64,000 nucleotides of DNA from Sphyrna mokarran (Eukaryota). The position numbers were made by a program, and so were the translations under genes. The notes under the pieces are model-generated. The model ran no database searches. It saw nothing but the letters and a program-made list of their open reading frames with translations, and was not told the DNA's origin. The stretch spans positions 51,336,001 to 51,400,000 of the forward strand of contig JAGIQG010000009.1 of assembly GCA_024679065.1 (NCBI GenBank), in the 5' to 3' direction. Shown here piece after piece: positions 1-64,000 of this stretch (positions are counted from its first letter, which is position 1; each line of letters opens with the position of its first letter).

Positions 1-246
1 TCTCTCTCCACTCATATTGTCTGTACCTTTAAGACTTGATCACCTGTAAAGACTCACATTGCAACCATTATCTTGTAAATTTGTGTTTTTATGTGCCCTG
101 TTTGTGAACGCAAGTCCTCACACATCTGATGAAGGAGCTTGAGACTCCGAAAACTAATGTTGCCAAATAAACCTGTTGGGCTTTAACTTGTTGTGAGACT
201 TCTTACTGTGCTTACCCAAATCCAATGCGACCATCTCCAAATCATG
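1..246 (+). mobile_element. Penelope-like element 3' end (pLTR) fragment
   Basis: Reverse-complement match to 16504-16720, which adjoins a GIY-YIG-type C-terminal remnant; contains a CTGATGA..GAAA core; ends ...ttgtgagacttcttactgtg... Confidence 0.75.
123..159 (+). ncRNA. Minimal hammerhead ribozyme motif in PLE pLTR (probably partly decayed)
   Basis: CAT-CTGATGA-A-GGAG-(7 nt)-CTCC-GAAA-AC-TA-ATG: stem I CAT/ATG, stem II GGAG/CTCC, both catalytic boxes intact; the stem III palindrome AGCT seen in sibling copies reads AACT here. Confidence 0.6.
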
Positions 247-254
247 CATTCATC

Positions 255-490
255 CTTGCCTCTCATGATCTTAATCACCTCTAAGAGCACCCCTTAGTTT
301 CCCATGCACCAAAGAAAAAAGTCCTAACCTGTCCACACTCTCTCCCTATAACTAAATCCCTTGAATCCTGGCAACATCTTTGTAAATCTCTTCTGCACTC
401 TCTCCAGTTTAATAACATCTTCCTATAGCAAGGCAACCAAAACGGAACATGATACTCCAGGTGCAGCCTCACCAATGTCCCATACAACTT
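255..490 (-). mobile_element. CR1 LINE ORF2 3' fragment
   Basis: Translation LVRLHLEYHVPFWLPCYRK, equivalent to LVRPHLEYCVQFWSPHYKK of the CR1 at 21501-22283. Confidence 0.8.
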
Positions 491-589
491 AACTTCTCAA
501 CAAATTGTAACTGTGTGCAAAATCCAGAGGTCACAGATTCTACGTGCTTGACATTATCTTATCACTTACTAATGTTAATCTAGGCATGT

Positions 590-3500
590 TACTCAATGGA
601 TTGGTGGCTAAAGGAGAGCTACTCAAAGAAGCAGAAAGCAAGTGAAGAAACTGGACAACTTCAGTTAATCATTGCAGAGCAATTTTGGTGCGCTCACTGC
701 CCAACCAACTGATACAGTGGCAGGAAATAAGAAACATAGCTACGATGAAAGCCATTTAAGCACTGGAGATCAAGATATACTGTAGTGCAACACAGTGAAG
801 CACAGTGTGTTGTAGAACAAAATATTATTCAACAGTTCAAAAGGTACCAGCCAAACTCCAAAGACATTAGAAAACAAGTCATTCCAATAATAAAAATAAG
901 GACTTTTTTTTCAGATAAAAGCTTCATTTACTGATGTGCAGTTAAGTGCTCAATGGTAGGGCCTGTCAAGATAAATAATGAAAATGGAGCTAAGGTGTCC
1001 TAAAGAGCAAGTTACTGCATCGCATTTGGTGAAAACTGATAAAGCCTGCAGCAAAGACATTGTAACTTTAAAAAAATTGCACTGGGTGGGCCAGTATTTA
1101 TTGCCCAACTGCAATTGAGGGGGCAATTCCCCCCCTATTCCTCCCAAGAGAAACCACATTGCTGTGAATCTGAAGATCCATGTAGCCAGACCAGGTAAAG
1201 ATGGTAGATTCCTTTCCCTAAAGAGCATTGGAAAAACCCATCTGATTCATAATGCATTTGTGATCATTAGACCTTCAATTCCAAGGCCAGTACTCTCCGA
1301 CCTCATCCATGGCTGAATTCTTCAGTCCTAGTAATGTGAATGAAGATTTGGTTGAGAGCCATGTTCTCTGTTTCGGGTGGCAGCAATGATGAGATGTATG
1401 ACATCGGAGAATTCCAGCCCAGATTTCACCATCTGTCATGGTGAGATTGCCAGAGCATTACTCGGTCTCTAGATTAGTAGTCCAGTGAAAATACCACTAC
1501 ACTGTGCATGCTAGATGAGCCTATTGGTAGAAAGATTGAGGCACTAGCTACAGTTCTCCAACAATGCTGTTATTTGCTATATTCATAATCTTGCTGATGA
1601 CATCATGGATCAGCTTGTTTCTTGTCTTAAATGTTGTGAAGAATATTCAGTGCAGCTAAATGAGTCTGCAGACTTGTCGCAATATTGCTTCTTTGTGTTA
1701 CTTCGATTGCTATATCTTTGGGGACATTACTGAGGAGGTCTTGCTGTTACCTGAATCTCTGCAGAACAACACCACTGGCAAAAAGATATTCAACTACATC
1801 AACAACTTCATGGAATTAGTTGGGAGAAGTGCGTTGACATGTGCACTGACGGTGCCAGGACAATGGTCAGGTGTTGCAGCATGGATAAAAGCTGTGGCAC
1901 CACACAGCCCACGCAGTCACTCTGTCCTCCTTTGACATGAACTCATTGTTAAGAAGATGTTGGTGCTCTAAAAATGTGCTGGATGGAGCAGTGCAAGTTA
2001 TCAACAGCATTGAACATGTCCATTGAAATCAAGACTGTTCAAAATTCTCTGCGAAAAAATGGACAGTAAGCACAAAGTGCTGCTTTTTTTAATTCATTGG
2101 TGGAATATCTGTTAGACCAGCACGTATTGTCCATCACTAATTGCCTGAAGGAGATGGTGAGCTGCCTTCCTGAACTACTGCAGTCACCAAGATGAGGTAC
2201 ACGCACAGTGCTGTTAGGGAGAGAGTTCCAGAATTCTAACTCAGTAGCAATGAAGGTACACCGATATGTTTCCAATCGGAATGATGAGTGACTTGGAAGG
2301 GAGCCTCCAGATGGTGGCGTTCCCACTTATCCACTGCTCCTCGATAATCCTAGTTAGTCGCAGTTGTGGATTTGGAAGGTGCTGCCAAAAGAACCTTGGT
2401 GAATTCCTGCAGTTCACCTTGTAACTGGTACACACAGTTGCCATTGTTCGTTGGTGGTGAAGGGATTGAATGCTCATAGAAGGGGTAGCAATCAAGCAGA
2501 CTTTTGTCCTGGATGGTATCAAGCTTCAAGTTTTGTTGAAGCTGCACTCACACAGACAAATGGAAAGTATTTCATTGTGCTCCTAACTTGAGCTTTGCAG
2601 ATGGCAAGCATGCTCTGGGAAGTCAGGATATGGTTTACTTACTGCAGGATTCGTAGCTTTCGACCTGCTCTTGTAGCCCCTGTATTTATGACTAAGCAGT
2701 TCAATTTCTGGTAATTAAAACCCCAGGATGTTGATAATGGAGGATTCACCAATAGTAATGCCATCGAATATCAAGGGGCAATAGTTAGATCCTCTCTTGT
2801 TGAAGATAGTCATTGCTTGGTACTTGTGTGGCATAAATGTCAGCCCAAGCCTAGATATTGTCCAGGCCTTGCTGCATTTGGACATAAACTGCTTCAGTTT
2901 CTGAAGAGTCACGAATAATATCAAACATTCAGTGAACATACTTTCTGACCTTATGATGAAGCAGCTTAAGATGGCCTTGGACACTATCCCAAGGAGCACC
3001 TGCAGTAATATCCTGGAGCTGGAATGACTGACCGCCAATCACAACTATTTTCCTTTGTGCCAGATATGACTCCAATCAGCAGAATCCAAATTCCCATTGA
3101 CTCATTTTGCTGGGACTCCTTGATGCCATACTCAGTCAAATGCTGCTGTGATTTCAAGGCAGTTCCTCTTACTTCACCTCTGGCATTCAGACCTTTTGTC
3201 CACAAGGTGGCTGTGGTGAGGCAAAGTTCTTGTGAGACTTTTGAGATTTGTCATGAAGCTTTAGTGTTTTGCACAGATCAGATCAATTTTTGGAGTTGTT
3301 GACAAATACTTCATGGCTTTTGTGACTTATATATCTTACAGATATTTTACAAGGCTAAAATGGTGTGAACCTGCCACTACAACGCAAGGATATTACCATC
3401 TTCACTGTTGTTTACGAAATTGTGCTTCTGGGATTGATGCTTAGAAAATAAGACCTTCAACTGGTTTCCCACACTGATGAACTTTCTCACTGAAATTAAT

Positions 3501-3930
3501 TCTGCCCCGACAAGAACATTTTCAGTGACATTACAGCACCTATGTGACTTGCACTCTTCTTTTTTGGAACTCTTCCCTCTGCCAGATGAACACAATATGT
3601 AGATTCACAACCCATGTGCATCAATAGTCAGGCCAGATGACTTATCAGTGCACAGTTATGACAGCCTGATTGACAGAACTTCTGAATCCATATTAAAGCA
3701 AAGCATCAGTGCATTGCTATTGATTACTTTTTGGAGCAGTTTAATGCACAAGTATCCTAATATGGCAAAAGAGAGAAGTTCATGAGCTCCTTCCTTTTGC
3801 TCAACATATTTGTGTTAACATGATTTCTCCAATACATTGCTATAAAAGCAATGAAATGAGAATCCAGCTCTCCAATATCACCTGACATCAAGCAGATGTG
3901 TGCTCAAAGGCAGCAACATCACTCCTCATA
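590..3930 (+). mobile_element. Decayed hAT (Buster/Charlie-like) transposase, interrupted by retroelement fragments at ~1055-1500 and ~2090-3215
   Basis: Collinear frameshifted motifs: VPAKLQRH (~843), LIKPAAKDIV (~976), IHNLADDIMDQLVSCLKCCEEYSVQL.ESADL (~1580-1677), ITEEVLLL..LQNNTTGKKIFNYINNF, LLPFA.TYLC (~3787). Confidence 0.7.
2090..3215 (-). mobile_element. 5'-truncated CR1/Jockey-group LINE fragment (RT and 3' end)
   Basis: Decayed RT motifs TAL.I.AAFD.VWHQG (~3120-3165) and FWNSLPNSTV near the 3' end. Confidence 0.7.
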
Positions 3931-4711
3931 CTGAAGATGCCAGGAAAGCCATCTTCACTTTTGTCAAGCAAAATAACATTTCATTGGTAATATATGCATA
4001 GATATAGCTAGAAAAGACTTATTTATGTTTGATTTCTGTATTCGCACTTATTTCAGGGCGAAAGAAAGGGTGTTGACATTACAAGAATGTTTGGAATTCT
4101 AGATGCATTGAGGAGGATTTCACAACTGAAAAAGTTTGCAAATGTTGCTCCAGTGTGCAAAAATATCATTGTAAATTGAATGCTCACTACCTAATCCCTG
4201 GTGTGTGTCTTTTCCTAAAATCAAAACCAAGAACATAGAAGTCTTAGAGGTACAATCGTGTGAAAGTCAAACGCCCAACCTCATTAAAACTTGGTAGTTT
4301 AAGCACTGATTTCAGGCACCTGCATACTTTTGAGATTGATAGGAGCCATGCAGTAAGTCCCAGTTCAAATGAAAACAATATTTAATTTGATGAAATGTTC
4401 ACATGCACCAGACAGGTTTGCATTCCATCTACACAATGCAATTCAAACTATGGCTGCCTTTAAATTATTCTCTTTATACAACAATACAAGTTTTTCCAAA
4501 GATATTTAACATCCAGTTTTGAGATTTAAAGCCAATAGTTGCTCAGATTTTAAAACTAAATTGTGGAATCATAGCATGGTGGAGCATAGAGAGGTCATTC
4601 AGTCTATTTGTCGTACCAGCTCTTTGGTAGAGCTACTCAATTAATGCCATTCACTTGCTCTTTCCCCATAGCCCTGTAATATTTTCTCCCTTTCAAATGT
4701 TTATAAAATCT

Positions 4712-5003
4712 GTACAATGCAGAAAGAGGCCATTTGGCCCATCAAGGCTGCAACAACAACAATTCCACCCCATAATTAGCATTTACTCTGCTAATCCCTC
4801 TAACCTACACATCCCGAGTCAATAAAGGATAATTTAGCATGGCCAATCAACCTAATGCACACATCTTTGGACTGTGTAAGAAACCAGAGCATCCAGAGGA
4901 AACCCCTGCAGGCACAGGGAGAATGTACAAACTCCACATGGACAGTGGCCACGCTGGGAATCAAACCCAGGTCCCTGGAGCTGAGATAGCTGTGCCATCA
5001 TGC
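4712..5003 (-). mobile_element. HE1-type V-SINE
   Basis: Characteristic gcatggccaatcaacctaa..cacatctttggactgtg..aaaccagagca..cagaggaaacc block plus CR1-like tail gaggccatttggcccatc. Confidence 0.85.
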
Positions 5004-5547
5004 TGCCTACTAAAAGTTTTGAAAGTTGCTACTGAATCTGTTTCAGGCAGTCCATTCAGATCACAATAAATTACAGTGTGCAAAATGTTTCCTCATGATG
5101 CCTCTGGCTCACTCACCAATTATATGAAATCTGTGTCCTCTGGTTACCAACCCATCTACCACTGGAAATTGTTTTTTTTTAATTAATTAAGGAAAAACTA
5201 AGTACATTGTAATGCTATTTTACTATGAACATGCTTTGAATTAGTGCTTTAAACGTCCAGGTAATTGGGATGCACTCCAGCCAGAAATTCTCATTTAATG
5301 AATTATTACTGCACAATATCAGTATGTATGAAGCAAATGATAAATGAAAAATGGATGGTAGGAGATCCATCATCTCATGTTCACACATGTCACCACAGTA
5401 GGTGGCCAGGTCTTTACTTTTACATCTTATTCAACCTGGATTGTGCATTCCTTTGAGCTGGGCTTGATCCTACATGCTTGTGGAGGCAAGAATGATACCA
5501 CCAGGCTAAGCTGACATTGATACTTAATTCACATTGTTATTAAAAAA

Positions 5548-5850
5548 AGCTTGCATTTATATAGAACCTCATCATACCCTCAAAGAAACACAAAGCATTT
5601 CATACCCAAATAATTGCTTAGATCTTACACCAAATGAGATGAATGACCAATTAAAATTTTTTTTAGGTCATATTGGATGAGGGAGATATATTGGCCATAT
5701 TATCGGATCAACTTGATGTGCTTTTTCAAAAATGCTATGGTGTCTTCCACTGGGCAGGCACAAAGAGCCCATGGTTTAATATATCATCTAAAAATAATGT
5801 CTGACAATATAACATTCCTGCAGTACTACAGTGGAGAGTAGGCCTGCTTT
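5548..5850 (-). mobile_element. Deu-domain SINE (SacSINE/AmnSINE-like), decayed
   Basis: ttgcatttatatag tail and ggtttaa..tatcatctaaaa..ctgacaat..cagtactacagtggaga block resembling the Deu domain. Confidence 0.55.
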
Positions 5851-7384
5851 ACATTGGAAGGAAAACTGCAAGTAAAAATGGAGGGAGAAATTCAGGACAA
5901 ACAGAATTAAAATTTTTTAAATTTCAATTAGAACTCTGCAAGGAGTGCTTGTTTTACTAGTTTTGGACAAATACACTAATAAAAATATAACCGCTATATT
6001 GGAGTTACCTTATTATTGACATGTTAGTTTCCATATATCTGAAAAACTTACAGAAGAGTTAGGAATTTCCTTGAACTGTTGGGTTGTCTATTTTACAACT
6101 CACTTTCTTTTTTCTGCATTCTACATTAATTGTTTACCTTAAAAATTATAGCTAGATTGCAATAAAACTGGTATTTGCACCTTTAAATTAAAGATTTGAA
6201 GTCTACAGAATATATGAAAGTTAAAAGATACCACTTGAAGAATCAAACAGAAAGTCCTGGGGGCCAGGTCATGCATTTCTGTCCTGGATATACAGAGCTG
6301 TTGTACGAGGAAACTATTTTAAATCTTGACACTTATAGCAATTTACTTTCAGATTCAATAATTGTGTTAACACAAGTTGGTTGCTTCAGATCCAAAACCA
6401 GATAGACGTGATTCAGAGAAAAAGCCAAACTAAAATTTAAAATTTTATGTTTAGATTCTTAAATGATTGGTCTTACTAATTTTCACATTCTTCAAGTCAC
6501 TACAAACGTGCAACAGGTTAAGACTAAGCCAGGCAAAGATTGATATGAATGGGTTAGTTGCTTCATTTCACAGGAAGACGAACATAAAGAACAATTAAGA
6601 TCAGATTCACTTAGCGCAATCAGTACAACTTATTTTTATTTTTAAGGTATTTTATTGAAGAAATGCATCTGCAGCCCAAAGGTGTTCTGATTTACATTGA
6701 AAAGTTCATATGTAGATCAACCAACCAAGCTAGAAATATGGCCTCTGTTAGATAAGCTAGAAAAATGGAAATATTGCAACCATTGCAAATGGAAATATAG
6801 TAACAAAAATGGACAGTCAAATGCAGTAGATAAAGTAACAGATAAGTAGTTGACAGGATGTTAAAAGATAAATTAAAATCACAAACTAATATACCATACC
6901 TCACATAACCGGCACTGAAGTAAGCATAAATTTCACAATTTAAAGTATTAAATTGAGGACGCAAACACATAAGGAACAGAGTAACACCTCCAGTCTACAT
7001 TTTAGAAGGTTGAATTTAGTTGAACTTCTGAGGTGTCTTGATTATGTTGGGGCATGATGCTGCCAACTGGTTCTGGAATTGGATAGATTGCATGAGGGAT
7101 TTTCTGAACTTAATATAAATATAAAGTAATTTTTCTTGTTTGTAGAATTTCAAACTTTGTAACATGAAAGGTGCTGTCACACAAATGGTATTGAGGACCC
7201 AAGATCAACCTTAGGACACATTCTGTATTGGTTCAATCCAGATACTTCGCACACGTGAGGCCAGGGTGCCACATCAGTGCAACATATTCAACCCCAAGGC
7301 ACTGTTTTTTCTTATCTCTTCATGATACAAAATAACAACAAACTATACATATTCACACCAGTGGATTAGCTTACTTCATAGCAT

Positions 7385-7560
7385 CCCTAGTGCAGAAAGA
7401 GGCCTTTTGGCCCAAAAAGCCTGCACTGAAACAGTCCCATCCAGGCCCTATCCCCACAATCTCACGTATTTATCCTGCTAATCTCCCTGACACTAAGGGG
7501 CAATTAAACATGGCTAATCAACCTAACCCACATATCTCTGGACTGTAGGAGGAAACCCAT
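7385..7560 (-). mobile_element. HE1-type V-SINE, 3' part
   Basis: Similarity to 4712-4890. Confidence 0.8.
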
Positions 7561-8284
7561 TGATTTGATCAAGGGGCTTTAACAATCCTCTAGCAATCAT
7601 AAATTCTTTCCCTCAGTAAAATCCTTCACCATGTTAACTTTAACAAATCCACAACTATTACAGCCTTCCCACCTCAAAAAACTCAGACCTGTGTCCCATT
7701 GTCTAATGTATATTCCTATTCATGATTTTCAATGAAGTGCACAAGCCAATGAATTATCTATTATTTAATTCCTAGGGAAAATAATGACTTCTTGGCATAT
7801 TAATCAAGGTGGCCATTTAAAAAATCTTGTGCAAAAAAACTCAGAATTCATTTTCAAAATCATTTCTGTGGAACATTAGTTGAAGAATCTTGAACTATGA
7901 CAGTCATGAACACTTACATTAGGAATACATCAGCAAGATGTAGTCTAGACTAGTAACCAAACCAGTAATCAGCAGAAGTGAGCAGCCTAGCATTAAGGAA
8001 AGCATATTTTGCCATAAATAATGTTAATAGCAAACATGATATATACTGATCAGCTACGCAAGGTTTTGGAATTTAACAGAACTCTACAACCTAAATTACA
8101 ATATTAGGTACCCCATGATCTCTCACAACATATCTCCATTTTAAAATCAAAAGAGCCAAGATTAAGAAGACTAGCAACATTCAAAACAACGCATTTCATG
8201 AGTCTCTACCTTAAGAAGGTTATCAGACTGCTAGGGTAGGATTTTACAGCCCGATTCCGTGGCGGGCGAGGTGGTATTTCCGAC

Positions 8285-8845
8285 TTTAATCTGACATCTA
8301 GTCCTGGCTGAACAGAAATTTCCTCCAATTAAACAATGGTAAGACTGAAACCATTGTCTTTGAAACCCGCTCATTTTCATTTCCTAGTTACCAATTCCAT
8401 TCCTCGCCCTGGTAACTGTCTGAGATTAAGCCAGTCTATTTGCAATCTTGGTGTTGTAATTAACCCTCAGATGTGTTTCTACCCTCACATTTGCTCCATT
8501 ACTAAGATATATTTGCACCTCCATAACTTCACCTGACTTCACTCCTGTTTCAGCTCATCTCGCTGAAACCCTCATTACCTCTAGACTTAGCTATTCCAAG
8601 GCATTCTTGGCTAGACTCCCACATTCTACCCTTTATAAACCTGAGGTCATCCAAACTCTGCTGCTTGAATCTGAACTTGCAGAAATTTCTATCCTCTTTT
8701 CACCCCTGCTTACGAGCCTACACTGGATCCTGGTCAAGCAACATTTTGATTTTAAAATTCTAATCCTGATTTTCAAATACCTCTTCATCTTGTCCTTCCC
8801 CATCTCTCTAGTTCTCCCCCAATCCTACAACCCTCTAAGATCTCA
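8285..8845 (+). mobile_element. L2 LINE ORF2 C-terminal fragment
   Basis: NLGVVINP..F.PHICSITK..LHLHN, SRLSYS, SLHWILVKQHFDFKILILIFK motifs typical of L2. Confidence 0.7.
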
Positions 8846-8989
8846 CATGATCACAAGAATTAGGAGGAGTAGGTCATTCAGCCCTCAAGCTTGCTCAGCC
8901 ATTCAATAAGTTCATGGCTGATGCAGTTGTGGCCTCAACCCCACCTTTCTGTCCATAATCCTTATCCTCTTGTCAATCAAAACACAGTT

Positions 8990-9930
8990 CGACACATAAA
9001 TGTGAGATGATACATTCTGGTAGAAAAAATAAGAAGGTCACTTATTACTTAGAAGGTGCGGGTCTAGGTATAGTAAAGGAAGAAATAGATCTTTGGAGTA
9101 TAAATACATCAATCACTAAAAGCTGATCACAGATCAGGGAGGACATAAAAGTGCAGACTAAACATTAAGCTTTATTTCTAGAAGAATAGAATTGAAAAGT
9201 AGGTAACAAATACTAAACCTGTATTGAACCTTAGTTACACCAAACGTAGTACTGGTCACAGTATTATGAAAATAAGTAGAGGCACTGAAGAGGGTATAGA
9301 GGAGAATTACAAAGATGACAGTAGAAATGTGTATGTGCAGTTGACAGATTAGGTCTCTCCTCTCTTGAAAATAGAAAACTGAAAGGTGACTTCATAGAAA
9401 GTCTTTAAAAATATGAAAGGTTTTAAAAGGTATCAATGCTTCTTTATGTGGAGAATTGCATAATAAGAGGACATCAATACAAGGTTATCAAAAGGATTCA
9501 TTAGAAAATCTAGAAGAAATTATTTTCACCCAAAGACTTGTCAGAACGTGGAACTCGTTTCAACCACTCACTGTGGTAGTGAATATTTTAGATGCATTAA
9601 CTAAATAAAAGCATATGAGAAGGGAAGATGGTTACAATGGAAGATTTAGAAGAGAAACAATCAGAGAAAACTGAGTGAAGCATAGATATCACCATAGACT
9701 GGGATTATACCAATTGGTCTCTTTCTGTTCCATTTATCTTACATAATAACATGAAGAACCTTTATGAAATACTGGTTTGGCTTCAAGTGGAGCAGTGTGT
9801 CCAATTCTAGGCACTGCCATTTAGGAAGGGAAAGCAGTGAAAGCCTTAGAGAAGACAGGGAAAAATGATTTGCCAAAATGGTTCCGTGAACACAGGACTT
9901 CAGTTATGTAGATAGAATGGAGAAGCTGGC
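8990..9930 (+). mobile_element. Decayed CR1 LINE 3' fragments
   Basis: Decayed KCEM.H.GRKN, IELKS..LNLY.TLV, SLE.RKLKGD motifs collinear with CR1 ORF2. Confidence 0.7.
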
Positions 9931-10069
9931 ATAAAAGCAAAATAATGCAAATGTTGGAGATTTGAAATAAAAACAAAATGTTGGAAAAACTCAACAGGTC
10001 TGACAGCATATACGGAGGGATTAAGACAGTTCATGTTTCAAGTCCAAAATGACATACATTTGAAACTGA

Positions 10070-11290
10070 GATCAAGCGGTGCAACTGGGTCCAATGATGG
10101 AAGTAGGTCAATGACCTCCTCTGCAGTACCAAGGTGAGTCTGAGAGAATGATAAGCATACCGCAACTGACTGTCAAGTGGACAACATGAGATGGGTCTCA
10201 GCATGTGGAAGGATTGACTAGGTAAACAAAGGAACAGCAAGTCCCAGCCAGTTATCTCAGAAGGAATAACTGCCTGTTATTGACAGGCATTTACCTCTTG
10301 ATACCAGTGTCTTCATGAGCGAATGAGCAAAGATGTCAGAGAGCTCCTATCATGGGCTTAAAGACTGCCATGTGATGAGGAGCCTAGTTGATCATGGGCA
10401 GGAGATCTACTCTCCCCTTCTGCCTCCAGAAGAAAATACACCACAACACCAAGGAATGGATGGGGGGTGAGCCAGACATATCTATCAGCCTAGCCAAGAT
10501 GGAGTTGATGGAGAGGTCGGAGTGATGGGCAACGAGAGTGAAGTGGAATAGAGTTTTACTTCCTTTCTGCTCAGAGTTGAAATATGTGACACACGGATGG
10601 CAGGAGGGACTGGTAAGACTAAAGAGCTAGTTGGTTTTCCATGTATGCTTTTATACTCCAGATGGACAGGTTGTTCATCTTGATAGAGACCCTGTAGTCC
10701 ACCTCTTGAGGAGTAGGACCTCAAAGTTTTAGAGAATGTGTTGACATATTTTTCCTCAGTAGCCATAAGCAGAAGATACATTCAACTCATTGAGTTTGTG
10801 TTCACAAATCAGTTCAGGGTCACAAGTTGGTGAGCATCTCAATGACACACAGGAGCAGCTGACAGAGGCTGTGACAGAGGACTCAGGCCATGCTGAGGCC
10901 CTTGATGATGACAAGCCTCTGGTGTCAGCCACACTAAATCTACTGGGTTATAGCATAAAAAAGGGGAACAGCTCAGGGAGTTCCAAGAGGCTATTGTGCA
11001 GTAACATGTGGACCATAAAGACGTCCATACAGGACATGTGTTCTGCCGCGTCTCAGGCATGCAACTGTATGGCTTCCTCCACCATGAGGTTGACAACTGT
11101 CAGAGAGAACCAGATTCAGCAGATCATTCAGCACTTGTCCGACATGTGCATAGATTTGCGCAAGCACTAAAACGCAGTGGCTAGATGGAGGGAGAGGGGT
11201 GCAGAGGAATGCCTGGCATCCCCTCCATTTTTCCTTCTATCTCCAGTAGACGGGGAGCACTATTGCGCACTGAGAGGTAGCAGTGAATGA
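10070..11290 (+). mobile_element. Possible PIF/Harbinger Myb/SANT-ORF remnant
   Basis: 10090-10122 reads WVQ*WK*VNDLL (cf. Myb/SANT-like W.QCRKKVNDL); downstream decayed ORF 10790-11170; tentative. Confidence 0.35.
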
Positions 11291-11464
11291 AAGAAAAATG
11301 GTGATAAGCTTTACCTTATCTTCTTTCTTCTCATTTCAACAGTTAAATAATGATTGTGCTACTACCAAAGTTAAGTAAATCTGGGCCTGCATCACCCTCT
11401 TCACTAAATCCACAGAGGAAGCACAGAAGTATTTAGTACTTATTCCATTCATATAAAAAGAGTT

Positions 11465-11650
11465 ACCTTTATATAGTACTTTTCACAATCACAGTATGCC
11501 CCAAGGTGCTTTATATTTAAAAAAGTATTTTAAAGGGTAGTCACTGTTGTAATGTAGGAAACGCAGGAGCCAATTTGTGCACAGTAAGCTCTTATATGGG
11601 ATAATATGTTTTTGTGACATTGAGGAGCAAAAATATTGGTCAGGACGCCT
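11465..11650 (-). mobile_element. Deu-type SINE 3' part
   Basis: tttatatag..ttttcacaa..ccccaaggtgcttta..gtagtcactgttgtaatgtaggaaacgc..gccaatttgtgcacag..aagctc tail block. Confidence 0.55.
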
Positions 11651-12647
11651 ACCAACCAGAATTGGCACGTTCAGCTGCTCACTGAACCTCTCAGAAAATT
11701 AGGGTTCATTGAATTTTTTTGCAAACAATATTTTGCAGGCACAGCTGCTCAAAACCTAGCTGTGTATTAAGTTTCAGAGCTTTCCAAGGGCTTCAAGGCT
11801 GCAGTAGAATTTCAGAGATTTTCAAGTCTAGACTCTTATTTGCATCCCTGCTCTCAAGTATACTTTGATACATTCTTTTTTTAAAGAAATACCAGCGTGT
11901 CGCCTAATCTAAAACGCTGCAGTGACTTTTTGCTCATTGCAACACAGACATTCACCTCTTGAGCAACAAGTGTGTACTACAGCACACGACCTGCCCCTTT
12001 CCTACTGGCTACCATGACAACTAGGCCTGCAAGATACCAGGCAGCCTGTGAAGAGGAACCGCGAGATGTTTGAAAATATCTGAGGACGATGCAGAAAAAC
12101 CACCGAAAGCAGTTTAAAAATCCTGGGCAGTAAGCCTATATGCCTGGCATATTCGCCTGTATCTTATTACCAAGAAGAAAATGTCAGAGGCCAAACTATC
12201 AGAAGGGCAAGAAAGTCAATGAGCTGCAGCAAAGAGCGTGTAACTTTAAAATACATCAAACCAATTAATAAAAATAACTGGGAAAGTAATTCACCATGCA
12301 AACTTCCCTGAATAGGCAGAAAAAAAAGAACATTTTCAGTGTCGAAATGAAGCCATCAGATTAATTTTAAATTTAATTTAATACTGAAGCTGCAACAGAA
12401 TCCATGGGAAAAAAGCATTTTGAAAGCATTTGTTTAAATATAAAAGTATTTTATCCAATCTCTAATATAAATATATATACACAATATATATGTCAACAGA
12501 ATTTCTACCATGCATGGAAGAAGAAAGTTAAACACTTTCTCTGAAAGATTTCAAAGCACAGATTAGAGGGGCTGAATGGCCTATTTGAGTGCTGCGTGTA
12601 TTTCCTGTGGTGATCGCCCTCTCTCCTGTACAGTAACTAATTGATTA

Positions 12648-13200
<553 letters not shown>

Positions 13201-13254
13201 CAAGGTCATTCAGCAGCTGCTCTGCAGCTTTTTTTCATTCCGTCAGATTACTGT

Positions 13255-13533
13255 ACAAGGGTTCTCACAGATACCCTCTGCAGCCTCTCCCAAATGGGCG
13301 TGTTCACTTTGAGGAATTCACACAGATATCCTGTGCAAGTCTCTCCCAAGAGGGCATGTTCACTTTGAGGAATTCACACAGTTACCCTCCACAGCCTCTC
13401 CCAAGTGGGCATGACCACTGTGAAGGGCTCATACAAATATGATCCGCAGCCTCTTTGAAGTGGGTGTGTTCACTTTGAGGAGTTCACACAGATACCCTCC
13501 TTGCAGCCTTTCCCAATTTGAGTGGGCATATTC
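13255..13533. repeat. 55-bp minisatellite, about 5 copies
   Basis: Unit cacagataccctctgcagcctctcccaa.tgggc.tgttcactttgaggaattca; register positions 13271, 13326, 13382, 13437, 13492. Confidence 0.9.
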
Positions 13534-14386
13534 ATGGGCAAGAGACTGCAGTCAGGCCATTCAACAGTATAAGGCATCATAGTTTACCCTAATTAAGTTT
13601 AAAAAAAACAGAAGTATGTGAGTGAAAATCTGAAATATAAAAAAATAGCTGATGTGTTAGCACGTGTGGAGAAAGAAACAGACTTAACCTTACAGGTCTG
13701 TGATCCTTCATCAGAAGGGTGAAAAGTTAGAAATATAATCAATTTTGTTTAACTGAAATGTGGTTGGGGAAAAGGAACAAAAAGGAACATTTGTGATAAG
13801 GTGGAAGGGCAGAAGAGATTAAATCGCAAAATGTTCATTGCGCATAGTATAGGGAAGAAGTAACTGTGAGGGACCCTATAGTTTGTGCTGAGGGACTGGG
13901 GGAGGGACAGAAGAATAGAACAAAAGAAAGATGTTTCTCAGGATACCTAAATAGCTGCTGTACAAAAAGCAAAACAAACAAGAAAAAGAGAAATGAGAGA
14001 GATAACAAACCAGCAAATGAAAATGGCACAAAAATGGGAGCGATGATATGGTGTAAAATTGTAGAACTCCTTTAAGTAAATGTGCAGATCACAGTCACAT
14101 CACTTTTAAACCTGTGCACAAACTGCCTTCACTATTTAATACTCTTAAATATTAAATAGGAAACAAAATAATTTTAAAAAATGATGCTGGAAATCTGAAA
14201 CACGTGCAAATTATTATTTTTTTTCCCTCCTTTCCTCTGCTGGAGTTAACATACCCAGAGCCGTTGCAGCCTTTGCTAAATGAGCATGTTCAATTTCACT
14301 GGACAGAGACTACAGTCAGGTATCATGTTCCAGCATATAATGAAATGACAATTGAAACAAAATGAACTTTACAGGCTTAATGCATT

Positions 14387-14700
14387 TAGAATCCCTACAA
14401 TACAAAATGAGGCCATTTGGCCCATCGAGTCTGTGCCAACTCGAATTCCACCTAGGCCCTTTTCCCATAACCCCTGCTGATCCCCCTGACACTAGAGCGA
14501 ATTTAGCATGGCCAATCAACCTAACTCACACATTTTTGGACTGTGGAAGGAAACTGGAGAACCAGAGAACCAGAGAAAACCCATGCAGACACGGGGAGAA
14601 AGTGCAGACACCACACAGGCAGTGACCCAAGGCTGGAATTGAACCGTTGTCCCTGGCGCTGTGAAGAAACAATGCTAACCACTGCACACCTATGCCGCCC
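14387..14700 (-). mobile_element. HE1-type V-SINE, near full length
   Basis: Same block as 4712-5003; tRNA-like head ending ..aatgctaaccactgc..tgccgccc. Confidence 0.85.
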
Positions 14701-16503
14701 TTTCTCTAAAACTAATTCAACTGGGTTATTTCAAATCAAATATGTCATTCAGTTTAAAGGCACTGGCTGTCTAAACTCCAGGGGTGAAAGTCAAATTCTG
14801 TTATCAGTACAACAGTGGAATTTCAGGAAGTTTTCACTTTGATGAATACCAAGCAACCATATCAGCATCTTTGCAGATCAAACCATAGACAGTACCTTTA
14901 TTCTCAGAGGTAGATTTAAAGTTTGTGGGTCCTGTGCTCACCTTGATTTCTGTACACCACTCCACCATCAGCCTTGATTCCACCCCTCTCACCTTCTCCC
15001 CTCATCCCTCACAATCTCTCATTTTCACTCACTTCATTCTTCTGGTGCCTTCACTTGTCTCACTTCATGGGTAAAGTTTGATTTGGACCATTGCTCCTCA
15101 CCGTTGCTAGTCTGTCCTAGTGAGTCTGAAACCTGCTCGCCATGCCTGCTCTGTGGCTGACCTCAAATTGTGGTGGCTTTCAGTGCCTCACTGTTGCTGC
15201 CCTGCCCTCAGCCGTAGGTCTGCTTTGCCTCCTCTAATCCCCTTGGCACCTGTTCTCAGCTCATGATATCTTTCAGTGTCTCATTGTTACTGGTCCTTCC
15301 ATCTAAACAAGTGGTCTTTGGGATCTGCAGGTTGATCAAAAATACAAATCATTGATATGCAACGGCCTGGCCAAAGACTAGAACCCTCATCCCCACTATT
15401 TACGTGATGTCCTACAACAAAACTGGCTCCCTTGTGCATGGCAAGGGTCAACATAGTAACAACAATGTGTTTTCATATGCAAAAATTAAGTTACTGTTAT
15501 GAATCTAATAGTGAAATCGGATTTTCAACATTTGTGTGACTGAAAACAAAGAGAAATTGCCTGAATGTGTAGTCTGCATGACTCTAAAACTCTCCATTTC
15601 TAAACCAGACATCACTGGTGTCTTATCAAAAGCATCCTTCCCATTCATTTTCATGTACCTATTTGTGATGACAATTTGGGTCAGATCACATTGGTAGTGT
15701 CCTCAGCTAGAACTCTAGGTTTGAGTGCCACTCTTGGACTTGATGAACATGGAAGGTGCATTTATAACATGGGCAAACAGTTAATTATCATACTGCGGAT
15801 TCTTCCATATTATTTAGTATGTGGTAAATGTGCAAGAATTTCCAGGTCATGCAGAATTATGTGGTAGTAGCAGTAGAGCAGCTTCCCCATGCCAAAAGAC
15901 CCACGCAGTTTCCTGCCACAGCCTGTAGTTTGTGGCAAGTGTCGTCACTTTGGGGATCTAGTTGAGAGAGGGGAGGACCAATTGGTAATCCCTAGGCTCT
16001 TATGCCCCATCTAAATGGTCCACACACAAAAAGTTTGAAAACACTGATAATATTATAAACGAATAGGAGCCAAATATATCCCAAAGCGGCTTCATTCATC
16101 TTGAAAATGATCATTATTTCAGACTGAATTTGGAACCAAGCCAAGATACCGAAACACTTTGGATGGTACCCACAGATGTTTGGAACAAGCACATAATTTT
16201 CTTTAAAACAACATCAAGAATGAACAAATTGTAACAAAGGGGTGTTAAGGGGTTCGATGATTTCCCTCTTTCTCTGCCAATATATGGCAAACTGCCAAAG
16301 GCTGGAAGTAGCCTGCTTGTCTGGGCAGGGTATTAAAATGCAGATAACATTTTGGAACATTCCTCCAAGAAGACATTAAAAATGCAAAAGATCTCTGTGG
16401 ATTTATCAGTTACTATTATTCAAATTGCTTGTCAATAGTAACATTAAGAAGGAACATTTGTGTGAACAATGGAAACACCCATAGCCTGGTAATCTGACAG
16501 AAC

Positions 16504-17052
16504 AGTAAGAGTCTCACAACACCAGGTTAAAGTCCAACAGGTTATCTGGTAGCACAAGCTTTCAGTGTCACTCCTTCTTCAAGTGAGCGAGGAGTTGTGT
16601 TCACAAACAGGGCATATAAAGACACAAACTCAATTTACAAGATAACGACTGGAATGCGAATCTTTATATGTAATAAGTCTTAAAGGTACAGACAACGTGA
16701 GTGGAGAAAAGGTTAAGCATAGGCTAAAGAGGTGCATTTTGTCTCCAGCCAAGACAGTTAGTGAGATTTTGCAAGCCCAAGTAAGTCATGGGGGTTACCC
16801 AAGATCCCGGTTGAGGCCATCCTCATGTGTGCAGAATGTGGCTATCAGTTACTGCTCAGCAATTCTGCATTGTCATGTGTCGTGAAGGCCACCTTGAAGA
16901 ATGCCAATCTGAAGATCAGAGACTAAATGCCTGTGATTGCTGAAATATTCTCTGACAGAAAGAGAACACTCCTGCCTGGTGATTGACCCATAAACCTGTT
17001 GGACTTTAACCTGGTGTTGTAAGACTTCTTACTATGCTGGCATCTTCACATC
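16504..17052 (-). mobile_element. Penelope-like element 3' fragment with inverted pLTR piece
   Basis: Minus strand 16795-16975 translates ECSLSVREYFSNHRHLVSDLQIGILQGGLHDT*QCRIAEQ*LIATFCTHEDGLNRDLG (GIY-YIG C-terminus); 16504-16545 is inverted at 16991-17033. Confidence 0.8.
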
Positions 17053-17382
17053 AATCTGATAAAAACTAGAAACATTTTATAAAAACATTCTTGGGAGCAG
17101 TGCCATGTCAACCAGTCTGAGAGACAAAGACAAAAGAAGAGATCCCCTCCAGCAAAGGAAGAATCTTGCCTGGAATCCACTAATATGCAAAGAAGTGGGG
17201 CTACCCTTTTATCCACGGTTTGCAATCCAAGTCAGAACCTCACTGCATGAACTCAAATACAACTCTAACTGTAACAAAATCAGAGACCTACTGTTGCCAG
17301 GAGGAAGCCACTGTGAATTCTTTATGAGAGACTTCCAACCTCCATTTATTTAGTGAATTGTGTGTATCAGAAGCAGAAAATC

Positions 17383-17528
17383 TCTACAGAACAGGAGGCT
17401 ATTTGGCCCTTCATTGCTTGCACTGACAACAATCCCACCCAGGCCCTATCCCTATAACCTCACATATTTACTCTGCTAATCCCCCTAAGGGGCAATTTAC
17501 TATGGCCAATCAACCTATCCATCTTTGG
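17383..17528 (-). mobile_element. HE1-type V-SINE, 3' part
   Basis: Similarity to 7385-7540. Confidence 0.75.
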
Positions 17529-18716
17529 GTGTTATTGCAATTACATTTGGGTGTTGAAAAATCAACATTTATTTTTTTATAAGCTTATAAGAAAATGTGT
17601 TCTTTGTCTGTTCTTGAGAGTCACAGCACTCAAGTAGTTAAAACAATTAATCTTTAAAACACATCTTGTTGCAGTTAGTCATGAGATCAAAAAACTGGGG
17701 AACTATCTAATCATCTTGCCCTATCCATAACAATACTTCTTCAAAGTCTTGAGTTGAGGTCAATGCAACAAGTATATATTTTGATCTACACAATTTATTC
17801 ACTATTTTACTTCCTCCTTCACCCCACCCCCATCAATTTTATTTTATTTCCCTTTCCTTTTCACCATTTTAGTGAAAGTTCCAGCATGCAATGGTACTAT
17901 AAACTTTTCCAGGTTAAGTATCTACATTTGTAAATATAAGAGTTGTAGTAATGGCTATTTCATCATAATTCAAAAAATTGTATTACCCGATACTTTACTC
18001 AAGTGGACACATGTGACCTTGACAATGAATGTTGACAAGCTTTTCAACATGACTAACATCACATCTGAGCCCAGATCATGCAAGCTTTCAATTTGTTTAA
18101 CATAGATCTGAAGCCAAAACCGGATCTGTTTAGCTCAGTTCCACACTGCAGGCTGAATTTAATGAGGCACTTGATTCTCTAACCCTGTGACTAAAAAGTC
18201 AGGGCAAGCCTGCTAAAGGGAACACCAGCTGTCCCCTTAATTGGTCATTAAGAGCTGGAGATGGGATTTCTGTCCTTCAGGAACAGGAAATCCTGCCTCA
18301 AAACATTGTTAAGCAAGCTAAAATCAGTAGTTCTCCAGCATTTCGGGTGTATGTGGTATTGGATCATGATTTGGCTAAGCATATTTTGGGCCAACGAGGT
18401 TCCATCTCATAGACTCAGCAAGATGGTGGGATTTGAGAGGTCAATGGGTGGAGTTAAGGTCCTTGTCTCCTGCCAGCCTATGCAGGGAAAAGTGCTTGGT
18501 TGGTCACTTGGTGTGGGCTTCTTCCATCTGGCATTAGTGGGATAAATTCTTTAATTGGGAGAAAATTGTCCATTTAATGGCTTCAGTTGGCCCACTGGCA
18601 GGCAGTCACCCAATGGCACAAAGTCGTGCATATAATTGCAGTGGGAGGAGGGATTGGTTGGTAGACAGACCACTTGCTGCATCTAATGAACACCAACTTC
18701 TCACCTTCAACTTCCC

Positions 18717-19598
18717 TGTCATGGGGGAATTTCTTTTAAAAAGGTGGCCAATGCCAAAAGATTTAGGCTCCTTTCAAAAACTCACAAAAGACAAAATCTC
18801 TGTTCAAAGGGACATAATCAAAATTTATTATAAACACAAAAAAACATACAAGACAAACAATATGTTAATATACAGAGGTCTCCAGAGTCAGCCAGCTCAG
18901 GTTCAGGACTGTAAAACCTTTCCAAAGATCTAAGCCACTCAACCAAAATACAGAACAATTATATCTTTTGTTATCAAAGATATATCTCTTCATTAGCTTA
19001 GAGTCAATTTCATTTAGTGTAGTCCAGTTTTTGACAAAATAGCTCAGTCAATTGTAACATGCCACTTGGTACAATGATATTTCATTCATTCATTTAATTC
19101 TGGACATCTTCCCATTTTGGCTAAACCCACTTCCTGATTGCTAGGTAACTATGGAAGCTTTCCATAGATGAACTTTTCTCGACAACATATCATCAAGACA
19201 GAGATAGATGATTTCTGGGCCCAAGAAATACATTATCTTATGTCTGGACAATATACGCCGCTATAATGTTACATTTGTCCCAAAAGCTTGAAACTTCTAA
19301 TGCTTACTTTTGCTGGCTAATGGATTCCCAGCTCTAACCTTACTATTAGACTTTGCAGCATCTCCATTTTTTTGACTGAGATTTTTCACTGTTACATTTT
19401 ATGTATTGTTAAAATACATTCAATACTTTGATATGCATATATACTTTAAAATTTGCTTTAATACTATTATTACATTCACATATGAGCAAACTTTCTGCAT
19501 TAACTTGTGATAAATAACTGAATCCTTCTAGCTAACCTGTCATTGAATACTACATCTTTCTATGAATCTAACTAGCTGTTTGAAAATTCCCCGCCACA
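18717..19598 (-). repeat. ERV 3' LTR
   Basis: Begins TGTGGCGGGGAATTTTC (minus) directly after the PPT; aligns with 26075-26829. Confidence 0.9.
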
Positions 19599-19610
19599 AT
19601 CCCCTCTCCT
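19599..19610 (-). other. Polypurine tract
   Basis: AGGAGAGGGG-AT immediately before the TG of the 3' LTR. Confidence 0.85.
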
Positions 19611-20599
19611 GGCTAATTGGCTAGGCTAAGACAAGGCCATCAAATAATCTTAAATCCTGAAGTATGTGACTGGTTTTTAATTTTACTCTCCTGATTATTT
19701 TAACTACCTCTGTGTGAATTGTGTGTCATTGCAGGTGAGTTTTGATTCTCTTTGATGCTAAAAATCAAAAAGTAATGTCATCTTGTGTGTGGACTTAGAA
19801 AGATGTCTTGAAGTAAATATTCTCATAGGTTGGAGCACTTGGTGGTATGGGTGTCATAGTTATTGTTTCCTTCTTCTCCTTAATTGATGCCACCTTTGCC
19901 ATCGTCTTGGTTGCCATGGAACAACAATATTTGAACAGCTGTAAAATCACATTGATCATCAGAATGAAAATGAAAAGGTATGTCATTCCTTGCATCATGC
20001 TCATTCCTAGTGATCCTATCCAGATAGTTGTCCATTTCCCCAGAGAAAATTGACCAAGTTGTTTAAGTTTCTTGACTTCTTTCTCAATGTATATAGCCAG
20101 ATTCGTTATGTTCTCTGAGGTGTTTGGTATGCAGGTGCCAGCTTTGATCCAATCAAGGCACATATTCCATCCCTACCTGCCAGGATAAAATCAAATGCAT
20201 TTGATTCTGTAACACAATCATGCATGTTGCAAATAACTCATCACTGATCTCTGCAAGGGCTAGAGCAGTATCACTGGCAACCTTTCCCAAAATTGAGGTA
20301 ATGGCTTCTATTTCCATAGACAGTCTCATATGTGAATAAGGTGGCATCGTTTTCCCCAAGAAATGGTCCAATTCCACCACAGCAAGTCATTTTCTCTTTG
20401 GAAGCTGGTTAGTATGATAAATACAAGGGACTATATATCCCAGGTAATATGACCCCTTCCAGCTAGAAGGTTTTATTTCCACAAATCCAGTAAGTTCCAT
20501 TCAGCATTGAATGAGTGTTCTCTCCTTCAAAGCAATCTGGAATATTGCAAGCTTGAGTATTATTGCATGGATCTAGATAAATTTTACTGCCTACATCTA

Positions 20600-21030
20600 G
20601 ATTGGTTCCGGAGATGAGAGGTTAGCTGTATGAAGGGATTATTAGTATAGAACTATGCTCTCTGGAATTTAGAAGAACAAGGGGAGATCAAATTGACGTA
20701 TAAAGCAGACATGGAGCAGATGCTTCCTCTTGTGGAGCATTCTGGATGAGAGGTCATAATCTTAGGATAAGGCATAGCAAATTTAAAAGAGTTTAGGAGA
20801 AACTACTTCTCCCAAAGGATTGTGAATCTGTAGAATTTGCTACCCCAAAGTGTAGTGGGTGGTAGGACAGTGAGTAAATTTAAGGAATTTCATGTTTAAT
20901 TGATAATGGGTTGAATGATTATCAGGAGAAGGCAGGGAAATGGGGATGAGGAGTATATGAGCCATGATTAAATGGTTGACTCGATGGGTGAATGGCCTAA
21001 CTCTGCTCCTATATCTTATGAACTTATGAG
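20600..21030 (+). mobile_element. CR1 LINE 3' fragment inside env
   Basis: SLEFRRTRGD and RNYFSQRIVNL motifs; tail gaatggcctaactctgctcctatatcttatg. Confidence 0.85.
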
Positions 21031-21408
21031 TATTTACACTTGCTGGTTCCTAAATCCACTTCATTGGCTATTCTTTATCTTGATACACACTATTCCTTGG
21101 GCCTCTCAATCTGTTCCATTCAAAAGAAGGGTTGGCTGTATGAAAAAAAAAATGAGTATCTATCATGTGACCTGGTCCACTCGTACAAGACTGATTTCTA
21201 AAGAAGTCTATTCTATCACATTCCTTAATAAAACCCGTCACTGTTGCCTGGTGATCCCAAAAAGACTGAGTAAGCTGATCCCACACAATCAAGTCTGTCC
21301 ACAATAACAGGCACTGGACATAAAGAGATATCCCTTCCTGCACACCCAACTTTAGATATGTCAGCAGTTTTAGTCACCTTGTCAATTCAATGGTGACTCT
21401 GGACCATT

Positions 21409-22320
21409 TAGAACATAGAACATAGAACATTACAGCACAGAACAGGCCCTTCGGCCTTCGATGTTGTGCCGACCAAAATAAAAAGCAATGCCCCTCCAAA
21501 CTAAACCATTCCCTTCTCTTCCATATACTTATCAATTAACCTCTTAAACGCCACCAAACTTGGCGCATCTACAACAGCTGCAGGCAGGGCATTCCACTCC
21601 CTAATCACTCTTTGAGTAAAGAACCTACCTCTGATATCCGTCCTATAACTCATACCCCTTAATTTAAAGCTGTGTCCCCTCGTGCTAGCTTTCTCCATCC
21701 TAGGAAAAAGGCTATCACTGTCCACCCTATCTAAACCTCTAATCATCTTATATGTTTCGATAAGGTCCCCTCTTAGCCGCCTCCTTTCTAACGAAAACAA
21801 CCTCAAATCCCTCAGCCTCTCTTCATAAGACCTGCCCTCCATACCAGGCAACATCCTGGTAAACCTCCTCTGTACCCTCTCCAATGCCTCCACATCTTTC
21901 TTATAATGTGGGGACCAGAACTGCACACAATACTCCAAGTGCGGCCGCACTAGAGTTTTGTACAGTTGCAACATGATGCTGCGGCTCCTAAATTCAATCC
22001 CCCTACCAATAAAAGCTAAGACTCCATATGCCTTCTTAACAACTTTATCCACTTGACTGCCTACTTTCAGGGATCTATTGACACATACACCAAGATCCTT
22101 CTGTTCCTCAACACTATTAAGAGCCCTACCATTAGCCCTATACTCTACACATTTATTGTTCCTGCCAAAGTGCATTACCTCACACTTTTCCACATTAAAC
22201 TCCATTTGCCACCTCTCGGCCCAGCTCTGCAACTTGTCCAAGTCACTCTGTAAACTATAACACCCCTCTTCACTATCTACCAATCCACCGACTTTAGTGT
22301 CATCTGCAAATTTACTGATC
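21409..22320 (-). mobile_element. Young 5'-truncated CR1 (HER1-like) LINE inside env, 3' ORF2 still open
   Basis: KFADDTKV at ~22290-22312; uninterrupted 260-aa ORF 21501-22283 (LQSDLD..W..WQMEFNVEKCEVMHFG..LVRPHLEYCVQFWSP..); (ttctatg)n tail. Confidence 0.95.
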
Positions 22321-22779
22321 CAAGATCAGTAAGATCTGTTAAGATTTGTTAAGATTTAAAAAGATAAATATACTTTAAAGAACCATGCTGTAGTTTTGTC
22401 ACTTTTTTCTACAAATGTTTTAGCTTGACACTCAGCACTGGGGTTTGATTGTTGACTGTCAATCTTCTTTTCCCCACTATTGATGTCTTGATTATCTTCA
22501 CGCGCAGAGTCCTGTAATTATAAAAAGTGGCCTAAAGCCTTACAGTTAGTAACATGATAATTATTCACATTTTAGTTTTATGCTTAATCTTCAATACTAT
22601 GATTTTGGCTTGCCTAATAATTTTGTCTGTAAATCCAATTAACTCTTTCATTAGTACTGCGGCTGTCAGAGCCAATTGATTCTGTGTTCTGCAAGATTAT
22701 TCATTTACTGGAACATTCTTGACACTGGTGACTTGCTTACTAGGGTACGGTTCAACTGTGTCCAATACCTCTATTTGGG

Positions 22780-23650
22780 ACCATATTTTCCATCAACTAA
22801 GGCACATATCTTTCCTGCTACAACTATACTGAAGGGCCCTTCCCATCTTAGTATCTAATCTTTCCTTTATTTGAAAGAACTACCTAATCTTTTTGTCTGT
22901 CTTTAATTGTACCATTGCTTTGTCTCCAGGTGCAGGTAATTTAAGAATGTTTTCCTTTGCCAATATCATCCAGTCCTTGTGTTGTTGCTCAGTAATTACC
23001 TACTTCTTAAGAGAATGCAAATAATCTACTAAATTCCTCATACACTGAAATACTGCCCCTCTTCCAATTCCAAGGTCTCCACCTCCCATTATCACATCTT
23101 CTGGAAAGTGCATCACTATACCAATCATCAATTCGAAAGAAGTTAACACTGTCTCTTGAGGTGGGATGGCTCTCTGATGCACCAAATTGCAGGCAAGCCT
23201 GTATCCAGTTGATACCTTCATCCAGAATGGCTTTAGCTAAGCTGTTTTTTGGTGTTCTGTTCATGCATTCCACCATTCCTGAACGCTGAGTGATAGAGTA
23301 TGTGAAATTTCTCTTTTATCCCTAACTGTCTATAGACTTCTTTCAAAACTTTCCCAGTAAAATGAATTCCTGATCTGAATCTAACTCAAGGCATATTCCC
23401 CACCGAGGTATTATTTCATTTGCTAACATTAAAGCTACAGTTTTTAGCTGTGACATCCTTGCATGGAAATGCTTTCACCCATCTAATGAATAGGTTAATA
23501 ATAACTAGAGAATAGCTTTTCTCTCTCACTCTTGGTAATGGTCCTGTAAAATCTATCTGCAAATCCTTCCATGGTCCCTTAGGTCTTAGCTGATTACCCA
23601 TCTTTACAGTGGCATCCCAGTTTCACCTGAGCATACTGAATACACCTCTG
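22780..23650 (-). pseudogene. pol: ERV integrase remnant
   Basis: PKGPWKDLQIDFTGPLP..YSLVII.LF.RWVKAFP, MVECMNRTPKNSLAK, RWEGPFSIV (GPY/F module). Confidence 0.9.
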
Positions 23651-25400
23651 ACACAATTTCTTCTGTTCCCTTCCATAACAGACATTAACTTTGGGAGCTG
23701 ACTGTTCTCCCTGTATTGGAGATCTCTACAGCTGTTTGTGTTGTAGGGCCTCAGTCTTCATAGCCCAATTCATTACTTCTCAATAAGTATTTCCAATCGG
23801 GATTCCCATGTTTATAATTTGAATCACTAATTGAATAATTTGAACCACTAAATTCTTCAGTGAGCATTTCCAAGAACATTTCATTATCCTTTCTGAGTTC
23901 CTCAATTCTCCTTATCTACCTAAGTCTGGTACTTATGCTCAGTGCACTCCCCCATAGATTTGTTTATTTTCTGCTGCATTAAAGTTACTTTAACCCAATT
24001 TGCAGTCCCTGCACCTAATGCTCACTTTATTGCCCATATAAAATTTGCATATTTCCCATTGTCATTTGTAATCTGTTTCTTAATGCCTTGGGTAACATCT
24101 GCCATGCTGGTCCTGCTAACTTTCCTTTTATCTTAGTTCATGTAGTGTCAAATAATTCATATCTTTTATTTCATCCATATTTTCCCAAAAGACTGACATT
24201 TTTGAGTTTCCACAAGGAGCCTAATGTATCCATTATCATTGGTTTTTCAGTGGATGGTAAGCTCTTTCTTTGACTCATTTTATATATTTCAGTGTGAAGA
24301 GGAACTACCAGAATGGATTATTTCACCTTATTACCACTAGATGGAATTCTTTTTTCCCAATTTGTCTTTTGAAATTGATATTCTCTAATTTCTTCCTCCT
24401 CCTCACTGCACCTTTTAGAGGTTGGGCAAACCGGTGGCTCTGTTTCTGTCTTCTTAATGAATTCTTATTTAGATGGTTCCTTAAACAGTTTTCCCAGATT
24501 CTGTTTCTGTCTCAGCTGCCTCTTTTAAGAGACATTTTGTCAAGGTGGTGGCTAGGAGACACAGGCCATCTCTGGTTTATGTTTACATTCTCTATTCCCC
24601 CATAACTTTTGGTCAGATTTGGAAGTGTCTGGATTGTACTCCTGTTCAATCATTTCCTAATTAATTTGCTGTTTTTGTTAACTGTGGCATGGATTATGGA
24701 GCCCTCCATTCCCATTCTAAATTATTCCCCTCTGCTATTCCCAGCACATAGTGGCATCCTTTACTCTTCTAACCTTCTCCATGTCTCCACACGCTTTTTG
24801 AGTTCCATGTACTGGTTTTCCTATTATTTTCTCTCTGCCCTTAATTCTACAGACCTTTCTCTGAGAATATCCTAAATCAAACCTACAGCTCTTGTCAAAA
24901 CTATAACTTTCTGTCAGATATAATTCTTTTCTCCACGTGCTATTTTATTTTTCTACCAATTTTTACCCTTTTCCTCCTAGTTATTTAACATCTTCACTAC
25001 CATTTTCCGCCCTCTCTCTCCAACGGTTATGGATTATGGATGCACAGTCTTTTAAATTTGACACTGCTGATGGGTGGTATCAGGACCCTGTTACTGATAC
25101 CCCGTATTACACGTGCACTTATTCACACAGCACGTATTGGATCCACTCCTTGAGTTGGCTATATGCCTTCCTTACCCCCACATTAAACATTATTTCCCTG
25201 ACCAGTGATATTGCCTTTGTGGTCCCACAAGAAGTTTGGATAGGTCATATGGATCCGACTGCTTGGCGTGTTGCTCTAGTTTGAATAGGTTGGATGCATC
25301 CGACGGCTTGGCTGTTGCTCCCTCTAGCTAACTAGAGTGCAACTGAAATATGGTCACCTTTGTAGAAATCACATGCAGCCGTCAGTATCTGGCGATGCGA

Positions 25401-25418
25401 TCCTGTCCTCTACTACCA
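25401..25418 (-). other. Primer-binding site resembling tRNA-iMet
   Basis: TGGTAGTAGAGGACAGGA versus the complement of the vertebrate tRNA-iMet 3' end TGGTAGCAGAGGATGGTT (12 of first 13 identical). Confidence 0.7.
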
Positions 25419-25425
25419 ATGGGGA

Positions 25426-26068
25426 CATCATCGATGGGACAAAGTAGAAAGGATCGAGAGCTTCAAATTTTTAGGTGTCCAGATCACCTGTCCTGCTCTC
25501 CCATTCTGACACTATAGTTAAGAAAGTTCATCAACAGTTCTACTTTCTCAGAAGACTAAGGAAATTTGGCATGTCAGATACAACTTTTACAGATGCACCA
25601 TAGAAAGAATTCTTTCTGGTTGTATCACAGCTTGGTATGGTTCCTGCTCTGCCCAAGACCACAAGGAACTACAAAAGGTCATGAATGTAGTCCAATTATC
25701 ACGCAAACTAGCCTCCTATTCATTGACTCTGTCTACACTTGCTGCTGCTTAGGCAAAGCAGCTAGCATAATTAACGACCCCATGCACCCTAGACATTCCC
25801 TCTTCCACCTTCTTCCATCAGTAACAAGATACAAAAGTCTGAGGTCACTGCCAACTGACTCAAGAACAACTTTTTCCCTGCTATCAGACTTCTGAATAAA
25901 CATTAAGTTGACCTTTCTCTACATTCCAGCTACGACTGTAACACTATATTCTGCACTCTATTGTTTCCTTCTCTATGAACAGTATGCTTTGTTTGTATAG
26001 CACGCAATAAACAATACTTTTCACTTTATGTTAGTACATGTGACAATAATAAATCAAATCAATCAAAA
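25426..26068 (+). mobile_element. Rex1/Babar LINE 3' fragment at the LTR/PBS junction
   Basis: VERIESFKFLGV, VKKVHQQFYFLRRLRKFG, FYRCTIERILSGCITAWYG motifs; aataaatcaaatcaa tail; same family as 50894-52290. Confidence 0.85.
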
Positions 26069-26074
26069 AGACCA

Positions 26075-26829
26075 TAGTGGGGGATTTCTTTTAAAAAGAT
26101 GGCCAATGCTGTTCAGAGATCCTTGGGGGGTCAGACAATTCAGGTCTGTGAAACCTCTCTAAAGATCTGAGGCAATCAGCCAAAATACAAAACAATTATA
26201 CCTTTTGTTATCTAAGGTATACTTCTTCATTAGCTTAGAATCAATTTAATTTAGTGTTCACATGTCAGGACAGTTTTTGACAGAGTATCTCAGTCAATTG
26301 CAATATGCCACTAGGTACGATATTTCATTCATCCATTTAATTCCCATTTTGGCAAAACCCACTTCCTGATTGCTATGTAACTATGGAAGTTTTCCATAGA
26401 TGAACCTTTCCCATCACTAAGATAGAGAGATAGTGTATTTATTGGGCCCAGAAATCACCTATCTTATGTCTAGACAATATATGCTGCTGTAATGTACAAC
26501 ATATGTCCCAAAAACCTGAAACTTCTAACGCCTACTTTTACTGTTTAATGAATTCCCAGCTCTAACCTTACCATTATACTTTGCAGCATCTGCATTTTTT
26601 GACTGAGATGAACAGTACATTTTACATATTAAAATATATTCAATACTTTGAAATATATACATATACTTTAAAATTATATTCATTTATTTTAATGCTATTA
26701 CTGCATTCATATATGAGTAAACTGTCCGCATTAACTTCTTATAAAGATTAATTTAACTTATAGCTATTCTGTCACTGAAAAGCTACATGTTTGTGAATTT
26801 AACTAGCTGACTGAAAATTCCCTTCCACA
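26075..26829 (-). repeat. ERV 5' LTR (shorter than the 3' LTR by an internal deletion)
   Basis: Collinear with 18722-19598 except the ~18755-18880 segment. Confidence 0.9.
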
Positions 26830-27489
26830 TTCCCAACCTCAATTTAATGCCTGCGTGTGCATTTGACCACTGAGAAAAGCTAAAATGATCTTCTAAATAA
26901 CTGAATTCCTCTTAAAAGCAAACCCTTCCTGACATGGCACCTAATCTTACTAAAATGGTACTTATCAGCAGCTCACATTTCAAGTTACCTTGTAGTAATT
27001 TTTTTCTCTGATATTTGTTTTCCAGTAACACTTTTCTCCTTCCTGTTTGGTTTCTTGGTTCCATGTACCATCATGGCTTAAAAGTTAGGGAAATTATGAT
27101 CAGTAAAAGTCATGGCATTTTTCATTTCATTAGTCTGGATTCAGCAATTCTGGCTGAAATCAATTAATTTAAATGAGTCAAGGATTGGACTTGGGATATT
27201 CCTGGCCTGTATTTATGAACTGGCAGAATGCTTACTAACTGACTCACTGGGCTAATACCATCACATTTTTTTTGAAGAATTTGTTTTCCCTATGAACTGG
27301 TGATCTTAGCAACAATCATTCACCTTGGATTACTGATAACTATACAAATAGCTATACAAATAGAAGCCAACATATGAATTGGCTTTTGTTATCAGGTATA
27401 TAGAGCCAAAGAGACAATGGAAAACATCACCACAGCAAACTCTAAGCTGAAGCAGCTGTTATTCTTTGATATTTAATGAACAAAAGGTT

Positions 27490-27732
27490 AGTAAGAAGTC
27501 TCACAACCCTATGTTAAAGTCAAACAGGTTTACTTGGTAGCAAAAGCCACTAGCTTTGGAAGTGCTGCTTCTTTGTCAGATAAGTGGATGTTCTGTTCAG
27601 AAATGGGGCATATAAAGATACAACCTCAATTTACAAAATAATGGTTGGAATGTGAGTCTTTACAGGTAATCAAGTCTTGGAGGTATAGACAATGTGAGTG
27701 CAGAGAGGGTTAAGCACAGGCTGAAGAGATGT
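27490..27732 (-). mobile_element. Penelope-like element pLTR fragment
   Basis: Similarity to 16504-16735. Confidence 0.8.
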
Positions 27733-27804
27733 TTACACACATCTTACTAATACACATTTAATTTACACGTTAATATACGTCCCCTTAACCTGTACTTAAT
27801 TATT

Positions 27805-29000
27805 CCTCCTGTACTGGGTTTGCTGCTACACTGTTATGCTGCTCAACACTGGATTCATCATTATCCACTCAATGGCTCCAAACTGGATTTGCTCATGTGT
27901 TCCTGCGCTGCTCAATGGGGTTCACTGATCTTTTCCTTCACCGCTTCACACTAGAATCGCTACTCTCCTGGGTTCACCACTGTCTTCCTGCACTGCTTCA
28001 TAAAGATTTTTTAGTTCTCCTCCACCATTTCTGCACACAAGTTCTGGTGGCTCATCTGTGCTGGTTCACACTACAATTGCCACTCTTCTCCAGCATTGCT
28101 CCACATTGGGTAGGACAGTCCACCTCCTTCTACACTCTTTGAAATTCAGATCTTCACTCTCCTGCCGCATTGCTCCACACTGTTCGCCATCTATGCGCAC
28201 TGTTCAATTGGGATCACCGTACTCTGCCTGCACTGGTCTATGCTGGTTTCGTTTCTTTTCTCCTTCATTGCTTTACACTCTATTCATCCTTCTCATGCTT
28301 CCACTGTTCCAGACTGGATTTATCTATACCTCCTGCATTGCTCCATATTTGATTTACTGTATTCTTCTCACATTGCTCCACACTGGTTTCATTGCTTTTC
28401 TCCCGTGCTGCTCACACACGAGTCCATTGCTCTTTTGCTGTACCATTTGAAACTAGGTAGGTCAATAATGTCCTGTGTCACATTATATTAGGTTTGTAGT
28501 TCTCCTTCCACCTTACACCATACTGGGTTCACTGCTCTGATCCCGCATTGCTTCATACCAGGTTGCCAATTCCACCTGCGCTGCTAAACATTGCTTTCGC
28601 CGTACTCCTAACACATTGTTCTACACTGGGCTCACAAGTCTCACTGCTTCATATTCAATACATCTCTCTCCTCTTGTGCTGCTTTGCACTGGGTTGACTC
28701 CTGTCTTCCCACTCTGCTGCGTACTGATTTCTTCCTCTTCTGCTAGGCTGCTCCACTTCTGGGTTTGCTGTCATGCTCTCATGTTCTACCTTGGGATCAT
28801 CACTTATCTTCTTACTAACACACTATTGTACACTCGGATCAGTTCACTGGTTCCACATTGTGTTATACAAGTTTGCCCCCAGTCCATTCAAGTGGAGATT
28901 AAACACTCTCCACTTCTACTGTTCGTCATTAGGATCATCGTCTTCATCCTGGACTACTCCATATAAGGTTCACCACCCTCCTCCTGCACTGCTTCACACT
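27805..29000. repeat. 35-bp array block
   Basis: Periodic ctgctccacactggg variants; complete higher-order block. Confidence 0.85.
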
Positions 29001-29250
29001 TGCTACAACACTCAAAATAAGTTCTCAGGTGACAGAGCAATCCACTGTACAAGCTACAATCTCTATCATGTGTTGGGAAGATGGGGATTGAAGGGATGGG
29101 TGAGTAGGTGGAATGCTACACACTCTTTTTCCTGATACCACTTGACTTCCACATGCTCTCATGATGAGTATCAAGGTGTTCAGCTCCTTCTCAGATGCTT
29201 TTCATCTACTTCAGGCTGTCTTGGACATGGGATTCCCTGGTCATCACTGA
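29001..29250 (-). mobile_element. RTE 3' tip
   Basis: Homologous to 30421-30660. Confidence 0.75.
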
Positions 29251-30420
29251 TTTACCAATCTCCCATATCTCTCCACGCTGAGTTCATTCTTCCATCTCCT
29301 ACCCACACTCTTCTAACTGAGATCTCTGCTCTCCTCTCACGTCATACTGTATTTGCCATCGAGGCACACTGCTCAACTTGTTTCACAGTATCTGCCCACT
29401 CTGGGCCACACTGGTTGCACGGTGGTCCATATTGTGTTCAGCTTTCTTCTTTTCCACTGCTCCAGAATGGATTTATCATTCTCTTTCTGTACTGCTCCAT
29501 CTGCGATTTGACTCATTCTTCTCTCATTGCTCCATACTGGTTTCATCTCTCTTCTCCCGTGCTGCTTGCACTTGGTTCACTGCTCTCCAACTACACCATG
29601 GCAAACTTGGCTCATTTATGTCCTGAGTCACATTATATTGAGTTCTCAGGTCTCCTCCATACTTGGTTCACTCCTCTGCTCACACGATGCTTCATACTAG
29701 GTTGCTTATTTCAACAGTGCTGCTCCATACTGCTTTTGCCAACCTCCTTACACATTGTCCTATACTTGGTTCGCCACTCTCACTGCTTCACACTGAATTC
29801 AACGTTCCCCTCTTGCATTGCTCTGCACTGGGTTTGCTGCCATGCTCTCATCCTGTTCTACCCTGGGATCACCACTCATCTCCTTACTAGCATGGAATCA
29901 GCACTTTGATCCTGTGTTGCATTATACAAATTAGCTGTAATCCCCCCCCCCCCCACTTAGCTCAACACTCTGTCCCATCCTCATCCCGCAAAACTTCATA
30001 CTGGATTTTTCACCCTTCTCTTGCATTGCTCCAGACTAGGAATACAACTCTCTTCTCATGCTTCTGCACACTTACTTACAACATCAAAATAAGTTCTCAG
30101 ATGATGAAGCCGTCCAGTGCACAACCTACAAACTCCAACACAAGTGGAGTAGATGGGGTTGTTCTACCCTGGGATCTCCACTCACTTAATTATAAACACA
30201 CTGACGTACAGTGAAATGAGCTCTCTGGTCCCGCATTGTGTTATACAAGTTCATCACTAAACCCCCACTCCATTCAACACTCGATTAAACATTCTCCTCT
30301 CCCACTGCTCCTTACTAGGATCACCATCATCATCCTGTGCTACTCCATACTGGGTTTGCCACTCTTATCCTACATTGCTCCGCATTGGCGCTGCCACTCT
30401 TCTCCCACGCTTCTGCTTAC
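29251..30420. repeat. 35-bp array block with a short RTE tip (~30075-30155) and a locally duplicated terminal block
   Basis: Terminal block gttctaccctgggatc present at ~29855 and ~30160. Confidence 0.8.
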
Positions 30421-32344
30421 TTGCTACAATGCTCAAAATCAGTTCTCAGATGACAGAGCAGTCCAATGCTCGACCTAAAATCCCTATCACAGTTGGGGCA
30501 GATAGGAATTGGAGGTGTGAGTGGATTGCTACACACTACTTTCCCTAATGACTGATCACTTCTACTTACTCTCAGCGATGAAGAGCAAGGTGCTGAGCTC
30601 CTCCACAGATGCTTTTCATCCACTTCAGGCAGTCTTGGTCATGGAGTTCTCTGGTGTTGACTGGCTTGTTATAAGTTTTGCAAAGGTTTTAGGGATATAT
30701 CAAAGGTCCGATTATAGCATTTGTTTTGGGAGTCTCGTGTCAGACTGTGGCCCACCCAGCAGAGCTGATTCAGCATGTTCAATGCTTTGATGCTGGGGAT
30801 ATTGATCTGAAGTAGAACACTGATGTACGTGTGCCAATGCTGCCAATGGATTTGCAGGATATTGCAGAGGCATAGCCGGAGGTATTTCTCCAGGATTTTG
30901 AAATGCCTTCTGTACATGCCTGAGGAATTCATTACCAGAGGAAGTACTTGATGCCAAAACATTGAACATATTTAAGAAGCAGCTGGATATAGCACTTGGG
31001 GTGAATGGGATCAAAGGTTATGGGGAACAAGCAGGATTAGGCTATTGAGTTGGATGATCAGCCCATGATTGTAATGATTGGGCGGCACAGTAGCACACCG
31101 GTTAGCACTGCTGGGTTTGATTCCTGGCTTGGGTCACAGTCTGTGTGGAGTTGCACATTCTCCTCGTGTCTGTGTGGGTTTCTATCAGGTGCTCCGGTTT
31201 CCTCCCACAGTCCAAAGATGTGCAGGATAGGCTGATTGGCCATGCTTAAATTGCCCCTTAGTATCCTGGGATTAGTGGGTAAAATATATAGAGATATGGG
31301 GGTAGGGCCTGGGTGGTATTCAGTGGGCCAAATGGCTTCTCTCTGTACTGTAGAGTTTCTATGGTTTTATTTCTATGGATTGGTGGAGCAGGCTCGATGG
31401 GCTAAATGGCCTCCTTCTGCTGCTATCTCCTATCCATGTGTCCGAACCATATACATGGGCAGTAACACACTGTCCTGTCGATCATCAGCTTTGTGCTGGG
31501 TCTGAGTTCCTGATCTTCAAACACTTCTTCAGGTGACTGAAGGCTGTGCTGGCACACTGAGGACAAGGTTGAAGGTCACTGTTGTTGTCTACCCTTGTTG
31601 ACACTGTTTGATTCTGATAACCCGATGGGTGGGGGTTCATGTTTGTGTGACAAGAGCAGTTTGGAAAAGGATCTTGATCTTAGGAATATTTAGTGTAAGA
31701 CCAATACTCTCATACATCTTAGTGAAGGTGATGATGATGACTTGGAACTTGGCCTCCAAACATGCACAGACATAAGCATCGTTTGCATTATGTAATTCAA
31801 ATGACAGAGGACGGAATGACCTTGGATCAGGATGCTGAACAGATTCTTGTTTGATCTGTAATTTAGCTATTCTCTAATGGCAGCTTGCTCAGGATGAGAT
31901 GGAGAATTGCAGGAAGCAAGACTGAGAAGAGCACGATTGTCATAAAGTCAGAGTCATCAAGGTTTACAGCATGCAAACAGGTCCTTTGGCTCACCTTGTC
32001 CATGTTAACCTCTTTAGTAACCCCCAGTTACCTGCGTTTGGCCCATATCCCTTCATATCCATCTTATCCACGTAATTGTCTAAACGCTTTTTAAAAGACA
32101 TGATGACACAGAATTGTTTGATTCCATCCTGAAAATGAATTGGATCTGTGGTGGATTCATTGGTCAGGATCACAGCTTGCATGTCATTGTGGAGCAGGTG
32201 GAGAATGATGACAAATATTTGGAGCAGCTGAAACGGAGGAGAGTGCTCCATAATCCCTCGGGATTGACAATCTTATGATCTTTTATGAGATCAGATGAGG
32301 CCATGCACAAGGGTTTCTGCTGTTCTCTATCTTGTAGTTGCTGC
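30421..32344 (-). mobile_element. RTE 3' half (RT to C-terminal C2H2 finger) with nested insertions
   Basis: CPNCDRDFRSSIGLLCHLRT, LCNILQIHWQ..NIPSI, ILHLLHNDMQAVILTN motifs. Confidence 0.85.
30922..31440 (+). mobile_element. CR1 3' tail with a full-length HE1 SINE nested at 31080-31376
   Basis: CR1 tail split at atgatt/ggatt; SINE starts gggcggcacagtagcac and ends ttctatgg. Confidence 0.85.
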
Positions 32345-33500
32345 TTGATGTAGTGAGTCTTCCTAACTGTTCCACCCTGGGATTACTGCTGTGGTGCTCA
32401 ACATTGGATTTGTTGCTCTCTTCCCAGATGACTCCATACTGAGTTCGGCGCTCTGCCCCTGAGATGCTCAATGGGGTTCACCAACCACTTCTTGTGCTGC
32501 TCAACATTCGCTTCACCATGCTCCTTCCATACGCGACTCTGGGTTCACTGCTCTGCTCAGACACTGCTCCCCTGATTTCACAACTGTCCTCCACTGTACT
32601 GCTACACAATGTTTCATTGCTCTTCTCCCAAGCTGCTACATGTTCCTCTCATCCTGCATTACTTCACACAGAGATTGCCACTGTTTTCACACAATGCATT
32701 CACCCCTCCACCTCCTCCCATACTCTTTTAAACTGGGATCTGTGCAATCCTCCCAATCAGCTCCATACTAGTTCACCATCCATACACACTCCTCGACTGG
32801 GTTCATCACACTCTGCCTATAATAGTTCTGTTGATCTCATCCCACAATGGTCCATACTGCCTTCACTTCTCTCATCCTCTACTGCTCCAGATTGGATTTA
32901 CTACTCTCATGTGCTACTCCATATTCGGCTTGCCATACTCTTCTCTCATTGCTCCATACTGCTTCTGTCACTTTTCTCCTTTGCTGTTCACACTGGATTC
33001 GTTGCTCCTCTATTCCAAACTGCACCCATTGTTTATGTCCTGTTTCACATTGTATTGAGATTGCAGCTCCTCTCCTGCATCAGACCATTCTGGGTTCCCT
33101 GCTCTGTCCCACAATGCTTCATGCTAGGTTGCCAATTTCCCCCACACTGTCTTCACCGTCTCTGAACAAATCATTCTACACCTGGTTTGCCAATCTCGCT
33201 GCTCCACACTAGATTCATCTCTCACCTCTAATGCTGCTGAGAACTGGGTTTGCCGCCATTCTTTCGTGCTGTTCTACCCTGGGATCAACATAACCTCCTT
33301 AAAAAAACACCTCCTTAAATAACACATTATACAATTTACCGCTGTCTCCCCACTTCACTCAACTTTCAATTGAACACTGTCCTCCCTCACTGCTCCTCAT
33401 TAGGATCACCATCCTCATCTCCTGCTACTCCATACTGGGTTTGCCACCCTTTTCCTGCACTGTGCCACACTGGACATGCCACTCTTCTCCGTTCTTCTCC
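32345..33500. repeat. 35-bp array block
   Basis: Same ordered monomer variants as 27805-29000. Confidence 0.85.
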
Positions 33501-35308
33501 ATACTTAATAAGTTCTCAGGTGATGGAGAAGTCCAAGGACTTCTATTGTGTGCAGTTCCGGTCACCTCACTATAAGAAGGATGTGGAAACATTGGAAAGA
33601 GTGTAGAGAAGATTTACCAGGATGCTGCCTGGTTTGGAGGGTAGGTCTTATGAGGAAAGGTTGAGGGAGCTCGGGTTTTTCTCTTTAGGGTAGAAGAGGA
33701 TGAAAGGCAATTTAATAGAAGTTTATAAGATGATGAGGAGGATAGATAGAGTGGACATGCAGAGACTATTTCCTTGGGTAGATGTAGTTATTACTAGGGG
33801 GCACAATTATAAGATTCATGGTGGGAGATAATAAGGGGGATGTCTGAGATAGATTCTTTCTTCACAGAGTGGTTGTGGTGTGGATAGTGGAGTCAGATAT
33901 TTTAGGAACTTTCAAGCTGTTTATTGGATAGGCACATGGAACACACCAGAATGATAAGGAGTGGGATAGCTTAATTTTGAGTTTGAACATAGCTCGGCAC
34001 AACATCGAGGATCAAAGGACCTGTACTGTGCTGAACTGTTCTATGACCACCTACAATTTCTATTGCAAGTGGGGAAAATGAGGTTAGAGGAGTGGGTGGA
34101 TGGTTGGATTGCTCCATACTCCTTTCCCTGACAATCCTCAGCTTCCGTTTGCTCTCAATGATGAAGATCAAGGTGTTCAGCATGTGTTTTTCATCCAGTT
34201 CAGGCAGTCGTGGGCACTGGATTCCCTGATGGTGAGAATTTTGTAAGTTTTGAGGAAGTTTTCAGGATGTTCTTGATGCATTTTCTTTGCCCTCCTGGGG
34301 CTCGCTTGCTGTATTGAAGCTCCAAGCACAGCGTTTGCTTTGAGAGTCTCATGTCAGACATGTGGATGATGTGGCCTGCCCAGCAGAGCTGACTGAGTGC
34401 AATCAATGCCTCGATGCTGGGGATATTGATTTGAGCAAGAACACTGACTTTTGTGTGCATATGCAGATAATGGATTTGCAGGATGTTGCAGAGACAGCGC
34501 TGGTGGTACTTCTCCAGGGCTTTGTCTGCTGTTCGTAATCCACAGCTCCGAGCTACGTGCGTGCTAATACTACTGCACTGTATACATTGAGCTTTATGCT
34601 GGGTCTAAGTTCCTGATCTTCAATCACTTCCTCAGGTGACTGAAGGCTGTGTTGGCACACTGAAGGCAGTTTTAAAGCTCCTTGTTATTGTCTGCCCTTG
34701 TTGATAGTGGGTACCCAAGTTATGAAAAGTGGTCCACATTTGCCAAGGCTTGGTTATTGATGCTGATAATTGGTCGGGGTGGGACAGTTCTGTATGATGA
34801 GGGTGGGTTGGAAGAGGACCTTTGTCTCACTAATACTTAGTGTAACGCCCTTGCTCTCATCTGTCTTGGTGAAGGTGTTGATGATGGCTTGGATCTAGGC
34901 ATGCAATTGTGCACAGATGGCAGCATCATTTGCAATGTGTAGCTCAATGACAGAGGATGATCGACGTTCAATCAGGCCTATAAATATTTGATGCTGAACA
35001 GATTCTTGTTTGTTCTGTAATTTAACTACTCCAGTGGCAGCTTGCTTAGGATGAGGTGGAGCAATTTCAGGAAGTAAGATTAGGAAGAGTGTTAACAACA
35101 CAGAATTACGTGACCCCATTCCAAAAGTGAATTGGATCTATGATGGATCCATTGCTCATGATCAAGGGTCACATGTCATGGTGGAGCAAGTGGAAAATGG
35201 GAACAAGCTTTTGAGGAGCCGAAATGGAGGAGAGTGCACCATAATCCTGTAGGGTTGACATTGTTGAAGACTTTTATGAGATCAAAGAAGGCTATATACA
35301 ACGGTTGG
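33501..35308 (-). mobile_element. RTE 3' half
   Basis: QPLYIAFFDLIKVFNNVNP.GLW.TLLHFG; SVLAQINIPSIEALI..QLCWAGHIIHMSD.RL.KQ.L..EL..KRAPGGQRK. Confidence 0.9.
33541..34045 (+). mobile_element. CR1 3' fragment inserted in RTE tip
   Basis: YCVQFRSPHYKKDVETLERV; tail ctgtactgtgctg..ctgttctatg. Confidence 0.9.
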
Positions 35309-36064
35309 TCCTCCCACACTGCTTCACTCGTGCACTGCTCGACTGGGTTCCCTGCACTAGTCCACACTGGTTTCCTCACTCTCTTTCCACAATAGTCCAC
35401 ACTGTTTTCACCTCTTGCTTCTTCCATTGCTCCAGATTGGATTTATTGCTCTCCTCCTGTGCTGCAGATATTCGACTCAACGTGTTCCTTACATTGATCC
35501 ACTCTGGTTTCATTGTTCTTTCTTCATGCTGCTCGCATTGCTCCCATTGCTCTTCTACTGCACCACCCACATTATATTAAGTTTACAGGTCTCCTCCACA
35601 TCACTCCATAGTTGCTTCATGGCTCAGCTCCCACCATGCTTCATGATGGTTTGCCGAGTTCATCCCCGCTGCTCCGCACTGCTTTCACTATCCTCCTAAT
35701 GTTGTTCTACGCCTGGTTCGTCAAACTTGCTGCTCCATACAGGGTTCATTAATCCTCGCTTGTGTTGCTCCACACTGTTGCTTGCTATTGTCCTCTCGTG
35801 CTGTTCTATTCTGGGGTGATAACTCACCTCCTTACCAACATAACACACTATTGTATACTGGGAACAGCTCTCTGGTACCCGTTGCGTTATTCAACTTTAT
35901 TGCCACACACCCCACTCCACTCAACACTCAATTTAACGCTCTCCTCTCCCACTGTTCCTCAGTAAGATCACTGTCCTCATTCCATGTTATTCCGTACTGG
36001 GTTTGCTACATGTCTCCTGCTCTGTTCCACACTGAGTATCAGCTCTTCCCCACATTTCTCTGCA
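35309..36064. repeat. 35-bp array block (partial)
   Basis: Middle and terminal higher-order blocks present. Confidence 0.85.
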
Positions 36065-36435
36065 CTTGCTACAACATTCAAATGAAATTTGCAGATGACA
36101 GAGCAGTCCATTGGCAACCTACAGTCTATCACAGGTGAAGAAGATGGAGATTTGGAAGATTGGGTAAGTGGGTGGACTGCTACATGTTCCTTTCCTGACA
36201 CCACTCAGCTTCCACTTGCTCTCAGTGATGAAGATCAATGTGTTCAGCTCCTTCTTTGAGCCATACAAGAGGGTGGTAACACTTCCACCCCACAATGACC
36301 TCTATTCTGGGACTGAGTTCCTGATCTTCGAACACTTCCTCAGACACCAGAAGAATGTGCTAGCATATTGAAGACAGTATTGAAGCTTGTTGTTGCTGTC
36401 TGTGCTTGTTAACAGTGTGCCTCCAAGGTATGAAG
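36065..36435 (-). mobile_element. RTE 3' fragment, internally deleted
   Basis: Homology to neighbouring RTE copies. Confidence 0.75.
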
Positions 36436-37725
36436 AGCATACTGAGTTTGTTGTTATCCACCCACATGGCTCCCCATTGGTTTTGGTGCTCTGCTCCTAT
36501 GCTGCTCAACAGGGTTCACCAATCTCCTCCAGCACTGCTGCACACTGGGATCACTGCTGTCCTCATGCACTGCTCCATATTGAGTTCACCACTCTCCTAC
36601 TACTCTGTTCCCCTGGGTTCACCAATGTCCTTCCACACTGTTACACAAAAGTTTTGTCACTTACCACCTGAGTTGCTGCATGCAGGTTTTGTTCCTTTCA
36701 TCCTGTGTTGCTTCACACGGGGTTCATCAGTCCAACTCCTCCCACTCTCTTCTAAATCTAAATCTCCACTCTCGTTCCGCGCTGCTCCATACTGGGTTTG
36801 CCATCTATGCGCACTACTTTACTGGGTTCACCGGACTCTACTGGGCCACGCTAGTTTTGTCACTATCCTCCCGCAATGGTCCATACTGCATTTACCTTTA
36901 TCCTACTGCACTGCTCCACACTATTTTCGTCTTTCTCCTCCTCCACTGCTCCAGACTGGATTTATCACTCTCCTCTTGCACTGCTCCATATACAATTCAC
37001 CGTACGTCTCTTGCATTGCTCCACACTGGTTTCATTGCTTTTCTCCTGTGCTATTCTTATTGGGTTCATTGGTCCACTACTGAATTACTTGCAATTGGGC
37101 TCATTCTTTATGTCCTGCTTCACATTATATTGTGTTCAAAGCACTCCTCCCGCATCACTCCGCACTGCTTTCATCGTTCTGCACCCACAATACTTCATAG
37201 TAGGTTGCTCATTCTACCCTCACTGCTCTACACTATTTTGGCCAACCCCCTAACACATTGTTTGACACTTGGGTCACCAATCTTGCTGCTCCATGCTGGA
37301 TTCATCCCTCACTCCTCTTGTGCTGCTTCACGCTGCATTGACCGCTGTCCTCCTGTTCTTCACTATACTTATTTCCTTCCTCTTGCACTACACCACTTCA
37401 GACTAGGTTCAGTTTTCCTTTCTTGCACTGCTTCACATTGGGTTTGCTGCCATTCTTTCATGCCATGCTGTACTGGGATCATTGCTCACTTCCTTACTAA
37501 CACAATGTTATTAACTGGGATTAGCTGTCTGGTCCCACGTTACATGATTCGTCACTGCTAAAACCTTCCCATTCTGCTCAATATTCGGTTGAGTGCTCTC
37601 CACTCCCACTGTTTCTCAATAGAATCTCCTTCCTCATCCCGCAATACTCCATATAGGGTTTGCCACACTCCTCCTGTGCTACCTACACTGGGCATGTCAC
37701 TTCCCTCCCACACTTCTCCATACTT
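36436..37725. repeat. 35-bp array block
   Basis: Near-complete higher-order block. Confidence 0.85.
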
Positions 37726-39010
37726 CCTATAACATTCAAAATAAGTTCTCAGATGATGGAACAGTCCACAAGATACAAGCTGCATCACAAGTAGAGCAAG
37801 CAGGGATTGGAGGAGTAGGTGAATGTGTTGATTGCTATGCACTCCTTTCCCTGATAACACTTGGTTTCTGCTTGCTCTTGGTATTCAGGTCCTTCTCAAA
37901 TGCTTTTCATTCATTTCAGATGGTTTTGGGCAGTTGACTTCCTGGTGTTGTTGGGGGTTTTGCGGAGGTCTTGAGGCTGTTCTTGCTGCAATTTCTCTGC
38001 TCTCTTGGGTCTCATTTGTTGTATTGGAGCTCTGAGTACAACATTTGCTTTGGGAGTGTTGTGTCAGACACATGGACAATGTGACCAGCCCAACAGAGCT
38101 GACTCAGCATAGACAATGCTTTGATGCTAGAAATATTGACCTGACCAAGAGCACTGATGTTGGTGTACCTATGCTGCCCACGGATTTGCAAGACCTTGCA
38201 GAGTCAGCGCTGCTGTTACCTCTCCAGGGTTTAAGTTGCCTGCAGTATAAAGTCCATTCTCTGAGCCATACAAAAGGGTTGTAACACATAGTCCTGGAGA
38301 CCATGAGCTTTGTGCTGGCTCTTGAGTTCCTGATCTTCAAACATTTCTTCAGATGACTGAAGGACAGGGTTGAAGCTCATTGTTGTCTGCCGTTGTTGAT
38401 AGTGGGCTCCTAATGTATAGAAAAAGTCCATATTTACCAATGCCTTGTTGCCTATTTTAATAATTCGGGGGGCAATTCTGTGGCGAGGGCAGGTTTGCCT
38501 TATAGATATTTAGTGTAAGGGCCATATTCCCATACGTCTTGAAGGAGTTGAAGATGGCTTGGATCTTGGCAATCAATTACATGAGCATCATCTGCATAAC
38601 GTAGTTCCATGCAGCTGATGAGATGAGCTTGGATCAGGGCTGTACATATTGGCTGCTAAATAGATTCCTGGTTGTTCTGTAATTTACTTCGATTCCAGTG
38701 GAGCTTGCTGAGGGTGAAACGGAGGGTGAGTTGCAGGAAACAAGATCGAGAAATGCGGTGGTATGATGACACAGAGTACATGACCCCATTCCGAAAGTGA
38801 GTTGGTTCTGTGGTGGATCCATTAATCAGGATTACAGATGTGTTGTGGAGCACATGGAGAATGGTGACAGACTTTTGGAGCAGCTAAAACAGAGGGTTTA
38901 TGAGCTAAATAATCCATCAGGGTTGACATTGTTGAGGGCAATTAAGTGAGATCAAAGAAGGTCATGTAGAAGGGTTGATTCTGCTCTCTGTATTTCTCTT
39001 GCAGTTGCTG
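37726..39010 (-). mobile_element. RTE 3' half
   Basis: VILINGSTTEPTHFRNGV; FEDQELKSQHK; both shared junctions present. Confidence 0.88.
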
Positions 39011-40630
39011 TTGGATATAATTACTGACCCATACTGTTCCATCCTAGGCTGCTATACTGCTGTGCTTATAGTTCATCATGATCCTTCCACGTGGCTCCAA
39101 ACTGGGTTCAGCGCACTCCTCTTGCATTACTCCATGGGGTTCACTGGTGTCCTCCTGTGCTGCTCAACACTGGGTTCATCACTGTCTTCCCACACTGCTA
39201 CATGAAGTTTTCTTCATTCTTCTCCCAGGCTGCTACACAGAGGTATCGTTCCCCTCATCTTGTCCTGCTCCTTGCTGAGTCACCACTCTTCTCCCGCACT
39301 GTTCCATGCTGAGTTCTTCACTCTCCTGGCACAGAGCTCCACAGTTTGATTTGACCTTTCACTTCCTCCAATATTCTTCTAAACTGGCATCTCCGCTCAC
39401 CTCCCATGCTGCTCCGTATTGGGTTTGCCTTCCATGCACACTGCTTTACTGGGTTCATCACACTGTCTACACTAGGCCACACTGGTTTCCCTACTCTTCT
39501 GCTGTGCTGCTCCACACTGGGTTCAGTACTCTCTTCCTGCACTGCTCCACTCTGGGTTTGCTGCTATACTGCTGCGCTGCACAAAACTGGGCTCATCGCC
39601 CTGCCCCTGTGCTGCTCAGCAGGGTTCACTAATCTCTTTCTGTGTTGTGCCCACTGGGTTCACTGCTCCTTACTACACTCCACCCCTGGGTTCACCACTG
39701 TCTTCCTGCACTGCAACAGAAAGATTTCATTCCCCTATTCCCCTGCTACTGTATGCAGGTTTTGTTCATCTCATCTTGCGCTGCTTCAAACTAGGATCAC
39801 TATTCATGCACACTGCTTGAATGGGTTCATCACACTCTGTCTACACTAACTTCATCACTCTGCTCTGACGATGGTCCACATTGTTTTCATCTCTTTTCTC
39901 CTCCACTGATCCAAACTGGATTTATCAATCTTCTCCTGCGCTGCTCCATATTCAACTCATCATACTCTCCTGCATTGCTCCATGTTGGTTTCATCGCTCT
40001 TCTCCCACACTGAGTTCAATGCTCTCCTGCAGCACCACTTCGAATAGGATCATTGTTTATGTTCTGTGTCACACTATATTGAGTTTACAGTTCTTCTCCC
40101 ACATCACTCCATGCTGGGTTCTCTACCTTGCTCCCGCATTGATTCATATTGGGTTGCTGATTGGACCATGTTGATGCACACTACTTTCACCATCCTTCTA
40201 ACACATTGTTCTATACTTGGTTCACCAATCTCGCTGCTCCAGACTAAATTCATGGATACATCTCCCTTCTCTCTTGCAGCTCCATAATGGGTTGACTGCT
40301 GTCCTCCCACTCTGCTGCATTCTAGTTTCCTTCCCCTTCTGCTGCTCAGCTGCACTCTGGGTTCACTGCTTCCCTTTTGCACTGCTCCACACTGGGATTG
40401 CCAGTCTTTTCATGCTGTTCTACCTTGCAATCACCACCTATCTCCTTATTAACACATAGTTGTACACTGAGATCAGCATTACATTATACAAGTTTGTCGC
40501 TAAACCTCCCATTCCACTCAACACTCTGTTAAATTCCCAACTTTCCCAATGCTCCTCGTTAGGATTACTGTCCTCATCCCGCGCTACTTCATATTGGGTT
40601 TGCCACTCTTCTGCTGCGCTTCTCCACATT
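39011..40630. repeat. 35-bp array block with internal duplication of the start block
   Basis: Start block ctggg(t)ttgctgctatactgctg at ~39043 and again at ~39552. Confidence 0.85.
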
Positions 40631-41150
40631 TGCTACAAAACTCAAAATTGATTTTCAGGTGACTGAGCAATCCAATGACAACCTGTAATCTCTAGCCCGG
40701 GAAGAGCAGATGGGGATTGGAGGAGTGGGTAGATTGCTACACGCTTCTTACCTGACTTGCTTGGCTTCCACAATGGAGATCGAGGTGTTCAGTTCCCTCT
40801 TAGATGCTTTCCTGGTATCGGTTGATTGTTGTAAGTTATAAAGGTGTTTGGAGGTGTTCTTGATGTCTTTGTTCTGTCCTTCTGGGGTTCGCTGTATCAA
40901 TGTTCCAACTACAACGTTTGTTTTGTGAGCCTCATGTCAGACATGAGGATAATGTCGTTTTCCCAGCAGGGTTAATTCAGCATGGTCAATGCTTCAATGC
41001 TGTGCTTATTGACCTGAGTGAGAACACTGATGTTGGTGTGCCTATGCAGTCAATGGATTTGCAGGATTTGCTGCGGCAGCGCTGGTGAACATTTTTCCAG
41101 GGTTTTGATGTATCTCCCGTATATAGTCCATGTCTCTGAGCGAGGAAGGA
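40631..41150 (-). mobile_element. RTE 3' fragment
   Basis: Homology to the other copies. Confidence 0.8.
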
Positions 41151-41159
41151 GGTGTTTAC

Positions 41160-42215
41160 ACTACTCATCTGCCCAGTTTCATCCTGGGCTTGCTGCTATA
41201 CAGCCCAATACTGGGTTTGCCATTTTCCACCCGTATGACTCCACAGTGGGTTCGGCATACTGCTTCTGCGTTGTCTATGGCATTCACCGATTGTTTCCTG
41301 TACTGCACCACACTGGCTCAGCAAACTTATCCTGCACTATGATGCTCCACACTAGGATCACCATTCTCCTTACGCGCTGCTCCCCTGCATTCACCACAGT
41401 CATCCCGCACTGCTACAGAGGTTTTGTGGCTCTCCTCCCACACTGCTCCACACTGGAATCGTACGTCCATCTCCTCGCACACATTTTCAAACAGGATTTT
41501 TCCTCCTGCCCTCCTCCATACTGAGTTCACCATCTATGCTCATTGCTTGACTGGGTTCGCTGCACACAGCCTTGGCCACACTGAATTTCATCACTCTCCT
41601 CCCTCAGTTGTCCACATTATGTTCATCTCTCTCTTCCTCCACTGCTCCAGGTTGGATTTATCGCTCTCTTCCTGCACTGCTCCTTATTCAATACTATGTA
41701 TCCTTCTCGCACTGCTTCATGCTGACTTAATTGCTCTCCTCTTGTGCTGTCTGCACTTGGTTCATTGATCTCCCACTGCCCCCCCCCACCCAAAACTGGG
41801 TTCCTCATTATGCCTTACTTTGTATTATATAGTGTACACAGTTCTCCTCCCACATAACTCCACACTTGGCTCATCGCTGTGCTCCTGCAACGTTTTCACA
41901 CTAGGATGTCAATTTGACGCACACTGCTCCACACTGCTTTCACTGTCCTCCTAACACATTGATCTGCACTTAGTTCTCCAATCTTGCTGCTCCATACTGG
42001 ACTCATCTCTCTCCTCTTACATTGCTCCACAATGGGTTTGCACTATCCTCTCATGCTGTTCTACCCTAAGGATGACCACTTATTAACACACTGTTGTACA
42101 CTGGGATCAGTTCTCTGGTCCTGCATTGTGTGATACTAGTTCTCCACTAAGGCCCCCACTCCAATCAACACTCAGCTAAATACTCTCTTCTCCTACTGCT
42201 CTTCATTACGTTCTA
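41160..42215. repeat. 35-bp array block
   Basis: Ordered monomer variants. Confidence 0.85.
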
Positions 42216-42224
42216 TGACCTCTA

Positions 42225-43275
42225 ATCCCTGACACCACTCATCCTCCATTTGCTTTCAGCAATAAATATCAAGGTGTTCAGATATATGAATGATGTGGCT
42301 TGCCCAGCAGAGTAGACTTAGCACAGTCAATGTTTCGATGCTTGGGGTATTGACCTGAGTGAGTATACTGATGTTAGTGTGTCCATGTTGCCAATGGATT
42401 TGCAGGATCTTGTGCAGATGACACTGATAGTACTTCTCCCAGGTTTTGATATGCCTGCTGTACATAGTCCACATCTCTGAGCCATTTAGGAAGGCAGTAA
42501 CACTACTGTTCTGTAGACCATAAGTTTTGCACTGGGTCTGAGTTCCTGATCTTCAAACACTTCCCCAGACAACATGAGACTGTGCTGGCACACTGAAGGC
42601 ATTGTTGAAGCTCGTTGCTGTTGTTTGTCCTTCTGGATAATGCACTTCCAAGGTATGGAAAATGATCCACATTTTCCAAGACTTTGTTGTCGGTTTTGAT
42701 AATCAATTGGAGGGAAGTTCTGTGTGACGAGAACAGGTTGGAAGAGGGCCTATAGGGATATTTAGTGGAAGGTCCCTGCTCTCGTATGTCTTGGTGAGGG
42801 TGTTGATAATGGCTTAGAATGCCACCTCCAATTATGCACATAACAGAGCCTTGTTTATATTATATAGTTGAATGCCAGAGGATGGGATGACCTTAGATTA
42901 GGCCTGCATGTATTGGATGCTGAGTGAGTTCTTGTTTGTTCTGTAACTTAGCTCAATTCCAGTGGCAGCTTGCGAGAAGTGAGATGGAGCATTGCAGTAA
43001 GCAAGATCAAGAAGAAAGTTGGTGTGATGACACGGAATTGCTTGATCCCATTACAAAAGTGAATTGGATCTGTGGTGAATCCATTGGTCAGAATCACGGC
43101 TGGCATGTCATAATGGATCAGGCGGAGAATAGTGACAAACATTTGGGTCAGCAAAATGGAGACAAATGCTCCATAACCTCTCAGGGTTGACAATGTTGAA
43201 GGCTTTTGTGAGATCAAAGAAGGTAATGCAGAAGTGTTGGTGCTGTAACTTGCATTTCTCTTGTAGTTGCTGCTC
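42225..43275 (-). mobile_element. RTE 3' half (tip deleted)
   Basis: LENVDHFPYLGSALS; WTMYSRHIK..EKYYQCHLHKILQIHWQ; FVTILRLIHYDM.AVILTNG. Confidence 0.9.
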
Positions 43276-44450
43276 AGTATAGTTGCTCCTTCACACTGTT
43301 CCACCATGATTTGCTGCCAGACTGCGGCAGTGCTCCACACTGCATTCAGCTGCTCCTCCTATGCTGCTCTCCTGGGTTCACCACTGTCCTCCTGCACTAC
43401 TAAACAAAGGTTCTGTCACTCTCCTCCTGTGCTGCTGCACACAAGTTTTGTTGGGCTCATCCGTGCTGACACACAATCGCCACTCTTCTCTGCCACTGCT
43501 CCACACCAGGTTCACCACTCCATCCTCTTTGAAACTGGGATTCTTGCTCTCCTCCCACATTACTTCATATTTGTTCGCCATCCTTGCCCACTGCTCTATT
43601 GCTTTCACCACACTCTGCCTGCACTGGACCACACTGGTTTCATCACTCTCCTCCCAAAATGGTCCATACAGTGCTCACCTCTCCTCCTCCGCTGCTAGAT
43701 TTATTGCTGTTCTCCTGATCTGTTCCATGTTTGACTTGCTATATTCCTCTCACATTCTGTGCATTGTTTCCGTTGCTCTTCTGTGTTTCTCACACTGGGT
43801 TCATTGAGCTTCTACTGCACCACTCCAAACTGTGTTTGTCATTTATGGCCTGCTCCACATTATACTGAGTTAGCAGCTCCTCTCTGGCGTCACTCCATAC
43901 TGGGTTCACAGCTGTATTCCCACAGTGCTTCATATTTGGTAGCCAATTTCATCCGCGCTGCTCCATACTGCTTTCACCATCCTCCTACACTAGGTTAACA
44001 AATCTCATTGATCCACACAGGATTGATTTCTCTCTTCGTGCTGCTCCACACTAGGTTAACTAGTGTCCTTCCACTCTGCTGTCTACTGGTTTCATCCCTC
44101 TTCTGCTGCACTGCTCCACACTGGGTTCAGCACTCCCGTCTTGCACTACTCCACACTAGGCTCAGCATTTCCCTTTCGCACTGCTCCATACTGGGTTTCC
44201 TGCTGTCCTCCCATGTTGTTCCATCCTGGGATATTTACCTCCTTATTTCCATACTATTGTACATTGTGATCAGTCCTCTGGTTCTGCATTACATTTTACA
44301 AGTTCGCCGCTAAATCCTGCATTCCGCTCAATATTCAGTTAAACTCGCCTCTCCCACTGCTCCTCATTAGGATCACCGCCCTCATCCCGCACTAATATAC
44401 ACTGGGTTTGCAATCCTTCTCCTTCACTGTTCCAAACTGGGGATGCCATG
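43276..44450. repeat. 35-bp array block
   Basis: Clean 35-bp register, e.g. monomers starting at 44111, 44146, 44181, 44216. Confidence 0.9.
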
Positions 44451-44452
44451 TC

Positions 44453-45950
44453 CTCTCAAAATAATTTCTCAGGTGATGGAACAGTCTAATGACAGCCCAT
44501 AATTTCTATCACAGGTGGGGCAAGTGGGGATTGGAGGAGTGGGTGTGTGGCTGGATCATTACGCGTTCTTTTCCCTGACAATGAGTGGCTTCCAATTGCT
44601 CTGGGCAATGAAGATCAAGGTGTTCAACTCCTTCTCGGATGCTTTTCATCCATGATAGGCAGTCTTGGGCATGGGATTCCCTGATGTTGATGCAGTTTTT
44701 AACAGCTTTTAACTATAGTTTAATTATATTTATTACTTTATTTGAAGTGAGCATCCTTAATCTTGCAGGACAAAGTAAATTAAATACTTGGCCATAACTG
44801 GAATTACAACTTAATTTCCACACTTTGAAGGTCAGGAACTCAGATCTAGTACAAAGCTCATGGTTTACAGGGCAATAGTATTGCAATCTTCCCATATAGC
44901 TCAGAGATGCAGATCTCTCTGATGTTGTAAGTTTTGTGGAGGTTTTGAGTGCATTCTAGATGCATTTTGTCTGCCCTCCTGGGGCTCACTTCCTGTTTCA
45001 AAGCTCCAAGTACAGCAGTTGCTTTGGGAGCGTGGTGCCAGACATGTGGACGATGTGGCCAGCTGACTCAGCACTGGGGATATTGGCCTGAGTGAGAACA
45101 TTAACGTTGGTATGCCTTTGCTGCCAATGGATTTGTAGCATGTTGCAAAGACAGCATTGGTGGTATTTCTCCAGGGTTTTGAGATACAAAATCCAAATCT
45201 CTTGAGCTATATGAAAGGATGGTAACACTACTGTCCTGTAGACCATGAGCTGGGTCTGTGTTCCTGATACTCAAATACTTCCTCAGGCAACAGAAAGCTG
45301 TGCTGGCAAAGGGAAGACAGTGTTGAAGCTCATTGCTGTTGCCTGTCCTTCTGGGCTCCAGTAAGTTATGAAAAATGATTATTAGCCAAACAAGGCCTTC
45401 AGTGAGGCCTGTGCTTATGTACTCAGAATAAGCAACTGATTCTAAACCTTGTGTTAGTTCCACGAACAATGTTTTAGACACAGGATAAAATAAGACCCTT
45501 TTTGATCACAAAATTCCAAAAAGATACAGCGAACAGTAACTGCTACGTGTTCTGTATGAATACACAGAACTCTATGGTGAAATTTACTGTTGACTGTGTC
45601 TTTCTTATTGCTTGCAGGTTAATAAAAATATTGAAAGATTTGAGCACTTACCGTGCATTATTTGGCAACAAAACTTCCTCAGGCAACTGAAGGCAGCGTT
45701 GAAGCTCGTTGTTGTTATTCTACACATGTTGGTGGTGAGTTCTCAAGGTATGGAAACAGATCCACATTTTCCATGGCCTTGTTGTTGATTTTGATAACTG
45801 GTTGGGGTGGGGGGGGAGCGGTGATGAGCAATTTTATGTGATAAGAGAAAGTTGGGATGAGGAACTTTGTCTCACGGGTTATTTACTGTAAGACCCGAAG
45901 AAGGCCATGTACAAGGGTTGATGCTGTTCACTGCAGTCGATTGTCGTTGC
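44453..45950 (-). mobile_element. Rearranged RTE 3' half (AT-rich inserts, small inversion, partial duplication)
   Basis: MVYRTVVLPS..LEKYHQCCLCNMLQIHWQQRHTNVNVLTQANIPS. Confidence 0.85.
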
Positions 45951-45954
45951 TGCT

Positions 45955-46477
45955 CATTGTAGTTGCTCCTCCCACACTTCTTCACATTGGGTTCACCACT
46001 CTTCATCCACACTGTTCCACATTGGTTTCATGGCTCTCCACCCACAATGGTACACAATGTATTCAACTCTCCCCTCCTCCGTTGCTTCACACTGTTTACC
46101 TCTCCTCCTGCACTACTCCACACTTTTTACCTCTCACACTGCTCCACTGTGTTCAATGCTTCCCTCTCACACTGCTCCACACTGGGTTTGTCTCTGTCCC
46201 CTCATGCTGTTCCAACCTTGGAATCAGCATTCACCTCCCTACTAACACACTGATGTACACTGGGATCAGCTCTCTGGTCCTGTGTTATGTTATACAAGTT
46301 TACCACTACCCCCCACTCAGCTCAACACTCGATTAAACATTCTCCTCTCCCACTGCTCCTCATTAGGATCACCGTCCTCATCCCGTGCTACTTCATATTG
46401 GATTTGCCACCCTTCTCCTATACTTCTCCTGGCACATTGGCCATGCCATTCTCCTCCTGCGCTTCTCCACCCTTTTT
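45955..46477. repeat. 35-bp array block (short)
   Basis: Start and terminal blocks joined by deletion. Confidence 0.85.
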
Positions 46478-47605
46478 ACGACATTCAAAGTAAGTTCTCA
46501 GATGACGGTAGTCCAATGATTACCTAGAATCTCTATCAAAGGTGAGGCAAATGGAGATTGGAGGAGTAAGTAAGTGGATGCTTTGCTACGTGGCCCTTTT
46601 CTTGACAACACCTGTCTTCTGATTGCTCAAGATCAAGGTGTTCCGCTCCTCTCGGATGCTTTTCATCCATTTCAGATGATTTTGGGCACAGGATTCCCTG
46701 GTGTCAGTGGGATACTGTATGTTTTGAGCAGGATTTGAGGGGCTCACTTGCTGTAACAAAGCTTCAAGTATACTGTTTGCTTTGGGTGTCTCATGTCAGA
46801 TATATGGATAATATCGCCAGACCAGCAGAGCTGACTCAGCATGGTCAACACTTCAATGCTCAGGAGATTAACCTGTTTGACAACACTGATATTGGTGTGT
46901 CTCTGCTGCCAATGAATTTGCAGGATCTTGCAGAGGCAGTGCTGATGATACTTCTACAGAGTTTTGAGATGCCTGTTGTACATAGTCCATGTCCCTATGC
47001 CCAAGACTACCAATGTTGAAGCTCATTGTTATTGTCTGTCCTTCTGGCCTCTGAAGATACGCTAAGTGTTCCAGATATTCCAAGGACATGTTGTCCATTT
47101 TGATGACTGGTGTGGGGCAGGTTGGAAGAGGATCATTGTCTTTTGGATATTTAGTGTAAGGTCTATGCTTTCACACACCTTGGGGAAGGTGTTGACCAAG
47201 TTTGGATCTTGGACTCCAATTGTACAAAAACACAATTACAGTTGCCTTATGTAATTCAATGACAGAGGATGGTATGATCTTGATTAGGTCTGCGTGTGCT
47301 GGATGCTGAACCGATTTTTGTTTGTACTTCAATTGAGCTCTATTCCTGCAGCAGTTTCTGAGGATGAAATGGAGGATTGTAGGAAGCAAGATCGAGAAGA
47401 GTGTGGTGGAAATATTGGTCACCATCACAGTTTACGTATCATTTTAGAGCAGGTGGACAATAATAGTGACAATAATTTTGGACAGCCAGAATGGGGGAGA
47501 CTGTCATCCCTGAGGGATTTTGGAGCAATGTCGAAGGCTCTTGTGAGATCAAAGAAGGTCATTTACATGAGTTGGTTCTGTTCCACGTGTTTCTCTTGCA
47601 GTTGC
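46478..47605 (-). mobile_element. RTE 3' half
   Basis: TTLFSILLPTILH; both shared junctions. Confidence 0.85.
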
Positions 47606-48109
47606 TCCTCCAGCACTGCTCCACTCTGAATTTGCTGCTATACTGCTGTGCTGCTCAACACTAGTTTCGTCATTATATGTCCACTTGACTCCACACTGAG
47701 TTTGCCACTCTGCTTCTGCGCTGCTCAGTGGGTTTCACTGTTCTCCTCCTGCACTGCACCGCATTGGGATCACTGCTCTCCTCACATGCTGCTCCACACT
47801 GGGTTCTGCGCTTGCCTCTCGCACTGCTCCACACTGCATTTGCCACCATCCTCTCATGCTGTTCTACCCTGGGATTGGCACTTACCTCCTTACTAAAGCA
47901 CTATTGTACGCTGGGATCAGCACTCTGGACCCACATTGCATTATACACATTCATCAGTAAACCCCCCCACTCAGTTAAACGCTCTCCTCTCCTGTTGCCC
48001 CACAATTAGATCACTGTCCTCGTTCCACGCTAATATATACTGGGTTTGCCACCCTTCTTCTACACTGCTCCACACTGAGGATGCCACTCTCCTCCCGCAC
48101 TTCTCCTAG
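47606..48109. repeat. 35-bp array block (short)
   Basis: Start and terminal blocks. Confidence 0.85.
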
Positions 48110-49420
48110 TTGCTACAACACTCAAAAACAAGTTCTCAAATTATGGAGCAGTCTAATGACAGCCTACAATCTCTATCACAGGGGGGCATATAGTGATTGG
48201 AGAAGTGGATGAGTGGGTAGATCACTATCCACTCTTTTCCCTGACACTGCTCAGCCTCTGTTTGCTCTTAGCAGTGAAGAACAAGGTATTCAGCTCCTTC
48301 TTGGATGCTTTTTATCCACTTCAGGCAGTCTTAGTCATGGGATTCCCTGGCATCATTGGCAAAGCTGTCAATTTTGAAGTGGTTTATCACTTAATGCATT
48401 TTTTTCTGCCTTCTTGGGGTTCGCTTGCTGTATCGAAGCTCCAAGTACAGCATTTGCTTTGGGTGTCTCATGTCGGACATGTCATGATATGGCCAGCCCA
48501 GCAGAGCTGACTCAGCAAGGTCAAGCTTCAATGCTCAGGAGATGGACCTGAGTGAGACTACTGATGTTGGTGCACTTTTGCTGCCAATGGATTTGCCAGA
48601 TCTTGCAGAGGCAGCGCTAATAGTACTTCTCCAGGGTTTTGTCCTTCTTGCTGTAGAGTCCATGTTTCTGAGCCATTTAGGAGGGTTGTAACATTACTGC
48701 CCTGTAGACCATGAGTTTTGTGCTAAGTCTGAGTTCCTGAATTTCAAACAAATCTTCAGGTGACTGAAGATTATGCTGGCAAACTGAAGACAGGGTTGAA
48801 GCTCATTGTTGTGATCTGCCCTTCTGGGTTCCCATCTATAGAAAATGGTATACATTTTCCAAGAACTTGTTGTTGATTTTAAGACTAATGTTGGGGGCAG
48901 TTCTGAGTGATGAGGGCAGGTTGGAAGAGGATGGATATTTAGTGTAAGGGCCATGCTTATGTATATCTTGGGGAAGGTATTGACCATGGTTTGGAACTTG
49001 GCCTCCAATTGTGCACAAATGCAATCACCATTTACTTTGTGCAGTTCCAATGCAGAGGATGGGATGACCTTGGATCAGGCCTTCGTACATTGGCTGCTGA
49101 ACAGATCCTTGTTTGTACTTCAGTTGAGCTCTATTCCAGTGGCAGCACCTGAAAATGAGATTGAGCATTGCTGGAAGACTGCAATATTGAGAACAGCGCT
49201 GGTGTGAATTGAATGTGATGGCAGTGTTGGTCAGGATCACAGTTTATATGTCATTGTAGAGCATGTGCATGAGAAAGAATGGTGACAAAATTTGGGCCTG
49301 CCAAAACAGAGGAGAGTGCTATATAATTTCTCAGGGTTGACAATGTTGTGGGCTCTTCTGAGTTCAAAGAAAGTCATGCACAAGGGTTGGTGCTGTCCCA
49401 TGCGTTTCTCTTGTAGTTGC
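48110..49420 (-). mobile_element. RTE 3' half
   Basis: EQLQEKRMGQHQPLCMTFFELRRAHNIVNPEKLYSTLLCFG; KINNKFLENVYHFL. Confidence 0.88.
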
Positions 49421-50504
49421 TCCAAAGTGTAGTTCCTCCTATACTGCTCCCCCTGGGTTTCCTGCTGTACTGCTGTGCTGCTCAATACTGGATTCATCGT
49501 CATGCATTCACATGGCTCCACACAAGGTTCGGTGCTCTGCTCCTGTGCAACTCAATGGGTTTTATGCATCTCCTTGTGTGCTGCACCACATTGGGATCGC
49601 CACTCTCCTCATATGCAGCTCCACACTGGGGTCGTCCTTTCACCTTCTCTCACACTTTTCTAAACTGGGATCTCTGCCCTGTTGAGGCTGCTCGATACTG
49701 GGTTTGCCTTCCATGAACCCAGCTCGACTGCAGCAATGGCTACATTGCTTTTGTTGTTCTCCTCCCATGATAATCCACAGTTTCAATCTCACTCCTCCTC
49801 CAGTGCTCCAGACTGGTTTTATCACTCTTCTCCTGTGCTGTATCTTCGATTTGCCATATATCCTCCAACCACTCCACACTGGTTTCATTGTTCTTCTCCC
49901 ATGATGCTTGCACTAAGTTCATTGATCTCCAGCTTCACCACTCAAAACTGGTCTTGTCATTTAGGTCCTATATCACATTATATTGCGTTTGCAGTTCTCC
50001 TCCATACTGGGTTTACCACCCTGCTCCTATAGTGCTTCATACTTGGTTGCCAATTTCACACTCGCTGCGCTACACTGCTTTCACTGTCCTCCTAACACAT
50101 TGTTCTACACTCAATTCACAACTGTCGCTGCTTCACACTGAATTCAGCTCTCTCCTCTTGTACTGCTGGATTGACTGCTGTCCTCCTTCTCTGCTACATG
50201 CTGGCTTCCTCCCCTTTCTGCTCCACACTGTTTGCCGCCATCCTCTCATGCTGTTCTACCCTGGGATCATCACTCACCTCCTTACTAACACGCTGTTGTA
50301 CACTGGTGTCAGTTCTCTGTTCCCCCATTGCATAATACAAGTTCACCGCTAAACTGCCCCACTCAGCTTAACACTGAGTTAAATACTCTCCTTTCCCACC
50401 ATTCCTCATTAGAATTATCATCCTAATCCTGCACTACTCTATACTAGGTTTGCCATCATTCTCCTACACTGCTCCAAACTGGGCATGCCACTCTCCTCCA
50501 TGCT
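49421..50504. repeat. 35-bp array block
   Basis: Ordered monomer variants. Confidence 0.85.
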
Positions 50505-53180
50505 GGCTACAACACTCAAGATAAGTTCTTGAGTACCAACAATCTCTACGATAGGTGGGGGAATGAGATTGATGGAGCAGGTGGATTGCTAGCGCTCCTT
50601 TCCCTGATAACGCTCCACTTCCGCTTGTTCTAGGCGATGAAGATCAAGATGTTCAGCTCCTTCTTGGATGCTTTTCATCCACTTCAGGCAGTCATTCCCT
50701 AGCATGGGTGGGATGTTGTACATTTTGAGAAAGTTTTAAGGATGTGCTTGATGTATTTTCTCTGCCCTTCTGGAGTTTGCTTGCTGTATCGAAGCTCCAA
50801 GCACAGCGTTTAGGAATCTTGTGTCAGATATATAAACGTGTGGCCAATCCAGCAGAGCTGACTCAGCATGATCAATGCTTCGATGCTGGGGATCTGCTCA
50901 GATCGTGCGTGGACCAGTTGGCAGGGGTATTCGCAGTCATCTTTAACCTTTAATCCCCCATTATATCAATCTGAGGACCCTATCTGCTTCAAGAAGATAA
51001 CCACCATCCCTGTACTAAAGAAAAGCCAGAAAACATGCCTTAATGACTATCATCCAGTTGCTCTGACACTCTAACATCCATGATTAAGAAGTGCTTTGAA
51101 AGGTTACTCATGGCATGAATTAATTCTGAGCTCCCAGATTACATGGATTCACTACAGTTCGCCTACAGGTCCACAGCTGGCACCATCTCCCTGGCCCTAC
51201 ACTCAACCCTGGAACACCTGGATAGCAAAGGCACTTATGTCAGACTCCTAATTATTGACTACAGTTCAGCCTTCAACATCATTATTCCTACAAAATCCAT
51301 CTCCATCTAGATCCTAGACTTCCTAACCCACAGACCACAATCAGTATAGATAGGCAACAACTCCTCCTTCATGATCACCCTCAACACTGATGCTCCACAA
51401 AGTTGTGTCCTCAGCCCCTTATTATACTCCTTATACACCCATGACTGTGTGGCCAAATTCCACTCCAACTTGATTTTCAAATTTGCCAATGACACCACGA
51501 TAGTAGGTCAAATTTCCAACAATGATGAGGCAGAGTACAGGAAAAAGAGAGAAAATGTGAACTGATGCAATGACAAAGTCAGCAGAACGAAGCAGATAGT
51601 CATCAACTTCAGGAATGTAGTGGAGGACATACCTGGGTCTACATCAATGAGGATGAAGTGGAAATGGTCGAGAGTTTCAAGTTTCTAGGTACCAAGATCA
51701 TAAATAACCTGTCCTGATCCCTCCACACCAACGCTATAGTTAAAAAAGCTCATCTACACCTATACTTTCTCAGGAAGCTATGGAAATTTGGCAAGTCCAC
51801 TACGACTCTCACCAACTTTTACAGCTGCACAATAGAAAGCTTTCTTTCTGGTTATATCACAGCTTGGGATGGCTCCTGCTCTGCCCAAGACTGCAAGAAA
51901 CTACTAAGGGTCATGAACAAAACCCAGTCCATCACGCACAGCAGCCTCTCATCCATTGACTGTCTACATTTCCCGCTGCCTCAGAAAAACAGCTGGTATA
52001 ATCAAGGACCCCACACATCCCAGACATTCTCTCTTTCACTTTCTTCTATCGAGAAAAAGAGATATGTCTGACATCACATACCAACTGGTCACAGAACAAT
52101 TTTTTCCCTGTTGCCATCAGATTTTCAATGGACCTATCAAATATTAAGTTAATTTTTCTCAACACCCTAGCTTTGACTGTGACACCATATTCTCCTTTCC
52201 TTCTCCATGTAGGATATGTTTTAGCCATATAGCATGCAAGAAACAATACTTCTCACAGTATAATAATGTGACAAAAATAAATCAAATCAAATATTGACCT
52301 GAGCAAACCCACTGATATTGGTGTGCATTTGTTGCCAATAGATTTGCAGGGTCTTGCAGAAGCAGTGCTTCTAATACCTTTTCAGGGTTTTGAGGTGTCT
52401 GCTGTATGCAGGCTACATCTCTGATCCATACAGCAGGATGGTAACACTACTGTCCTGTTGTCTATGAGCTTTGGATCAGAGTTTGTGATCTTAAAAGACT
52501 TCCTCGGGTTGGTACTCTGAAGGCAGTGTTCCTGTCAGCCCTTGTTAATACTGAGCTCCCAAGTTATGGAAAGTAGTTCACATTTTCCAAGGCCTTGTTG
52601 TTAAATTTTCATAACCAGTAGGGGGAAGTTCTGCATGACAAGGGCAGATTGGAAGAGCACCATTGTCTTATAGATATGGAGTGTAAGGCCCATGCTCTCC
52701 TACATCTTGATGAAAGTGTTGATAATGGCTTGGAGGTTGGCTTGCAATTGCACAAGCATTATTTGTATTATGTAGTTCAGTGAAAGATGATTCGATGACC
52801 TTGATCAGAGCTGCACGTACTGGATGCTGAAGATTCTTGTTTGTTCTTTAATTTAGCTCTAGTCAAGCAGCAGATTGTTCAGGGTAAGACAGAGCATTGC
52901 AGGAAGCAAGATTGAGAAAAGCATTGGTGTGATGACACACAATTGCATAACTCCATTCCGAAAGTGAATTCAATCTGTGATGGATTCGTTGGTCAGAATC
53001 AGGGCTTGCATTTCATTGTGGAGCAGATGGAAAATGGTGGTAAACATTTTGGGGCAGCCAAAACAGAGGAGAGTGCTCCATAATCCCTCGGGGTTGACAA
53101 AGTTGAAGGCTTCTGTGAGATCAATGAAGGCCATGTCCAAGGTTGGTGCTGTTCCCTGAATTTCTCTTGCGGCTGCTTGG
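50505..53180 (-). mobile_element. RTE 3' half split by a Rex1/Babar insertion
   Basis: QEKFREQHQP at the 5' junction; RTE sequence gatgctggggat|attgacctgag resumes after the insert. Confidence 0.88.
50894..52290 (+). mobile_element. Rex1/Babar LINE, 5'-truncated, decayed RT
   Basis: LRSCVDQLAGVFAVIFNL, CFKKITTIPVLKK..CLNDYHPVALT, APQSCVLSPLLYSLYTHDC..IFKFANDTTIVG; (aatca)n tail. Confidence 0.9.
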
Positions 53181-54590
53181 TGTAGTGCGCCTCCTGCACT
53201 GGTCTACTCTGAGTTTGCTGCTATACTGCAGCGTTTCTCAGCATTGGGTTTGTAATTATCCACCCACATGGCTCCACTCTGGGTCTAGCGCTCTCCTCCT
53301 GCACTGTTGAACGTGGTTCACCTATCTCCTCCTGCACTGGACCACATTGGGATTGCCGCCCTCCTTGCGCGCTGCTCCACATTGGGTTCACCAGTCACCT
53401 CCTGCACTGAATACTTGAGTTCTGAGTGGTCTGCATTCCTGCTCTGCACTGAGATCGCCAATCACTTTCTGCATTGCTCAATACTGCGTTTACCAAACTC
53501 CTCCCATACTGCCAATTGTTCAGGTTTGATGCAGGTTTGTTCCTTTCATCCTCTGCTGCTCCATACTGAGTTCACCCTTCCACTTGCTTGCCACTCTCCT
53601 CCTGCACTCCTCCATATTAGGTACACCATTCATGCACCACACTGTGCCTGCACTGGGCCACACTGATTTCGTCATTCTCCTCTCCCAGTGGTCCACACTG
53701 TGTTCACTTCTCTGTTCCTCTATTGTTCCACACCGTTTTCACCTCTTTCCTCCTTCACTGCTCTAGACAGAATCATAGAATCCTTACATTGCACAAGAAG
53801 GCCATTTGGCCCATCAAGACTGCACCAACCATTATCCCATCCAGGACCCATTCTCATTACCCCACATATTTACCTTGCTAATCCCCTGACACTAGGGTCA
53901 ATTTAGCAAGGCCAATCAACCTAACCCACACACCTGTGGGAGGAAACCAGAGCACCTGGAGGAAATCCATACAAACACAGGAAGAATGTGCAAGCTCTAC
54001 ACAGTGTCCCAAGGCTGAAATTGAACCTGGATCCTTGGCACTGTGAGGCAGCAATGTTAATCACTGTGTTGCCTTTATTTATAACAACATCAAGTTTTAT
54101 CACTCTCCATTTAGATCCTCCACATACCTCTTGCTGCTCATATTGGGTCCATTGCTCTCCAACTGCAGCACTTGAAACAGGGCTCGTCAATTGCGTCCTG
54201 TATTATATTGAATTTTCACTTTTATCTCACATCACTCCATACTGGTTCACTGCTCAGCCTTCACGTTGCTTCATACTAAGTTGCCAAATACAACCTGTGC
54301 TGCTTCAAACTGCTTTCGCTGTCCTCCTAACACACTGATTTATATTTGGTTCACCAATCTCGCTGCTCCATACTGGATTAATCTCTCTCCTCTCATACTG
54401 CTCCACGCCGGATTTACCTCTGACCTTCCACTTTGCTCCATATTGGTTTCCTCCGTCACTGGGTTTATTGCTCTCCTACTGTACCACTCAAAACTGGACT
54501 CACTGTTTACATCCGACATCACATACATTAAGTTCACAGCTCTTCTCCCGCATCACTCCATATAGGGTTCACTGGTCTCCACAGCAACTC
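53181..54590. repeat. 35-bp array block lying between the RTE 3' and 5' halves
   Basis: Start and middle blocks present, terminal block absent. Confidence 0.85.
53768..54073 (-). mobile_element. HE1-type V-SINE in array
   Basis: Same block as 14387-14700. Confidence 0.85.
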
Positions 54591-54639
54591 CATTGCAAAT
54601 CTGGAAAGAACACTTCAACCACAAGGAAAACACAATTAA

Positions 54640-56100
54640 TGTGGATTTTTGCGATGTCCACATGTGGATAGCATGCTGCAAGATGGAATTGAGGACACTT
54701 GCGTAGAAAACAGAGTCTATGTTGAAGATCCTTTGAAATGTTCCTTCTAGCAGATGCTGACTGCCTCTTTATTCCTAATGAGCACCTCTCCATGTTTGGT
54801 CAGCAGTGGGGTGGCACTCTGGGTGTTTGGGCTGTAGACGATCTTGATTGCGTTAAAGATACCTCACTCATAATGGTTGTTGATGAATATTGAATATCTT
54901 GAGTTTTCTCCATCTATTCTGCAGTTTGTGGAGTTTTGCTGAACCTCAGCCTTCAGCTGTCTGTAAAACTACTTTCTTGCTCTAGAGTTGTGCTGGTGTT
55001 TCAGGTTCAGAACTGTGGCTTATCAGCTCCGAGCTCTCCCAGTTATTCCCACCAAACCAGTGTTGCTGTTTCTGGCCTTGAAAGCAGACCAAGGCTGGGA
55101 CATTCTGCATATCTGGGTCACTGGGCACCAGCTGAATAGGACTGCCTTATTGGGGTCTTTAGTGTCTCAGTGTTGATTTTCCTGCAACATTGTTTGTGTT
55201 ACTGCGACTGCTTTGGGGTTACATTGATATTGATATTGATGAGAGCAGATTGACAGTGATCATCCAGTTAATTGCCAATTCCAGTCATAGTGCAGATGAT
55301 AAGCATGTCGTTGTATTCTCTCACTCAAACACTGATGTAATTGAAAGGTGACAGTGCTGGGAGGGTGTTATCTCACTGATGGAACACAGTATTGATTGAT
55401 CCAGGGGCATTTTCTTCAGGAGCAGGATAACACTCACGTTGGATTTCCCAGAGCCACTTTCTATCACTTACACCTTGCAGAGGTCTCTGTCCTTTCCAAC
55501 TCATCGTGTCATTCCCCAAGCAGGATTGTCTTGTCACCCATTGCAATGAACGATTCTTTAAGGGTGCAGTAAAATTCCTCTTTGGACTGTTCTGTAGATT
55601 TGAGTGATGGAGCATACATGCTCATGACTGCAGAGTACAGATTCTGGGATAAGGTGGGCTATAGGGCCATGAGGCATTTGTTTATCTTGCAGGAGTCTCA
55701 GAGACAGCCAATGAGTTTGTTTTTAATGGCAAAGCTAATTTCACGAAGACGTGAACTTCTTCTGATTTACCTTTCCAGAAGGTGATGTAACCTTGTTCCT
55801 TGAGCTGGCCTTCTCCTGCTCGCTGGGTCTCACTTAGGGCAATGATGTTAATGTTTAAGAGCTTAAGATCGTAAGTTAAGATGTCACAACACCATTCTGG
55901 TCTGTTAATGTTGGGTTGTCCATGACAGCCAGGACATTCCAGGTCCTGGGCTTCATTTTAAGGGCTGGATGAAGCCTGTGTGAGAATTATCTTAACAAGT
56001 GTGACCAATTTTCACCAGATACCACATAGGCTTGACGGAGCAAAGCCTTGGTCAAGTTATAAGCAAGTCCAATAGGACTAGAGATCCAGCTCTGCTATAA
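54640..56100 (-). mobile_element. RTE 5' half: 5'UTR, APE endonuclease and linker (decayed)
   Basis: ATG at 55956: MKPRTWNVLAVMDNP; then LNINIIALSETQRAGEGQLKEQG, FWKGKSEE..ISFAIKNKL, INTVFHQ; linker AIKIVYSPNTQSATPLLTKHGEVLIRNKEAVSIC*KEHF. Confidence 0.85.
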
Positions 56101-56239
56101 AGGGCCTAGGACATGCAAACACACATATTCCATCTTTCTTCTTCTCCTTCCAACAGGACACCCCTCCCCAGGATTTATGAATTGCAGCTCATGAGGATAG
56201 CTTTGGCTGTGGGCCCATTTGGAAAAATTCAATTGCATT

Positions 56240-57604
56240 CAGCCTCAGCACTGTTTTAAACTAGGTTCGCTGCTCTTGTCCCACATTGCTTCACACTGGG
56301 TTTGCCACTGTACTTTCTATTTTATTTTGGATTCACTGTTTCCTCCTGTACTGAGTTTACTGCTCCTCTTTTGTGTTGCTCCACACTGAGTACACTGCTT
56401 TTCACCCATTACCCTCCACACTCATTCCGTTGCCCTCATAACATATTGCCAAAATCCGTGTTAAGAACAATCTCCTCCTCCGCTGCTCCAGACTAGATTC
56501 ATTTCTTTCCATCCTTGCTGGCTCACACAAGGCTCATCATCATCATCCCACACAGCTCCAAACAGTGAATGCCACATAATTCCCGCACCGCTGCACACTG
56601 GGTACACTGCTCTCATCCTGTACTGCTCCACACTGGATTCTTTGTTCTTCTCCTGCACTGCTCACTAGCCTCCTCCAACACTGCTGTGCTCACTCCTGTC
56701 TTCTACATCTGCTCCACACTGGATTCAACACCCTAATCCATTGCTGTTCTACCAGGGGATCATGGCTCTTTTCTTGCACTGCTGTCCTCCTGTGCTGCTC
56801 CACATGGTTCACCAGCCTTTGCTTGCACATGTCCACATTGGTCTTCTTTTGTGATGCTCACACTGGTTTCATCATTCTACTACTGCACCACTCCAAACTG
56901 CTTCATCATTCACATCCTGCATTGCATTATATTGGCTTCGCAGCTCTCCTCCAGCAGCACACCATGCTGACTTCAACACACTCCTACCACACTACTTTGT
57001 ACGGAGTTCGCTATATCCTTCCACGCTTCTCCATAATCAATACACCACTCTCCTCCAGTGCTGCTCCACACTGCGTTCACCCCCATACTAGATTCACCAT
57101 TCTCCTAACATGTTGTTCCACACTGAGCTTGCCAATCTCATCCTCTGCTGCTCCTCACTGGGTTCACCTCTTTCCTCTTGTGCTGATTTACATTGAGTTC
57201 ACTGTTCTCTATCACGCTGTTTTAAACTGCATTAACTGCTGTCCTTCTGATCTGCTGTACCAGTTTCCTTCCTCTCCTGATGTGCTGCTCCGTACTGGGT
57301 TCAATGCACTTCACTCAACAGTGCTGTATGTTGGGTTCACTGCCTTCCTCTCATGTTCTTCTATCTTGCAGTTGCTGCACCGCCTCTGCCCTACCCCACA
57401 TCACAGTGCCACACACTAGGCTCACTCCAACACTGAGCTCCTCCCACACTGCTGCATACTGGCTCACCATGTTCCTCCCACACTGTTCTATACTGGATTC
57501 AGTGCGATCATGCGTTGACCATTGTCCACCTGCTCTGTTCCACATTGCTTCCTCCATCTGACACTGCTGCATACTGGGTTCACCATATTCCCACACTGTC
57601 CCAC
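56240..57604. repeat. 35-bp array block (variant order)
   Basis: Periodic ctgctccacactgg; lacks the usual terminal block. Confidence 0.85.
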
Positions 57605-58865
57605 ACTTAGCACAACACTCAAAAATTAGTTCTTAGGTGACGGAGCAGTTTAATGCACAAACTACAATTTCTATCACAGGTGGGGCAGATAGAGATTGGA
57701 GGTATGCATGGATTGCTACATGCTACTTTCCCGTTGACACTTTGCTTCTGCTTGCTCTTGGCGATGAAGATCAAGATGCTCTGCTCCTTCTCAGGTACTT
57801 TTCATCCACTTCAGATGAACTTGGGCATGAGACTTCCTGTTGTCAGTGGGGATGTTGTACATTTTCAGGATATTCTTAATGCATTTGCTCTGCCCTTCTA
57901 GGATTTGACTGCTGCATTGAAGCTCTGAGTACAGCAATTGCTTTAGGAGTGTTGTGTCCAAACAATGGTGATGTAGCAAGCCCAGCAGAGCTGACTCAAC
58001 ATGATCAATGTTTCAATGCTAGGGATATTGTACTGAGCAAGGACACTGATTTTGGTGTGCCTATTCTGCCAATGGATCTGCAGGATCTTGCGGAAGCAGC
58101 GCTGGTGGTTCTTCTCCAGGTTTTTGACATGCCTGCTGTACATAGCCCACATTGTTGAGCCCCATAGGACGCAGAGTTTCTCTACTACACTCTAGATCAT
58201 GAGTTTTGTGCCATATCTGAGGTCCTGATCTTCAAACATTTCCTCAGGAGACAGAAAGCTGTGCTGGCACAGTGAAGACAGTGTTCAAGCACATTGTCAA
58301 TGTCTCCCTTTTTTGACAGTAGTCTCTCAGGTATGTTGATTTTGTTAACCATTGCAGGGAGCAGTTCTGTGTCATGAGAGTAGGTTGGAAGAGGACCTTT
58401 GTCTTATGGACATTTATTTTAAGGCCTATGTAGCCTTCAATTGTGCACAGACATAAGCATCATTCATTTTATGTAGTTCAATGACAGAGGTTGGCAGCCT
58501 TGGATCAGGTGTTCATGTGCTGAATGCTGAACAGATCGTTGTTTGTGCTGTATTTTCACTCTCTTCTACTGGCAGCTTGCAGAGGGTGAAATGAAGCATT
58601 GCAGGAAGAAAGATTGAAGAGAGTTGGTGTGATGATACAGAATTGCTTGATCCCATTCCAAAAGTGAATTGGATTTGTGGTGGATCCAGTGGTCAGGATC
58701 ACAATTTACTTGTCATTGTGGAGCAGGCAGAGAATGGTGACAAACTTTCGAGGCAGCCAAAATGGTGGAGAATCTTCAAAATCCCTCAGGGTTGAATAAT
58801 GTGGGGTCAAAGCAGGCCATGCACAAGAGTTGATGCTGTTTGCTGCATTTCTCTTGTAGTTGCCA
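57605..58865 (-). mobile_element. RTE 3' half
   Basis: WAMYSRHVKNLEKNHQRCFRKILQIHWQNRHTKISVLAQYNIPSIETLI..QLCWA; both junctions. Confidence 0.9.
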
Positions 58866-60154
58866 CTCAGTATAGTTATCCTTTCTGCACTGCTCAACAC
58901 TGAGTCACCACTCTCCCACTGTGCTGCTGCATACAGATATTATAACACTGCTCCCTTGTTGCTCCATGTATGTTTTGTCCATCTTCTACACCCTTCCATA
59001 CCTGGGTTCACCACTCAACTCCTGTGCTGCTCCACACATGTTTTATGACTCTCATTCCACTATCTGGGTTCTCCATCCATGCGCATAACTCGACTGGGTT
59101 CCCTACTCTCCGCCCATACTACTCCACACTGGGTTTGCCATACACCTCTTGCATTTTTTCACACTGGTTTCATTGCTCTTATCCCGCGCTGCTTGCAATA
59201 GGTTCATTGCTCTCCTACTGCACCACTCCAAATGGGCTCATCATTCACATCTTGCATTGCATTATTTTGAGTTCACAGCTCTCCTCCAATGCCATTTCAC
59301 ACTTTGTTGCCTGTTTTGATCCCACACTGTTTTATCTTGGGTTTGTCATTTCCTCTCACATTGCTCCACTCTGGGTTCGCTGTCCTTCTCTCCAGTACTC
59401 CACGCTGGATTCACTTCTCACTCCTGGGTTGCTTTGCACTGAATTAGCCGCTCTCCTGCCACACTGGGATCAGTGGTCCCTATCATGCTACTCCGCATGG
59501 GGTTAACCACTGTTCTCCCGTTCTGCTCCGTATTGGTTTCATCCCTCTCCTGATGCACTTTTCCACACTAGGTTCAAAGATATCCTCTTGCACTGCTCCA
59601 CACTGGTTTCCTCCTTTCCCTGCCACACTACTCCACATTGACTTCCCTGCTCTGCCTCTGTGCTGTTATTCTGGGTTTGCCATTTCCTTCATGTTGCTCC
59701 ACACTAGGTTTGCTGATCTCTTGTGCTGCTCCATACTGGATTCACCACTCTTCCTCTGTCCTGATGCGAAGAGAGTTCACTGACCTCCTAAGATATTGTT
59801 CTACACTGGGTTGGCACAATCTTGTCCTCCATTGCTCCACACTGGATTACCCTCTCACTTCTCATGTTGCTCTACACTGGGTTAGCTGCACTCCTGTCAC
59901 AATGATCCACAATGAGTTCACTGCTCTCTATCACGCTGCTTCACATGAGTTGACCGCTGTTCTCCTGCTCTACTCCTCACTGGTTTTCTCCCTCTCCTGA
60001 GGTGCTGCTCCACACTGGATTCAAAGCCCTCCTCCCGCACTGCTTCACACTGAGTTTACCACCTTCCTTTCACACTGTTCTACCCTGGGGTCACTGCTCT
60101 CCACCCGCACTATTCCACACCAGTTTACCATACACATCCCTCACTGCTTTAAAC

Positions 60155-60310
60155 TGAAATAAAAGCAACTTGCTGTGGATGCTGGACTCTGAAAGGAAAA
60201 CAGAAAATGCTGGAAAATCTCAGAACCAGACTCAGAACGTTAACTCTGTTCTCACATAGATTCTGTCAGACCAGGTAAGATTTTCCAGCATTTGCTATTT
60301 CTACTTTAGG
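60155..60310. mobile_element. Short foldback element (PLE-derived-like)
   Basis: aatgctggaaaatct ... agattttccagcatt inverted arms; related to 9930-10050. Confidence 0.6.
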
Positions 60311-61209
60311 CTGGGTTCACTACCCAATGCACTGTTCCACATTAAGTTTACTGTCCACATCCCACACTGCTGCACATTGGGTTCACACCTCTTCTGCCAT
60401 GCTTGCTACACACTGTAATCATTCCTCCCGCACTGTTCCACACTGGGATCACTGTTCTCCCACACTGCTCTGTGCAGAATTTACCATCCATGCATACTGC
60501 TCAGCTGGGTTTACCTCTCTCTTCCTCCATACTGTGGTTACCATTCTTCGCCTGCGCAGCTCCATATTTAATTCACCATACTCCTCTTGCATTGCTCACA
60601 CTGGTTCCATCACTGTTTTGTGCTGCTCATTCTGGAGTCGATTGCTCTCCTATTGCACCACTCAAAACTGGGCTCGTCATTTTATCCTGAATTGCATTGC
60701 ATTAAGTTTGCAGTTCTCTCTTGCACCATTCCACACTGAATTCTCTGCTCTGCTCCCGCACTGCTTTAACCGGGTTTGCGGTTTCCTTCTGCGCTGTACC
60801 ACACTAGATTCGCATCCTCCTCCTGTCTTGCTCCACAGAGGGTTCACCACCCTCCTAACATGTTGTTCTATACTGGTTAGGCACAATCATGTCCTTGACT
60901 GCTCCACTCCATACTCGATTCACCTCTCACCTCTTATGCTGCTGTACACTTAGATCTCCATTCTTCTCACACACTGGATTCAGTGCTCTCCACACTACTG
61001 TTTCACGCTGAACTGATCACTGTCCTCCTGATCTGCTCCATACTGGTTTCCTCCCTCCTCCGCTGTGCTGCTCCACACTAGGTCTTCTCCCGCACTGCTC
61101 CACACTGGATTTACCACCTTTCTTTCATGTTGTTCTACCCTAGGGTCATTGCTCCGCACCCATATTATTCCATACCAGCTTACCATTTATATCCCTCATT
61201 GTTTTAAAC

Positions 61210-61340
61210 TGAGATAAAAGCAAATTACTGCAGACGCTGGAATCTGAAAAAAAAGCTGGAAAATCTCAGCATCCAGACTCTGTTCTCTCTCCAAAAACTA
61301 TATCAGAAATGCTGAGATTTACCATCATTTCCTGTTTTAT
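61210..61340. mobile_element. Paralogous copy of the 60155 foldback element
   Basis: Same left flank atccctca.tg.tttaaactga.ataaaagcaa. Confidence 0.6.
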
Positions 61341-61484
61341 ACTTGGTTCGCCACTCCATCACCTCCCCTCCCCCACTCCAACCCCACCTCATATCACACG
61401 CTGCTCTGTACTAGGTTCACTGCTTTCTTCCTCTTACACTGCTGCACATGGGTATGTTGCTCTCTTCCTGCGCTGGTTCACTTG

Positions 61485-61690
61485 GTGGATAAGAATATTG
61501 GCAAACATTAATATAGAAAAGCAATGGGAAATATTTAAAATGCAATTTAACAGAGTGCAAGATAAATATATTCAGTTAAAGAACAAATAAAAAATTAAAT
61601 GCAAGTAGAGCTCTATAAATGAATAAAGATATAAGGAACACTTAAGGCATAGGAAAAAGGACCATATTAAGTACACAACTGCAAAGAAAT
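61485..61690 (+). mobile_element. CR1 ORF2 internal (linker) fragment
   Basis: RILANINIEKQWEIFKMQFNRVQDKYIQLKNK..MNKDI resembles the CR1 EN-RT linker. Confidence 0.55.
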
Positions 61691-61831
61691 CCACACTGGG
61701 TTCACCACTCACCTCTGCATTGCTCCATACTGAATTAAATGCTATCCCCCCCCTCTATTGTTCCAGAGGGAAAAACCACCCTCCTGACATGTTTTCTGCA
61801 CAGAGTTTGACAATCCTATCCTTTGCCGCTC

Positions 61832-62125
61832 AGTAAGAAGTCTTACAACACAGAGTTAAAGTCCAACAAGTTTATTTGATAGTAAACCCACAAGTTATCG
61901 GGGTTTGTCCCTTTGTCAGGTGAGTGGAGAGTTCTGGTCTCAAACAGAGCATATAAAGGCACACACAGTTTACAGTATACTGATTAGAATGCGAATCTTT
62001 ACAGCTAATCAATTCTTAAAGGTGCAGACAATGTGAGTGCAGATAGCATTAAGCATAGGTTAAAGAGATGTGTATTGTTTCCAGACAGGACAGTAAGCGA
62101 GGTGTTGCAAGCCCAAGTAAGTCAT
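61832..62125 (-). mobile_element. Penelope-like element pLTR fragment
   Basis: Similarity to 16504-16790. Confidence 0.8.
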
Positions 62126-62490
62126 GCCACTCTACGTAGGTTTCACCTCTCTCCTCTTGTGTTGATCCACACCGGGTCTGCCTCTCCCCTGCCACACTGA
62201 TGTACATTGAGTTCACTGCTCTCTATCACACTGCCCCATACTGCATTGACTGCTCTCCTCACGCTCTGCTCCATACTGATGTCCTCCCTTTCCTGACATG
62301 CTGCTCCAAATTGGGTTCAATGCTCTCCTATTGCATTACTCCACAGTGAGTTCACCAACTTCTTCTCACACTCTTTGAACTTGCAATCACTGCTCCCGCA
62401 TCTGCACTCGTTCACATCTCACGTGCTGCTGGAATACTGGGTTCACCGCGCATACTGGTTCACTGCCATCCTCCTGAGCTGTATACTTGG

Positions 62491-63049
62491 TGCCACACTC
62501 AAAAGTAAGTTCTCAAGTGATGGAGCAGTCCAATGCACAACCTACAATCTCTGTTATAGGTGCAGCCAATAGGGATTGGAGGGGGAGTGGGTGGATTGCT
62601 ATGTGCTCCTTTCCATGTCAATGCTTCACTTCCACTTGCTCTTGATGATTAAGATCAAGGTGCTTAGCTTATTCTCAGATGTTTTTCCTCCACTTGAGGC
62701 ATTCTGAGGTTGAACAGATTCTTGTTTGCTCTGTAATTTACCTGCAGTCCAGCTGCAGTTTGCTCAGGATGAGGTAGAGCATTGCAGGAAGTAAGTTTGA
62801 GAAGAGCGTTGTTGTGATTACACAGAACTGTTTCACTCCTTTCAGAAAGTGAATTGGATTGTGATGGATCTATTGGTCAGGATCACAATTTGCATGTTAT
62901 TGTGGAGCAGGTGAAGAATGGTGACAAACTGAAATGGAGCAGAGTGCTCTATAATCTCTCAGGATTGATAACGTTAAAGGCTTTTGTGAGATCAAAGAAG
63001 GCCACGTACAAGCTTGGTGCTGTTTCCTGCATTTCTCTTGTAGTTTTTC
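62491..63049 (-). mobile_element. RTE 3' half, internally deleted
   Basis: KLQEKCRKQHQ at the junction; 3' tip present. Confidence 0.85.
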
Positions 63050-63860
63050 TGTGGAGTTGCTTGCAACGCACTGCTCCACCTTGGATTTGTCGCTATACCG
63101 CTGCACTGCTCGACACTGTTCACCACTCAACTCTTGCGCTGCTCCAGAAAAGGTTTGTCACTCTCATCCCACACTGCTCTTACTGGGTCGGCCATCCCGG
63201 CGCACTGCTCGACTGGGTTCACCGTATTCTGCCTGCACTGGGCCACACCAGTTATGTTGTTTTCCTCAGTGGTTGCTCACATTGTTTTCACCTCTCTCTT
63301 CTTCCACTGCAACATAATGGAGTGTTGCTCTGCTCCAGCGCTGCTCCATATTCGGTTCAATTGAGCACTCTCACTGCGCTATTTCAAATTGAGCTCGTCA
63401 TTCACATCTTGCATTGTGTTATATTGAGTTTGCAGCACTCCCATGTCACTCCATACCAGATTCCCCATTCTGCTCCCGCACTGCTTTTTCTTCGGTGGCC
63501 ATTTTCTCCGGCGCTAATCTCACTGGGTTCGCACCTCACCACCCCCACCCCTCGCTGTTGTACATTGGGATCGCCGCTTTCCTCCCAAGCTGCTCCAATA
63601 TGGGTTCGCCCTCCTCGCACACTGTTACAGCGGGTTCACCGCACTTTGCTTTCATTGTTCCATACTGGTTTCATTGCTCTCCTATGTTGCTGCTCACTGG
63701 GCTCACCTTTTTCCTCCTGCCCTGTTCCATGCTGAGTGCATCGCCGTCTTCCTGTATTGCTGCATGCCGAGGTCACCGTTCTCCTACGCTGCTCCATGGT
63801 GGATGCATGGCTGTTCTCATGCGTTGTTTCATGGTGAGTTCACTGCTGTCCTCCTACACT
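63050..63860. repeat. 35-bp array block
   Basis: Start and middle blocks. Confidence 0.85.
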
Positions 63861-63862
63861 TC

Positions 63863-64000
63863 AAGAAGTCTCACAACACCAGAGTTAAAGTCCAACAGTT
63901 TATCTAGTAGCACAAGCCACAAGCTTCTGCTACCAAATAAACCTGTTGGACTTTAACCTGATGTTGTGAGACTTCTTACTGCGCTTACCCCAGTCCAATG
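63863..64000. mobile_element. Penelope-like pLTR ends in foldback arrangement
   Basis: 63863-63912 is the near reverse complement of 63928-63977. Confidence 0.8.

Follow-up and report, generated by a model that had tools for sequence, protein, structure and literature searches.

Sphyrna mokarran carries about 35 decayed copies of an RTE LINE, arranged head to tail at two chromosomal sites, and these arrays are probably a chain of one RTE lineage that grew from a single founder through amplification as DNA. The array unit consists of an expanded 5′ head and the RTE 3′ half, which an internal deletion has brought together (J1, linking the head with RT aa ~596), with a tail-to-head joint (J2) between successive units.

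Array architecture and genomic context

The first array, locus A, begins in the window, by which we mean the whole 64,000-nt stretch of DNA analyzed. RTE blocks on the minus strand alternate with 35-bp blocks from 27,797 to ~68,770 (extended coordinates), and the right end, C1548:51,404,769, is 4.8 kb beyond the window end. The composite array of more than 36 kb reported in a preliminary description is real, and its coordinates, architecture, and counts hold; locus A comprises the following features.

27,797–64,000, on to extended position 68,769 (−): locus A macrosatellite, head-to-tail RTE derivatives, 88% under head, RTE, or junction profiles
27,797–29,025 (−): leftmost head block, a degenerate 35-bp array of ~1.2 kb that starts flush with the J1 position, with no adjoining RTE body
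29,018–29,241 (−): A01, RTE 3′ end copy, J2 present and J1 deleted
30,439–32,341 (−): A02, RTE 3′ half from J2 to J1, with interruptions at 30,918–31,419 and 31,934–32,093
33,505–35,330 (−): A03, RTE 3′ half, J2 split by a younger insertion (33,514–34,030)
36,086–36,437 (−): A04, RTE copy with deletions internally and across J1
37,742–39,008 (−): A05, RTE 3′ half, complete from J2 to J1
40,653–41,170 (−): A06, short RTE copy, J1 deleted
42,220–43,270 (−): A07, RTE 3′ half, J1 present and J2 deleted
44,462–45,960 (−): A08, fragmented RTE copy with partial J1 and an inverted RTE piece at 44,824–44,909
46,491–47,605 (−): A09, RTE 3′ half, groups with locus B copies
48,129–49,420 (−): A10, RTE 3′ half, groups with locus B copies
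50,534–53,175 (−): A11, RTE 3′ half with a younger 1.4-kb insertion at 50,894–52,290
54,590–56,270 (−): RTE 5′ half (5′ UTR, APE endonuclease, and linker, aa ~5–520), running into a 35-bp head like dispersed copies
56,270–57,631 (−): long-type unit head block, bounded by the 5′ UTR and by the A12 J2 joint and more degenerate than the heads to its left
57,626–58,863 (−): A12, RTE 3′ half, early-branching copy
62,506–63,045 (−): A13, RTE copy with J2 and J1 present and the middle deleted

The stretches between RTE copies of locus A measure 0.28–1.69 kb, with two longer ones of 3.64 and 4.45 kb (0.5–1.6 kb, once 3.6 kb, in the preliminary description); the 1.7-kb RTE 5′ half inside the 4.45-kb stretch had been missed. 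This 5′ half (54,590–56,270) survives from the long founder unit. Large younger insertions are mostly private to one unit, but two (61.2–61.7 kb and 67.4–67.8 kb) are also in locus B. An Rfam scan of 27,000–64,000 gave 0 matches.

The array is not confined to one locus: a second array, locus B, of 57 kb lies on another chromosome (C738), with a flanking block in common with locus A. Among the best 30–40 candidates scored per search, matches spanning J1 or J2 were confined to C1548 and C738, and there were no dispersed solo units among the best candidates of the genome queries. Both arrays are interstitial, at 51.4 of 113.9 Mb (locus A) and 19.3 of 58.6 Mb (locus B). Locus A has a PGM exon on one side and an Alg6_Alg8 gene on the other; locus B is flanked by an RBD-FIP gene and by an exon of a two-pore K+ channel. 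These neighbors fit the human gene orders PGM1–ALG6 and KCNK18–RAB11FIP2, and so neither locus looks like a fusion. A PF10296 search for synteny at locus B gave no match, and an ohnologous relationship between the loci was rejected, the second PGM-like gene being on C1215 and not on C738. Locus A is 15 kb upstream of the PGM first exon, a placement that may be incidental.

Loci A and B share a defined block (2.6 kb colinear at 69%, plus common interruptions) within unrelated outer flanks, and a neighboring 34-bp satellite is also arrayed within 200 kb of the ends of contigs C982 and C749. These features would suit transport inside a giant DNA transposon or Helitron, or else the remains of a subtelomere or of a chromosome fusion, but such an origin is highly improbable: comparison of the block ends, although erosion and younger insertions have obscured both, revealed neither inverted nor direct terminal repeats; a motif of Helitron type lies close to 2 of 8 J1 and 0 of 7 J2 joints, with no consensus; no telomeric dimers are present in the 264 kb examined; and the gene neighbors are unlike those of a fusion. 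The chance that misassembly explains the array is negligible. It is repetitive, and read depth is 16–22 over 40–45 kb of locus B compared with 11–14 adjacent, but the units are ~28–30% apart with private indels, and independently assembled contigs of run X1 (possibly the source data) cover multi-junction stretches with 0–1 differences, including 0 differences across the junctions in, for example, 37,017–41,791. A single sequencing run, perhaps the source itself, is listed as containing this DNA; neither an RNA run nor another species is on that list, which bears neither way.

The source element

The array maps onto a 1,056-aa APE-RT protein, with the RT break at aa ~596 and a QxQEKxxEQ motif at aa 600. 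A profile of five open RTE pieces matches P0010 (1,056 aa) and P0011 (1,092 aa), both containing PF03372 and PF00078, and these proteins place aa 5–520 and 596–1048 onto the array. A single ORF of ~1,000–1,100 aa with APE endonuclease and RT is in keeping with the RTE clade, as is the short 3′ UTR, dispersed copies ending in a conserved hairpin-forming stretch of ~30 nt followed by (AAG)n. No match is itself named RTE, and the source element is presumably an RTE from its domain build and motifs. Pfam recovered 0 families with 10 open RTE pieces, a homologue search with a single piece found one mis-annotated shark protein only, no PDB sequence matched at E below 0.3, and the U units had no tblastn match to a CR1 RT protein.

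The 35-bp repeat and the RTE 5′ head

Autocorrelation of 5-mers in the window peaks at 35, 70, and 105 bp (451, 247, and 179, respectively, versus a median of 73), and an anchor motif of the 35-bp repeat has 187 matches, compared with a mean of 1.8 and a maximum of 6 in 20 shuffles; there are 0 matches in bases 1–27,800. TRF with default weights reports a single 35-bp array (44,107–44,197) because monomer identity to the majority sequence is ~72%. Homology of the 35-bp blocks extends from unit to unit for ~1.1 kb, and the array was therefore correctly described as higher-order. An exact 22-mer pattern had one match genome-wide and was useless for counting arrays.

Dispersed RTE copies of the same family carry 1–5 of the 35-bp monomers at the 5′ end. 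Among 18 dispersed 5′ ends, picked by their likeness to the array and not randomly, 9 have a tandem period of 25–35 bp, and in 6 of the 18 so chosen the array 35-mer beats at least 199 of 200 shuffles. Three copies (L068, L069, and L076) have a linker and monomer register in common with the long-type copies of the array; among the three copies bearing a 35-bp head, L069 is the one whose 3′ flank was located so as to exclude target-site DNA. In the 3′ flank of another copy, L067, the 34-mer scored 0/200, which counts against the repeat being a head. The four RTE 5′ ends inside the arrays are on the same strand and form one clade (99/97), and head type does not follow the 394-column 5′ UTR tree. 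To judge from these sequence comparisons, the 35-bp repeat is the RTE family's own 5′-terminal head rather than a foreign array or an extension of the 3′ end; the 3′ extension envisaged earlier conflicts with the monomers at the 5′ ends of dispersed copies. Because the repeat would then belong to the front of the element itself, the array likely grew from one founder copied as DNA and not through successive retrotransposition. The idea that one chimeric unit was amplified as DNA survives in its ancestral unit and DNA-level route, but the unit is not an RTE fragment joined to an unrelated array.

Repeats of this kind are also found free, as 35-bp arrays at L033–L037 and as 34-bp arrays on C982, C749, and C1326. 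Direct alignment of free 35-bp and 34-bp monomers is equaled by 48 of 500 shuffles, and the dispersed head L032 matches both. There is no RTE 5′ UTR beside the free arrays in L033–L039, L048–L050, L054, and L055.

Relationships among units

A phylogeny of 29 array 3′ halves and 10 dispersed copies, a check proposed at the outset, places the array on one branch (99/98). Identities are 0.724 within locus A, 0.714 between loci, and 0.716 within locus B, compared with 0.656–0.672 between array and dispersed copies, and thus concerted evolution within the arrays is not apparent. The array tree is star-like with short inner branches, 14 of 36 being open; locus labels are clustered, yet neither locus forms one clade, and A09 and A10 fall inside the B group (97/90). 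With divergence of ~0.35–0.39 K2P, the array is old and was not homogenized, as first thought. A rate of 7e-10 per generation, from an excerpt of PMC10587355, is unsuited to calibrating its age. In locus B, B03, B05, and B07 alternate with B04, B06, and B08, derived deletions are common to alternate units, and identities of 83–91% among B03–B08 reflect DNA-level block duplication. The arrays have the kilobase head-to-tail units, with junctions in common and one founder, that typify a TE-derived satellite or macrosatellite.

Joints between and within units

The joints recur across units as the preliminary description had proposed. The window contains 13 J2 joints (a younger insertion interrupts one), corresponding to the 13 units noted as having the same fusion at the ORF end, and nine complete and one partial J1 at aa ~596, corresponding to the 10 units that break at one RT position. 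Over both loci, the last ~30 nt and the family's tail are absent from 30/30 J2 joints, in line with the earlier report of no simple-repeat or poly(A) tail; the head side of J2 lies at model position ≥1090 of 1123 in 24/30. J1 abuts head position ≤10 in 18/21 full copies and has a 10-nt microhomology at its site. Fifteen short copies abut head positions 12–849, only one at ≤12, and therefore are deletions across J1 rather than 5′ truncations; these apart, both sides of J1 and J2 are fixed. At the left end of both loci the expected 3′-most RTE with an intact tail is absent. The left end of locus A stops flush with J1, and both observations count against the single-founder reading.

The RTE 3′ UTR aligns with the head monomer over 13–15 nt right at J2, and the J2 data are compatible alike with a joint within one element and with a double insertion, in which a second RTE primed in its 3′ UTR entered the head of an earlier one and the tail-less dimer so formed expanded by unequal exchange. 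Drosophila TE tandem dimers arise by double insertion and have common junction deletions after expansion, according to part of PMC5932611, although most Drosophila non-LTR tandems described there keep an intact 3′ end. We regard double insertion as unlikely, since neither a target-site remnant at J2 nor an intact terminal element is present at either locus, and there is one clade of 3′ halves and one of 5′ ends, although two copies of one young subfamily would give the same picture. This scenario differs from amplification of a single-element founder only in the origin of J2.

HeT-A/TART chains lie at chromosome ends and consist of copies with an intact 3′ end and a 5′ truncation that varies. 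The shark arrays are likewise unidirectional, head-to-tail, and non-LTR, but their two joints are fixed and the 3′ end is truncated; neither a fixed 3′ end with variable 5′ truncation nor a chromosome-end position is seen. That units arose via RNA, as a self-targeting chain (HeT-A/TART- or Zepp-like) or by rolling-circle reverse transcription of circular RTE RNA, is quite improbable. The radiation is star-like and places A09 and A10 among locus B copies, which fits such a chain, and a star tree is equally expected from a retrotransposing master; the unit also keeps the 5′ head, a likely promoter, and its head-plus-3′-part build is that of non-autonomous RTEs in sections of PMC5786205. Conversely, the 3′ hairpin and tail are gone, whereas stringent LINEs recognize 3′ ends (PMC3747384, in part), and no dispersed solo unit was found among the best candidates genome-wide. 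The common head was already internally diverged before amplification, and the short copies, varying on both sides of J1 as deletions would, argue against the HeT-A/TART-like alternative raised previously.

A model for array formation

DNA-level amplification of a single founder could have proceeded as follows. A full-length RTE with a 35-bp head would have been the founder, its head growing to ~1.2 kb and diverging. Intra-element recombination or circle formation may then have joined the 3′ UTR, through its near-match to the head monomer, to the head, creating J2 with loss of the terminal hairpin and short-repeat tail. The resulting long unit (~4.5 kb) would have been duplicated in tandem, and one copy would have lost ~2.2 kb at the J1 microhomology. 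This J1 unit of ~2.5 kb presumably overtook in a fast burst of unequal exchange or rolling-circle copying, early in which the array and neighboring block (50–75 kb) would have been duplicated to the second chromosome. Both array copies would have grown away from the common end and then frozen, gaining deletions and insertions. The array is likely inert today.

We also entertain, with a low chance of being right, a broader proposal in which the RTE family has swappable 5′ tandem-repeat heads (29-, 34/35-, and 35-bp) that seed minisatellites and some chromosome-end arrays; one head monomer would mimic the element's own 3′ UTR so that the element closes LTR-like, and the arrays would be concatemers of a circle (DNA or RNA) delivered to two chromosomes.

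Comparison with known systems

The preliminary description knew of no equivalent, and none matches exactly, but LINE-derived satellites and head-to-tail LINE arrays are known kinds (PMC9659126 and PMC5932611, in part). LINE-derived satellites covered in portions of PMC9659126 include the cetacean common satellite (L1 3′ part), the chicken HinfI repeat (CR1 3′ UTR and partial ORF2), and PROsat (L1 ORF2). As there, the tandem unit holds a LINE 3′ part including part of the ORF; unlike them, the unit is otherwise made up of the 5′ head of that very element, expanded, and so is a whole, internally deleted element, and the ~35 copies at two interstitial sites are not homogenized while a long precursor survives. 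Neither 'RTE' nor 'shark' has a whole-word match in the available text of that review.

Drosophila R1 and Bari1 arrays, as excerpted from PMC5932611, are similarly head to tail, with one junction deletion copied throughout and later internal deletions and insertions, but the shark array is dead, vertebrate, and ~0.35–0.39 K2P apart, with no TSD in the joint, no rDNA-type target, and a cut 3′ end. The bipartite RTEs RTESINE1/2, MAR4, WALLSI3, and Bov-A/Bov-A2 (PMC5786205, in part) also join a 5′ end and 3′ part by internal deletion; they are dispersed and keep the extreme 3′ end with tail, whereas the array unit has an intact 3′ end with tail at 0/30 J2 joints, lacks a non-repeat 5′ UTR, and is tandem only, with no dispersed copies bearing target-site duplications among the best 30–40 candidates. 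Internal short tandem arrays of retroelements expand and also occur free in Lathyrus sativus LTR-retrotransposon-derived satellites (PMC7004042) and squamate SINE-derived satellites (PMC10702118), from the parts of these reports consulted; here the source is instead the 5′ head of a LINE, which once expanded was amplified along with the element. Human D4Z4 (4q and 10q), on a partial account, is likewise a kilobase unit with retrotransposed sequence on two chromosomes, but it is subtelomeric, with near-identical units coding for DUX4, whereas the shark array is interstitial, diverged, and non-coding. The literature searched, which lies outside subscription papers and Repbase/Dfam, holds no precedent for a route from a LINE 5′ end to a satellite.

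Two dispersed minisatellite families of this genome are linked to RTE 5′ heads. The array is a readable record of the passage from LINE to macrosatellite, with precursor, deleted derivative, burst, second chromosome, block duplications, and arrest; because it stopped before homogenizing, shark orthologues can test models of satellite birth.

Architecture of the array

The array in the window (locus A) begins at 27,797, from where LINE fragments on the minus strand are interleaved with blocks of a decayed 35-bp repeat; this alternation extends 4.8 kb beyond the window end (positions past that end, in continued numbering, are termed extended).

G000:C1548:51,336,001-51,400,000, window
Window 12,708-12,956, minus strand, first exon of PGM_PMM_I
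G000:C1548:51,332,606-51,332,845, minus strand, second exon-1-like PGM copy, 59% identity, 16 kb downstream of the first
Window 18,902-26,834, provirus-like remnant with a direct-repeat pair 78% identical

The 35-bp periodicity is far above chance, with autocorrelation peaks of 451, 247, and 179 at 35, 70, and 105 (median 73), and with 187 matches to a 35-bp anchor motif compared with no more than 6 in any shuffle. A single ~1.1-kb sequence, common to the units, makes up the 35-bp blocks, and the joint counts of the preliminary description are borne out: in the window, the RT break (J1) occurs in nine complete and one partial instances, and the ORF-end joint (J2) in 13. Contigs of sequencing run X1 match the array across several joints with 0 differences, which offers protection from assembler error alone, as X1 may be the source data. 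A short inverted RTE piece lies inside copy A08 (window 44,824-44,909), and a 1.37-kb AT-rich insertion within the array (L001:1,067-2,432; extended 65,067-66,432) is without a match among the loci searched; its ends resemble inverted repeats by eye, and it is possibly a DNA transposon.

Outside the array, the two PGM exon-1 copies are likely alternative first exons of PGM1, and a 55-bp tandem repeat of 4.5 copies (13,266-13,516) lies immediately upstream of the PGM exon. Decayed frames in the provirus-like remnant match no Pfam family, although we take them to resemble env and integrase; a young CR1-like insert (~21,410-22,325) lies inside the remnant. An open frame of 132 aa with a coiled-coil look (10,772-11,167, plus strand; no Pfam match) is possibly a LINE ORF1 remnant.

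The 35-bp repeat as the probable 5′ head of the element

A profile built from five stop-free array pieces gave 13 protein matches, none of which is named RTE. They include two APE-RT proteins with a single ORF (1,056 and 1,092 aa), as well as sawshark proteins, mis-annotated, that are 58-69% identical; from these matches we infer an RTE-type LINE and a host that is a shark. The common array fragment spans aa ~596 to the C-terminal finger. In dispersed copies of the family, the sequence continues through the J1 position, and the 3′ end is a conserved ~30-nt hairpin-forming stretch followed by an (AAG)n tail. This end is missing at all 30 J2 copies in both arrays, 28 of which pass directly into 35-bp monomers, with two split by insertions. 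A tblastn search located an APE domain at 55.5-55.9 kb of the window, and there are four array 5′ ends.

Window 54,590-56,270, same strand as the 3′ halves, RTE 5′ half
A at extended 64.4 kb, B at 27.7 kb and B at 79.1 kb, three further array 5′ ends

We examined 18 dispersed 5′ ends (16 of 24 non-self matches, plus L031 and L032). Nine of the 18 have a tandem period of 25-35 bp, and the array 35-mer scores above at least 199 of 200 shuffles in six. Monomers number ~5 in L076, ~2 in L068, and one in L069, with the same linker as in array copies; remaining heads include a 29-bp type and one resembling the 34-bp satellite. The 3′ end was located for five of the 18, and the 35-mer is in the flank of none of these (L069 alone among the five has a 35-bp head, and the L075 flank is short); in the L067 3′ flank the 34-mer score is low but above shuffles. 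The 35-bp array is therefore best read as the element's own head. The preliminary description had taken the unit as an RTE 3′ half that runs on into the array; the polarity is the reverse, and in element sense the order is head, deletion J1, and RT 3′ half, with J2 joining tail to head. The RTE 3′ UTR resembles the monomer over 13-15 nt right at J2, and a 10-nt repeat is present on either side of J1.

Tandem heads at the 5′ end fall into three or more types across the family (L066-L081, L031, and L032), among them 29 bp, 34/35 bp (second-satellite type), and 35 bp. The sister copies L067 and L032 bear different heads, which suggests head swapping. Free 35-bp minisatellite arrays (33 bp in L035) occur at dispersed sites L033-L037, some of them young (93-96% to their majority), and no RTE 5′ UTR was found beside them.

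A second locus with a shared flank

Junction and head queries found one cluster besides A, locus B, among the best 30-40 candidates scored, where lone copies could escape.

C738:19.255-19.312 Mb, locus B, 21 RTE copies in 57 kb
G000:C738:19,255,457-19,330,200 (L011-L019), 57-kb array of the same unit as A, then U units, then a 16.6-kb 34-bp-based satellite
L001:4,770-L002:2,100 (extended 68,770-76,100), second composite tandem of U unit and 34-bp satellite, present three times at A and twice at B

On one side, both loci end in a common block that comprises a remnant of an RTE, a pair of U units of ~700 bp each, and the 34-bp-based second satellite, colinear and 69% identical over 2.6 kb; interruptions common to A and B are also found deeper in the arrays. 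The outer flanks, compared between A and B, show no relation. U is a fragment of an old, unclassified dispersed repeat (L041-L047), near full length only at A and B among the loci found. The B-side satellite has a ~0.8-0.9-kb higher-order period and one copy spaced at 2.5 kb with 90% identity. Other 34-bp arrays lie at L048-L050 (C982; 85-86% matches), L055 (C749), and L054 (C1326), those on C982 and C749 <200 kb from contig ends; L053:1,638-2,532 is an unrelated 23-bp minisatellite of ~41 copies.

Locus A is flanked by the PGM exon and, at a distance of ~190 kb, by an Alg6_Alg8 gene; the neighbours of B are a two-pore K+ channel exon and, ~600 kb from the array, an RBD-FIP gene. An open 306-aa exon with two Ion_trans_2 matches (L020:7,420-8,337, minus strand) is presumably KCNK18-like. 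Compared with human gene order, each site falls inside a conserved block, and the two do not form a paralogous pair.

A single founder and probable growth at the DNA level

Array 3′ halves form one branch relative to dispersed copies, with support of 99/98 (29 versus 10 rows; rows with <700 filled columns or without pairing left out), and in a tree of 22 5′ ends the four array 5′ ends form one branch (99/97), within which A64.4 and B79.1 pair; the arrays thus have a single founder. Pairwise identity is flat, at 0.724 for A-A (87 pairs), 0.714 for A-B (270), and 0.716 for B-B (187). Locus labels are clustered on the 3′-half tree (four changes versus 10-13 when shuffled), and A09 and A10 group with B copies. 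The earliest-branching copies are those closest to the shared end, and head blocks near that end are the most decayed (0.67-0.73 versus 0.77-0.86).

The alternate units B03, B05, and B07 have one deletion in common, and with B04, B06, and B08 identity is 83-91%; duplication of a two-unit block as DNA is therefore the sole explanation. Among copies reaching J1, 18 of 21 adjoin head position ≤10, whereas 15 shorter copies adjoin positions 12-849, and these are therefore deletions across J1 and not 5′ truncations. The head side of J2 is fixed in 24 of 30.

Proposed history and age

Family heads, fixed joints, a single founder, two loci, and block duplications are what the data show. From these we propose that the head expanded, that the element was then joined end to end, and that the long unit so formed was duplicated before the J1 unit took over; an early transfer to the second site, likelier from A than from B, would have been followed by arrest. 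Limiting or standing against this history, the tree has short inner branches, an intact terminal element is present at neither locus, head type is at odds with the short 5′ UTR tree, and the left end of A is flush with J1, which the history leaves unexplained. Pairwise K2P among array copies (0.34-0.39) is near the 0.40 measured among dispersed copies and exceeds roughly twofold the 0.16 of the direct-repeat pair to the left of the array; the burst therefore followed soon upon the family's active period. An uncalibrated guess puts the array at the order of 10^8 years.

Comparison with known systems

The preliminary description had raised a HeT-A/TART-like alternative, and the array does not behave as such a chain. 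Searches of published papers yielded no description of this array, nor of any shark RTE that bears tandem repeats as 5′ heads. A bipartite RTE (PMC5786205) is built similarly to the array unit but differs in 3′ end and dispersal, and TE-derived satellites (PMC9659126, PMC12628747, PMC5932611) are alike in working and in structure, although the array lacks their concerted evolution. The array is real and is explained in outline.
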